A stretch of 63,827 bases of DNA, filler included, from Folioceros fuciformis (Eukaryota), in the NCBI GenBank assembly GCA_049999805.1. It is 10 parts of 10 records of this genome, joined end to end, with 100 filler letters (N's around TTAATTAATTAA, not from the genome) between each part and the next. Parts side by side here need not be neighbours in the genome. Positions count along the whole stretch, not along the records: positions 1 to 6,526 come from JBNGIO010003225.1; positions 6,627 to 14,999 come from JBNGIO010003227.1; positions 15,100 to 25,685 come from JBNGIO010003228.1; positions 25,786 to 29,012 come from JBNGIO010003229.1; positions 29,113 to 38,990 come from JBNGIO010003230.1; positions 39,091 to 48,182 come from JBNGIO010003231.1; 4 more parts are not named here. The stretch is one strand, 5' to 3'. The position numbers were made by a program, and so were the translations under genes. Shown piece by piece: positions 1 to 63,827 of the stretch (its first letter is position 1; each line of letters opens with the position of its first letter). Below the pieces are notes generated by a model that was not told the origin of the DNA, made no database searches, and saw only the letters and a program-made list of their open reading frames with translations.

Positions 1-3000
1 GATCAGGCATGGTACCTTCAGAGTAGATGGCTGAAGTCTTTGAGACCAAGGGACTCCATGTGAAATCTGTGCTTCAGCTTAGGCAGTGCCTTTGCCGAAA
101 TATCTGCCGTGTTCTTAGCTGTAGACACATAGGTTACCTTGATTACTCCTCTTGATATAGTGTCCCTAATGTAGTGGTGCTTGATCTCAAAATGCTTCGT
201 CCTTGCATGGAAACGTGGATTGGCGACCAAGCAATTACTGAGCTATTGTCACATTGAAGAACAGTGAGTTCCAGTTGCTCAACATGAAGGTCTTTCAAAT
301 AAGCACGCTCCCACTCAGCCTCCTTTGCGGAATCTGTGAGTGAAATATATTCTGCTTCAGTCGATGATAATGCAATTGACTGTTGTTTCTTGCAAGACCA
401 ATTTACTGCTCCACCAGCTAGGAGAAAGTAGTATGTGGAAAGGCTCTTCCTTGAGTTTGAGTCCGAAAACCCAATCAGCGTCGGTGTAGGCTGATAACTT
501 GAGGCATGAGGATGACCCAACTTCGTAGAAGAGTCCAACTATTAGAGTACCCTTAAGGTCATGGTAAATTTGCTTCACGGCTGCCCAGCTTTTCCAGGAA
601 CTGTGATACAGCACTAACTGCGAAGGCAATGTTCGGCCTTGTCCAATTGGAGATGAAAATTAGGCAGCCTACTGCATGCCTGTAAGGTATTTTCTCCATG
701 TCGGCAATTTCTTCATCAGAGGTGGCACACTGGTCAACTGTTAACTTCATTCCCATAGAGCCTGGAGTCGAGACTAGACGTGCTTGATCAAGTTGAAACC
801 TCTTCAAAATTTCAGTCAGGTATCTCTTCTGATGTATAACAATCAAACCTATTTCTCTGCGACGTAGCACCTGAGCACGTAGACAGAAATTTAACTCTCC
901 CACATCCTTCATCTCAAATTCAGTTCTAAGTAGGTCTTTAACAATTTCTAATATTGATGTGTCTGTGCAGGCAAAGATGCAGTCATCCACATAAATGGCT
1001 AAGATGCAAAACGCTGAACCATCTACCAGATAGTACACTGAGGAGTCTGCAGCACTCTGAACAAAACCTAGCTTCTTAAGATGAGTATCCAACCTTTTGT
1101 TCCAAAGCATGGCACTTTGCTTTAGGCCATACAGGGCCTTTAGGAGTTTGAGTACCTTTCGAGGCCATTGCTTGTTGACATAACCTTGTGGTTGTTCCAT
1201 GTATATTGCCTCTTCTATTTCTCCATGTAAAAATGTTGTGCATACGTCGATTTGGTGCAGTTCTAAGTTGAGTTCAGTAGCAATAGCGAGGATAATTCTG
1301 ATACTTTGTGCTCTCTAACTATAGGAGAAAAAGTCTCCTGGTAGTCAAGGCCTGCCACTTGACTTAACCCCTGAGCACAAAGCCGAGCCTTGTAACGGGC
1401 AATTTCTCCTTCGGCATTCAACTTGGTTTTAAACACCCATTTATAGCTTACTGGTTTTCGGCCTTCTGGCAAGTTTGTAAGTAACCAAGTATTATTCTGA
1501 TAACGGATTGATACTCCTCCTCTATTGCAGCTTGCCAGTGATGGGCATTGGGGCTTGAGTAAGCTTCATCCATAGAAATAAGGTCAAGATGGAGAAGAAC
1601 ACTCCCACTGGCAGCCATGTGAGCAGAATGCTTGTTGCGGAAGTGAATGGACTGGTACGGTGGGTCTGTCCATTGATCTTAAGGGACTCGTGCTCTCAAG
1701 TTGTAACAGGGAGGTTGTACGGCCTCGGCAAGAGGTAAGTCCTCCTCCTCTAAATCAGTAGGGGTAGCCTGATTTTTGGGGAGCTCAGGAGGCACATGTT
1801 GCAAGGCATAGTCAACATTCTGGTCGGGAAAAGGGATGTCAGTAACAGGCTCATGGATAGGGAGAAGAGCAAGATCTGCGGGGTCTGGAAGTTGTAAACC
1901 AGGAGGTGGTGGTGAGGAGGTGGTGGTGTGGGTGCGGAATCAAGGGCACCACCCTAAGGAAATGTGGTTGGGGGAGTGGCAAAAACATTTGTCATGGATA
2001 ATTCATCATCTGAGGAATCAGCATCAGAATCTGGATGGACACCAGCGCTTGGAGTGGCAGAATGGAATAGTTCTTTGAAGACAACACTGCGTGCAAGAAC
2101 AGGGGTAAGTGTAGAAGGATCTATCAACTTATATGCCTTAGCTTCATCTCCATAGCTTACAAAGATCAAAGCTTGTGATCTATTGTCAAGTTTCTGACGT
2201 TTTTCTGGTGGGATGTAGGCATATGCAGGGGAACCAAAAACCCAAAGGTGCAAAATGCTAGGCTTCCGTCCCCATAACATTTCAAAAGGAGTTTTACCTT
2301 GAAGTGAGGTTGTGAGCAGACGGTTGAGGATGTAAGTGGTAGTTGCGAGGGCCTCTGCCCAGTACTCTACAGGCAGAGATGCCCGACTAAGCATGTTGCG
2401 GGTCATTCCCATGAGGGTTTGGTTCTTTCTCTCGGCAACCCCGTTTTGCTGAGGGGTGTAAGCAACAGTAAGTTGACGTAGGACACCATGATCCTGGACG
2501 AAGGCATCAAAGGTATTGTTGCAAAATTCAATTCTGTTGTCAGTACGCAAGCATTTGAGCAGGCAGCCAGATTGTCTCTGGGCCATGATAAACCACTCTT
2601 TAAAACATAGAAATGTTTCACTTTTACGAGACATAGTATATGTTTAGGTGAACCGGCTGAAGTCATCTGTTATTGTAAGGTAGTATAAAGCTCCTCCTAA
2701 AGATTGTGTTTGTGAAAGTTTGAGATGTCATCGTGAACAAGATCAAGCAGGCCTGAAGTTCTGTAGGCGTGATGTGGGAACGACTTCTCCTTCTGTTTGG
2801 CCAATAGGCAAGCTTCACATATAGGTAGGTCTTTGAAACAAGAAGGTAGAGGCTTTACATAGCAGTCTTGTGTCGACATCTTTATGAGTGAATTTTTATT
2901 GACATGTCCAAGGCGGGCATGCCATAACTTGGCCTGTTCACTGGCAGGCAAATGAGTTGGAGAAGTTGATGTGATAATTGGCGATGCAAAAGATGACTCA

Positions 3001-5574
3001 CAAACCACGTCCAGGTGATATAGCTCCGAATTGGGAACACCATGGCCAATGCAATGCTCACTTGAGGTACGTCGAAAAACTTCACATGTGGTGCCATATA
3101 AGCGGAACTCCAGATTGTGGTGAATTGCCAGGAGCCTAACTGACATGAGGTTCTTGGCCATGCCAGGGATATACAGAATGCTTGGCACATGCAGCACTGA
3201 ATTGTTAGTCACGACAAAGCGATAAGTACCATATCCTTTGATGGGTAAGCTTGTTGATCGCTGCTCATCTCCAAGCAAAACAGTCTGAGTGGAATGTGTG
3301 AGTTCTTTGAAACTGCTGAACAACTGTTTGTCTTTGCAGATGTGCGCTGTCGCGCCATAATCTAAGTACCAATTGCTAGGATCACTCGATGAAGATGACA
3401 AGCAGATGGTAAGGATCTTCACCACTGCCTTGTTGTTCTCATGTTGAGATCTTTCCTTGCAATTGAATTGACTTCAGGCTTGGGACGAAGGGGCTCGCCA
3501 GCTTTCTTTTTGCAACAGTCCCCCTCTCAATGACCTGGGATGTTGCACCAATTACAGTTGCCAAGTTTCTTTGTAGAAGAGGTACCTTTAGTGGAGGGTT
3601 GTGGGCGAAAAGGTGGTCAACCTCCTCCTCTGCCTCTCCCTCTCCCATAACCTCCACGTTGACGTGAGGTGTAGAGAACTCTGTCGGTACGCATCTTACT
3701 AGAGCCACTCGAGTTGTTTCAAAGTCAGCTTTGCTCCTCTTGATGAAGGGCAGCAATTACATTCTCTAGGGAATAATGGCCAGGTTGAACAGGTGCGATG
3801 TTCTGACCAGCAGTGGCCAGTGGACCATTTTGCAGTGATACAAAGGTCTAATATGATGTAGGAAGTGTGAGCAGGAGATAGGCCACAGCATCCTCATCAA
3901 CCATAGTAGAGTTCAGTTGAGCAAGGCGGGATTGAAGTTTGGTGAAACTTGCTGGTGTGGGCAGCCACACTTTCACCCTCTTGCATTTTCCAGGTATAGA
4001 ACTCTTGTGTTACTGTGCACTTGGTAAGCATCGTCTTGACAGCATATGTATTCGTGAGCTGACTCCAAATTTGGTGTGCCTCTGTAAGATAAGAACGTCG
4101 GGAATCAACACTTCGTCAAGGCCTGTAATCAAGAAGGCAACAACAACGTTGTTCATTGTGTTCCATTTGTCTACATCAGCTTGTGTAACTGTGGTTCCAG
4201 TTCCAGCGGCAACAATTGTCCCAGCAGCTAGAAGCAAGAGCTCTACGTATGTGCCGTCGATGACTGTCCACACGCCTCTTGCACGCAAGGTAGTTTGCAT
4301 TCGAACTCTCCAAACTTCGAACTTAGTGCCATTGAATCTTTCTTGGCCTTTCAGATCTGTTGTGAATGTAGGAGTGGTTGAGGTCATGCTGACTATAGAA
4401 TTTGGCTGCATAGGAGGGATTGGTGGAGATACCGAAAGCATAGGGGATGGATTAGGTGGTGGACTAGGAGGGGGAGTCCCAAGCTCACGTCAACGACGAA
4501 TGTAGGGAGACAAGGGAAAACTCAACAGATGGTCTCTTGAAGACATACAACAGGAAATCCACCACCAGACAGGTAAGAACAGTTAAGTCTGAAAAACCAT
4601 TTTAGGGTTTGGTGAACCTCTCAGCAGAAAAAGCCTAACTTAAACTACTAACTTCTTTTCTAGGGCATGATTGGCTTCAGCGGAAACGGTTAATAACCGC
4701 CTGTAAAGCACTAGCGGAAGCAAGGGGGCAAGAAGGCCATGAATTTCACAAGACATCTAAAAACAAAGATGCCTACACTATAAAAGGTTACAATGTTAGT
4801 TCAATCTGATTGCTCCTCGTTAGAGGAGTGAAGGGTCAAGTTCAAAATATGCAATTGTCTAGAAAGTTGACTAATTTCAACTGAAAACTTAGAAATTATT
4901 TTCTGAATTTTAAAATCTGTAGAATCCAGCCGCTTAGAGAATGTCTCTTGTCTTTGGACAATAGCATTCAGAGTACCTTCTAGAATTTGTACCTCTGATT
5001 CAAAATTCAAAGAATCACTTGCAGATGTACTGGTTGTCTCGGTAAGTGGTTGTGGTGCTGAGATTGGCCGTTTCAAAATTGGATTCGCTGAGCAGGGATT
5101 CTTCTTAAACAAGCGCCCATAATTGCAGCACGGAAGAATAGTGCCAATTATAGTTGATCGTCGATGCTGATTATTACGGCCTTGGGTGCGCCAGTAATTA
5201 TTAAGAATTAAGAGATCACGCTCAGCTTTAGTTTCTGCTCCAGTCCACGGGATGCTGGTTGAAATGCTCGAAGTGTGGATTGAGGAAAACAGGTCTAGAT
5301 AAAGACATTTAGCAATGAACGAGAACGATCTGAGAGCTGAGCAAACGCACGCGTGAGAGCACATAGAAAGAAGTGATAGTTAAAGGTTCAATAAAAGTAC
5401 ATGAACCAAGTGTGTAGAGAAGTAACCGCCTATGACCTAACTGAAAACATTATAAAATTATTATAAACTTGCTTAACCTAATGAAGTGCTAATAGGTTTT
5501 TGGCTACCTAGCCCTAGAAGCAATTAAATATTAATAAACCCCGAGTAGGTATGACCTAAAACGGGTTTCCAATA
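1..5574 (-). mobile_element. Ty1/copia LTR retrotransposon A, decayed (gag-PR-IN-RT-RNaseH)
   Basis: Fragments run in copia order on the minus strand: gag from ATG 4546 (ERFNGTKFEVWRVRM), zinc knuckle near 3520-3560, protease WYLDYGATAH, GAG-pre-integrase LWHARLGH, integrase YTPQQNGVAER, RT KARLCAQG / LYGLKQS / IYVDD, RNase H FHARTKHFEIKHHYIR (stop at 18). Many stops and frameshifts. LTR boundaries are uncertain and no canonical PBS was found. Confidence 0.95.
4801..5364 (-). CDS. Accessory ORF (187 aa) upstream of gag in copia A; C-terminal coiled coil
   Basis: Uninterrupted ATG-initiated ORF ending 255 bp before the gag ATG. Clear heptad pattern in VQILEGTLNAIVQRQETFSKRLDSTDFKIQKIISKFSVEISQLSRQLHIL. 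Confidence 0.5.
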   Translation of the reverse strand: MCSHACVCSALRSFSFIAKCLYLDLFSSIHTSSISTSIPWTGAETKAERDLLILNNYWRTQGRNNQHRRSTIIGTILPCCNYGRLFKKNPCSANPILKRPISAPQPLTETTSTSASDSLNFESEVQILEGTLNAIVQRQETFSKRLDSTDFKIQKIISKFSVEISQLSRQLHILNLTLHSSNEEQSD

Positions 5575-5584
5575 CGCCCCCTCA
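5575..5584 (-). other. Polypurine tract-like motif followed by an LTR-like start
   Basis: Minus strand reads TGAGGGGGCG-TATTGGAAA. The PPT/LTR junctions at 32559-32575 and 58007-58022 read TGAGGGGGAG-TGTT. Confidence 0.6.
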
Positions 5585-6526
5585 GACCTACTCTTATAAA
5601 AACGGGTGTACACAAGAAACAGGCTTGAGGCTAGGTTGAAAGGTAGCGCGCCATCTCCAAATTTCAGAATCCCACTGTCCCAGGCACTCAACGATCACAG
5701 ATGCATACGCCCTGATGGCAGCTCACCTGCTAGAGTTCATTGTAGCAGTAATGCTAGCTGTATGGATTCTGCTCCCGCCTCAGCCCGTGCTAGTTTCCCT
5801 GATTAGATTCGCATGATGATTCATCCAGGGCTGATTCTGATCCTGTTGCATATTGCTTGCAGTTGGAGCGCCCGAGGTGATCATGTGCGTTACACACAGG
5901 AGCTGTGCGATAAGAGGGTGCTCTAATGCTGCTGGAGACTGATGCTTCAGGGAACTGAAGTCTTCGAAGAAGTTTTACTGGTTGCCCCCTCAAGAGAAGT
6001 GTTCTGTAGGCCGAGGGAGCCTCGATGCTGATCATGTGTTGTCTTGGGAAGCCCTTTGGTCAAGACATCAGCTACATTCGATGTTGTGTGCATATATTTT
6101 AGCAGTATGGCGCCCATAGCTATGGCTTGTCTAATAAAATGAAACTGTATCTCTATGTGTTTAGACCTAGCGTGTAGAATAGGATTAGCTGTGAGTGCGA
6201 TGGCTGATTGATTATCGCACTGAAGGACTGTTGGGTTTGGCTGTGACCAGTGGATGCCCTCAAGGAATTGTCTAACCCATAAAATCTCACGTGCAGCTAG
6301 GGATAAGGCCCCATATTCAGCTTCGGTTGATGAGAGGCTTACAGTAGTGAGCTTTTTAGATTGCCAGCTTATGGCTGACCCACACAGAATGAGACAATAG
6401 GCTGCTATGGATTTTCTAGAGTCAACGTCCCCTGCCCAATCTGCATCAGAGTATGAGGTAAGGGTGGTGCTGTTGGCTGATGAATACTTAAGGCTAAAAT
6501 GCTGAGTGCCCTTAAGGTATCGGAGA

Positions 6527-6626
6527 NNNNNNNNNNNNNNNNNNNNNNNNNNNNNNNNNNNNNNNNNNNNTTAATTAATTAANNNNNNNNNNNNNNNNNN
6601 NNNNNNNNNNNNNNNNNNNNNNNNNN
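6527..6626. other. Artificial contig linker (N44-TTAATTAATTAA-N44)
   Basis: Identical 100-nt linkers also at 15000-15099, 25686-25785, 29013-29112, 38991-39090, 48183-48282, 52903-53002, 56197-56296 and 62501-62600. The core puts stops in all six frames. Confidence 0.99.
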
Positions 6627-8653
6627 AGTCCCTGTTCTACACTGTGCTGAAATTGTGTACAGCCAAGAGGGATTTGGTTGTGGGGCGACGGGTCCATGAT
6701 CTCATTGTCAAACTTGGATACGAGTCGAGTGCTTACTTGGGGAACCATATCTTGCGTATGTATGCTGCTGGAGGTAGGCTGGAGGAGGCCATGGATGTGT
6801 TCACCAGGGTGCGCAAACCAGATGCTTTCATGTGGTTTTCCATCTTATCCGCATATGCTAAGCAAGGGAAACCCAATGAAGCTATACAACTGTTTCATGA
6901 GATTCGTAGGTCAGGAGTTAAGGCTGATGCTCACGTCTTCGTAGCTGCCCTTCAGGCGTGTGCATTTGCTGGGGACTTGGAATCTGGCAGAAAAGTGCAC
7001 CACGAGGTGGTGCAGAGTGGCATTCCTATTAACTTGTTTGTTGGCAGCGGCCTGGTGGACATGTACGCGAAATGTGGCCAACTGAAAGATGCACGCCAGG
7101 TTTTTGACAGCATGACCACAAAGGATGTGGTGACATGGACAGCGCTGATCGCTGGGTATGTACAGCTAGGACTCGGCCAGGAGGCGCTTCTTGTGTATGG
7201 ACGAATGGAGCGGGAGAGCCTCATTTTGCCTGACCGTGTTACTTTTGCTTGCCTTCTGAATGCGTGTGCAAGTACTGGTGCCTTACAAAAGGGCAGGCAG
7301 CTGCACTCACAGATTGTGAAAAGAGGACTGCTGGATGACGTAGTGTTAGGCAACTGCCTGGTCGATATGTATGCAAAATGTGGCGAACTGAACGATGCAC
7401 GTCAGGTTTTTGACAGCATGGCCAGAAAGGATGTGGTCACATGGAATGCCCTGATTGCAGGGTATGCGCAGCAAGAGCTCGGACATGAGGCGCTTCTTGC
7501 CTACGGACTAATGGAGCAGGAGGGCCTGAATTTAGCTAACGATGTTACTTTTGCCTGCCTTTTGAAGGCGTGTGCAAGCGCTGGTGCCTTACAGAAGGGC
7601 AGGCAGCTGCACTCACAGATTGTCGAGAGAGGATTATTGAATAACGTAGTGTTGGGCAACTGCCTGGTGGACATGTACGCAAAATGTAGCGAACTGAAAG
7701 ATGCACGCCAGGTTTTTGACAGCATGCCCAGAAAGGATGTTGTGACATGGAATGCCCTGATCACTGGGTATGGTGCTTGTGATGAAGGTCAGAAGGCACT
7801 AACTTGTTTCGAGGAGATGATAGTTGCAGGTTTTCAGCCTAATAATGCTACTCTTTCTTGCCTCTTAGTGGCATGCAGTCACGAGGGACTGGTCCAGGAG
7901 GGTCGCAACCACCTTGATTCCATGGCTGAACAATATGGCATCGAACCTACGATGGAGCACTACACATGCATGATCGATATTCTTGGGCGTGCGGGCCATT
8001 TAGATGAGGCAGAGAACTTGTGGCTATCACGCAAGGGCCAGACTGATATCGTGGCATTGAAAACTTTGTTGAATGCCTGCAAAAGTCACGGGGATATAGA
8101 GAGGGGAGAGCGGTGTTTTGAAAGCATCGTCAGGATGGACCCCCAGGATGGGCCAGCGTATGTGCTCATGGCCAATGCCTATGCAGATGCAGGTAGGTGG
8201 ACCGATGTAGATAGAATTGAAACACAGAGAAAGGTAGCAGGAGCTCACAAGAAACCAGCAGTGGCAACCATTGAGGTGAAAAAGGAAGTTCATAGATTTG
8301 TGGTGGGAGACAGACACGATAATATTGCACTTCAGGTAGACCGGACGAATGCACGTCTGAAACAGGAAGGAGGCCACGTACCCCACACGAAGTTGGTGTT
8401 GAAGCCAATTTCTGAGAAGGACAAGGAAGATGTGCTTTGTGGGCACGCTGAGAAGCTAGCTCTGGCGTTTGGTCTCTTGAACACTCCGAGTGGGACGCCT
8501 CTGATGGTAACCAAGAACCTACGCATGTGCAGTGACTGCCACAGTTCCACCGAGATCATGTCAAGGCTTGAGCAGAGAGACATTGTTGTGAGAGATGGGT
8601 ACCGTGTGCATCGATTCGCAGGTGGTCGTTGCAGTTGCAAGGGTCGACCCTGA
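6627..8653 (+). CDS. PLS-class PPR protein with E1/E2 and DYW:KP (GRP-type) deaminase-like domain; 5' truncated by gap
   Basis: P-L-S triplets (LVDMYAKCG..DARQVFDSM..KDVVTWNALI), P2-L2-S2, E motifs, KKPAVATIEV in place of the PG box, zinc ligands HAEKLA and CSDCH, C-terminus CSCKGRP*. No intron in the visible part. Confidence 0.96.
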
Positions 8654-8980
8654 GAAAAATGAACCAGGTACATGGCCAGTGCCCAAGTGTGTACACCAGG
8701 GAATACCGCCCTTCGGAGGTGAAGTGCTTCGTCAACTGGATCCCACTCCACCTTGAAACACGGACACATCACTAAATCTAACCCACATTCCAACACGGAT
8801 GGAACAAGACTCGGATGAATCACTTACGACATTTTTAAAACAGATTAGCTCAGGGTTAGGGCTTTAGGTCGTTGCTCATTAGATGTAAACCCCATGGGGC
8901 TTGCCATCATTCGAAGTTCTTAGGTCCTATGCGATGATGCTCCTAGTGATGCACCCTTCGAAGAGATAGTCTCTCGGTAT

Positions 8981-9255
8981 ATCATAGACCTTTTGAAAAG
9001 ATGAGTCCCCAACTCTCACTTGGTATCATCATAGACCTTTTGAAAAGATGATTCCCCAACTCTCACTTGGTATCATCATAGACCTTTTGAAAAGATGAGT
9101 CCCCAACTCTCACTTGGTATATCATAGACTTTTCGAAAAGATGAGTCGCCACCTCTCACTCGATATCATAGTAGACCTTTCGAAAAAATGAATCCCCAAC
9201 TCTCACTCGGTATCATCATAGACCTTTCAAAAAGATAAGTCCCCAACTCTCACTC
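8981..9255. repeat. Tandem repeat, about 47-bp unit x6
   Basis: Unit ATCATAGACCTTTTGAAAAGATGAGTCCCCAACTCTCACTTGGTATC; copies diverge toward the right. Confidence 0.95.
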
Positions 9256-9284
9256 ATTCCTTCAATTGAACTCGAAACCACCAT

Positions 9285-9495
9285 TGCTATAGGGGATTGA
9301 GACAGCCTTAGGAGAGTAGCTAGGGTTGGAGATGTTGGTCAGCTATGGGGGATTGAGGTAGCCCTAGGAGCAGCTGGAGATGCTGGACATCCACTGCTGT
9401 GGGGGATCGAGGCAGCCCTAGAAGCAGTTGGAGATATTAGAGCCCATTGATATTGGGGACTAAGGCAGCCCTTGGAGGAGTTGGACATGCTGGAC
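9285..9495. repeat. Degenerate tandem repeat, about 54-bp unit x4
   Basis: Recurring GCTATGGGGGATTGAGGCAGCCCTAGGAGCAGTTGGAGATGCTGG-like units. Confidence 0.75.
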
Positions 9496-10149
9496 TGGAC
9501 CTGCAATGAATCATGCGAGGAATAGTAGTAGACACAGCTAGCTCGATGGCTAGCAAAGTTGTAGTGGGTGAGGCAAGGGCATAGTATGGCATGTAAATGT
9601 TCTTGTTTTCAGGAGGTTGAATTCCTCTTCATATACAATCCAGAAGCTTGTGGAACCCCCTTTAATTTTAGCTCTATTCCTTTCATTCACTCATATTTCA
9701 TTTGATCCAAACATAAGGCCAATTGGTTCTCACCGATACACTTAAATACAATATTTATCTTGTAGCTAAATAATCCGCAAAACACACATTCTAGTTTCCT
9801 CTTTCACCAAATACTCTTCTTACATTATATGTTTACAAAAAATGATGATTGTTACCTAAGATGTTTTTTTAAATTCAGCATACATAGAACACTAGGTCTC
9901 CAAGTAAGCCTCCAAGCAGCATGCTCTCCTTTCCAAAGAAGACTCACAGACAACATCCATCCTTGTCGCTACTCTTTATTCCATAACCACGGGTAAACAT
10001 AGTCGAAGGGTTAGAGAGAACCTTTTAGGATTCTCTCTAACCCTCTACTTATCCAAGCTTTTAGTAAGTTTCTCCACTAAACATGCTTCTTTGCATAGCA
10101 CTTTAATCAGCTTCGTTGTAATTATTTTTATTTATTTTATAATTAAAAT

Positions 10150-10205
10150 TTATTATTAGTATTATTAGTATTATTAGTATTATTAGTATTATTATTATTA
10201 TTATC
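10150..10205. repeat. (TATTATTAG)n/(TAT)n microsatellite
   Basis: Directly visible. Confidence 0.9.
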
Positions 10206-10819
10206 TATATTAGGGATTTAAAACCCGAGCTACCAATAGCACGTAAGCAACAACAATAAAGAGCAAACAAGAAAGAACTACCAATAGCATGTAAGCTACA
10301 ACAACAAAGAACAAATAAGAGAGCTAAGTAGAAGACTTCGAGACACTCACTAATGATAGATAATGGAATAAGTCTTGACTAGACCCTTTATATATGCTAT
10401 AAAGACTATAGCATTAAGATGTAGACCTTAAGTATTTAGGGTTGGTATATTACCATAAATGTTAGTATGCATGGTTGCCACTAAGCTTAAACTTACTATT
10501 TTTGTCATCTCATTCTTACAATGGTAATGACTATATCTAATATGACACGGTCAATTGAAATGACTATCTCTAATAGGGTGCATCAATTGAAATAATCTCG
10601 AAGAATAAAATGTGACAGCTAGACAGGAATACAGATGACTATCTCATCTTGGACCAAGGTCTTACAACTCAATCTTCACATGATGACTAAGCTTATCTAT
10701 GTGTATATGGCCTCCAACCCTTAATGATCTTGTCATCCATGTTATAGCTTGTATAGAATGGCTTAGTGACCTAAGTTATATGGACACACATTTGTAAGAT
10801 TGTAGTGATAAAGTATCAT

Positions 10820-11200
10820 GTGCTTGGATTGTCCTTAGATGGACTGCCACAAGGAAGGATGTTCTTGATGGACTTGGATTTGTACTTAGATAGATGAGGT
10901 GCCTAATAGTAAAGGAAAGGATATTCTTGGTTGGCTTGGGTTGGTACTTAGATGTGTGCTTTCAAGGAAGGATGCCCTTGCTTGGTGGATTTGGTTGGGG
11001 GCTCCCTAAGGGTGGTTGGCTTGGATTGGTACCTAGATGGGGTGCTTAAAGGCAAAGATGTCGTAGATTGACTGGGATTGGTACTTATATGGGGTGCCTG
11101 GAAGGAAGGATGCCTTGGTTGGCTTGGATTGGCACTTACATAGATGTGTCAAGGAAAAGATGTCTTTCCTTGGCTTCGATTGGTACATACTTAGATGGGG
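10820..11200. repeat. Degenerate tandem repeat, about 50-bp units
   Basis: Repeated AAGGAAGGATG...TTGGCTTGGATTGGTACTTAGATG motifs. Confidence 0.7.
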
Positions 11201-14200
11201 CGGTAGGAGCTTGAGGGTAAGCATGATGAGGATAGTCCCAATTGGTCTGAGACCTGCTAGCCGGTTTTTCCCATTCCCTAGATGTAGACTGTGTCGAGAT
11301 ACGACTCCCCCTAGCTTCACACGTATGAAGCCTCCATGCCCACATCGAAGGGGACACCAGACTCTTGACGGAAGATGATTGGGGACGACCACCTTCCTCG
11401 TCGTGAGACTGAGGCCGCTCCGTCCTAGTGCGCTCCCACAGTCTGGCCTGACATATTTCTCGCGAGCTACCTTATGTAGGTTTGTGTTTGACTCGGGTCC
11501 GTGCTTGGCGTTGGAGTTTGGATGGATACCGAATGTACGTACATATGTCTAATCCATCTGCATCTTCGGTGCCGGCACTTCAGAGATCTGTCTGGATATG
11601 GCTCGTGGGGGAACAATTGTGGCCTTGGCATTTGGAACTTTGGGCGATGTCATTCCGGTTGCGGTGAGAGGCTACTACTGAATTCTTCCTTCTCCATGTT
11701 GTGTTCTGGTTTCCACGGAGGACCAGACATTGTGCGCTTCCTCAAACTATGGTCGGCAGCACTCTTGCCTGGCACCTGTGCGCAGCATCAAGCAATGTCG
11801 TGTTTCTGATGGGCTTCCTCATTCGATCGGGAGGCTTTCAGCTGAGATGTTTCGATTGTGCAAGAAGTCCGCCTTGATGGGTTTGTTGGGTGCCCCAAAG
11901 ACGCCCACGATCGTCATATGTTGACGACGAGGAGGTTGTTGGAATGTTTGTAACTTCTTTGCTATATATGTTGCAGGTTCTTGTGGCATCGCTGGCTAAA
12001 GCTAGGCAGGAAGGCTCCGTCTTCTTCATCACCCATGCAGCCCATGAGAAGGTACGTGTCTGTGGATGCAGTGAAGTGAAGGGAGAGTGGGAAATATGGC
12101 TGAGTTGTTTTTCCACGATGGGATTTTCAGTTTTTGTGCAGGCCACTGGCGGCTGCTGGAGTGGCCTTCAGAAAGGTTTCGACTCAGCCAGTGGTCTCTG
12201 CGTCTAAAGTGCATGAAGGTGCGTATGGTAGTGATCTAGCTTCAGATGCTTCGGGGAATCTTTTGAGGGCTTTAAGTAAGTTTGCTGCTGCAATGCATGT
12301 GCTATTCACGCATCAGCTGAGGAAGACTCGGGAGGAGGCTGGAGGGCTTCTGTTGATTTCGAGCATTGGAAAGAGTGTTTGGAAGCGGTGGATGTTATTG
12401 TTGAATTGGGAGGCGCTGCGTTGCAGCTGATTCTCTTCAACTTCTTTGCTCTGGTCTTGCTCTCTCATGACTTCAGGATGTAGTTTCCTGTTGGAGGCTC
12501 CGCACACACAGGCTGATACAGTTGTTCAAATGGTGGCTATCCTGGCAGGAGGGCTGGCATCTCGCTGAGTTCTATGGTGTTCCATGTGCAATTGCGGCAC
12601 CATATGTTGTACCTTACAGGTACCTTTTCCGCATGTCAGGTCATATGGTGCAGAGTCAATTTGTATTGCATTTCTTCTGACTGTTTCTTAGTTCGAGGCA
12701 TCAGCGTATCGGTTTCACTGCGTAACGCTGGCATGCAGTGCTCCTGCTGCATTTGAGAGGAAATTTCGTTACTCACATCCGCATCTTTATCGGCGTCTAA
12801 AACAAGGCGGCCATGGGGAGGTAATGTGGTTATGTCTTCTGCGTTCCCCAACCATAGGTTGAGCTCATCCTCGTGAAACTCAAGCATGGAAGAACAGGAT
12901 CTCAAATGTTACTTTTGTGGAATGTGTAGGTTGGATGGCCTGAGGTACTTCACTGGATGTGGCCACTGTTTAGTGAGCGGTGGGTGACTTGGCGGACAGA
13001 ATCTCTTCGGATGAGCCCCTATCCTCTGACGGTGATCTTCTTAGGCCAAACGCTTCTGCAAATTACATGGACGCCGATCTCTTCGTCACCTAGAATGTTT
13101 TCATCTTTTCCATTACTGCAGGACCCTGTCACTGCCCTTCCAATCTCTCGAGGTTGGCCTGAAGCACCTCCACTACTGTGAGCTTGAAGATACCGTTAAC
13201 AAAAGGCTGATGGCTTGCCTTGTATTTTTGAGAATTCTGCAAGTGATCTCGTGTTGGTCACATGGTGTTGAATTGGATGCTTGTTGAACAGGTACGGCTT
13301 CAGTGACGCAGTGGTGGAGTGTCCTGGTATGTATGCGCACTTCTGCAGAGTCGGCTGTTCTGGTTAGAGACCTTGGTGGCAGACAACTGAAAGCTCTGTA
13401 CAAACTGTGGATGAAAGGGTACTGGCCAAGGAGTGTGCACGTTTGCGGTTTCTGGTTAGCCCCCATCGAGTGGTGGACTCACAGCACCTCTGAAATTGTG
13501 GAGGGGCCTCATGAACCTGCAGCTCCGCCCGTGCATCCCGACTTGCTTGCCACCGAGTTCACTCCTCCCGTCAAGTTGCTTCGATTCCTGGAAGATATCA
13601 GGGATCACGAAGGAAACAAATGTCGGCCTATATTCTTCGGGATGAGCTGCATCGGCAGGTGATGGTCTCTCCCCTTGCTGCAGCAAACTTCTACTCGCCT
13701 TCCACAGGTCCTGGGATGTCCAGGTAATCAGTGAGTTCATCATTTGACTGCAGTTTGGGGCTACTGGAGAATCCCGAGTCCATGCTTCGTGTTCTCAGGC
13801 AGGTTATAGTGGCATCTGGCCAGCATATGATTCTCTTCACCTCTGCTCATGAACCTCTCGACTCCATCATCATGGCTACTGCAAAATCTCTGGCAGACAC
13901 GGAGGGATCATGCAAATCTACTCCCTTCGAAGCTAGCAACGTGAATGATGGCATTTTTCTGTTCGGAGGTCGACTTCTGTGCTACTCAGGGTACTATTTT
14001 CCACACCTGTCTACATCTAGGAATGAGCAACTGAGCATCGTTCTTCTGTGCTGGTGGATGGATGGGTGGGTTCCTGACATGCCACATCATGCAGATTCGT
14101 GCCTTACACCTGGCTGTTCCCGAGGTGCCTCCTGGCCTTCCACCACGGTGGCAGGTAGTGCATGATCATCACCTCTCCCCTGGCCTTCACACATCCACTC

Positions 14201-15099
14201 ACACACGCGCGCGTACACACACACACCCACCACTCCATCGCTGACGGGTCTCTGTACTTGTGCAGTGGGACAACCGCAGCAGCTCTTGTTTCCGGCATTC
14301 CTCAGGTAGGTTAACCGAGCTGGACGTTGATGGACCACACCACTTCATCAAGAAAGCCTGTCTGACTTCCGCTTCCTACAGATAATCTGTCCGTTCATCC
14401 TGGACCAGTTTTACTGGGCAGAGCGGATGGCCTGGATCGGCATCTCCCCGGCACCTGTTAAGTCCTGCCATCTTTTCCCTGAAGACGACTTGGAGGAAGC
14501 TGCCACCGCCGTCGTGAACGCTGTTCGAGAGGCTTCGTCTCCAGCAATGCAGGATTGTGCAGCTGCCCTGGCCCAGAGACTCCTGAAAGAGGTCTGTGCC
14601 CTCTCCCTTTCCTTTCCAGGATCAGGGTGTCCCGTCGCTTCCTCCTGGGTTGCTGCGAGTGAAACGTGGTTCTCGCCAGGACGGTGTTGCGGTCGGTGTA
14701 TCTCTCCTGGAGGCAAAGCTGGATGGTGAGGAGTAGGGCCCACCAATGCCCTAAAAGCATCGGAGTACCAACCGCCGAGGCATACGGAATGATCCTGAAG
14801 GTCGTCCTCCGTGAACGGGAAGCGCCGAGCCGCCAACGTTGCGAAATGGGCAACTAGGGTTCTGGCTGCTAAGCGACACCATTGTCGCCGCGCTTCCAAG
14901 GTGGAAGCAAGGCCGATCCAGGATCCTCGAGGAAGCTTCCGAATTTCGCGGTGTGCGTGCACGCAGTCCGGTTCTCCTGGCGGCTGTTGAGAATCACGCN
15001 NNNNNNNNNNNNNNNNNNNNNNNNNNNNNNNNNNNNNNNNNNNTTAATTAATTAANNNNNNNNNNNNNNNNNNNNNNNNNNNNNNNNNNNNNNNNNNNN

Positions 15100-15235
15100 T
15101 GGGAAGACGAGTCCCGATGAAGCAGAGCTGTGGGAAGACGAGTCCCGATGAAGCAGAGCTGTGGGAAGACGAGTCCCGATGAAGCAGAGCTGTGGGAAGA
15201 CGAGTCCCGATGAAGCAGAGCTGTGGGAAGACGAG
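15100..15235. repeat. Exact 31-bp tandem repeat, about 4.4 copies, at contig edge
   Basis: Unit TGTGGGAAGACGAGTCCCGATGAAGCAGAGC with no spacers. Confidence 0.95.
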
Positions 15236-15612
15236 CACATATGATTCTCTATTGCCTAGAGCTGATCTAGCCAAAAATGTGTATTTAATATGTCCTGGGG
15301 ATATGGAAAATGCAGAAGCCCTAGAGGAGTATACATGCCAACAAACCGGCATTCATATGGTGTGGCTAGGCTGTAAGCCAAAACACAAAACACATCTATT
15401 GTGAGTGCCCTAAGTGCCACAATTAAACTGTATTTAATTAGTGCAAAATCTAATTATTATAAATTACTAAAACCTAATTACTTATGTGTACTAGGTTCAT
15501 TTGGAAACTAGGTTCATTTTGGAAACTCAGCGAGGAAGCTAGAGAATACAATGAGGACTGTGTAGGGATAGAGGAAGAACTTAATGCATTGGACAAAATA
15601 CTTGACCTTTAG
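15236..15612 (+). CDS. Putative spliced antisense ORF in the 3' region of copia B (5' end lost in repeat/gap)
   Basis: Exon to 15400, then GTGAGT donor at 15401, AT-rich 94-nt intron, TAG acceptor at 15494. The joined frame stays open (…KTHLLFIWKLGSFWKLSEEAREYNEDCVGIEEELNALDKILDL*). AATAAA at 15644-15649. Confidence 0.4.
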
Positions 15613-16005
15613 GAAATCTTAGGTAAATATTTTTTAAATGCCCAATAAAGTTTTTCTTCTTAATCAACCAAGGTTAGGGTGATTTAACATACACTATGCC
15701 TAAACTTCTCATGTGTTTGTTTTGTAAATCTTGTCCTAAAGACTTAGTTAGGATATCAGCTGGGTTCTCATGGGTTTGGACATAACTTATGTTTATTGTC
15801 TTATTTTCTAGCATTTCTCGAATGTAGTGATATTCTACAGCTATATGCTTGGTCCGAGAGTGAAAAACAGGGTTTCTAGCTAAGGATATGGCTCCTTGGC
15901 TATCACTAAATAGAGGAGTGGGATCATTCTGAGGATGACCAAGCTCACTTAAAGCTAACCTGCTCCAGACAATATCCTTGGAAACTAAGGTTAGGACTCT
16001 ATAGT

Positions 16006-16138
16006 CGGACTCAGTACTTGAGAGGGCAATGGTTGGTTGTTTCTTACTTGACCATGATATGGGTGCTCCTCCGGACTCAGTACTTGAGAGGGCAATGGTT
16101 GGTTGTTTCTTACTTGACCATGATATGGGTGCTCCTCC
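16006..16138. repeat. Exact 66-bp in-frame tandem duplication in RNase H
   Basis: GGAPISWSSKKQPTIALSSTES is encoded twice; copies start at 16006 and 16072. Confidence 0.95.
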
Positions 16139-19100
16139 CAGTAGTAATATATAACCGGATACGGACTTGCAGGTATCAGGATCGCTAGCATAATCAGCAT
16201 CAGCAAATGCTGCTAGAATTAACTTCAGGATGCTGGGTCGATGCTTAAACATTAATCCAGTGTGCATAGTGCCTTTGAGATATCTGAATATTCGTTTGAC
16301 ATATACCCAATGTTCTGTTCCAGGGTTTTCCAGAAACTAGGAACATGCACTAACTTCGAAGGAGATATCAGGTCTTGTGAAATTGCTTAAATAAGTTAAG
16401 GTACCCACAACATGTCTGTAAGGGACTGCTAACATCTCTTGTTTTTCTGCATCTGTTTAAGGGCTCATAGCTTTAGTGAGCCGAATGCCACTTGCAAATA
16501 ATGTAGCTGGCTTAGCATCTTCAAGTCCAAACTTGGCTAAACTTTCTCTTATATACTTAGTTTGTACAAAGCTTAAAGTTTTGTTGCCTCTATCCCTTAT
16601 AATATTAACTCCAAGGGCATAAGTAATCTCTCCTAAATCGGTCATTTCAAAAGAACTTCTTAACCATACCTTGGTTTCAGCTAAGAGAGAGAGTGAGGAT
16701 GATGCCATAAACAAGTCATCAACATAAAGCAGGAGATATAGAATATCACTTCCTGATTTCAATATGTACATGCTAGCATCTGCCTTGCTTTGTCTGAAGC
16801 CTCGGTTAACTAGCTTGACTTGTATAACGACGTTCCATTCTTTGCCTGATTGCTTCAGGCCATAAAGGCACTTAATGAGTTTGCATACCCAATCTTCCTT
16901 TCCCTTGACCTCATAGCCCTTAGGCTGTTTCATATAAATTTCTTCTTCCAGACGCCCATGTAGGTATGCTATTTTGACGTCCATCATATGGAGGTGTAGG
17001 TCATATTGTGCAGTTAAGGCTAAGATCATTCTTAGGGAGGCAAACTTGGAAACTGGTGCATAGGTGGCCCAGGGTATGTAATCTAAACCAGGTATCTGGG
17101 TAAACCCTCTTACCACTAAGCGTGCCTTATATCTTTCTATGGAACCATCACCCTTTCTTTTTATTTTGAATACCCACTTGCTAGTCACTATCTTTCTTCC
17201 CTTAGGTGGTTTCACTAATTCCCATGTAGAATTCTTCACTAATGAGTCGTACTTAGAATCTACAGCTACTTTCCACAAGTCTTTCTCAGGAGAGGAAAAT
17301 GCTTGTTTTAAGGTTTGTGGCTCTTCGGGATCAACTGTCGCTTTGTATACAGCTTGATGATAAGGTGAAAAGGGAGAAACTAGATCATCTAGGGTAGCAA
17401 GGTATCCAAGGGGTGGTTCCTTCCATCCTGCAGGTCCTGGAATGTTAGGTCTAGTTCTCAGGTTGTACCTCAAAGCAGGTTGTTGTTGTAGAATATTTTC
17501 TTCAATGTCGACTTCTTCATGAGCTGGCTCTTCTGTTGGTGAGTTAGGCTTATCTTTAGGCTTGTCTTTGAGCTCGTCCTCATGCACAATTCATTCAATC
17601 TCGGGGATAATAAAGTTGTCCTTGAGATGATAGTCATCCTCCAAGTGGAGAGGTTCTTGTCCGTCGGGATCTGGTGTAGTAGGTCGACATGGAATATGTT
17701 CTAACAGCTCCTCCTCCTCCTGCAGAGTAGGTTCAACAAAAGGAACGCTCGTAGCAGGGAGCGGATGAAGGGTGACAAATCCATCATCATCAAAAGATGA
17801 GGACTCCGTGTGCACCCCGAAGGAAACATCGAGAGTGGCAGGAGCTCCCACTGAAGGGGAAAGTAAAGGGGACTCATGAAAAGTCATGCTCCTTGCATAT
17901 ATAATTTTCCTAGTGAAAGGGTGGAATAACTTGTATCCTTTGATGCCTTCCGTATAGCCAATGAAAGTGTACTTGACTGCCTTAGGGTCTAACTTCTTGC
18001 GTTGTACTTTGGGTATAAAAACATACGCAGGTGACCCAAAAATCCGAAGATGTTCAATGGAGGGCTTTCTATCAGTGAGAGCTTCATAAGGTGTTATACT
18101 TGGGACTGCGGAGGTGGGCAGTCGATTAATAAGATACGTTGCTGTCATAATGGCCTCGGCCCAATAACTCTTGGATAGTTGGGCTTGAGTAAGCAAGCAA
18201 CTAGTGATCTCTTGTAGGCGTAAATTCTTATTCTCTGCGACGCCATTTTGTTGAGGAGTGTGTACCACAGTGAGTTGCTGAGCTATACCTTCAACTCGGC
18301 AAAAATCAGCAAAATTATTGGATGTGAACTCGCCACCATTGTCGGAACACAATGTTTTGAGTTTCTTATCCGTAAGTCTCTGTGCCCACATCATGTAATC
18401 CTTGAAAAATTGAAAGGCCTGGCTTTTGTGTTTCAGGATATAGGTGAGGACAAAACAAGAGTAATCATTGATGAAGGTTAAAAAATATCTGCAACCACTA
18501 AAGGAAGGGCAGAAATGGGACCACAAATGTCTGTATGAACCAACTCAAGACATGCCTTGGCCCGCTGTGGAGATGGGTTATGAAAAGGAGCTTGGTACCA
18601 TTTTGTGACAACACAAGCTTCACACCAAGACAGAGGTTCTATCTTGGAGAGGGAGGGTGATCTATAAAAATTTCCCTTAGACATTTGGATCAGCTTTTGG
18701 CTATTATGATGACCTAAACGGCAGTGCCAAAGCATAGTATGGGAGGAGGTGGTAGAATTTTGGGAAGCTACATTGATGAGATGTGAGGGACCCACTTGGA
18801 CTGAGAGTTTATATAGTCCATCTTCTAGTGTACTTGAGCAGATGGTGTGCGGCTTACTTGATAGATAAGAAAGAAGACAAATATCTGCTTGGAGGATAAT
18901 TTGCATGCTATGTTCTGAACACAAACTAGCAGTTGACACTAGGTTTTTACACATGGATAGTACATGGAGGACATGAGAGAGAGAGAGAACTTGGCCTGAA
19001 GAGAATCTGAGAACAATTGAACCTACACCAGAGATTGTGAGGTTATGATCATCGCCCACTAGGATAGTTTGATGTCCTGTAGCTGGCAAGTAAGACTCAA

Positions 19101-20392
19101 AAGAGTTTATGTTGTGACAGATATGAGATGTAGCACCACCGTCTAAATACCAATATTGGTTGGAGGGCTTGGATGATGCCAAGCATATAGTGAGTGCTGA
19201 TGGTGTTGCTGAGCTCTTTTTCTTCACAGCAACATTTGCTCCAGGGGTAGCCTCCTTCTTAGGCTCACCGTTCTTCTTCTTGTAGCAGTCCTTCTCCATA
19301 TGATTCGGTATTTAGCACCAATTACAAATAACTCCCACCTTCTTCTTACCTCTTGCAGGTTTGGAAAAAGTGCGTTCTCCATCGGGAGAATTAGGATTTG
19401 GCCTAAGAGGAAAGGGTCTACCGCGGCCTCGGCCACGCCCTCTTCCTCTGCCTCGTCCTGTAAACATCACCTGCTATCTGGTAGATCGCGGATTCTCTTG
19501 TCGACGACTGGCATCCTCCTGTATAATGGCTCCAATTAATTCATCAACGCGAATATCCAGCGTGTTGGAGCCAATTGCGTTCTTTTCTTTCTGTGCGGCT
19601 CTAAGGACAGCACTTTGTGTTGTCACAAAGGACCTATAGGAGGGTGGTTAGGAGGCAAGGAGACCAATAAAGGCTGCTTTCTCGGTAAGTTTCTCGTCAG
19701 TTGATGCTTCGAAATTATTCTTGGCAACACGGAAAGCAGTGATATGATGATCAATGGAATCATTCGCCTTCATTTTCAGGTCGTGGAGATGACAGGTAGC
19801 AGTCAATAAGCTCATCCCGTCTTTAGAGGCATATAATTGAGCTAGACGCTCCCACGTATTATGAGATGTGCCGGCTCCTGAAACTTGGCGTACCGTGAAT
19901 TCGGTAAGACCTTGAAGAAGGATATCTCGAGCCCTTTAGTCCTTAGCGTCCCATTCTTCATGTTTATCTTCATCCCAAAGGTGTCTGGTCTCGGTTCCTC
20001 TGACAATATGCCATAGGCCATGACTACGTAACACTCCTTGCACTCGATCTTGCCATACATCATACCCTCTTCCATTGAATCTATCTTTCTCCTTGAAGTT
20101 GTGTGCTTGAATCAAAGTGGTGGGCTTTGATTCAGAATTAGTCAGCTTCTTCTTCTCCTTCTCTTTGAACTTTTCAAGTTCATCTTGCCATTTGGCCCGC
20201 TCTTCTTTGAGCCATACAGCCTTCTGGGCTTCAATATATCATGCCTTCTCTTCGGCAATTTCTTTATCGTCGGAGAAGTCTACCCGGTCAGACATTGCAT
20301 GTGTGTTTATTGATGCAGATTACGCCATCCTTGACGCGACGACTTCTCGCTTGTATTAGCGGCAAAAAAGCGTGAGCAGTTATAGCATTTCT

Positions 20393-20932
20393 TCAAAGGG
20401 GAATTATCTGCATCGTCATCAAAATCTGCAGATGGGTTACAAAACCCTTACAAGCAAGTGAGTTGGATCTATTGGCTCTTGGGAGGACTAGTTCTTGAAG
20501 ACCGCTGGTGATTGAATGTAATTGATCAATGAGATAATTCAATCTATCATTAGTAGCAGTATGAAGAATTCTCGCTTCTGCTCTGATGGAGTCAAGAGAC
20601 TGCTGCAAATGATCTGGATTTGGATTGAAGACCTTTGGCCTATGCTTAATATACTTAAAAATAGATGACTCAATGGCGCTAGACTGCAAAAGGTCAAAAG
20701 AGGTTAGGAGATCTTTGTGAGCGTAATTTATGTTACCTACTCTATCTCCAGACTTAGAAACAAGGGCTTCTATGAGACGACACACTTGTGTTTCAACAAC
20801 ATCAATTTCAGGAGCGTTGAGATCAAAGTTTTCCTCCTGAATTGCAAATAATCTGGGTTGTTGTTGTCTCTTCTTCTTTGAAGCCTTGATCTTCCTCCTA
20901 TACTCTTGTTTGCTGGGATTGAAACAATCCAT
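20393..20932 (-). CDS. Accessory ORF (179 aa from ATG) between PBS and gag in copia B
   Basis: Open frame MDCFNPSK..., basic stretch RRKIKASKKKRQQQPR, heptads LQQSLDSIRAEARILHTATNDRLNYLIDQLHSITSGLQEL. Ends about 100 bp before the gag ATG. Confidence 0.55.
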   Translation of the reverse strand: MDCFNPSKQEYRRKIKASKKKRQQQPRLFAIQEENFDLNAPEIDVVETQVCRLIEALVSKSGDRVGNINYAHKDLLTSFDLLQSSAIESSIFKYIKHRPKVFNPNPDHLQQSLDSIRAEARILHTATNDRLNYLIDQLHSITSGLQELVLPRANRSNSLACKGFVTHLQILMTMQIIPL

Positions 20933-21138
20933 GGAGGGCAAACAAGGGGTGAATGCACAAAAAGTGCATCCTTAAAGTATTGTGCTCCACTCAAGTTGGT
21001 TGCTATTCAAAGCGAGGTCTCTATGCTCCATGATCTTCGCTGGAAAAGCTAAAAGTGCAAATGCATGGAGGAGAGAAGAGTCATGAACAAAAGCAAGCAA
21101 GAGTGCTCAAGCACAAGGATCAGTGGGCTTTGATACCA

Positions 21139-21393
21139 TGATGAAAATCACACACACTAAGCTCTTAAGAAAGAGATTCTTATATATATTAATACAAAAT
21201 ACAAAGCCTATTTATAGGCAAGGTGGTTAGGTGGTTACAACCATAAGTAGTTGTAACCATCAAGTAGTTATAACTACCCTAACCACTAACTACCTAGAGC
21301 AACTAACTAGTAACTACTTAATGCCCTAGGTAGATAATAATGCTTAAGTTAGGTACCCTAGTGAATAGTGCCCTAACCCTAATCTATTTTACA
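21139..21393 (-). repeat. 5' LTR of copia B
   Basis: Abuts the PBS. Plus-strand ends are TGATGAAAAT and ATTTTACA, with an internal TATA-rich region. The right boundary is inferred. Confidence 0.7.
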
Positions 21394-24300
21394 GTCATCT
21401 ATCTCCTGCTGTGCACCGCCATGTCAACAGCAAGCGAGATGAGCAGCCTGCAAGCCGAATCTGCGACGAAGGCCAAGGGGAAAGGACCTGCTCTTCAGAG
21501 GACATCGCCACCACCAGCTAGGAAGAGCCCTAGATTGCACAAGGGCGTCCCTTCTGACGATTGGGACGAGAGTCACACTGTTGGGCAGTCCATAAAGCTT
21601 CGAGGGTACGCAGTCAGTATAGAGGGCCGACTGCGCTGGAGAAAAAATAACTGAGGAGGCTGCAATGCCGCCTCCGACTCGGGACGATCTTGGAGAGGAG
21701 ATGAGCTTGGTTGGTCAGCTTCAGGCAGTGGGAGCGCTGCTGAATCAAATCAAAGAGTCCTCCGAAGTTGCGGCTGAGTGCAAGGTGATTAAATTCACGT
21801 AAGGCTTCATCCGCCCTACCTAGCCTTTGATTCCTGTGCTCCCTCACATACTGACAGTCTGTTAAAACATGTGCCTGTGGATCTGTGTAGGAAGTAAGGG
21901 CCTGGCAGTGCTGGAGGCTGGTGATAGCTACATCAAGCTATAGGAGCATCAATCACCAATCAGAAAGCATAGGCTCCCACCCCCGCACACCAACCAGATA
22001 CATACTGTGCACTCTATTTTGCGTCCTTGAGCATGTAACCTGTCAGGTTGCAGAGTCCAAGTCCCTCCATATGCTGATAATGTCTCGATTTGAGCAGAGC
22101 GTTGGTCAACACATCTGCTGTGTTCTCGTCTGTGTGGACATAATCAACTTTCACAACAGCACGCTCCACCACATCTCTGATATAATGGTGTTGTATCTCC
22201 ATGTGTTTAGTTTGGGCGTGAAACCTAGGGTTTGCAATAAGAGCCAGGGCAGACATATTATCGCACAAAAAAGGAGTTGGCCTCATCTCCTGCTAGCCCA
22301 AATCTACAAGGAAAGTCCTTTCCCACTCTCCCTATATAGAGGTCCTCGTCTAGTGCTCCATAGAGGTATGCCGTGCACACGTCCATTTGATACAATTCTA
22401 GGTTATGTTCTACAGCTAAAGCTAGAATCATTCTGATTGATTGTGATCTCACGACAAGAGAGAAGGTTTCTTGGTAGTCTAGTCCCTCGACCTGTGTGAT
22501 ACCCCTGGCGACAAGTCTCGCCTTGTATCTGGCTATCTCTCCTTTGTCATTCAACTTAATTTGAATACCCACTTACAAGAGATGGGTTTCCTGTCAGGCG
22601 GCAAGTCCACCAATTTCCAAGTATGGTTTTTGACGAGGCTGTTGAACTTGTCATCAACCGCGAATTTCCATTTGTCTTTTTTAAGGCTTGAAAAAGCCTC
22701 TTTTAGCGATTTAGGTTCCAAGTCAATTGTGGTTGATGCAGCATGTATAGCTTCAGCATAAGATGTGCGGAAATCGATGGACTGGTATCTAGGCTCCTTC
22801 CATTCTTCAGGAGGTGGCATGTGCCTGCTGGAATGTCTTGGAGGAGGGTCATCCGGTGGTAGGGGTTCTTCCTCAATTTCTGGTCCAGCATCCAGCTCAT
22901 TAACAACATCAGGTAAGCCTCCTGGATCATCAGCATGTGCTACATCTTCCTGGAAATTCTGCTCATGAAAGTTGTCCTCATTGCTAGGAACGTTTACAAC
23001 ATCATCTACATAGCCTTGTGCCTAGTCAGCAGGGTCTTGTTCATATGGATCTGGATGGACAGGATCAGGGTTTGCTGGAGCCGGTATCACTTGTGCTAGG
23101 TTAGGGCCTGCGTCGTCTAGGAAGTCAAATTCAGATGTTTCTTCTTCCTGATTTTCTCCCTCAGCAGCTGAATTGGCTCCCTCAGAATCCAAATGGAACT
23201 GAAAACTTGGAGTAACAGGGCGTGTAGGCTCAATGAAGGTGACAGACTTGGCCAGAACAGCTGTCTGTGAGGAAGGATTGTATCATTTGTATGCCTTGGA
23301 AGTATCACTATATCCAACAAAGATGAGGGCTTGAGCCCTAGGGTCTAACTTCCGCCTCTTCTCTTCAGGTATAAGTGCAAAAGCATGGGATCCAAAGACC
23401 CGTAAGTGCAGCAAGCTTGGTTTTCTGTTCCACATGGCTTCAAAAGGTGTCTTCAAAGGGACTGAGCTGGTAAACAGTCTATTAAGTACATATGTAGCAG
23501 CAACAATAGCCTTGGCCTAGAATTTTTGAGGTAATCCAGCCAGAGAAGCATGCTACGTGTCATGAATAAGAGGGTTTGGTTCTTGCGTTCGGCCAGACCA
23601 TTCTGCTGTGGCGTGTATGGAAAAATCAACTGCCTCTGTACACCATGTTCATGTAAGAATGCGTCAAAGGCTGTATTCAAGAATTCTGCGCCATTATCAG
23701 TCCTTAATTACTTGACTGAATTTCCTGTCTGGCGCTGTACAGTTACAAACTAGTCCTGGAATGTGGCGAAGGTATCACTCTTGAGTTGTAAAGGGTACGT
23801 CTAGGTATACTGTGAGTAATCATCTGTGATACTTAGGTAGTACAAAGCACTGCCTAGTGAAGGTACTTGGATTTTCCCTGAGATATCTGCGTGCACAAGT
23901 TCTAGGATAGCCTTTGCTCTGTATGACACCAGGTGTGGAAATGGATGCTGCTTCTGCTTGGCTATGATGCAAGCCTCATAGGAAGGGAGGTCCTTAAAAC
24001 ATCGAGGTAAAGGTTCCTTATGACATTCCTATAGAGACATATCTACCAACTTGTGCTGGTTCACGTGACAGAGGCGAGCATGCCATAGGACTGCTAATTT
24101 TTGTGTATCTGTGGATGCTAAACCTGCTATCTGCTTATGTGTGAAAATGTCCAGCCTGTACAGATCATTTTCCAAAATGCCTTTGAAGACGTTCAAGGAT
24201 GGGTCAGTATTTCTGTAAAACAGGCATGTGTCATCTATAGCCTTCATGTGGTAGGTCCTTTGCTGCATTAGTTTGCTGAGGGATAGGAGGTTCTTTGCCA

Positions 24301-25685
24301 TTGATGGCATGTACAGCACATCCTGTAGGGTCAGAATTGATCCATCATGAAGACTGAACTTGCAAATACCTTGTCCTTGTATTTGCAAACTGGTCTTGTT
24401 TTGTTCGTCACCAAGAAGCACTTTTGATCTGGACTGACGTGAATCGAGAGTGAAGAATTGTTTTCTGTCCTTGCATATGTGTGAGGTTGCACCGGAATCA
24501 AGGTACCAGCTCCCCTCCTTTTGCACAGAATGGGCAAGACATATAGTGAGGATCTTCACCGGTGGTTTGGTGTCACATGATTGTCTGTCTTTAATGGTGA
24601 CATTCGCAGCGCTCTTAGTAGCACGTTGAGGTTCACCAGATTTCTTCTTCTTACACCCTCGGGCACAATGACCAGCAATTCTACACCAGTTACAATTCCC
24701 TGGTCTCTTGGAGGATGACGAACCACTGTCAGGTTTGCCACTTGCTAGAGGTCGTGTTGCCTTGGACTTGTTTTTGTTAGGTCGAAAGCCTGTAGCTAAC
24801 ACCTTTTCTGCTTTGTTCCTAGGTACACTAGCAGAATTCAAACAGGACTGCTCTCTTGGTACAAAGCACCAATCACATCTTCACATGTGATTGTGCTTGC
24901 AGAACCTCCAGTAGCTCCACTAGGTTTGACAGGTCCATTCTATGTTGTGACGAAAGCTTGATAAGATGGGGGCAAGCTAGAAAGTAACCTTGCCACAGCT
25001 TGTGACTCAAGTATCTTTTCGCCAGTCAGCGAGGTAATCTATGCTCGTAGTTGACGAAATTGGCTTGTATGTGCCGAGATCTTGTCTCCCTCCCTCATCT
25101 TCAATGTGTACAGCTCTGTCTGTATGGCACAAAGACTCATCATATTTTGAATTTTGTATGTCCTCTTCAGCTGATCCCATATGTCAACAGCATCTGTAAG
25201 ATGTTCAACATCTGGCACATGGTCCACGTCCAGGCCATTGATTAGGAGAGCAACAGCAATGCTGTTGTGCAGGTCCCACTTGGCAATGTTGTAAGCTATC
25301 GGCTTGTTTGCTCCAGTGGCAGCAGGGTTTGGTTTTCCGTAAGTTCTGTCCACAATGTTTCCAGACACCTTGCGCCAGCAGGATGGCCTTGATGCAAACA
25401 TGCCAAATAGGATATCGGTTCCCATTGAAACAGTCTTTCTCCTTTAGCTCAGAGGTAAAGGTTGGACCAGACATTTTTATGAGTTTGGGATTCGGCTTTG
25501 GCTTGGGTCTTATGTTAAACTGACCAAACTGCTGAGCTAGTGCATCGATTTGTGTAGTGGACATGTAGATCTAACAGAACACCTAAAAGCTACGGCTTCA
25601 AGGTGATTCTGGTATACCTAAACGTCCTGCAACATTCATGTTAGCTCATGCATCATGTTTTGATATCAAACTGACCAAGAGTGCA
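21394..25685 (-). mobile_element. Ty1/copia retrotransposon C, decayed, with internal RT-RNaseH deletion
   Basis: gag ATG 25564 (KDCFNGNRYPIW), CNWCRIAGHCARGC knuckle, WYLDSGATSH, PYTPQQNGLAER, KARLVARG. RT jumps from DEDLYI directly into late RNase H near 22330; pol stop at 22014. Confidence 0.95.
21421..21802 (+). pseudogene. Putative antisense ORF in the 3' region of copia C (one frameshift in an A6 run)
   Basis: MSTASEMSSLQAESATKAKGKGPA...RLRWRK. Removing one A at 21642-21647 continues it as ITEEAAMPPPTRDDLGEEMSLVGQLQAVGALLNQIKESSEVAAECKVIKFT. An intron-like GTAAGG...CTGAC...TGTAG lies at 21799-21890. Confidence 0.4.
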
Positions 25686-25785
25686 NNNNNNNNNNNNNNN
25701 NNNNNNNNNNNNNNNNNNNNNNNNNNNNNTTAATTAATTAANNNNNNNNNNNNNNNNNNNNNNNNNNNNNNNNNNNNNNNNNNNN

Positions 25786-28380
25786 GTTAATGAAGATGAG
25801 AACCTTCACCTTAACTTTTGATCATGCAGGCTGCACACTTACTCGAGTTGGTAGCCAAGATATTGCATGTATAGGGTATCCCCTTCAAGACATCTACAAA
25901 CTGGAAGCCCATGCAACTAACCGTTTTCCTTGTGATCATGAAAGTGCACTTGCTATACAAACACCTGACAAGATTACAGGCAGTCCCAAAGAAGCCTACA
26001 AGTGGCACCTTCGACTTGGACATCTCAGTAATGCACGGCTCCACCAAGTGGCAAACTCTGACCTTTATCTTGAGAAGATTGGCCGTTTTCCTAATCCGCC
26101 CTTTTGCGAGACCTACGTCCTTGCAAACAAAAGACAAGATATGTTCCCTCATCACCACCAAGATGAGAACAACTCAATTCTTAAACTTGTTCACTCGGAT
26201 ATATGTGGACCCATGAGCTCACCGTCCTATGGTGGTGCTCGATACTTTCTCACTCTTACTGATGACTTCCCGCAGATGTGCTTTACATATCCTCTAGAGT
26301 TCAAGAGCCAGACTTTCGACATCTTCAAGACCTGGCTTGCAATGGTTGAAACTCAAACGTCTTGCAAGCTTCGCTGCCTGCACTCGGATAATTGTGGAGA
26401 ATTTGCTAACCACCTCTTTGATGAGTTCTGCAAGGATAAGGGCATAACTCGTCAGTTCTCTGTGGCTTAAACTTCACAACAAAACGGTATTGCTGAAAAA
26501 CTCAATCAAACCCTTCAACGCATGGCGAGGGCCATGTTACGACATGTCAGCCTTGATGTTAGGTATTGGGCCGAGGCCATAGCCTTTGCCACATATCTGA
26601 AGAATAGGCTTCCCTCTCATTCTATTAACAAGAGAACCCCCTTTAAGCTATGGACGGGTTCTAAACCCTCACTCCTACATCTCAGAATTTTTGGCTGCTT
26701 AGATTTCAGCTTTATTCCTGCTGTCAAGCGCAAGAAGTTTGATGATTGGTCTGAGAAACTGCTCTTCCTAGGTTATGGTGAAGACTTGAAAGCATATAAA
26801 CTATATAATCCCGTCACAGGAGCCTTAATCTTCTCACGCAGCGTTACCTTCTTAGAAGACCCTCTGATTCAGTCGGCTACTTCCACTTCAGCTTCCCCAG
26901 ATATGCCTCCATTTGATATGCGTTCGTCTGACAATGCCCGCTTGGGTGCTTCAACTTCCTTACCAATAGACATGCCTAATTATTTTTCAACGCCTACTAC
27001 TATTATTCCTCCAGCTCCAACTAATGTGGCCACTCCTCCACCTGAACCCACTTTGGTGTTTGGAGATGTTCCTCCCCTTATGTCAGCGGATCCTCCACCA
27101 ATTGAGGAGCTTCCTCCTCCTGAACCACTCGTTGCAGATCCTGTACCAACTTGTGAGCTTCAACCTCGACACTTTCTTCGTGCTCCTGCCAGGTTTCAAC
27201 ATACCACCTTTTGTCCTATCCTAGGCAGTGGGAGGCATGGAGGGGAAGTTCAGGCCAATAATCTTGCTGAGCTAACTCCCCTAGATCCTGGAAATGCTCC
27301 CCCTGCCCCTGCCTTAGAAGACGAAAACTCTTTAGGCCATGTTCTCGCTGTAGATTTGTTGGCCTTACCTTCTAGCAACACTTTCTTCAATCACACACCT
27401 GATCATGTTAGCGAGGTACATCGAGCCCTTCTCTCTTGCGTTCAAGCCTCTGAACATATTGTTCCTGTGGACATTGCCCTCTCAAGACCTGAAAGACATG
27501 AATGGCTTAATGCTATAGACTCTGAATGTACTTCATAAAAAGATATAATGCTGATGGATCCCTCTCTCGCTATAAAGCCAGATTAGTGGCAAGGGGCTTC
27601 AGTCAGAAGCCTTGGGTGGACTATGATCCAGACCTTTATGCTCCAGTGGTGAGATCTAAGTCCATTCGCCTCGTTCTTGCCCTAGCTGCTGAACATGACC
27701 TCATTCTCCACCAAATGGACGTTAGTACAACATTCTTATACGGAGAACTTGAGGAAACAATTTATATGTTGCAGCCCGATATGTATCTGGATCCCAAGTA
27801 CCCCAACAAAGTGTGCAAACTTCTCAAAGCTATATACGGACTTAAACAAAGTCCTAAAAACTGGTACAACAAGATCAATACATACCTTCTCTCCTGTGGT
27901 TTTGCTCAAAGCCCATCTGATTCGAATGTGTATAGACTCCACACTAGTAATGGCTTTGTACTCTTGTGGCTATACGTGGACGATTGTATCTTGGTCGGTA
28001 GCACACAGACAACACTAGAAAAGGTCAAAAACATTCTCAGAAAAGAATATGATATGAAGGATGTAGGGGAATTGAAATATGTGTTAGGAGTGCAAATCGA
28101 AAGAAACTTACCACAACATGAACTCTGTATACACCAGGAGAAATACATTAGCGATATTCTGATGAGAATGCACATTGAAAATGCTCGCCCTGTTGACACA
28201 CCCATGGTGACCAATCAACCATTGACTATCATGGATTGTCCACAATCTGAACAAGATAAGGCAGAAATGCAATCAATTCCATATCGTCAGGTTGTTGGCT
28301 CACTTATATATGTTGCTAACTGGAAGACCTAAGATACAGTACTCTGTCAATCGGGTCAGCTAGTTCTTACACACCCTTCT
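25786..28380 (+). mobile_element. Ty1/copia pol fragment D (IN-RT)
   Basis: KWHLRLGH, LVHSDICGP, KARLVARGF, IYGLKQS, LYVDD. Small deletion near 27535; truncated before RNase H. Confidence 0.93.
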
Positions 28381-28695
28381 AGCAAACATCGAAGGTTAGC
28401 TAGTAAACCCTAACACTACGTGCATTATGGTGGGGGTTGCAGACTAGCATAAAGGTATTGGCCATGTCCAGGCTAATGACAAGGATTGAAAGGGAGGAGG
28501 TTGAGTGTGGGCAGAGTGAACGAGTGGTTTGGCATAATTAGTACACCTGCAATGACCTGTGGAATCGCGATGAGCGCGAAGTTATACACTCACTACAATG
28601 GTGGAAGGGCAACCACGCAGCACACTTGCCTATCCATGGTACAAAACCCTAAAATCCTTAAACATGGGCGAGCCATTGCAAATGAAGTTTGGAAC

Positions 28696-28942
28696 AAGTG
28701 CAAACCAATCCTCGTTCCTCCGCTAAGGAAGTGTAGACCAATACACGTTCCTCCGCTAAGCAAGTGCAAACCAATACTCGTTCCTCTGCTGAGCAAGTGC
28801 AAACCAATACTTGTTCCACCGCTAACCAAGTGCAAACCAATACTTGTTCCACCGCTAACCAAGTGCAAACCAATACTCGTTCCTCCGCTGAGCAAGTGCA
28901 AACCAATACTCATTCCTCCACTGAGGAAGTGTAGACCAATAC
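28696..28942. repeat. 33-bp minisatellite, about 7.5 copies
   Basis: Unit AAGTGCAAACCAATACTCGTTCCTCCGCTAAGC. Confidence 0.95.
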
Positions 28943-29112
28943 AAGGGGAATCCTCTCGATAATTTTGACAGAATCACTTTATTACATCTGAATGTGTGTT
29001 ACAAGAGAGAGANNNNNNNNNNNNNNNNNNNNNNNNNNNNNNNNNNNNNNNNNNNNTTAATTAATTAANNNNNNNNNNNNNNNNNNNNNNNNNNNNNNNN
29101 NNNNNNNNNNNN

Positions 29113-32100
29113 CCTCATACCATGGCACACTCTCGGACCAACATGTTCTGCTTGGTGACGACAGCGCCCAAGTTCTTCAAGGATCGGAAGAAATTCAGCT
29201 CCGATTATCTAACGGGGAGCTACTCACCATTCATGGAGTCCTCCACGTCCCGGCACTGACGAAGAACCTGCTCTCAGTTCGTAAACTCGCAACTGAGCAC
29301 GATCTCATCATCACTTTTCGAGGTAGTCACTACACAATCCACCACTCGAGAGATCAGAATCAAACAACGCTTGCTAATGGTCTCCCGTGCAACGATCTTT
29401 ACCTCCTGAACATCCAGTCAACCTCATCCTCCCTTTTGGTGGAAAGCTTCACCGCCACTTCTCCAAACCATCAAAATCATGTCCTTCTTTGGCACTGTCG
29501 CGCCAATCACATGAACCCTCACTATCTACATGCTTTTGCTAACCCCAACATGTACAAAGACCTTGTGACAATCAAAGTATGTTAAGACTTCTTCTGTGAG
29601 ATTTGTCAGTCTACCAAGCTTGCCCAGTTACCTTTTAAAGATGTTGCTCCCACTCAAGCCCTTTGCCTTTTAGAGACTGTCCATTCCGACCTCTATGGTC
29701 CGATGAGCACCACCAGCTTTGGGGGTCACCTCTATTTTATCACCTTCCTCGACGAGTGGAGTAGATATTGTCATGTTTACTTTCTCCATCACAAAGATGA
29801 GGCCTTTTCCCGTTTTTAGGAGTATGTCACCACTGCAGAAAGGCAGACGGGGTTTTAGGTTTGCACCCTTAGAATAGACAACGGTGGGGAATATACCAGT
29901 CAATCCTTTCATTCATTCTGTACCCTAGAGAAACTCTTCTCCAGTACACAGTTCCCTACACACCTTCTCAAAACCCCTTTGCCAAATGACTGAACCGCTC
30001 GTTGCTGGAAATCTCGCGCTCCATCCTTAAGCTTGCAGGGCTTACAAAAGATTATTGGGCTGAAGCCATCTCTACAACAAACTATCTGAAGAATCGCCTA
30101 CCTACTAAGGAGCTTGTCAACACAACACCCTATGAACGCTGGACCGGCCACAAGCCCAGAATTTCTCACCTTCGAATCTTCGGCAGCCTAGCTTTTGCTC
30201 ACATCCCTGATGATCTCCATAAGAAGTGGGATGACAAGGGACGCAAACTTTTGTTCATTGGTTATTCAGATCAGTCCAAGGCTTACAGACTTTTCGACCC
30301 ATCTACAATGCTGGTAACCCTATCCCGTAGCGTTCACTTCCATGAAGCCACTCTTATTCAAACATACCTCCATTCCGTCTCTACCGCTATTCCTTTGCCT
30401 GACCCTAGTATTTGTGGTTTCTCACTTGATTCCCGTTCTGACCTTGAGGGGGACACATATAACCCCAGTGATTATGAGTTTGAGGTTCAAGGTCGGACAA
30501 GGAATAATCCACCTCCGGCTTCACCTTCTCCCGTCCAACCACTTCAATCAGTAACTCCAAACCAAGCTTCCGCTTTGCCGCATCCACACGACTTACCATT
30601 AGGTCATGCCACACCGGACAACCATACAGACAGCTTGCCTCTCCTCAACCAGCTAGATTATGAGGTCAGTACCCCTCAACCCGAACCACCACCTCTTAGG
30701 CGATCCACTCCCATAGGCCACCTAGCCATCAATGGAGAAATCCACCCTTCGTTCCGAGAGAGTCTTTTTCTCATCAAGTAGCCACACCATCTGTAGAGGT
30801 AGAGGTACCCTCAGTTACTCCACATGTACAAGTGTTAGTTCCACCACGAGCTTCCGAGAGTGATTCAGTCTAGCTTGCCCTTCATCAAGCCCTCTCTACA
30901 ATCAAGATGCAAGGTGTACCAGTAAGCATAGAAGAAGCACTTAGTATACTTGAATGGAAAGCATCAGTATAGTCCGAATACGATTCCCTAATTGCAAACG
31001 AGACCTGGAAGCTTACTGACCTGCCAGCTGGGCGGAAACCAATTTCCTGTAAGTGGACCTTCAGAAGAAAACTTAATCCAGATGGCACTGTATCAAGATT
31101 CAAGTCAAGACTCGTAGCCTGTGGGTTCACCCAGGTGCCGGGCTTCGACTACGAGGAGCATTGGATTTTCAGCCCAGTCGTAAAATCCACGTCTATCCGA
31201 ATTCTTCTTGCTTTTGCAGCTCACTACCATTTGCAAATACATCAAGTTGACGTTAAAACAGCCTTCCTGTATGGAATGCTGCATGAAGATATATACATGT
31301 TGCAACCACTAGGTTTCATTCAAGACCCTAGCAAGGTGTGCAAGCTTCTTAAAAGCATTTACGGCCTTAAGCAGTCAGCGTGTGGAATGAAACAGTGGAC
31401 TTGTACCTCCGTAAATATGGTTTCTCCAGCCTCACAGCAGACAAGAGCGTATATAATCTGAAATCAGGAGATGAGTTTGCAATCGTGACACTTTATGTCC
31501 ACGATAATTTCATTTTTGGTAACACTCCTAAAATCATTCAACATGTGAAGGACTTACTAGGTAAGGAATACGACATTGTAGATATGGGGCCTCTCCGCTT
31601 CACACTCGGAGTCAAGTTTGAGCACAACCCATCCGATGGCTCCTTCTTCATCCATCAGGAACATTATGTTGACAAGCTGCTTGCCAAGTTTAATCTGTCA
31701 GATGCCAAACCAGTTACTACACCAATAGCGTCCGGCGACAAAGTGTCAACACTTGACTGCCCCACATCACCAGAAGACGTCAATGAGATGAAGAATGTAC
31801 CTTATAATGAGGTTGTATGCAGCTTGCTGTACTTATCAATGTGGACAAGGCCAGATATATGTCAAACCCCGGAAAGGCTCACTGGACAAGTGTGAAACGG
31901 ATCCTAAGCTATCTCAAAAAGAGCAAATCCTTACGGCTATTGTATAAGGCTGATCATGCAATTAACCTCAAATTAACAAGCTTGTCGGATGCAGACTGGG
32001 CTGGCGACCCAAACTTGAGGAAATCAGTTACAGCCTATAATAACATGCACATCAACGCTTCAACAGTTTCTTGGGCAAGTAAAAAGATGCAAACAATCTA

Positions 32101-32941
32101 CACATCTTCAACCGAGGCTGAGTATGCAGCAACAACCCTAGCCGCGAAAGAGATTCTATGGATCAGGAAATTTCTTCAAGATATCAACGAGTCACAATCA
32201 GAACGAACTGAGCTGTTTTGCGATAATTAGTCTGCCATCGCAATGACTTATAACCCAATCTTGCATGCTAGGACGAAACATGTGGAAATTCAACACCATT
32301 TCATCCGTCAGACCGTGGCCAACAAGCAAGTGATCCTGAAGTATATCAGCATAGTAGAGAATACAGCAGATCTCCTAACCAAGGGGTTATCCAAATCACT
32401 TCATGAGAAACATGTAGTTGCAATAGGGCTTTTCAGCAAGGATTCTTATCTCAGGCTCAAGCGAGAGGAGGAGCGGCTCAATCGCCCCTGACTGTCAGCC
32501 ATCACACATTCTCTTCAGCAGCATCCAAATTTCAAGGCTTGCGAGATCAAATCCACGGTGAGGGGGAGTGTTGGCGCACCGCACGTTGGGGTACCGTTGA
32601 CATACACCGCGGACCGATGCACAATGTTTTTAGGGCACGTTTCGGTTTACTCTGCTTAAGCACACATAAGAGTAAATATCGTAGTTAGTGTAGTTACGAA
32701 CAGTTAAACTGCCCAAACCGAATAGTGGTTTATACTTTTCTATATGCGGCCATTAGCCATAATGATCCATATTCTTTTCATGAGAATTGTTCTCTCCGTT
32801 TCCAGAAGATAGGAGAGGCCACAACCATGCCCATGAAGTGAATGAGAGGACTATGGTTCTAAGTGGTTCTAAGGACTTTCTAATTACTTCGACAAATATA
32901 GAAATGTGTACGTGATTCTCCTCTAATTCTACATGCCAACA
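29113..32941 (+). mobile_element. Ty1/copia retrotransposon E (PR end-IN-RT-RNaseH, PPT, 3' LTR)
   Basis: YWAEAISTTNYLKNR, HQVDVKTAFL, SDADWAGD, HARTKHVEIQHHFIR; PPT TGAGGGGGAG at 32559-32568. Confidence 0.95.
32569..32941 (+). repeat. 3' LTR of copia E (373 bp)
   Basis: Follows the PPT directly; perfect 7-bp terminal inverted repeat TGTTGGC...GCCAACA. Confidence 0.9.
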
Positions 32942-35575
32942 TACTCGACAACATAGTCTATAGCATCTTCACATGTGACCCATAGAGGTCTTGGTTTGTA
33001 ACCTATACTAACTATCCAAATAAATATTATAGAGTTTATCTTAAAGATCATAAAAGCTATGTGATGAAGGGAGAAGAAAGCATTTGAATTATGTTAGAAA
33101 ATGAAGATGTGAAATACCTTAAGGACATATAGTACATTTTGGTTTAGCTACTAATTTACTATCTATTAGCAAGATGGTTGATCAAGATATGAAGGTAATT
33201 TTTGAGAAGAGAAATTGTGTGGTGATATTCCAAGATGGGAAGATCATTGCCGAGGCGTTTGTTATGGAAGTTTATATAAGCTTTTGTGGAAATGTTGTTG
33301 TGGATAGAAACTATAGCGCTAGTGTGTCCAGGAAATCGAGGACTAAACTATGGCATGAGCACTAAGGACATTTGGGTCTTGATAACTTGAAGTTGATAGT
33401 GAGCTCTAACATGGTGAAAGGGTTGGATCTAACTCCAATTGAGGATTTGTAGTTTTGTAATATTTGTACTTTAAAAAACTAACAAAGGCACTCCTTTCCA
33501 CAGCAAGCTCATTGGAGGACTAAAGAAGCCTTGGAATTAATACATATAGATGTATGTGGACCTATGTAAACTAAATCACTAGGTAATGCATGATATTTTA
33601 TTACATTCTTTGATGATTATACTTGATGGATATTAGTGGTTTTCTTAAAAGAGAAGTATGGAGTACTCACATGTTTCAAAAAGCTCAAAGTTGAAGTTGA
33701 AACGTGAATGAATAGCAAGATCAAGAGATTAAGAAGTGATTGTAGTGAAGAGTACACATCAAAGGCATTCAAGCAATTTTGTGAACATCATGGAATTATA
33801 AGGCAATTTTTAGTCCCTTATACACCTAAACACAATGGTGTTGCAAAGCGAAATAATTAGAGCCTAGTTGAATTGCAAGATGCATGTTAGGAAATGAATT
33901 TTGGATAGAGGTAAGTAGTTGCTATTGCAACATATGTATGCAAACACTATTCATTCTAATTTGGTTGAAGGTGTAATGCATGAAGAGTTATGGAGTGGTG
34001 TAAAACCTTTTATGGCTAATCTACGAACTTTTGGATGTAAGGCTTTTGTTCATGTTTCTAAGGATAGAAGAGATGGAAAATGGGTTGTAAAGAGTACCAA
34101 GTGCATTTTCATCGGATACTTGAGTAACATGAAAGAATATAAGCTTTCGATGTAGACAGAAGAGTTGTTATCAATAATACAAACGTGTTATTTGTGGAAG
34201 ACTTTGAAAACAAAACGATGGATAAGGCATATGAGAAGAATAATATTGATGTATATGTATTAGGTTCATATGCACCCAATGTAGAACAAGAAGAAAGTAT
34301 TGGTGAGGACAATGCACAACCCTCTAAACTTGCTAATGAGGTAGATAAAAGAAGCTACTACTCCTAGTGGTAGAAGTAAAACTCAAACTATGGACTGTGA
34401 GAAACTTATGATAGAAGATATATGTAAAGGGTTTATGCCTCAAAAAAAAAATCATTCAAGGAAGACATGGAAGCCATCGCATAAGAAGTTAGAGTCTCTT
34501 CAAGAATAATATGCACATGTTATGTTTTAAAGCATGGATGAACCACATATTGTTCAAAAGGCCATGGAGAGAGATGATGCACGTGAATGGAGAGCTATTA
34601 TTGAAGATGAATATGAACCATTGCTCAAGAACGAGATAGGATGAATATGAATCATTGCTCTAGAATGATACATGGAGTTTAGTTCCTTTGTGAAAGGGAC
34701 AAAGTGCAATAGAATGCAAGTAAGTATTGAAAAGGATGTATAAAGCATATGGTTCTCTTGAGTGATACAAAGCAAAACTCATTGCAAAGGGATATGTGCA
34801 AGTTAAAGGTGTTGACTATAATAAGATTGTTTCGCCAGTTACAAAGTTGACATCCATCCGAACTAAGTTAGCATTGGTCACAATTTTTAACTTGGAAATT
34901 CAACAAATAGATATGACTACGGCATGGGCAGATATGACTATTTTTACATGGAGATCTTAATGAAGACATATGCATGGAACAACTTGAACTTTACGTGAAG
35001 GTAGGATGAGAGAATTATGTATTGAAATTGTATTTATGGGTTCAAGCAATCATCATAAGAATGACATTTGAAGATTAATCGCTTCTTAAAGTCATAATGA
35101 TTTGTGAGAAGCGAATGATCATTAGGTGTATGGAAAGCAAGTACAAATACTTGTTGTATATGTGGATGATTTAATTTTAACTAGCAATGACTTGCAATTA
35201 ATTCATGAAGAAAAAGCCAAATTATCTTTATCTTTTGATACTAAGGACTTTGGAAAATTACATTGGTGTTTGAGCATTAAGGTTACAAGGAATAGGGAAA
35301 AGATGAACATTCACCTAGAGCAAGATAAACATGTATTCAACCTACTCGAGAAGTTTGGGCTTATAAATTGTAAGCATGTGAGAAGACCAAAGGCCCTAAA
35401 TGAGAAATTATCCAAGGAGATTTGTCCGAAAACAGATGAGGAGAAAAGATACATGAAAGGAGTCGCTTACTGTTAGCTAGTTGGCTACTTGACTTATTTG
35501 ATGTTAGCTACTAGGCTTAACATATCCGCTTCAATGAGAACTTTGAGTCAATATGTAGAGAATATGGAACAACGA
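32942..35575 (+). mobile_element. Old, heavily mutated Ty1/copia pol F
   Basis: Residual KLWHEH, LRTFGCKAFVHV and LVVYVDDLILT motifs. AT-rich with many stops. Interrupted on the left by element E. Confidence 0.9.
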
Positions 35576-35577
35576 CC

Positions 35578-38400
35578 TTGCATGGTTGCAAGGTTTGGTG
35601 CTCTTTAGGCATCACTCCCCCCTTCAATTTTAGAGGGAGGAGGAGGGGGGATATCGCCTCCTTGCATATACTTCAAGTCTTGGGCATTCCTATGGGACCT
35701 CTTGATTTTATTTATAGGTTTGTGAATGCAACTTTGGATGAAGATTTGGCTCATATCATGGATGTCTTACAAATTAGTGACCCTTATATTGCGTTTAGTA
35801 TTTTTTTCTTCCTGGTTTGCACAATGACCAGGTAACTTAACTAGAACTATTGCAGCTTCTCCAATTTATTTTTGTTAAGTTCCTAGAAGTTTGATAATCA
35901 AGTTATGCAGGCTCTTAGGGACATCATAGGTCTCAACACCTTCAAGTGTGCTGTGGACTCCACATGCTGAATAGGTCCTTGGAAAATGGTAGGATTTCTC
36001 CTTTTGGGAATCTCTGAGTGAATCCTGTAATGAAATGGTTAGAAGATTAGGTTAGATTAGTAGCTAGATTAATGGTGAGGCGAGACGGGTCTTTGAAGGG
36101 TTGCTGGATGCTCTGAAGGGAAGGGATGGAATGATCTGAGAGAAGCGATGGAATGATTTGAGAGAAGAGGGAGAGTGTTGAGAGGCACTAACCATTTTGG
36201 TAGTCTTGAGAGGTTGGTCAATTTTAGTAAGGGCACCCAGTGGTGTCCATGGGACACAACCCCTATTAGGTCAGATTAAGGTTAGGTCAGAGTTAGGGTT
36301 AGGATTAGGTCAGAACTAGGTTTAGGTCAAAGTTAGGCTTAGGTCAGAGTTAGGTTAAGGTCAGAATTAGGGGCGGCTTAGGTCAGAGAAAGATTGCTGG
36401 GTGGTTGACTGAGGCTAACCCTAATAGATAGAGATGGAGGTTTGGGCCAAGGTAGTATAAGAGGCTAGACCTGCCATTGAGGAGGGGGCTGTCTACGGTG
36501 CGATTTCCCTGGACCTTGGGTGCAGAACTCCTGGCTTAGAGTGCTGAGCTAGTTGAGACTAAACTAAGGTCATCGTGTGGTCGGATCCGCAATGGCTGAC
36601 CACCTTGCATGCTGGCTGCTGTGAGGTTGCAGGGCCGTGAGCTAAGGAGGCTACCCAGCCCTAGGCCTCGCCTCTGCCTTGAAGGCTGCAAGAGGGAAGG
36701 CTGTTGTGTTCCAAATTCCAGGAGAGAAGGGTTGAGTTGTAGATTTTGGAAGTGGAAGTGTTGAAGTGAGGAGTTGAGCTGAAGTGAAGTGCTGAAGGGT
36801 GAAGTGAAGTGCTGAAGTGAAGGACTGAAATGCTGGGGTGAAGTGCTGAAGTGGTGGAATGAAGTGTTGAAGCTGGAGTGAGGAGCTAGCTGAAGTTGAG
36901 GTTTTCGTTCAACTGTGGAGGTAGCTAGCACTAGGTGCTGAGAGTTGGAGGCCAGACTTGGGGCTGGAGCCTCCTCTCAGCACTGAAGTGATTGATACTT
37001 AGAGCTGGAAACGAGGGCTGAAGACAATGCTGGAGTTCTCATTTTGTTGAGGCTGGGCTTGGTGTTGTGGTAGGAGCCGAAGACAGGACCGAGAATTCTG
37101 ACCTATTGCTGTAGCACTAGGTATATGCTGATAGATAAGGTGAGATTAGGGAGATGTAGGTAACCTTGACATTAGTTCACTCCCTTGGGAGTGAATCATA
37201 AGACTGCAACGATAATAAGGGGAAGTGTGGCCCCTTGGTGGTTCTTGGGTTTGCAAGAAATCACTCCACATGTGCCATTGTGATTTGGCCCAAAAGTAGG
37301 CTTTCTTGCTGGTCACCTTTGGAAGGTCGTCCTTTTGGCCATGGAAGCCTATGCCCCATTTGCCTTCCTCGGTAGCTAGGCCCTCTTGGTTTCGATTTTG
37401 GCCTCTCATTTTTTGCTCTAAGATTCTCCCCCTCTTGAAGATTTTATTTTAGGCATTGAGGAGGGCGTTTTCTCTTTACAAGTATCTCTTAGACAATCGA
37501 GGGACTCTTTACCTTTGGAGGCTTACAAGGCTTTATCTCCTTTCATCTCCTTTTCTAGAGAAGGGTTGAGGAGTCTTTAGGCCTCCCTCTTGGAAAAACT
37601 ATGGCCAAGCATTAAAAGGCCTTCTTTTCAACTTATCCATCCCCAGGTCTTCTTACACTTGTAATCGCTCTTGTTTAGGTAAAGGAGCGAGCTCTTAGCT
37701 TTTGGCTCAACTTTGCATCCAGGCATTTCGAATCACACTAGCAACTTTTATCATCATGATGGAATTTCGCTTAGGTTTGGCATACCCCTTGGATTTCTCT
37801 CTCTCTAAATTCAATTGTGGAGTTACCATTGTCGACATAGGGTCCCATCTGGTAAGTTGTCCTATTGAGGGGGACTTCATTGCTATGCATGATGCAGTTC
37901 GGGATGTCATGTTCTCAATGGCTAGGGAATATGCGTACAACAAGCATCCATATACTTTGTGCAATAGGGTTTCACTTAGAGCTTACCTCGTTTTTCATAA
38001 GAGCGGAATAAGTTTGTGTCGCTGAATTAGTTGTATCGCATTTTCACTAGAGATTTGATTTGCGAGCACATTGTCATTAACCTCCTTGGATCGGTGGCAG
38101 AGGGTTATGTAAGTGCTAAAGTCCATAAGTACTCTGCCCTGCAAGACGAGCATATTTTCATCCCCTGGCTCTTAAGACTCACAAGACCATGGAAAAGGAC
38201 TTTTCAAGGTCTATCAAGGAGTGCACAAAGGTATATCATAGTTATAGGAATGAGGTTCTTCCTATCTCCTGTATGGTGGCCTTCTTTCAACAACACGTAT
38301 CCGTTGTTTTGCAAAGAGCATAGGCTAACGAAGTTTATAGAACAGCAATAAGCACAGGGTGTGCGGCTTCTTCGGCCTCAGTGATAGGTAGGCCATTTGT
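35578..38400 (+). mobile_element. Decayed non-LTR retrotransposon 3' part, CRE/R2-like (CCHC finger plus restriction-like endonuclease)
   Basis: Post-RT VLGIPMG...DPYIAFSIF (35660-35810). RLGL...NCG...D.GSHLVSC..EG....HDAVRD zinc finger (37765-37910). AKVHKY...IFIP tail (about 38115-38165). Interrupted by a 1.4-kb unrelated block. Confidence 0.65.
35965..37409. mobile_element. LTR-like non-coding block inside the non-LTR relic
   Basis: Abrupt composition change, TTAGGTCAGAGTTAGG repeats (36265-36390), GCTGAAGTGAAGT repeats (36755-36900), TATA-like GTATAAGA. No target-site duplication confirmed; boundaries are approximate. Confidence 0.4.
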
Positions 38401-39090
38401 TATTCCGCATCACAACATTTTGGGAGCAGTAGGTAGTTTTTGAGAAAGATGTTCAAAGGGGCTAGTGCCCCTTTTTAGCCTTTGGCTCCCTGCTCAAGTT
38501 GTTCCTCGTATCTTTGGAGTATATGGGACTTTCAATCTTTTTCATAAATGATATTCCAAGTGCAACTTCTTAAGATTTGCACTTTGTGATACGATATCTT
38601 GGGCTATATGTATTTTCTCCAAGAGCTAAAACCACTTGCTAGTAGAGAGCAACAAGCTCTATGAAATGGAATACTTAAATTATATTTTTATGTAATAAAT
38701 TGAATAAAATAAAGGAAGGATCATAAGTACATATTCCATAAGATTAAGGACTATACGATGAACGTTGGTTTGACGAGGACTATACGATGAACGTTGGTTT
38801 GACGAAAATTTATAAATATACAAAAAAATGATAAATGAGAAACAGGTTGTGAGATGAACATTCACACATATTTAGGACGTCAATGCACTACATATATATA
38901 ATCTTGATAGTTGTAAGAATATATTGATCTCAAGGCATATTCTAGAAAAAAATGATTGAAAAGAAGGCTAGTGAGGAGTCATGCCACAAANNNNNNNNNN
39001 NNNNNNNNNNNNNNNNNNNNNNNNNNNNNNNNNNTTAATTAATTAANNNNNNNNNNNNNNNNNNNNNNNNNNNNNNNNNNNNNNNNNNNN

Positions 39091-39655
39091 GTGAAGTATC
39101 ACTTCATTCGAGAGGTGTTGGAAGACAAGAGGGTACAGCTTGTCAAAGTTCACACCAGTCAGAACCCTGCAGATGTTCTTACCAAGGGGCTCTCTACGGA
39201 GCAATTCACACAAGCTCGGACACTCATGGGCATGAGCTAGACCACTCTCTTATGAAGGTAAATTGGCCTTTAAGTGGGAGGTTGTAGGGTTATTAAAGCC
39301 CAATGTGCTTAGGCTAATGTGTTTAGTCTAAGATTAGTGTCTTGTTAATGTGCTTAGACTAATGTGTTTAGTCTAAGATTAGTGTCTAGTTAATGTGCTT
39401 AGACTAATGTGTTTAGTCTAAGATTAGTGTCTAGCTAATGTATCATTAGTTTAGATTAGCTTAAGCTAATTTGTAGGAAGCTTCTTGCGTAGCTTCCTGT
39501 GAGCTTCTTGTGAAGCTTCCTAGGGAGCTCTTCTAGAGGGTATAAATACCCCCTTGAGCTCCCTTGCCAACCACTCTCAATGTGACCTCTTTTTCTCCTC
39601 TCCTCTCTGCCTCCTCTTCTCCTCTCCTCCCCCATGCTCCTCTAGTGTTCCTACA
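39091..39655 (+). mobile_element. 3' end of copia G: RNase H tail, PPT and 3' LTR (39283-39655)
   Basis: VKYHFIRE...NPADVLTKGL; PPT AAGTGGGAGG; LTR TGTAGG...CCTACA containing a 45-bp unit x3 and TATAAATA. Confidence 0.9.
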
Positions 39656-42631
39656 CTGACTAACATATAGCAAATGTTTAGCCATGTTAGGAACATACAG
39701 TACATTGTCTAGACAGAGGAGACGACCATCTGGTTTCAGAAAACAACAAGAGCCCTGCCCCAATATCTTAAGGCCTAACTGGGTGAGTTCATCACCAAGT
39801 AGTACCTTCTCATATGTATGTAAGGGAACAAAGTTACTGAGCAAACTCCTGTTGTGGCAGATATGAGTTGTTGCTCCCGAATCTAGGTACCAAGCATCAT
39901 GCTTGGAGGATGTTGAGAGGTAGGTTGTCACCATCACAATTGGCTGCTTGCCTGATGGAGGTTTGTCCTTGGAGACCATATGTGCCTCAGCCCCTTTATG
40001 GGCCTTCTCAGCCTCCTTAGGCTTTCTAGATTTCTTTTTACGACATTCCCTCTCCCAATGGCCGGGGATACTACACTAGTTACAAGAGCCAACTCTTTTG
40101 GTTTGCCTTGGTTTCGTGTCCTTGGAGGGGCCAGCAGATGTATTCTTGTTCTTGTTGGGAAATCACGGTTTAGAGGTAAATAGAACTTTATCCATTTTAG
40201 TGCGCCCATGGTTGAAATGTGAACTATTGCATGACTGTTCCTCTTGGAATAAAGCTCCTACTACATCAGTGAAGCTAATCTGGACTGGTTGTCTTGTAGT
40301 TGCAGCTTTTCTTGCATCACGTAATGATGCTCCATAACTGGAAACGAAAGGCTGGTAGCTTGGAGGTAGGCTAGTCAAAAGCTGAGCTACTACATCTAGT
40401 TCTATCATGGGAGAACCTAGAGAGGCAAGTTGGGAACGCAGATGTCTAAACTTGGCTATGAAGACAACAACTTTCTCACTATCTTTCATACAAAAGGTAA
40501 ACAACTTGCCCCTAAAATCTACAAGTGTTAGAATGTTTTTGACATCGTAGGTTTGTGAAAGTTGGTTCTAGATGTCTTCAGCTTTGGAGAGGAAGGCAAC
40601 ATCTGGTACAAGGACCTCATCAAGGTCACTGATGATCAAAGCTCGTGCCACATTGTTAGCATTATCCCACCTATCCTTGTCCACTTGAGGAGCAGTGATG
40701 GCATGTTGTTGAAATTAGCTACTCACAACGCTCCATACGTGTCTGGCATTAAGGGTTGCATGCATGCGGACGCTCCACACGGGGTACTTGTTCCCATTGA
40801 ACCTATCACGTTCTTTGAACTCCACAGTAGAAGAAGGCTGATAGGTTGGAGGGTATGGAGTACTGTATCCTCCTCCAAGAAGTGGAGGCAAGGGTTGCTG
40901 AGGGCCTGCAATTGCAGTGGGTAGAGGAGGCTAGGCTTGTCCATAAAGTCCCGTGCCGAATGCAGGGAAGGGATTCACATAGCTAGCTCCTCCCCTTGAC
41001 AGTGGATTCACGGGTCCTGCTCCTAGTGTAGGCAGAGGATTCCCGAAGCCAACTCCAAAGCTCGGCAGTGGGTTGTAAAAGCCTGCTCCTAATGTGGCAG
41101 GAAGGTATGATAGCACAGTTCCAGTTCCTTGCGCAGATGTGACGAAGGTATATGACTTTATGTTTGTGGCAGGCGTAGATGTAACGGCTTGTGTGGTTGA
41201 TGCTGATGTTGGCTTGGATATCTCAGATGGTGGAGGGGCAATTGGAGCGATGGCTGTTGGCGCAGAGCCACTTGAAGAGGATGGCGCAGAAGCGCCCACA
41301 CTAGTGGCACCTAGCAAAGCGCCAGCAATTGCCTGCCCTAGTTCTAGGGTGGTCTCTAGGTTTCCGGCCATGGTGGATGCACAAATTGGTAGTGTAGAAA
41401 GGTAAGACTATTGGTTTCTCAAGAGTCTTGTATCCCTGCAGAAAAGTTACATCTTCTCATGGGAATGGGCGCAGATCTGAAGAGGCGCCTGCAAAGGGGT
41501 GCGAGTCTGCAATCCTTGTGCAAGGTAAGCATCTTCCAAATTCGTGTGCCACTTCGTGATAGTGAACGTGACCCTTCACATCTCCTTCTTGCTGCGCGCA
41601 GATGCGTTAAGCTGGGAGATGGTGAAATCGCATACCAACATCAGAAAATGATGTTGCAACAGCTGTCCTTTGGGGATTCTTCTTCTTCAAAAAACAAGAA
41701 AGCCCTTCAGGTGTACTGCTAGGGTATTGATTTGTGCCTTGATTTCTTGGATGTCCAGAAGGATTTGTGTTGTCAAAGCCTGATTTCTGGTAGTGTGACG
41801 GGATAGCATAGCCTGCACGTCTTGGTGATCAATTGGCGGGGTTACAAATGGAATCACACTCAACAGATGACGGTGAGAGGCAGCCTGGGCATCACCGTGT
41901 TCTTGAACTTGATGGATGCAGCCCTTCTTCCAATTGTTGTTACTAGGCCTGATGAAGTCTGGCCTGTTTGGGTGTAGGGTATACTTGGCTCTGGCCGGTC
42001 TCTTTCTAACTGTTTGTTGGCGCGAGTCTAGATGCAAACGTGGGGGAAAAGTATCAATAGAGGAACTTCTAGAGACCAGGCCACACTGCCTGAGGCGATC
42101 CCTTTCTTTGATGAACCTCTCTATGATAAAGTTGTTATAGCTCCTACTTCTTGGTTGCCTGTTCCTGCGAGGCACTTTGTAATTCTGTGCGCCCTGTCTA
42201 CATGCTACCCAACAATAGTGCAACAGAAGTCTTTTCCTTACAACCTGCTTTTTATTTGTGATCTATAGCTAATATGGTCATGTAGGTGGTGAAGGACTGT
42301 CGGTCACATGAACTAGGGGCCATGGGAAATGGTTACTGGGTTTTGTGCCCAATCAGCCCTTGCACTACATGCATCTACCACATCAGATTTTGAAACACAA
42401 AGCAAATTGGATTAGGATCAGATATCAAAGCCTGGGGCTCTGATACCATGTCAATTTGCTTAGAATTGCTGGGATAGTAGACTAAGAAACATGGAAATAA
42501 AACATAATAATTATTGCGGTCAAAGAGAATATCTTATATACATATGTTTTGTTCTCTAAGTGACCTTTCGGTAACCGTAGCTATTTAACCCTAAGGAGTG
42601 GTTATATAAATAGCCCTAAGTTATTCCAACA
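39656..42631 (-). mobile_element. 5' half of copia H (LTR, PBS, accessory ORF, gag, protease), interrupted by element G
   Basis: LTR about 42449-42631. Canonical tRNA-iMet PBS TGGTATCAGAGC at 42448-42437. gag from 41371 (ERDRFNGNKYPVW), WYLDSGATTH. Reading stops at NMAKHLLYVSQ, exactly at the end of the G LTR. Confidence 0.93.
41687..42223 (-). CDS. Accessory open frame (178 codons) between PBS and gag in copia H
   Basis: Arg-rich N-terminal half and C-terminal heptads ILLDIQEIKAQINTLAVHL. No 5' ATG (track start is TTG), so it may be decayed. Confidence 0.4.
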   Translation of the reverse strand: MHYCWVACRQGAQNYKVPRRNRQPRSRSYNNFIIERFIKERDRLRQCGLVSRSSSIDTFPPRLHLDSRQQTVRKRPARAKYTLHPNRPDFIRPSNNNWKKGCIHQVQEHGDAQAASHRHLLSVIPFVTPPIDHQDVQAMLSRHTTRNQALTTQILLDIQEIKAQINTLAVHLKGFLVF

Positions 42632-44185
42632 CATAACCTAATCATTTAGTAGGGAAGGTGGGACTAGATGTGGGGTCGATGTTCCACCCAATCACCCTCG
42701 AACTAAAGGATACCCTATTTGACGTCTTAGCTGGATCTGTGGTCGTGAGACAACATGGCACGGGGTTCAAAGCAACATCAACGCACTTTTAGACAAGCAC
42801 CTAGATAGGGTATCCCATCAATAGGTCATATGAGTGCCATAGGGGTTCCAAACAATTACAATGGATGTTCATGGTGGCCAGAGTGGATGGTAGTAGTAGC
42901 TGCGAATGTCAAATGACAATGGGGAAGTGGGGGGGGGGGGTGGGTAGTGTTAGAAATTTTGATGGGAGATAGACCGTTTAAATTGCCAGATCATGATATA
43001 ATAGATGCCATTGATATCTTTGTACATAATGATCTTGAAGGCTAGTCCTTTTCAAGGTCCTTTTCAGCTAGCTGCATGTGGTTTCCTATCTTGTTGTTCA
43101 ATGTAGTCTATGCTACCCCAATAGACTCATAGGTGTGATTAAAAGACACTAAAGCTAAGCTTTTTCCTTTATGATAGATAGAGGCATGAACAAATCTTGG
43201 CAAGTGCAATTGCCCACAAAATGTTGATACTTTCTACACCTAAAGCTATTATCACTTCTAATCTAATTTAATTTTTTAAGTCACTATCTTAAGATTATCT
43301 ATGATAGTGTTAGCACTCACAAGTCGGTGCTGTGGACAGGAACATTGGTGTCGCCAATAAACTCTCATTGTTATAGTGACACGCACGCAATAGATTATTG
43401 GCCATAGCCCTATTTTGACTGCCGGACCAAATATGTGTTGGTGCAGCGAATGAGGTGTCACACCAGACCGGCCCTGTCAACCACGTGAAGGAGATGGTGG
43501 TCGATAGGGCCCTACGATGCGGCCAAAGCGAGGCCTGAATACCATCACATTTGAAGCCCACGAGACCTCCAACGGCGGAGAGGTAGTCAACGACGTGCAG
43601 CACCAGTCCACCCGGAGCTTCTTTTTATTCGGTTAGGCGTCCGGTTTCCAGAAGGTGCGGGCTGGCTGTCGCTTGCGCTCTACTTTTGTTCCTTTCGTAA
43701 CAAATTAATTCTGCTTCTTATATTCGTTTCATGACAGCGGAGATGCTTCGACATTGACTGCCATTGACGGCATTGCCATGTGAGGTTACAGGGTCTAACA
43801 AGCGTTCTCGGCGTGGTCTGTCGGACGGATTATGATATTTTTTACAGTTCGGCGGGAGCTTATGTGTCATTAATATCATAAACCCTTTGTCGAGTCGAGA
43901 AAGGGTTGGTTTGGTGTCCGGACGTGGGGATGACGAGGAAGCTCTTTTGCTGGTGAGACTCCTCGTTCACCACCCCTTCCTGCCGGAGCCGGAGACGGGT
44001 AGGGGCTTGTCAGGTACTGCGTCCTGGGGGAGGTTGTGCCTGCTTGTTCGCTCTCATATCTGCTGGGACCTCCCTGCGAGGATTGCGTTGGCGTTTGTTT
44101 GCTTGTGTGTCCTGTGCAGGCCCTGAGGGCAGTGAAGGTGGGAGGCCGTCAGATGGTCTGATTCCCTTTCTCGGCACAGGTCGTC

Positions 44186-47100
44186 ATGGAGAATTCGCTG
44201 AAGCGTGTTGCGGGATGGGCGTGTCTGCTGTGGGCAGTTGCGCTTGTGGGCTGGGGGTGTGGGATTGCACTGGCGGATGCTGGATTGGACGCGGAGTTCC
44301 TGCTGGCTTTCAAAGGTGGTCTGAATGACCCGGACCAGACGCTGTTCAATTGGAATGCGTCGGTCCCGGTGTGCGAGTGGAAGGGGGTGAGATGCGATTC
44401 TGCAGGGAATGTGACAGGGCTGACTCTGGATTCCAGCAGGATTTCGGGGCCTCTCAGCCCGGCGCTCTGCGGCATCTCTACTTTGCAAACCCTCTTCGTG
44501 TCCAACACGAGTATCAACGGGAGCTTCTCGGCCGGCCTCTTCAACTGTACTGGCTTGTCTGCCCTCACGGTGAAGGCGAGTGCCATGGAAGGGCCGCTTC
44601 CTGATGGCTTCTCTGCTTTCACGGGGCTGCGGGAGCTGGACCTGTCCAACTGTTCTTTCTCCGGCAGCCTGCCTCCGTCCATGGGAGATATGCTGCAGCT
44701 TACCAGCTTGAACATGTCGTACAACCAGCTCACGGGAGGGATTCCGCGCTTGTTCCAGAAGCTGGCCGGGCTGGAGTACTTGCTGCTGCACAACAACCTA
44801 CTGAATGAGACCATTCCTGACTTCATCGGTAGTCTGCAGGAGCTGGTTTTCCTGGACTTGGCTAACAATCAGGTGAGTGGAGGGATTCCTGATTCCATCG
44901 GAAACCTGTCCAAGCTGGTGTGCTTGTCTCTTGGGGCGAATGCACTCTCTGGGGCTATTCCACAGAACATCACCAGGTTACAGTCTCTCTCTACGTTGTT
45001 GCTTTATGAGAATCGACTCACTGGGGGATTTCCTCCGGGGATGGGAGGAATGAAGAACATGACGCATTTCGAAGGGGATGAAAATGGGTTGGATGGGCCT
45101 TTACCACCTGATTTGGGTGAGTGGACGCGGCTGCACATCTTCACTTGTGCTATCAATGGCCTCACGGGAGGCTTTCCTCCAGGACTGAGTAACCTCACCG
45201 AGCTCCAGGAACTGTCTCTGTTTCAAAACCAGTTGAAGGGAACTATACCTTATGACTTTGGATTCAACAACAATCAACTGAAGCGGTTTGAGGTAACCAA
45301 CAATTCAATGTCAGGATCGGTGCCTCCGTATTTGTGCAACGGAGGCAGGCTTCGCTCTCTTGCACTGGGGATCAACTCCTTCACTGGAGATTTCCCGAGC
45401 GCGTACGCTAATTGCAGCTCCCTGACGGGACTGGACCTCCACGACAACCAGCTCACGGGCAACATTCCAGACGAGTTATGGGGCAGTTCTGTTCTTTTCT
45501 ACCTGGACATCTCTTCCAACAACTTTAGTGGCAGCATCCCTCCGGAAGTTGGCGGGGCCGTGACCAGATACACCATGAACATCAACGACAACGGTTTCTC
45601 AGGTACTCTCCCTTCGGAAATAGGACAGATGGCTAAGCTGGTTCGCTTCCATGCTGGCAACAACAGTTTCGAAGGACCTATTCCAGCGACCCTGGGCCAG
45701 TTGAAGAATCTGGAAGAGCTGGAGCTGGATTTCAACCTGCTGTCCCATGCCATCCCTGATGCCATTGGTGACTGTGTGTCATTGACCACGCTCACGTTGG
45801 CAAACAATCAGCTGTCCGGCTCCATCCCCGCCTCCCTGTCCCAGCTGCCTAGACTGACTGTTTTGGACCTCTCCAGCAACAGACTCACCGGGACAATCCC
45901 TCCCGGCTTCGGGTATGGTAACCAGACTTCCTTGACATTGAACGTCTCCAACAACGATCTTACCGGGCGTCTGCCATTACCCTACACTGGGGGAGGATTC
46001 AGTGAAGATTTTCTGGACAACCCAGGGCTGTGCGGCCCAGGGTTGCTGGTGCCGACTCCATGCTACACTCCTGTTGCTGCCAAATGGCCATGGATAGTGG
46101 GGTGCACATTCGGTGTGGCAGCATTGCTGCTGGTTGTAGGTGTCTCCTGCTTCATCCGCAAGTACCAGAAACACAGGACCAAGGGTGGACGATCGTGGAA
46201 CATTTCATCCTTCCAGAAAGTGGACTTCACAGAGTACGACCTGGTGCAGGGCCTGAGGGAGGAGAATGTGGTCGGCAAGGGTGCGGCAGGCACGGTGTAC
46301 AGGATGACGCTACCGGACGGCCAGACCGTGGCTGTGAAGAAGCTGCACGGCTGCGGGAGCTGGGATTCCAAGCACGGAGACTACGGGTTCAAAGCCGAGG
46401 TCGAAACCCTGGGCAAGAACACGCGGCATCGCAACATCGTGAAACTGCTGTGCTGCTGCACCAGCCGGGACTGCAACCTGCTGGTTTACGAGTACATGAA
46501 GCAGGGCAGCCTGGGCCAGCTGCTTCACCATTCACCCAACGGCGCAGTCTTGGATTGGTCCACCCGACTGCGCATCGCTGTAGGCGCTGCCAACGGCTTG
46601 CTCTACCTGCACCACGACGCACCAGACGGTCAGATCCTGCACCGAGACGTGAAATCCAACAACATCCTGGTGGACGGGGATTGGGAGGCCCGGTTGTCGG
46701 ACTTCGGCCTGGCTAAGCTCCTGGAGACATACAGCACAGGGGACTTCACTGCCACTAGGCTGGCAGGATCTGCCGGGTACATTGCACCAGGTGAGCACAT
46801 ATGTGCAAATCTGGATGCGTCCAGTTTCCTGTTGCTTCTGTGTATGTGCATGGTAGGGCCTAACCTGTAGGATGACATGACGGTGTTGCTGTGCAGAGTA
46901 CGGGTACACATTCAAGGTCACGGAAAAGAGTGATGTCTACAGCTTCGGGGTGGTGCTGCTGGAGCTGGTGACCGGGATGAGGCCCATCGAGCCGGAAGTG
47001 TATGGGGAAGGGGCCAGCATTGTGAACTGGGTTCTGGACAAGTGCAGCAGTGAGCAGGGAAGGGTTGAGGTGCTGGACTCCAGGTTGGTGTGGGAAGGGA

Positions 47101-47261
47101 CGGAGAGCATGCTTAATGTGCTGCAGGTAGCTCTGCTGTGCACTAGCCAGGCTCCCAGCAAGCGCCCCTCCATGCGCGAGGTGGTGGACATGCTTGTGCA
47201 ATGCGCGGGCCCCAATGAGAAGGAAGATTTGCTCAAGTTGGTTGGTCCAGCCACAAACTGA
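44186..47261 (+). CDS. LRR receptor-like kinase, subfamily XI-like (HAESA/HSL/CLV1 group), about 989 aa, 2 exons
   Basis: Signal peptide, CEWKGVRC cap, about 20 plant LRRs, NPGLCG, TM helix, WNISSFQKVDF, kinase GKGAAGTVY / HRDVKSNN / DFGLAK. Exons 44186-46790 and 46897-47261, with a GT-AG intron at the conserved GYIAP/EY site. Confidence 0.96.
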
Positions 47262-48055
47262 CCCTCGTGTTTCCCTTTTTGATGAGTGTAGACGCTTTGT
47301 TCCGCAACATGTGGTTGTACACTGAAGATAAATAAGTTTTGGGGCAATGCTTTGCTAGGATCCCCGCAGTCGCCCTTCGGGCTTGGTTGGATTCCCGCCG
47401 CAAAGACAAGCGACTGTTCTAACGTTGCTGGTGACTGATTATGTGGTGCATGAACTTGGGGACCGTAAAGTAAAATATTTTATTATACACTCTAAATATG
47501 ATTTTTTCACATCTATTTATAGTTTTGCAAGAAGGACACCCACGTCCCATCAGGTTAATCCGAGTGCTCAGCGAGAAACGCTCGACCCCATGCAGGCAAG
47601 AGTGAGAAAAAGGAACCATAAAATCCATAAAGCACTTTTTCTATTTTATGCTTATTTATTTATTTTATGTTTTTAAAGTGTTTCCTACACCATTTTCTGT
47701 ACACTTGCCAAATCTAAATACATTCTTCCAGTGTCCACACAATAAGGAGAGAGCATACCACACAATAAGGCATACCTATAGAATCTAGAAGAGACATTAC
47801 CCACGTCATGATCTTTTTTTTTTTCTCCTCAATAGAAGAAATCTGCTGCGGTCTTATTCCACTCTCATCACTTGCCCTATCTCAGTATTGTATTAACTAG
47901 AAAAGAAAACCTTCTGATGCAATTGAGATTGTGAATGGATTGGTCCACACAACATGAGGGTTGTTGTAGTCATAGAACTTTGTTTAATTGTACACAAACA
48001 CACTTACATTTAAAAATCTCACTACGCAAAGAGATTTGTGCTATGTCTTACCCTC

Positions 48056-48182
48056 GTGGCCATGTCATTTAACAAGGCTTCTTCACCATAGCCTTGTGGC
48101 CATGTCATTTAACAAGGCTTCTTCACCATAGCCTTGTGGCCATGTCATTTAACAAGGCTTCTTCACCATAGCCTTGTGGCCA
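48056..48182. repeat. Exact 40-bp tandem repeat x3 at contig edge
   Basis: Unit GTGGCCATGTCATTTAACAAGGCTTCTTCACCATAGCCTT. Confidence 0.95.
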
Positions 48183-48282
48183 NNNNNNNNNNNNNNNNNN
48201 NNNNNNNNNNNNNNNNNNNNNNNNNNTTAATTAATTAANNNNNNNNNNNNNNNNNNNNNNNNNNNNNNNNNNNNNNNNNNNN

Positions 48283-50320
48283 TGGTTCAATGGCTCCTGA
48301 TGAAGTCCTTATGTTCCAAGGAGAGCTCTTAAGTGCTAACCCACTAAGCTTGAGCCTTGCTGCTAAGGATTTGCCAATAATCATTGGTTGGACACCGGTG
48401 TTCAGCAACTCCACTCTCGGAGCATACCCATTCACCGTGATGTGCCATGCATCATTGTTAACAAGTGCATTGCCGACTCTGATTGCCAAGTGGTTAGTGG
48501 GCTGAATCCTTGGAGAGGTCATGGGTCGAGCAAGCTGTCCTCTAGCTGCTGCAGCATCAATCATGTCTACTGGTACTGTTCCCTGGTGCAATGTGAGGTG
48601 CTACCAAGCACCACCCACTCTTTGTGACCTACTAGTGGCCAGTAAGACAGCGCTGCAGAAAATGTAGCTGGTGGCATCGATTGCAATGCCTTGGGCAGAT
48701 GCTTGGGTTCCAGCCCTACATCTTGCAATGAGAATAGCAGAATGCCTGCTAACCTCCCAGACATCTGTTCTGTAGTAAAAGCCCTGGGCATTAAGTAGAT
48801 TGGTCTATTGGCTGCCACCTGTTGCTGTAGTGAAGGCCTGTCCATTGGCTATGGCCCTTCCACCAAGGTGGAGTGCTCCTGCCCTCGGACTGGAATGGCA
48901 CTCTTTGGTGACAATGGTGCAAACGATTGGGGCATGGCTGCCTTGGCACCTCACTGCCGAGTGATTGGTCCTGCTGCTGTCTCCAGCGCTGGGGTGCACA
49001 ACTGTTAACCTACCCAAGTTTGTGGAAGCTCTGCAACTACCATGACCTCAACCTCCATCTGGTTGACAATGCATACCTGATGTGGTGAGCCGTAATCCTC
49101 CCTCCTATCTCTGACCAATTTAGCAACATTGTTGTGGAACATAGATTTTCGGGCCAGTGTTCCAATTTTGGTACAACGTGTACAAATGTGGCTAGTATAG
49201 GGAAGGTTGGTTCCTTCCTAGTTGGTTTTGGTTCTATTTTCTATTTTTATTTTTCAGCGGCTATATATGTGAGTGGGGTGTTCGCACATGGTAAGGAGAA
49301 GCATCTGTCCAAGGGACAGGAGCCTTATGGATCTGTCAAGGGGGCATAAGTGGTTTGGTACCGAACCAGTAGGTTTGGTAAGAGGTCCGGGCAGGAACCT
49401 GCTAAACCAGGCTGCGTGCAAGAACTCCAAGTCCCTAGGTTGCATGCAACCACTCTAAGTCCCCAAGTGGCATGCGAGAACTCCAAGTCACTAGGCTGCA
49501 AGCACTCCAAGTTTCCATGCGACATGCGACCACTCTAAGTCCTCATGTGCTTGAGAGCTTAGGGAAAGTAGCCATTTGTGAGCAAACGGGTGGGCAGCAA
49601 GGATCTGTGAGTTGCGGGAGGTTGCCACAGTGGAGAGGAAATGAGCTTAGACAATGGAGAGGCAGTAAGGCTGCCAAGGAGGAGAAGAAACGCGATGGCT
49701 GCCCCTCCTTTTGTTTTTTTACCTTCTGTGATCCAGGAGCGATCTGGAGGCAAGATTGTAGAGCTAGGATAAGTACTCTAGGATATCGAACTCAAGGATT
49801 CGCCACAAAGATCTGCAAACACAAATCCAACATACAACTACACAATCTCACACAATTGCTGCAAGCACTCAATCTCTTTCGCTGCTACACTCTCAATATC
49901 ACAATCTCAAACCTTCCACGAGTCACCAATCTCTCTCTCTCTCTCTCTGAGAGCTCTTGTGCTTTCTGTGAAGCCCTCTCTGAGCTCACAATCTCATAAT
50001 AAATTAAAACTATCAAAACGCTAGCTTATATAGTAGCCAACCCTAGCTAAACTGCAAGTTAAAAGTTAACCCAATGCAAGTTAAGCTTACTCTAATTAAA
50101 GCAATTAAAATTTGATCTTTGCTGAATTCTTCCGATTTAGCTTATTCTTGAACTTTATTCCGCTGCATTAGATCTTGCAAAAGAGTGGTTAACATACTTT
50201 TAGCTTATTCTTGAACTTTATTCCGCTGCATTAGATCTTGCAAAAGAGTGGTTAACATACTTTTAGCTTATTCTTGAACTTTATTTCGCTGCATTAGATC
50301 TTGCAAAAGAGTGGTTAACA
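48283..50320 (-). mobile_element. Ty3/gypsy-like element 5' part (LTR about 49757-50320, decayed gag and aspartic protease)
   Basis: Protease-like ELLNTGVQPMIIGKSLAARLKL and a decayed knuckle near 48890-48925. The LTR reads TGTTAAC...CTCTACA on the minus strand, with CTATATAAG and a GA-rich R/U5. Confidence 0.65.
50136..50320. repeat. 63-bp tandem repeat x3 at the LTR end
   Basis: Copies start at 50136, 50199 and 50262 and are near-identical. Confidence 0.95.
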
Positions 50321-50445
50321 AACTCTCCCCAATTTATCTGGAAGCGTCCACGTTGACTGAGTTGAGCATGTTTGTTGCTTTTGATGTTTATGCTGGTTGC
50401 TTCTGGGGTTATGTAGTTGGGTAGCCTTCCTCGATTGCATTCTTT

Positions 50446-50553
50446 AGCTATATAAGCTGAGTTTACGAGAGTAGCTATATAAGCTGAGCTTACAAGAATA
50501 GCTATATAAGCTGACTTTACGAGAGTAGCTATATAAGCTGAGCTTACGAGAGT
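50446..50553. repeat. 27-bp tandem repeat x4
   Basis: Unit AGCTATATAAGCTGAGCTTACGAGAGT; each copy contains TATATAA. Confidence 0.9.
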
Positions 50554-51267
50554 AGATAGCTTACTTCCCTGGATTGATCTTGAACTTTAATAACCTTGTT
50601 ATTTTAAAATCAAGAATTTATTTTTCTTCCTCAAGAGATAAGTGCTCCACATAGAAACATTTAATTTTTTTCCCTCCATAAAAGAACCAGAAAATATTTT
50701 ATTATTCTTATTCTGTTATTTTTTTCTGCTTCTTTTTTCATATTTTTCATATTTCTTCTGCAACGGTGTCAGAGCATCTTCATCTGTGAGCCGGCCTACC
50801 AGCTTCAGATCAGAAGTCTTAAGCAAGTTCAATCACCTTCCACTACACCGTCGAGTTCAAAACCTTTCAGGGAACATTCTGCCACTACATTAACTTGCCA
50901 CACAGCTGGGTAACCCACCCCTACAAATTCTTTTTCATGAACTCAACTATATCGCAAGTTACAAAACAGCAAACTTCTCTACTCACCACTGTCAACCACC
51001 CAAAGCATGTGCCACTTTTTGAGTATATGCAGCTAATGAGCATGTGATAGTTCAGGCACAGACTCACAAACACAAGCCTCAATATAGGGCTTCAAATTTC
51101 AGAGACCGACAATGTACCCTAGAATCAGACAGTTTCCAGCACAAGTCTGTCTCTTCGAGGTGTTAAAGATCGACGACCCATCTAAGGGTAAGAGACTGCC
51201 ACCTGTTCACAGTGTTGTAATGGAAAGCCGATGTTACACACAATTAACACACACTTTGCAAGCCCCC

Positions 51268-52836
51268 CTACGTCTTACTCCACTCCATGGTACACGCGCC
51301 CTTGAGGGGCTCGGTCAGAGTTTCCCCCGCAGGAGTCTTAATTGTAGCAGCTGTGAACCCTTTATCAAACCGGATTTGCCAGAAGCCCTCCGCAGATTCT
51401 TCAAAATCAATACTCTCAGGTGCAAAATCCAAGACAGCCCAGTTTTGCACCAGATCTAGCTCAAAAAAATGCCAGTATTTGCCTCCTTTTCTGAATCGTT
51501 TCAAGTGCCCTTCCTTGTCCAACCCATCTCTCATACCTTCTATAAGCCAGCCGAGGTCGCCGCAGAAATAATCCACTCTTCCGGAGACTCCGTACACATA
51601 CCCTACTTCAGGACTCCAGATTGCAGACTCGGGTAATAAACTGGTTCCCACTTTGTAGAACTCATCCATATAAACTCGCTCATTCCGTGTGCCTGCTGCA
51701 GTGGTGCCTGCTGATTTAGCAAGTGCATCTGTATTCATTAAACCTACAGCACGCCTTATGTATTTACTGAAGTCCAGATCATTTGTCCCCAGACTGTACT
51801 TCTTTTTCGGTACCAACTTGAAATGATCGATAAGGAAAACCATACGATGAAGAGGGCTCACGAAGCTAACCCGACCATCTTCTGCAATAGCATGTTGCCC
51901 CATCTGGTAAAGGGCAGCTGGACCCATTCCCTCGCCTTCACGTGGAATGTCATGTAGAGCGATATCCTCGCTTTCGCTTGTACAGAGCCGAAGTAGAAAA
52001 TCTGCAAGTTCTGGTTTCAGGAGGTCAACCATGGATCTGATGTTCTTCATTTCCATGTAAAATGAGTAAGATGTTAACAACTGCATGGCCCTAGCTTCAT
52101 GCTTTTCTGGGGGAATACTACCATACATCAGCTTTTTGTAAAGATAATCCAAAACTGGACATATGAGCCCAGGCTGCATCCTGCAAATCCGACCAACGTA
52201 ATCCTTGATGTAATCAGTCAGCTGCAACGGCAGCCAACAATCTCGAACGTGCCCCAACCAGGAATTCCATAGCTCACGATACTCATCAGCTGTCAGGGCA
52301 AGATGGTAACGAGATCCTTCGTCCCATCCGTCACATCCCCAAAGTCTAACTTCAGGTCGCGCCGCCAGGTTGGCTGGACTAGGGGTCACAGCTGACACCA
52401 TGCTATGACTTGCCCTGCACCCTCGGACGAAAACTAAGACTATCCTCAAGTGACGATCTCTCACCCTTGTGTAATTAAAAAAAGAATCACACTTCCAACG
52501 TTCCACATCCAACAGAACCTGTGCTTCGTCCACCAGTAAGATCTTCACGACACTCTTATCATCGATATAATCTAGCCATGACATTTTCAATTGAGCTTTG
52601 AACACATCATTCAACGATTCCCTGTCCTCGTGGAGCCTCATGCACAAAAGATCTGCCCTGTAACCAGGCATACTTCCGAAATGGTCTGCCAGCAATTCGA
52701 CAAGGGAGGTCTTACCTGACTGTGGAGGACCCCGAATCACCACAACTCCATTCTCCAGTAACTTGTCCGAGATTCCCTCAACAGTCTTCCTTCTCAGTAT
52801 CTTATAAGGTCTTTCCAACAACCCATCATACGGCAC
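51268..52836 (-). CDS. Crinkler-type P-loop NTPase fused to a PD-(D/E)xK restriction-endonuclease-like domain; 5' incomplete
   Basis: Walker A GPPQSGKTS and Walker B ILLVDEAQ. C-terminal ERVYMDEFY...SPE...GRVDYF...WLIEGMRDG...HLKRF..GGKY. 522 open codons; no ATG before Walker A. Confidence 0.75.
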   Translation of the reverse strand: MPYDGLLERPYKILRRKTVEGISDKLLENGVVVIRGPPQSGKTSLVELLADHFGSMPGYRADLLCMRLHEDRESLNDVFKAQLKMSWLDYIDDKSVVKILLVDEAQVLLDVERWKCDSFFNYTRVRDRHLRIVLVFVRGCRASHSMVSAVTPSPANLAARPEVRLWGCDGWDEGSRYHLALTADEYRELWNSWLGHVRDCWLPLQLTDYIKDYVGRICRMQPGLICPVLDYLYKKLMYGSIPPEKHEARAMQLLTSYSFYMEMKNIRSMVDLLKPELADFLLRLCTSESEDIALHDIPREGEGMGPAALYQMGQHAIAEDGRVSFVSPLHRMVFLIDHFKLVPKKKYSLGTNDLDFSKYIRRAVGLMNTDALAKSAGTTAAGTRNERVYMDEFYKVGTSLLPESAIWSPEVGYVYGVSGRVDYFCGDLGWLIEGMRDGLDKEGHLKRFRKGGKYWHFFELDLVQNWAVLDFAPESIDFEESAEGFWQIRFDKGFTAATIKTPAGETLTEPLKGACTMEWSKT

Positions 52837-53063
52837 TCCTGAGGGTTTCCTGGCTCTGCTGGTGCCAGAGCAAGAGGGGTGGCCTTGACGACAAAAGCAT
52901 CANNNNNNNNNNNNNNNNNNNNNNNNNNNNNNNNNNNNNNNNNNNNTTAATTAATTAANNNNNNNNNNNNNNNNNNNNNNNNNNNNNNNNNNNNNNNNNN
53001 NNACCCTGAATCTCAACACGGGCAAAACAAACAGCTCAGCTAAGAAAACCTAAAATTGATTAC

Positions 53064-53426
53064 CGTTCACTTTCTCGCGAGTGATGCGCTCGATGTGCAC
53101 AACCCACTTCCTCCTGTACACCTGGACAACCTTGCCCTCCTGCCCCTTGTGAGGTCCACGCACAACCATCACCTCATCATCCTTCCTTACCGGAACGGAC
53201 CGCACCTGCGCCAGGCACAAACCCTTCAGTCACACAACAAACGGAAACGCGGGGATACCAAAGAACCCTAGCCAGGCAAACGATTGAGAATCCCTCGTAC
53301 GTTGTATTTGTTCTTCAAGTCCGAAGACAGTGCGGCGCTCATCAAAATCCGCCTCACGCTCGACGGAGCCTTGAAATGGTCCCGCCGAGACTTGCGCCTC
53401 GAGCTGCTCACTCTGCTGAATTTCAT
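53064..53426 (-). CDS. RPL26: 60S ribosomal protein L26 (uL24), exons 1-2; last exon lost in gap
   Basis: Exon 1 53426-53301 [42 protein letters not shown]. Exon 2 53205-53064 [17 protein letters not shown]...[23 protein letters not shown] introns. Confidence 0.96.
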
Positions 53427-54454
53427 GGTGCCGGAGCTGCGAGAGGTGCTGAGGAGGCGCTTGGAGAAAGGACTCTTGGAGACGGGGATTCTTCTTATTA
53501 TTAGGGCTTACTTCGCTAGGGCTGCCGTATTGGGTGGGTTGTACAGCTTGTAGTTTCTAACATCAGTTTATACCAACTAGTAAGGAGACTTCCAGGCTAC
53601 CCGTCTGGCTCTCCTTCAAACTTAGCGGGCTGCTGGACTCGCCGACCTCCTGATGTCAAAGTGAACATCGTCTGCATCCTGCGGCTGCTTGCCGCCAGGC
53701 GCCTTGTGCGTTGCGTTGTCTCTTGTCCTCTATGGTCGAAATGTGGAGCTTGTTGCATTCTCGGCTTAGTGTTGGCTCGGTACAGAAACTTTGGCTGGCT
53801 GGTCTCCCTTCGTCAGGTGCCGCCTCCGATCGTGGAACAATTTGATCATAGTAAGTTTTTTGTCTCTGTAGATTGATGTTCTTGGCAAAGTAAGCCACGC
53901 TCCTCCAATTCCGTCTCTGTGGCAAGGTGCCGTTTCATGGACTTGGACACCGGATGCGGACGATGGCATGCGCCGGATGGCCCATCGACGGCTTCTGTCC
54001 CGACAAGTTCAACGCCCGGACCAACCGGCAAGTCCCCTCGCTTCCAGGGAGCTACCTTCTCCGTGTGGTACGTCTTTGCAACAAAATGCTGGTTGAAAGG
54101 TTTCGGATTGTACTGTATCCTCAAGGGGGTGAACTCCCTGAGACCCATCCTGGCATGTACAGGGGAGAGTGGAAACTCAGGATAGTTTTGAATGAGAAGG
54201 TCCTCGAGGAATCCCACAGTGAGTTTCATCGAAAGTCTTCCGAAAAAAGAGCAACAACGCAAAACTGTTGCGACCAAAGGAGCACAGAAATTCCGGTCCA
54301 AATAGATTAAGGAGGGATAGACAAAGCTAAACTTCCATGACCATCCCACTGATTAACAAAAATTGGAAAGAAATGGTCCGCATCCCGTCTGGAAAAAACG
54401 AGAGAACAATGCCACAACAGAAGAGAACAGGAGACGGCCCTCCGCAAGTCTGGG

Positions 54455-55503
54455 TCAAGAACGTCCGATTCCCCAAACCCTGATGTGGCCATCAGTATAG
54501 CCACTGTAAAGAGTACTACCATCTGCGCTCCAGTTGAGGCTCGTGCAGTAGGAGATCTGCAACATGAGAGTGAGGCAGGGCAATGAGCAAGAGGAAGGAA
54601 AGGAATAAGGAGGAAGACCAGGAGGAGGACAAAGTAAGAAAAAATACGCACCTGGCCCTTCCGAGCACCAGCAAAAATCTCGGAGGGGCGGAGGTCATCC
54701 ACGATGCTCTTGCTCTCCAGGTCCCATATCTTGATGCACTGTTGGGTTGCAGCGCAGAGCCAATAGCGGTTGGGGCTGAAGCAGAGTGCGTGTATGATGT
54801 CACCAGCGTCCAAAGAGTACAGGCGCTTGCCCTCGGCCAAGTCCCAAAGCATAGCTACACCGTCCTTGCCTCCGCTGGCGCAGAGGGAGCCATCGGGGGA
54901 CACGGTGACTGTCTCGATGTAGCCGGTGTGCCCCGCCAAGGTGGTGCGGAGCTTGCAATTGGTCAAGTTCCACACCTTCACCATCTTGTCCCAGCCGCCC
55001 GAGACGATGATGGGGTTGTTGGTGACGGGAGAGAAGCGTACGCAGCTCACCCACCCCGAGTGAGCATCAGAGTCCTGTATCGTGTACTTGCACTCCCCCA
55101 GGGTGTTCCACAGCTTGATAGTCTTGTCCCGGGACCCTGAAACAATCTGGCGGTTGTCGACAGAAAACGCGACGCTGAGCACATCCTTGGTGTGGCCCAC
55201 AAAGCGGCGGGTGGTAGAGCCCGTGGTGAGATCCCACAGCCGCAGCGTCCCGTCCCAGGAACCGGACAGCGCGAACTGGCCGTCGGAGGAGATCACCACA
55301 TCCTGCACGAAGTGGCCGTGTCCTGTTAGCCGCCGCTTGGCGAATCCGTAGTTGCCCTCCTCCCGGGTAAGGGTCCACACGATGATGCTCTTGTCGCGGG
55401 ACGAGCTCAGGATCAAGTCCGGGTTGTCAAGGGGGCAGGCGATCGCTGTCACCCAGTTGCTGTGCCCCTTGAGAGTCCCACGCAGCACCAGCGTTTCCGC
55501 CAT
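54455..55503 (-). CDS. RACK1: Receptor for activated C kinase 1 (WD40, 40S-associated), 317 aa, 2 exons
   Basis: [22 protein letters not shown]...[13 protein letters not shown]. Exons 55503-54652 and 54556-54455 ([33 protein letters not shown]). Confidence 0.98.
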
Positions 55504-55742
55504 CTTCTTTCCTCCCTTCTCCTCCGACTTCCACAACCTTGGGTGACAGGAATCAAAGAGACCTAGTACCGGCTCGTCCTCCCCTATTTGGTCCAATCCA
55601 ACAATCCCCGTTTCCACTTAGGGTTCTGCATTCACTTCCGCCCAATTTAGGGTTTACACTGAACCCTAACTGGGGGTCATGCCATATCCCTCGACGATGC
55701 CATGGTCAATGATGGAGTCTCCCGCCAGCATCCGCTTCGGCC
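55504..55742. promoter_or_regulatory. Bidirectional promoter region with telo-box
   Basis: 239 bp between divergent ATGs. TAGGGTTT at 55648-55655, plus partial TTAGGGTT and AACCCTAA nearby. Telo-boxes are typical of plant translation-machinery genes. Confidence 0.6.
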
Positions 55743-56196
55743 ATGATGCGTGCAGCTGGGCTACGGAGATGGCGCCGGCAGCTTCTCCTCGCTCGGTCTT
55801 ACTCGTCGTCGGAGGGGCTCTCGGCCTGGCAGCAGCAGCACGCGGCTTGGCAGAGCAACGTTGCTGCTGAGGCTGTGCAGCAGCAGCAATTGCAGCAAGG
55901 ATCCTCGCAGTTTCCGCAAGGCGATGCTCCCACCCAGCATTTCGTGCAAGGAAATTTGCCTTCCGTGCAGTTCGTGCAAAGTAGCACCGGAATTCCGTCT
56001 TCCCCGCAGTTCGTGCAAGGGCATCATAACGTCGGGCGGGAACCTGGCCAGTTCGACGGTCTCGCGACTGGCCAGGGAAATGGAGTTCAGCACCAGGGTA
56101 TCCAGGGAAACCCGGTTGGGCAGCACTGGAATCAGCAAGATGGTGGGAATCCGCAGTTTCTGCAAGGGAGCAGCGGGGCTCCGCCTTCACCGCAGT
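55743..56196 (+). CDS. N-terminus of a probable mitochondrion-targeted protein with a Q/G-rich region; truncated by gap
   Basis: Arg-rich, acid-free presequence MMRAAGLRRWRRQLLLARSYSS (R-2/R-3-like site), followed by QFxQG repeats. Open to the contig end. Confidence 0.6.
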
Positions 56197-56374
56197 NNNN
56201 NNNNNNNNNNNNNNNNNNNNNNNNNNNNNNNNNNNNNNNNTTAATTAATTAANNNNNNNNNNNNNNNNNNNNNNNNNNNNNNNNNNNNNNNNNNNNAAGA
56301 CAGTGGTGATGTGTATTGTTTTCATGGTTGTGATCACCAATACCACCCTCTCTTCTCTCCTCTCCTCTCCTACA

Positions 56375-58278
56375 CTTGCACGTAGACTGAAGTCGATCCT
56401 ATTGACAAGGTACACCTATACAAGCTACAATGCGCAACATTATGCGTATATGACAAGGGTCACAGCTTGTAAGGAGCCAACCAAGTTTGCTGAGGCAGTG
56501 ACAGATGATAAGTGGTGTCAAGCCATGGATGAAGAATACTCAGCAGTAGTTGAGAACGGAACGTGGGATTTGGTTCAATTGCCTGATGGCAAGGTTCCTA
56601 TTGGTTCTAAGTGGGTGTACAAGCTGAAGTTCAAGTCAGATGGAACGCTGGAGCGTTACAAGGCCAGGTTGGTTGCAAAGGGATATGCACAACAGTATGG
56701 TCTTGATTATGAGAAACCTTTTAGTCCAGTAGCCAAGATGACAACTGTAAGGACAGTCATAGCATTAGCAGCAGCTAAAGGATGGAAGTTATGGCAAATG
56801 GATGTCAAGAATGCCTTCTTGAATGGTAGTTGCAGAAGGAAGTGTACGTAAAACAGCCTGAAGGCTATGTTCATCCTAAGTTTCCAACATACGTCTGCAA
56901 ACTGAAGAAGGCATTGTATGGACTCAAACAGGCACCTAGAGCATGGAATGCTCGTATCACAAGCTATTTGAAGGAGCGAGGGTTTGTGATTGGAGACGCA
57001 GATCACAGTATGTTTGTAAAACAGACCAAGGTAGGACAAGTGTGTCTTGTCGTTTATGTTAACGACCTGATCATCACAGGAGAATGATGCAAATGGTATT
57101 GCAGATGTCAAGGCGAATCTGCAAAAAGAGTTCAAAGTGAAGGATCTTGGTGAACTCAGATACTTCTTAGGAATTGAGGTTGTGTCTGCACCTCAAGGAA
57201 TCTGGCTATTCCAAAAACAATATGCTAAGGATATGTTGCAGAAGTATGGCATGGCAGATTGCAAAGCGATGGATACACCATTGGAGCAGAACGTCAAGCT
57301 GCAAATGGATGTAGGAGCTGAGCTGGAAAATGTGACTATGTATCGATAGATGGTCGGAAGTTTGATCTACCTGACTATCACACGTCCTGACTTAAGTTAT
57401 GCAGTGGGACTGATTAGTCAATTCATGCAGAACCCAAGGAAACCGCACTTGGATGCAGTTAGAAGAATCATGAGACATGTGAAAGGAACTACTGAGTTTG
57501 GATTGCTCTATGAGCATAGGAAGCATCTTGAACTGATAGGATATACAGATACTGATTGGGCTGGTTGTGCGTATGACAGAAGATCAATCAGTGGATATGC
57601 ATTCAGTCTGGGAAGTAGTATGATCAACTGGCAAAGCAAGAAACAACCGACAGTTGTTTTGTCAAGCACAGAAGCAGACTATCAAGGAGCTGCAATGGTA
57701 GCCTGTGAAGCAGCTTGGTTGCAGAAGTTGCTACATGATCTTGGAAATATAGTGAACAGCAAGGTTACAATCTACTGTGACAACATGAGTAGCATGAGGT
57801 TGGCTACTAATCCTGTGTTTCATGCTCATTCGAAGCACATAGAAGTACATTATCATTTCATCAGGGAAGCGGTATTATCTGAGAAGATAGATCTTCGGCA
57901 CGTGAAGACCGAAGACCAGGTAGCAGATATCTTTACTAAGTCGCTAGGTAGAGATAAGTTCTTACTCTTTCGTGAACTACCTGGAGTGTTACAAATAGTC
58001 TGAGCTTGAGGGGGAGTGTTAGAAATCAAGCTCTAACTGAATTGTTATTAAGAGCATACAACACTTAGGATAGTGTAGATTATCCCATATTGAACTCGTA
58101 GTTATCTATCACCTAAGTGTTATCAGGATATATCAGGATATACTAGGATATTGCGCCCTCGAGACTACGGCTTACCTTATCGAGGGTTGCCCCGCCTGAA
58201 GGCTTATATATGTAGCATCCTATGCACCATAAGTAAGGAACTGTGGAGTCCTTCTAAGCCTGTGGTGCTATTTCAACA
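56375..58278 (+). mobile_element. Ty1/copia I (RT-RNaseH, PPT, 3' LTR 58017-58278)
   Basis: [69 protein letters not shown]...ATTTCAACA. 56297-56374 ends in CCTACA and looks like the end of another inserted LTR. Confidence 0.95.
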
Positions 58279-61200
58279 TAGAACACCACTCTAGTGACCA
58301 AAAGAGAAGCATGCCAACTGCTTTGTATCATCAACCTAAGTGATGGAATATTTGTGTAGTGAAAGGTCCTACCAAATAAGTGATTTGTCTAGTGTCATGT
58401 ATCTACTACAATCCACCAAACCAAGCCCTTCTTTGTGAAAATAGTGTTTGAACTTAGGCAAGGACTTGGTCAGGACATTTGTTGTGTTGTCGTCGGTAGG
58501 TATATATTGAACCTTGACGATACCTCTCTCAGCAGCATCCCTAATATAATGATGTTGAATTTCTATATGCTTGGTGCGTGCATGGAAGACGGGGTTAGCA
58601 ACCAAAGCAATTGCTTACATGTTGTCACAATGCAAGATTGTTGGCCCTTCTTGCTTCATACCCAAGTCTTCACAAAGCTTCCTTTCCCACTCAGCCTTCT
58701 TAGTGGCTTCGGTGAGTGCCTTGTACACAAACTCTGTGGAAGACAGGGAGATGGCTGCTTGTTTTCTACACGACCAATTAACTACAGAGGAGTTGGCCAG
58801 AAAACAATAAGCTGATATACTTTTTCGGGTGTCTGCATCGAAAGCCCAATCTGCATCTACATAACAAGTTAGCTGCAGATGCTTCTTGCCGCTTGGCATA
58901 TAGCAAAGGCCATAATTAGGTGTACCCTTAAGGTAACTCATAATTCGCTTGATAGCAACCCAGTGATCCTTTCTTGGGTTTTCAGAGAACTGGGCAATAG
59001 TGTTGACTGTGTTAGATATATCGGGTCTTGTCTGATTACTCATGAACATGAGGGTGCCAACTGCCATGCGATAAGGAGTATTTTCCATCTCCTTCTTGTC
59101 TTTCTTCAGATTGGGGACATGAGGCAGATGAGAGCTTGACTCCAAACGCACCTGGGGTGGTTGACGCCCTAGCATTCTCCATGTTGAAGCGTTTGAGCAT
59201 ACCAGCTACATATCTACCTTGGTGAAGATAGATAGCACCTGTGGTATCCTTATGTACATGCATGCCAAGGATATACTTAACCTTTCCCAGGTCCTTCATC
59301 TCGAATTCCCTGCTGAGATCAGCTTTTATCTTGTTGACTAGTTCAACGTTATTGCTTGGAATGATTAAGTCATCCACGTAGAATGCAACTAGAACAAGTG
59401 AGCTATCCTTGCGTAGCACATAAATATTAGTATCTGCTTCACTTTGAACAAAACCTATTTTCTTAAGATATGAATCCATTCTCTCATACCACAGTCGTGG
59501 GCTTTGCTTAAGGCCATAAATTGAGCGATTAAGTTTACACACCTTTTGTGGACAAGCCTTATCTTCGTAATCCTCGGGTTGATCCATGTAGATCTCTTCC
59601 TTAAGATGACCATAGAGAAAGGCTGTACACACATCAAGCTGATAGATCTCCAAGTTTAGTTCAGCACATAAAGCAAGGAGCATTCTAACTGATGTAGCCT
59701 TGACGACGGGTGAGTAGACCTTATAGCCTTGATAATCCACTCTCTCTTTTTTACTATATCCCTTAGCTACTAATCTCGCCTTGTAGCAAATTCGTGGCTC
59801 TACTTCCTGGAACTTAGTTTTAAGAACCCATTTGCACTTGACAGTGGTCCTACCCTTAGGCAGACTAACCAAAGTCCAAGTGTTGTTTTTAAGTAATGAG
59901 TTGTACTCATCATCAATAGCCAGCTTCCATTTGGCTGCCTCGGGTCTCGAGTAAGCTTCCTGTAAGATTAAAGGATCTCCCTCTGCAGCAGTAACACTTA
60001 AGGCATAGAGAGCATCCAAAGAATTAACATAGGTTAAGCTAGCTTGATTAAACTCAATATCAAATGGTTGTTCCTTCCATAGATGCCTAGGCTAGCGCAC
60101 ATGAGTAGGATATCTATGCTCAGGAGCAGCCGGGGGCCTAGGTAGGGATGGAGGAGTGACAGGTGCTTGAGGAATATCATGGGGCACCATGTGTTCAAAA
60201 TCAACATGTTCAACATCACCTTGTTCCGTACGGGAGTCCTCAGATACTACCTCGTGGTCTATTTCCATGTCCCCCTCTCGAGCAGGAATAGGTGACTCAG
60301 GAGTGGGCTGCACTTGGGGAGCAGAAGTAGCAACTGGCGACACCAGAATTGCTTGAGGGATACGAGCTATACGAGGAGGAACACCAACAGTCGGAAAAGT
60401 AAAGGGCTGAACAAAGGGATCAATAGAAGGATCACCAGAAGAGCGAGGAGTGCTCGACCCAGAGGAAGCACCATCTTGCACGTCAAGGGGAGGCTCAAAT
60501 GACGTCGCAAGAGCAGGCACTATCTTAGCTTCATCAAAGGTAACAGTGCGGGCGTAGATAGGAATCCGAGAGTCCAAGTCCACGAGCTTGTAGGCTTTGC
60601 GGTCATCGCAATAACCGACAAACACCAACTTGCGAGCACGAGCATCAAGCTTGACTCGAAGCTATGATGGGACAAGAGCATAGGCAGGGCAACCAAAAAC
60701 ACGAAGATGTGTAATTAAAGGCTTGCTCCCATGCCAACACTCATATGGAGTACGGCCAGAAACCGACTTGGTGAGGACTCTGTTCTTAATGTACACCGCA
60801 GTAGACACAACCTTAGCCCAAAAGGACTTGGGCAGCTGAGACTGTGCCAACATGGCACGAGCCATGGACATCAAATCACCATTGGCCTTCTCAGCAACGC
60901 TGTTCTGTGCAGAAGTGTAGGGCATTGTAAACTAACGCAAGACACCATGCTGCTCACAGAAGTCGCGAAACTGATGGTTGTTGAGTTCTCCCGCATTGTC
61001 GAAGCGAATACACCGAAGTTTACGGCCAGTCTGTAACTCAACCATAGTAACAAAGGGTGAGAACACATTAAATGAGTCACTCTTAAGACGGATAGTAAAT
61101 GCAAACGTATATCGATTGAAGTCATCCACAACAGTCATAAAGTGATTTGCTCCGCCTAAAGACGAGATAGGGAGAGGACCACATAAATCTACGTGGACCA

Positions 61201-62500
61201 AATCAAGAGGTGCCGAAGACCGACAAGCAGGAAGAGTAGGATAAGGGGAACTTCGTTGATTAGCAAGGACACAAGCTTCGCAGAGAGGCTGTGTTGACGG
61301 AAGCTTAGGAAGTTTATCCCGATACAAGTCCTGCTGGCAGGTGGCAAGTAGTCGAGCAGGGTTGAGGTGCCCGAGCCGGCAATGCCACAAGAGAGCTGCA
61401 CCTGGATGCGAGCTCCTATGAGGCTGGTCTCCGTGAGAGGAAACCACCGTAGAGGTAGCCGCTGAAAGCACGAGCTTGCCTGAAAAGACATACAAATCAT
61501 GACGAGATGACCTTTAGCAACAATAACCTGGGGGTTAGAAGTCCAAGATAACAGACAGTCTCCAGGGCCAAAGTTGAGGCGAAAGAATCCGTCGCGCAAG
61601 AGCTGTCTAACAAAGATAATATTCTTGGCCATCTGGGGAACATGTAGCACATTAGATATCTATGTAGTAGGATATCTATGCTCAGGAGCAGCCGGGGGCC
61701 TAGGTAGGGATGGAGGAGTGACAGGTGCTTGAGGAATATCATGGGGCACCATGTGTTCAAAATCAACATGTTCAACATCACCTTGTTCCGTACGGGGGTC
61801 CTCAGATACTACCTCGTGGTCTATTTCCATGTCCCCCTCTCGAGCAGGAATAGGTGACTCAGGAGCGGGCTGCACTTGGGGAGCAGAAGTAGCAACTGGC
61901 GACACCAGAATTGCTTGAGGGATAGGAGCCATACGAGGGGGAGGAACACCAACAGTTGGAAAAGTAAAGGGCTGAACAAAGGGATCATCATCCAAAGTGA
62001 AGGTGACGGAACCATGTCCCGCAATAGAAAGACCAGAGTCATCCCCAAGCAGTACGAAACGCTGAGCATTAGCAGACGCTGCATACATAGCGAACTTCGA
62101 CTTGTGGCTACAGATATGCGCTGACGCGGCAGAATCTATTAGCCAGGAACTCTTGTACTCAAAGGTCACAAGACAAACAGTGAGGGCAACGCCAGGGTTA
62201 GTATGGTTCTTGGCCTTAGACAAAACCGCCACGGTATTTGTCGTGCGAGGTTTGCGCTTGGCCTCACCAGCTTGCTTCTTCCTGCACTCCCTTGCCAATG
62301 ACCTGGGGACTGGCACTAGTTGCACTAGAGATGTCAACTAGAGATGTGCAACTAGTGCCGTACCTTGCCGCTTTGGTGTCTTCAACGAAGAGGGTGCTGA
62401 GGAAGCAGGCTTAGGAGTACCTCTGGAGTTATTCCTTCGATTGTTATTATTATAAGAATTCTTACGCTGCGATTGCCGTCCTTTGGAGACGAACATGACC
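58279..62500 (-). mobile_element. Ty1/copia J (gag end-PR-IN-RT-RNaseH), decayed
   Basis: WLIDSAASAH, LWHCRLGH, LVHVDLCGP, YKARLVAKGY, FYVDD, FHARTKHIEIQHHYIR; pol stop at 58369. Confidence 0.95.
61666..61987. repeat. Dispersed direct duplicate of 60104-60422 inserted in the protease region of copia J
   Basis: DPFVQPFTFPTVGVPP...APEHRYPT is present twice; copies differ by a 3-bp indel and several substitutions. Confidence 0.95.
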
Positions 62501-62664
62501 NNNNNNNNNNNNNNNNNNNNNNNNNNNNNNNNNNNNNNNNNNNNTTAATTAATTAANNNNNNNNNNNNNNNNNNNNNNNNNNNNNNNNNNNNNNNNNNNN
62601 CTCTCAGGCAGTTCGCATCTAGAGCAAGGTAGCTTGGAAGTCACACGTTTCTTTCTCATGGCAG

Positions 62665-63210
62665 GTGGGTGGAAGAGTGTCAAATAGATGGTTTCCACTT
62701 CCATTCGCTGCAGTCCATGTTTTACAACCACAATGTATTTGCAGAGTTCACAAATGGCTTGAATGAGTAGGGCTGCTGTCATTCAGGAAATTGCTCGCAG
62801 GAGCTCCATGTTGGTCGAATTACATAGACTGCTTCCTCGCTCTTTCTCACATTTTTCTGGTTGTGCAGCTACTGCAATCAATACGTGGACAGAGATGCAT
62901 TGCTGTATGTGATTTTGGCTAATGAGATGCTGTACAAGCTCAACTCAAACATTGTCACAATTGCAGGGGATGTATGCACAATCCTGCCTCTCTTCTCTTA
63001 ATTGACAAATTCTGGATTGCTTGTGTGCACAGCACCAGCACTCTTGACTGAGTCGATTGCTACTTCCCACAGGCCTCACAGTATCCAGGATTGACTGAAC
63101 CCATCAGTAAAGGCGGGTTGGGCTTTGACTACTTTGCCAGCGTCTCACCCTCTGAGATGTGGTCGTATCTCATTGACAATGTTCCAGACAGTGAATGGAG
63201 TATGAGTCAG
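62665..63210 (+). pseudogene. SBE3: Three internal exons of a BE1/SBE3-type starch branching enzyme gene
   Basis: Exons 62665-62766 (WVEECQIDGFHFHSLQSMFYNHN), 62869-62971 (YCNQYVDRDALLYVILANEML...TIAGD) and 63073-63210 (YPGLTEPISKGGLGFDY...SEMW...EWSMSQ). GT-AG introns in compatible phase. Confidence 0.8.
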
Positions 63211-63302
63211 GTGAGATTTGAGAGTCCTGTCCTGGTATTCTTCGTGCGTGTGGTTCACGTTTTGTGAACTAACGAACGGCATGTGGTACGGCGACTTCAG
63301 AT

Positions 63303-63827
63303 TTCAAGTTGCTCAATTTGGACGGCCCATTCCTGACAGACAGGGATGCATGGGCTGGGACCTTTGAAGATATCTTTCGTAAAACGGCAAGGATCGATTG
63401 TCCAGGTTTGTGACATGACCTTCATAGTTCATATGGTCTGAACGAAGTTGGCACTCACCTGGCATTTGGTTGTGCCCAGTGGGATGAACGAGGTTCCTGG
63501 TTCTAATCTGGCGTTTGGTTGTGCTGTGCAGCTACTCTACCAGGAGCACCTTGGTCACTGAGGCATTCACCACCGAATGAGCTTGCCAAACTGACAGAGT
63601 TCCAAGAAGAGTTGGTGCAGTTAGCTTCACAGTTGAATGGTGATCACTTGTTGAACAGCTATCCCAACATTGGAAAACTCCTGAACGTGGGGAAAGCGAA
63701 TGCATACACTCAAGAGGCCATGGCTAGATTCCTGGAGGAGGGTAGGAGGGCACTCCGGAATGGTGGGAATAGCACGGATATTGTAAGGCTGATGCCATCT
63801 GCTTTACCAGTAACCCTCAGATATTTG
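63303..63827 (+). pseudogene. NPC: 3' exons of a non-specific phospholipase C (NPC1/NPC2-like) gene
   Basis: 63303-63405 [13 protein letters not shown]...DCP; intron 63406-63531; 63532-end LTEFQEELVQLASQLNGDHLLNSYPNIGK...ARFLEEG. Confidence 0.8.

Follow-up and report, generated by a model that had tools for sequence, protein, structure and literature searches.

All three of the Ty1/copia leaders visible within the window, a 63,827-nt stretch of DNA from the land plant Folioceros fuciformis (GCA_049999805.1) made up of ten contigs with N blocks between them, carry a sense-strand open reading frame (ORF) upstream of gag. These leader frames are real, recur in both position and size, are discrete from gag and go beyond what chance would produce. 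In the best explanation that we can offer, to which we give about an even chance, the frames are a fast-evolving 5' sense accessory ORF of the eORF-5'F or 5'aORF class, coding for a small protein with a zipper-like helix. The host elements, here called A, B and H, lie on separate contigs (positions 1-6526, 15100-25685 and 39091-48182, respectively), as the original prediction had placed them, and its coordinates and its range of 178-187 codons for the three frames were reproduced. All the leader ORFs and their host elements are on the minus strand, with the following features:

5947..6526 (-), RNase H end of pol from another copia element, A' (tblastn)
5372..5574 (-), short LTR-like block directly upstream of ORF A, read from sequence
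4801..5379 (-), leader ORF A, 192 codons stop to stop; stop codon at 4801-4803; first ATG at 5364, followed by 187 codons
4010..4489 (-), N-terminal piece of the element A gag with the DUF4219 motif; first in-frame ATG at 4441
21141..21400 (-), 5' LTR of element B, ~260 bp, upper boundary approximate, read from sequence
21127..21138 (-), primer-binding site (PBS) of element B, pairing with the 3' end of tRNA-iMet apart from one mismatch, upstream of ORF B
20393..20971 (-), leader ORF B, 192 codons stop to stop; first ATG at 20932, followed by 179 codons
15674..20295 (-), gag-pol of element B (gag, PR, INT, RT, RH), decayed
42449..42630 (-), 5' LTR of element H, ~180 bp, upper boundary judged by eye
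42437..42448 (-), PBS of element H, an exact 12-nt tRNA-iMet complement, upstream of ORF H
41687..42262 (-), leader ORF H, 191 codons stop to stop; the sole Met is residue 152
39533..41371 (-), gag and protease of element H, ATG at 41371; decayed, with 5 in-frame stops in 612 codons

Pfam identifies the host elements as Ty1/copia: all three gags have DUF4219, those of B and H also have Retrotran_gag_2, and RVT_2, rve and SH3_retrovirus were matched in B. A tblastn map gives the order gag-PR-INT-RT-RH, with the integrase before RT, in both A (from 4357 to 42) and B (from 20238 to 15677). Element H is visible only through PR; beyond that, other sequence takes the place of pol as far as the contig start at 39091. 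Over 1562 codons, the gag-pol of B has 9 in-frame stops, plus a single frameshift near 18500. A repeat search found no LTR pairs on the three element contigs, which end before the 3' LTRs. At the edge of the B 5' LTR, the depth of read run X3 is 2872 in the bin 21202-21428 and 0 in the bin 21429-21655. The LTR-like block next to ORF A comes after a purine tract and the 3' end of A', whose RNase H shares only 32-44% identity with its counterpart in A; the block is either the 3' LTR of A' or the 5' LTR of A, and the 5' boundary of A is ambiguous. A search for a tRNA-iMet PBS in A found none, and inspection by eye for other tRNAs gave nothing convincing. The only meaningful block of DNA shared among the three leaders was the PBS of B and H; the others were 8-15 nt long, with E values of at least 0.087. 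Rfam gave zero matches across the whole window.

An (E/D)RFNG..VW motif shared by the three gags had originally been taken to suggest one lineage. The motif is indeed present in all three, but it corresponds to the generic Pfam DUF4219 and occurs also in a fourth copia element, B', on contig 3, and thus defines no lineage. Pol does not support a single lineage either: A and B (RT 42-48% and INT 46% identical by tblastn) are no closer to each other than B is to four other copia elements in the window (RT 37-46%, INT 37-50%). Judging from these sequences, A, B and H most likely represent several divergent Ty1/copia families with short LTRs.

Neither A, B nor H contains an internal stop, against 8-18, 8-21 and 4-16 in their other five frames, respectively, and none of 2000 shuffles of each ORF remained open. 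The claim of a separate sense ORF in every visible copia leader stands, at three of three. For ORF H, a count on the translation gave 11 in-frame stops in the ~155 flanking codons, 4 of them in the ~93 codons of the spacer to gag and 7 in the ~62 codons between the PBS and the ORF, and none inside the ORF itself. B and H agree in how the frame is placed with respect to PBS and gag and, in line with the earlier description, a tRNA-iMet PBS was found upstream of both frames. In these two elements, the sense ORF between the PBS and gag stands outside the polyprotein frame, separated from it by a spacer with stops; for A, this placement is subject to its ambiguous 5' boundary. The distance from the ORF stop to the gag ATG is 97 nt in B and 315 nt in H, which fits the predicted gap of 100-315 bp, but in A the distance to the first ATG of the gag frame is 359 nt.

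By coordinates, the leader and gag frames differ in A and B; they are the same in H. Each of the three gags has its own ATG, and that of H is in a strong context. The ATG of ORF A lies 8 nt from the LTR-like boundary. Several upstream ATGs precede the ORF B ATG at 20932, and an in-frame ATG is found at 21031, 20 codons upstream, with one stop between. ORF H has no usable ATG, its lone Met being far inside the frame, as had been noted for this copy.

The predicted products share a heptad-patterned C-terminal end, and two of them have strong clusters of basic residues:

4825..5007 (-), ORF A residues 125-185, two heptad-patterned stretches (125-153 and 157-185)
20489..20551 (-), ORF B residues 141-161, three heptads with Leu/Ile at a and d
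41693..41764 (-), ORF H residues 167-190, heptad-patterned C-terminal helix
20840..20899 (-), ORF B residues 25-44, Lys/Arg cluster resembling a nuclear localisation signal
41963..42253 (-), ORF H residues 4-100, Arg/Lys-rich; net charge of the whole ORF +22

All three ORFs contain three or more heptads in a row, free of proline and with hydrophobic residues at a and d, which we took as the criterion for a coiled coil. Among all 112 stop-to-stop ORFs of at least 100 codons in the window, A, B and H hold ranks 1-3 for the heptad a/d score (0.80, 0.68 and 0.60; the next is 0.57), bearing out the proposed C-terminal heptad repeat; this score is our own rather than COILS or MARCOIL, and the heptad hypothesis was drawn from the same three sequences. 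Across 24 parameter settings, the three were always in the top 11 of 112-325 ORFs and were the top three in 8 of the 24. The best 21-residue heptad windows (A 157-177, B 141-161, H 167-190) each fall in the last quarter of the protein, and the heptad score was reached by 1 (A), 47 (B) and 14 (H) per 1000 shuffles of the ORF's own sequence. The basic or Arg-rich segment that had been ascribed to all three is well supported in B, 1st of the 112 ORFs for its Lys/Arg clusters, and in H, which is 5th, but is weak in A, which ranks 27th.

Structure prediction was among the checks proposed earlier. AlphaFold2 in single-sequence mode placed C-terminal helices in ORF A at residues 126-150 and 156-189, with block-mean pLDDT of 49-65 over residues 121-190, but confidence was low overall, with mean pLDDT of 44.9 (A) and 41.7 (B). 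The two recognition values from ESM were 1347 and 1391, under the 2300 that is reached by 91 of 100 known-family proteins. In the ESM Atlas, ORF B had no usable match and ORF A had one, scoring 0.76 to a coiled-coil family, which is below the useful level. We rejected a bZIP-type basic zipper because the basic part does not adjoin the heptads (residues 25-44 against 141-161 in B, and 4-100 against 167-190 in H), and no bZIP Pfam match was found in A, B or H. Coiled-coil oligomerisation is combined with a basic nucleic-acid-binding part in LINE-1 ORF1p and the caulimovirus virion-associated protein. The likeness would be a functional analogy only, as there is no sequence or domain relation and the order of the segments differs. 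Membership of a LINE-1 ORF1p-like group was rejected; no RRM or other Pfam domain was found in the three ORFs.

Searches for relatives of the leader ORFs returned nothing. The three are not alignable with each other, as had been observed (BLASTP E values of at least 0.27, with 166-463 of 500 shuffles reaching the observed Smith-Waterman scores), and their common descent is therefore unproven. No Pfam family passed for A, B or H. Protein homologue searches were blank for ORF B at near and shorter lengths and for ORF H at near lengths, and an exhaustive phmmer search of ORF A against 1.84 billion representatives gave 0 matches; the libraries may contain few plant retrotransposon proteins, so that these blanks are weak evidence. 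With tblastn and blastn, the ORFs and leaders matched only themselves in the window. Scans of viral contigs with the three ORFs and a gag alignment, and of metagenome contigs with ORF B and a gag alignment, found nothing.

We then looked for signs of coding. Period-3 power exceeded a stop-free Markov null over the whole of ORF B (P = 0.011) and ORF H (P = 0.032). Against the same null, the C-terminal halves gave P = 0.038 (A), 0.050 (B) and 0.016 (H), and the N-terminal halves had no period-3 signal (P = 0.48, 0.22 and 0.42). The copia codon-usage score of ORF B, 0.041, is inside the coding range of 0.050 +/- 0.043; that of ORF A is intermediate (-0.004) and that of ORF H is non-coding-like (-0.031). 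Frames that were intact in an ancestor and then decayed neutrally could still be open in these dead copies, with P = 0.32 for B and 0.07-0.21 for H. Read-run contigs of the same and a second species extend over the ORF B region, and comparison with the second-species copies gave at least 7 fixed differences, 2 synonymous and 5 non-synonymous among those listed, in a tiny, tool-selected sample of 40 variant rows that left out 1837 others. These substitutions show no sign of constraint and are too few for a selection test. In the same variant list, gag has 5 synonymous and 8 non-synonymous differences among the rows listed. A possible RNA run, X21, yielded 2 contigs, both less than 90% alike and both outside the leader, a result with no bearing on expression.

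The strongest competitor to an accessory ORF is that each frame is a functionless relic or by-product, either a once-coding stretch, such as an old N-terminal region of gag or a captured sequence, or a frame kept open for an RNA- or translation-level reason, such as ribosome transit. We consider this possible but rather unlikely. It would account for three ORFs that are orphan and mutually unalignable, for N-terminal halves without coding periodicity, for the codon usage of H and A, and for the non-synonymous character of 5 of the 7 listed ORF B substitutions. The missing start codon of H and the low confidence of both fold and language-model predictions point the same way, and the available text of Neumann et al. 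expresses doubt about the function of heterogeneous eORFs (PMC6317226). However, one would not expect a relic to retain its position, a near-identical length (192, 192 and 191 codons) and C-terminal heptads across families that are only ~40-48% identical in pol, and the C-terminal halves of all three have more period-3 power than a stop-free null, which indicates amino-acid-level constraint.

The leader frame might instead be a first exon or an N-terminal extension of Gag, joined to it by splicing or recoding, and give no separate protein. Splicing does occur in some copia elements, the leader and gag share a frame in H, and gag is highly variable in both length and composition ahead of DUF4219, which suggests that N-terminal additions are tolerated. 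Nevertheless the two frames differ in A and B, every gag has its own ATG, with the strong context in H, and a crude scan of the three elements (donor matching at least 6/8 of the consensus) found 0 in-frame donor/acceptor pairs between leader and gag. We regard a Gag extension as very unlikely.

Slightly less probable again is that three families each took an unrelated host or foreign sequence into the leader, independently of one another. Captures would explain why the three ORFs have no similarity to each other, and gene transduction by LTR retrotransposons is documented in the accessible part of PMC7264820. However, Pfam and protein searches found no host-like or other homologue for any of the ORFs, and it is improbable that three captures would have the same size, the same place and a heptad helix at the end. 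Chance open frames picked out by an ORF-seeking reader are effectively refuted by the shuffles (0 of 2000 open), the presence of a frame in all three leaders and the top three heptad ranks of 112, even though the finding is post hoc and the window has a few other unexplained ORFs of 170-190 codons (11033-11548 on the minus strand and 49439-49999 on the plus strand).

Extra ORFs are common in plant LTR retrotransposons, where they are best documented in Ty3/gypsy and, for copia, on the 3' side (SIRE); we know of none with a proven function. The original prediction held that canonical copia elements have a single gag-pol and that their known extra ORF is 3' of it. This needs qualification, as Neumann et al. 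(2019) list 582 Ty1/copia elements with eORFs of at least 250 codons, in all four positions (PMC6317226), but the main text on Ty1/copia, in the portion available, gives the SIRE 3' ORF as the sole one typical of a lineage. The same source describes the extra ORFs of plant LTR retrotransposons as conserved in position and highly heterogeneous in sequence, and defines a category, eORF-5'F, that resembles our leader ORFs: a sense ORF that follows the 5' LTR and precedes the polyprotein, separate from it, with heterogeneous products mostly without known domains. The difference, from what is accessible of that survey, is its cut-off of at least 250 codons, which is not a biological criterion; the ORFs described here, at 178-192 codons, would be missed by it.

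Also among the closest known systems are the 5'aORFs of Tekay chromoviruses (Ty3/gypsy), which in the sections available of PMC11728184 and PMC3485330 include rice Retrosat-2 ORF0, RIRE3/RIRE8 and sunflower Tekay 13-2. Their products are described as having an NLS, a few alpha-helices and long disorder, and the ORF is conserved within a family, being present in 500 of 523 sunflower copies (PMC11728184, same sections). Like the leader ORFs, they lie ahead of gag in the sense direction and have an NLS-like basic motif, a few predicted helices, long disorder and no similarity across species. They belong to gypsy rather than copia elements, are about double the size (~400 aa), and have no C-terminal heptad repeat reported in those sections; the comparison is made by description and by negative Pfam and database searches.

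Other known extra ORFs are comparable in part, as far as the accessible text of the sources describes them. The ORF1s of Ogre and Athila (Ty3/gypsy, OTA clade) are also upstream of gag, in very large plant elements (PMC6317226), but often contain PF10536 (plant mobile domain) or PF03078 (Athila ORF-1), neither of which is found in A, B or H, and their hosts are giant gypsy elements with long LTRs, whereas the hosts here are copia elements with LTRs of 180-290 bp. The env-like ORF of SIRE (eORF-3'F) is likewise a sequence-heterogeneous extra ORF of a copia lineage, but is 3' of pol, encodes 380-790 aa and often has a predicted transmembrane segment (PMC6317226, PMC4093653, in the parts available). 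We rejected identity with the SIRE ORF because A, B and H are 5' of gag and not between pol and the 3' LTR.

If the leader frames are accessory ORFs, the RNA of an active progenitor would run from the PBS through ~150-200 nt of leader to a cistron of ~180-190 codons, followed by a non-coding spacer of 100-360 nt and gag-pol. The product would be a small, fast-evolving and largely disordered protein with an amphipathic, leucine-zipper-like C-terminal helix of 3-8 heptads and, in B and H, Lys/Arg clusters that resemble nuclear localisation signals or nucleic-acid-binding segments. In the mechanism that we favour, such a protein would self-associate through the C-terminal zipper, and its basic part would serve nucleic-acid binding or nuclear entry, the target being the element's own RNA, cDNA or particle. 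Gag would be translated by a non-canonical route from the same RNA, or from another transcript. Because the copies in the window are dead, they record only the ancestral state.

A bolder proposal, which we hold tentatively and think doubtful, is that being bicistronic is obligate for a whole group of short-LTR Ty1/copia families in this plant lineage. In that case the 5' gene would predate the split of the families (40-48% pol identity) and be as integral as gag, its architecture of a basic/NLS part, a disordered linker and a C-terminal leucine zipper having been kept as its sequence turned over. If so, the protein could be, for example, an RNA-packaging or chaperone factor or a counter-silencing factor, and gag-pol would be expressed by shunting, an internal ribosome entry site, reinitiation or a separate transcript, a strategy undescribed for copia elements.

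The leader ORFs are a modest variation on known extra genes, and they represent an incremental gain and no new category. A 5' ORF that recurs across divergent copia families is nonetheless a tractable case for the function of such proteins. It tests whether architecture without sequence conservation is a general mode of evolution for extra ORFs, it indicates that a survey cut-off of 250 codons hides smaller accessory ORFs, and it provides a way into the question of how gag is translated behind a long upstream cistron.

Each of the three copia elements A, B and H, which lie on separate contigs, carries upstream of gag a frame that runs from stop to stop:

ORF A: 4801-5379, minus strand, 192 codons stop to stop; first ATG at 5364 (187 codons)
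ORF B: 20393-20971, minus strand, 192 codons stop to stop; first ATG at 20932 (179 codons)
ORF H: 41687-42262, minus strand, 191 codons stop to stop; sole Met at residue 152, so that the copy lacks a 5' ATG, as noted in the original prediction

None of these ORFs contains an internal stop, compared with 4-21 in each of the five alternative frames there, and for each of them the frame was still open in 0 of 2000 shuffles. A chance origin of the leader frames is excluded. By manual count on the translation, the frame of ORF H has seven stops in the ~62 codons from the primer binding site (PBS) to the ORF and four in the ~93 codons that separate the ORF from gag; with stops on both sides in the same frame, ORF H is thus a discrete unit within an otherwise non-coding leader. 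The spacing from ORF end to gag ATG is 97 nt in B, 315 nt in H and 359 nt in A, so the gap of ~100-315 bp reported earlier fits B and H but is too short for A. ORF B has a further in-frame ATG in good context 20 codons upstream, with one stop between. The stops of ORF B and ORF H (20393-20401 and 41681-41689, minus strand) share a 9-nt context, the stop plus three bases on each side, from which A differs; this may be a coincidence in a low-complexity string.

A tRNA-iMet PBS directly follows a short LTR in B (21127-21138; LTR ~260 bp) and in H (42437-42448; LTR ~180 bp), with the LTR lengths read from sequence, and it lies upstream of both ORFs, which agrees with the predicted position of these ORFs between PBS and gag. 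The LTR boundary of element B is backed by read depth from X3, a sequencing run of a second species (2872 in bin 21202-21428, 0 in the next bin). A search of element A found no recognisable PBS. ORF A begins 8 nt after a ~200-bp LTR-like block (5372-5574). A purine tract and the 3' end of pol from another copia, A', precede this block; the RNase H sequences of A' and A are only 32-44% identical. The 5' boundary of element A is ambiguous, so the N-terminus of ORF A is only putative.

All three elements are dead copies. The gag-pol of B has nine in-frame stops in 1562 codons plus a frameshift, and that of H has five in 612 codons; the first gag stop of B is a sense codon in the other aligned copies. 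At the measured decay rates, a leader frame would stay open with P = 0.32 in B and 0.07-0.21 in H, and an open one in a dead copy is therefore not anomalous. The leader frames preserve the state of active ancestors. Element B also contains, in its RNase H region, an exact, in-frame 66-bp tandem duplication (16006-16137, minus strand) that doubles 22 residues, and the element is nested in or abuts a decayed fourth copia with a visible gag, B' (21430-25685, minus strand). An internal deletion in B' fuses RT directly with the RNase H end (~22260-22330), and the leader of B' is truncated, with the gag start ~120 nt from the contig end. No leader of any further copia is visible within the window, B' being the nearest case, and the leader ORF is thus present in three of three visible leaders.

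We scored all 112 stop-to-stop ORFs of at least 100 codons in the window, coding and non-coding, by the best 28-residue stretch that lacks proline, is hydrophobic at positions a/d and polar at the others. The leader ORFs took ranks 1, 2 and 3 (0.80, 0.68 and 0.60; next 0.57) on this self-made score, for a hypothesis that the original prediction had drawn from these same three sequences. When we changed the window length (21-42 residues), the residue sets and the minimum ORF length (giving 112 or 325 ORFs) in 24 settings, all three ORFs remained within the top 11 in 24/24 and held the top three places in 8/24. The best 21-residue windows (A 157-177, B 141-161, H 167-190) all fall in the final quarter of the protein, bearing out the proposed C-terminal heptad repeat, and ORF A has a second heptad stretch at 125-153. 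The basic segment said to be common to all three is found as strong Lys/Arg clusters in B and H (ranks 1 and 5 of 112) but not in A (rank 27). AlphaFold2 without an alignment gave low confidence, with helices predicted in ORF A at 126-150 and 156-189 and block-mean pLDDT of 49-65 over residues 121-190; ESM recognition was low.

Period-3 power was tested against a stop-free null, and copia codon usage was referenced to known coding pieces (0.050 +/- 0.043) and wrong frames (-0.067 +/- 0.036).

Coding signal in the leader ORFs
Period-3, whole ORF: A, P = 0.27; B, P = 0.011; H, P = 0.032
Period-3, C-terminal half: A, P = 0.038; B, P = 0.050; H, P = 0.016
Period-3, N-terminal half: A, P = 0.48; B, P = 0.22; H, P = 0.42
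Copia codon-usage score: A, -0.004; B, 0.041; H, -0.031

By codon usage B looks coding, A lies between the two references and H comes closer to the wrong frames. In Logan contigs, family B including its leader was found in the source species, as a paralogous 438-nt contig with 36 differences and three gap letters, and also in a second species. Among the 40 variants listed, with a further 1837 beyond the list, two of seven differences in ORF B are synonymous and five non-synonymous, alongside five synonymous versus eight non-synonymous in gag; such a list has no power on selection. One X3 contig (depth 319) links 20097 to 21102, omitting the whole leader ORF and the gag start; it may be a family B derivative with a deletion, or else a mis-join, with only 44 letters on the shorter side.

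A single copia lineage had been suggested from the gag motif (E/D)RFNG..VW, and this is not supported: the motif is Pfam DUF4219 and occurs in the gag of B' as well as in those of A, B and H. Element B shares 42-48% identity with A in RT and 46% in INT, and 37-46% and 37-50%, respectively, with the window's remaining copias; A and H resemble each other somewhat more in their N-terminal gag pieces (39%). Because the gag motif is generic and the B-A pol identity is like that to other copias, the feature spans several divergent families. The three ORFs are indeed not alignable (pairwise BLASTP E >= 0.27; Smith-Waterman scores reached by 166-463 of 500 shuffles), and no Pfam families were found in them. 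No match was obtained for ORF B (near and shorter lengths) or ORF H (near lengths) in a 5.8-billion protein index, for ORF A in an exhaustive phmmer search of 1.84 billion representatives, or in scans of viral contigs (ORF and gag-alignment queries) and metagenome contigs (ORF B, gag alignment). Since these libraries had no control for plant retrotransposon leaders, the blanks mean only that there is no annotated or widespread relative.

The window comprises ten land-plant contigs with N blocks between them; the copia-type elements or fragments in it number at least nine. Contig 2 starts with an uninterrupted PPR-DYW gene (6629-8650, plus strand; 674 residues, carrying an E motif and a DYW deaminase domain), whose product is a plant organelle RNA-editing factor. 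Two long intron-free host ORFs encode a 902-residue LRR receptor-like kinase (44162-46867, plus strand) and a 436-residue WD40 propeller protein (54310-55617, minus strand), both with a high GC3 of 0.68-0.69 versus 0.35-0.48 in copia ORFs. A 543-codon open frame (51271-52899, minus strand) has only weak STAND/AAA NTPase domain matches (E = 1e-4 to 8e-4). Tandem repeats of 31, 45 and 40 bp occur at 15100-15254, 39302-39441 and 48049-48182, the first in element B's 3' untranslated part; two of the three arrays sit directly at contig ends, which is probably why the assembly breaks there.

Vicient and Casacuberta 2020 (PMC7264820) and Neumann et al. 2019 (PMC6317226) describe plant LTR retrotransposons with extra ORFs on either side of gag-pol, which they find to be heterogeneous and without a known function. 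Neumann et al. define the category eORF-5'F and count 582 copia elements with eORFs of 250 codons or more; for copia, the main text of that paper singles out the SIRE 3' ORF alone. The 5' ORFs of Tekay gypsy elements are described as combining disorder with an NLS and a few helices (PMC11728184); like the leader ORFs they are 5' sense frames, but in gypsy rather than copia. In the main texts of the full-text literature searched, we found no copia lineage described as having a heptad helix at the end of a 5' ORF.

That the leader ORF serves as a gag exon is unlikely, as the leader and gag frames differ in A and B and a crude splice scan found no in-frame donor/acceptor pair. The most economical reading is that the leader frame is a 5' accessory ORF, in which the C-terminal zipper-like helix would be the constrained part and the N-terminal part a basic or disordered region under loose constraint; what its product might do can be suggested by analogy only. 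Several ATGs precede both the leader ORF and gag and, if ancestral, would place gag out of reach of ordinary scanning.
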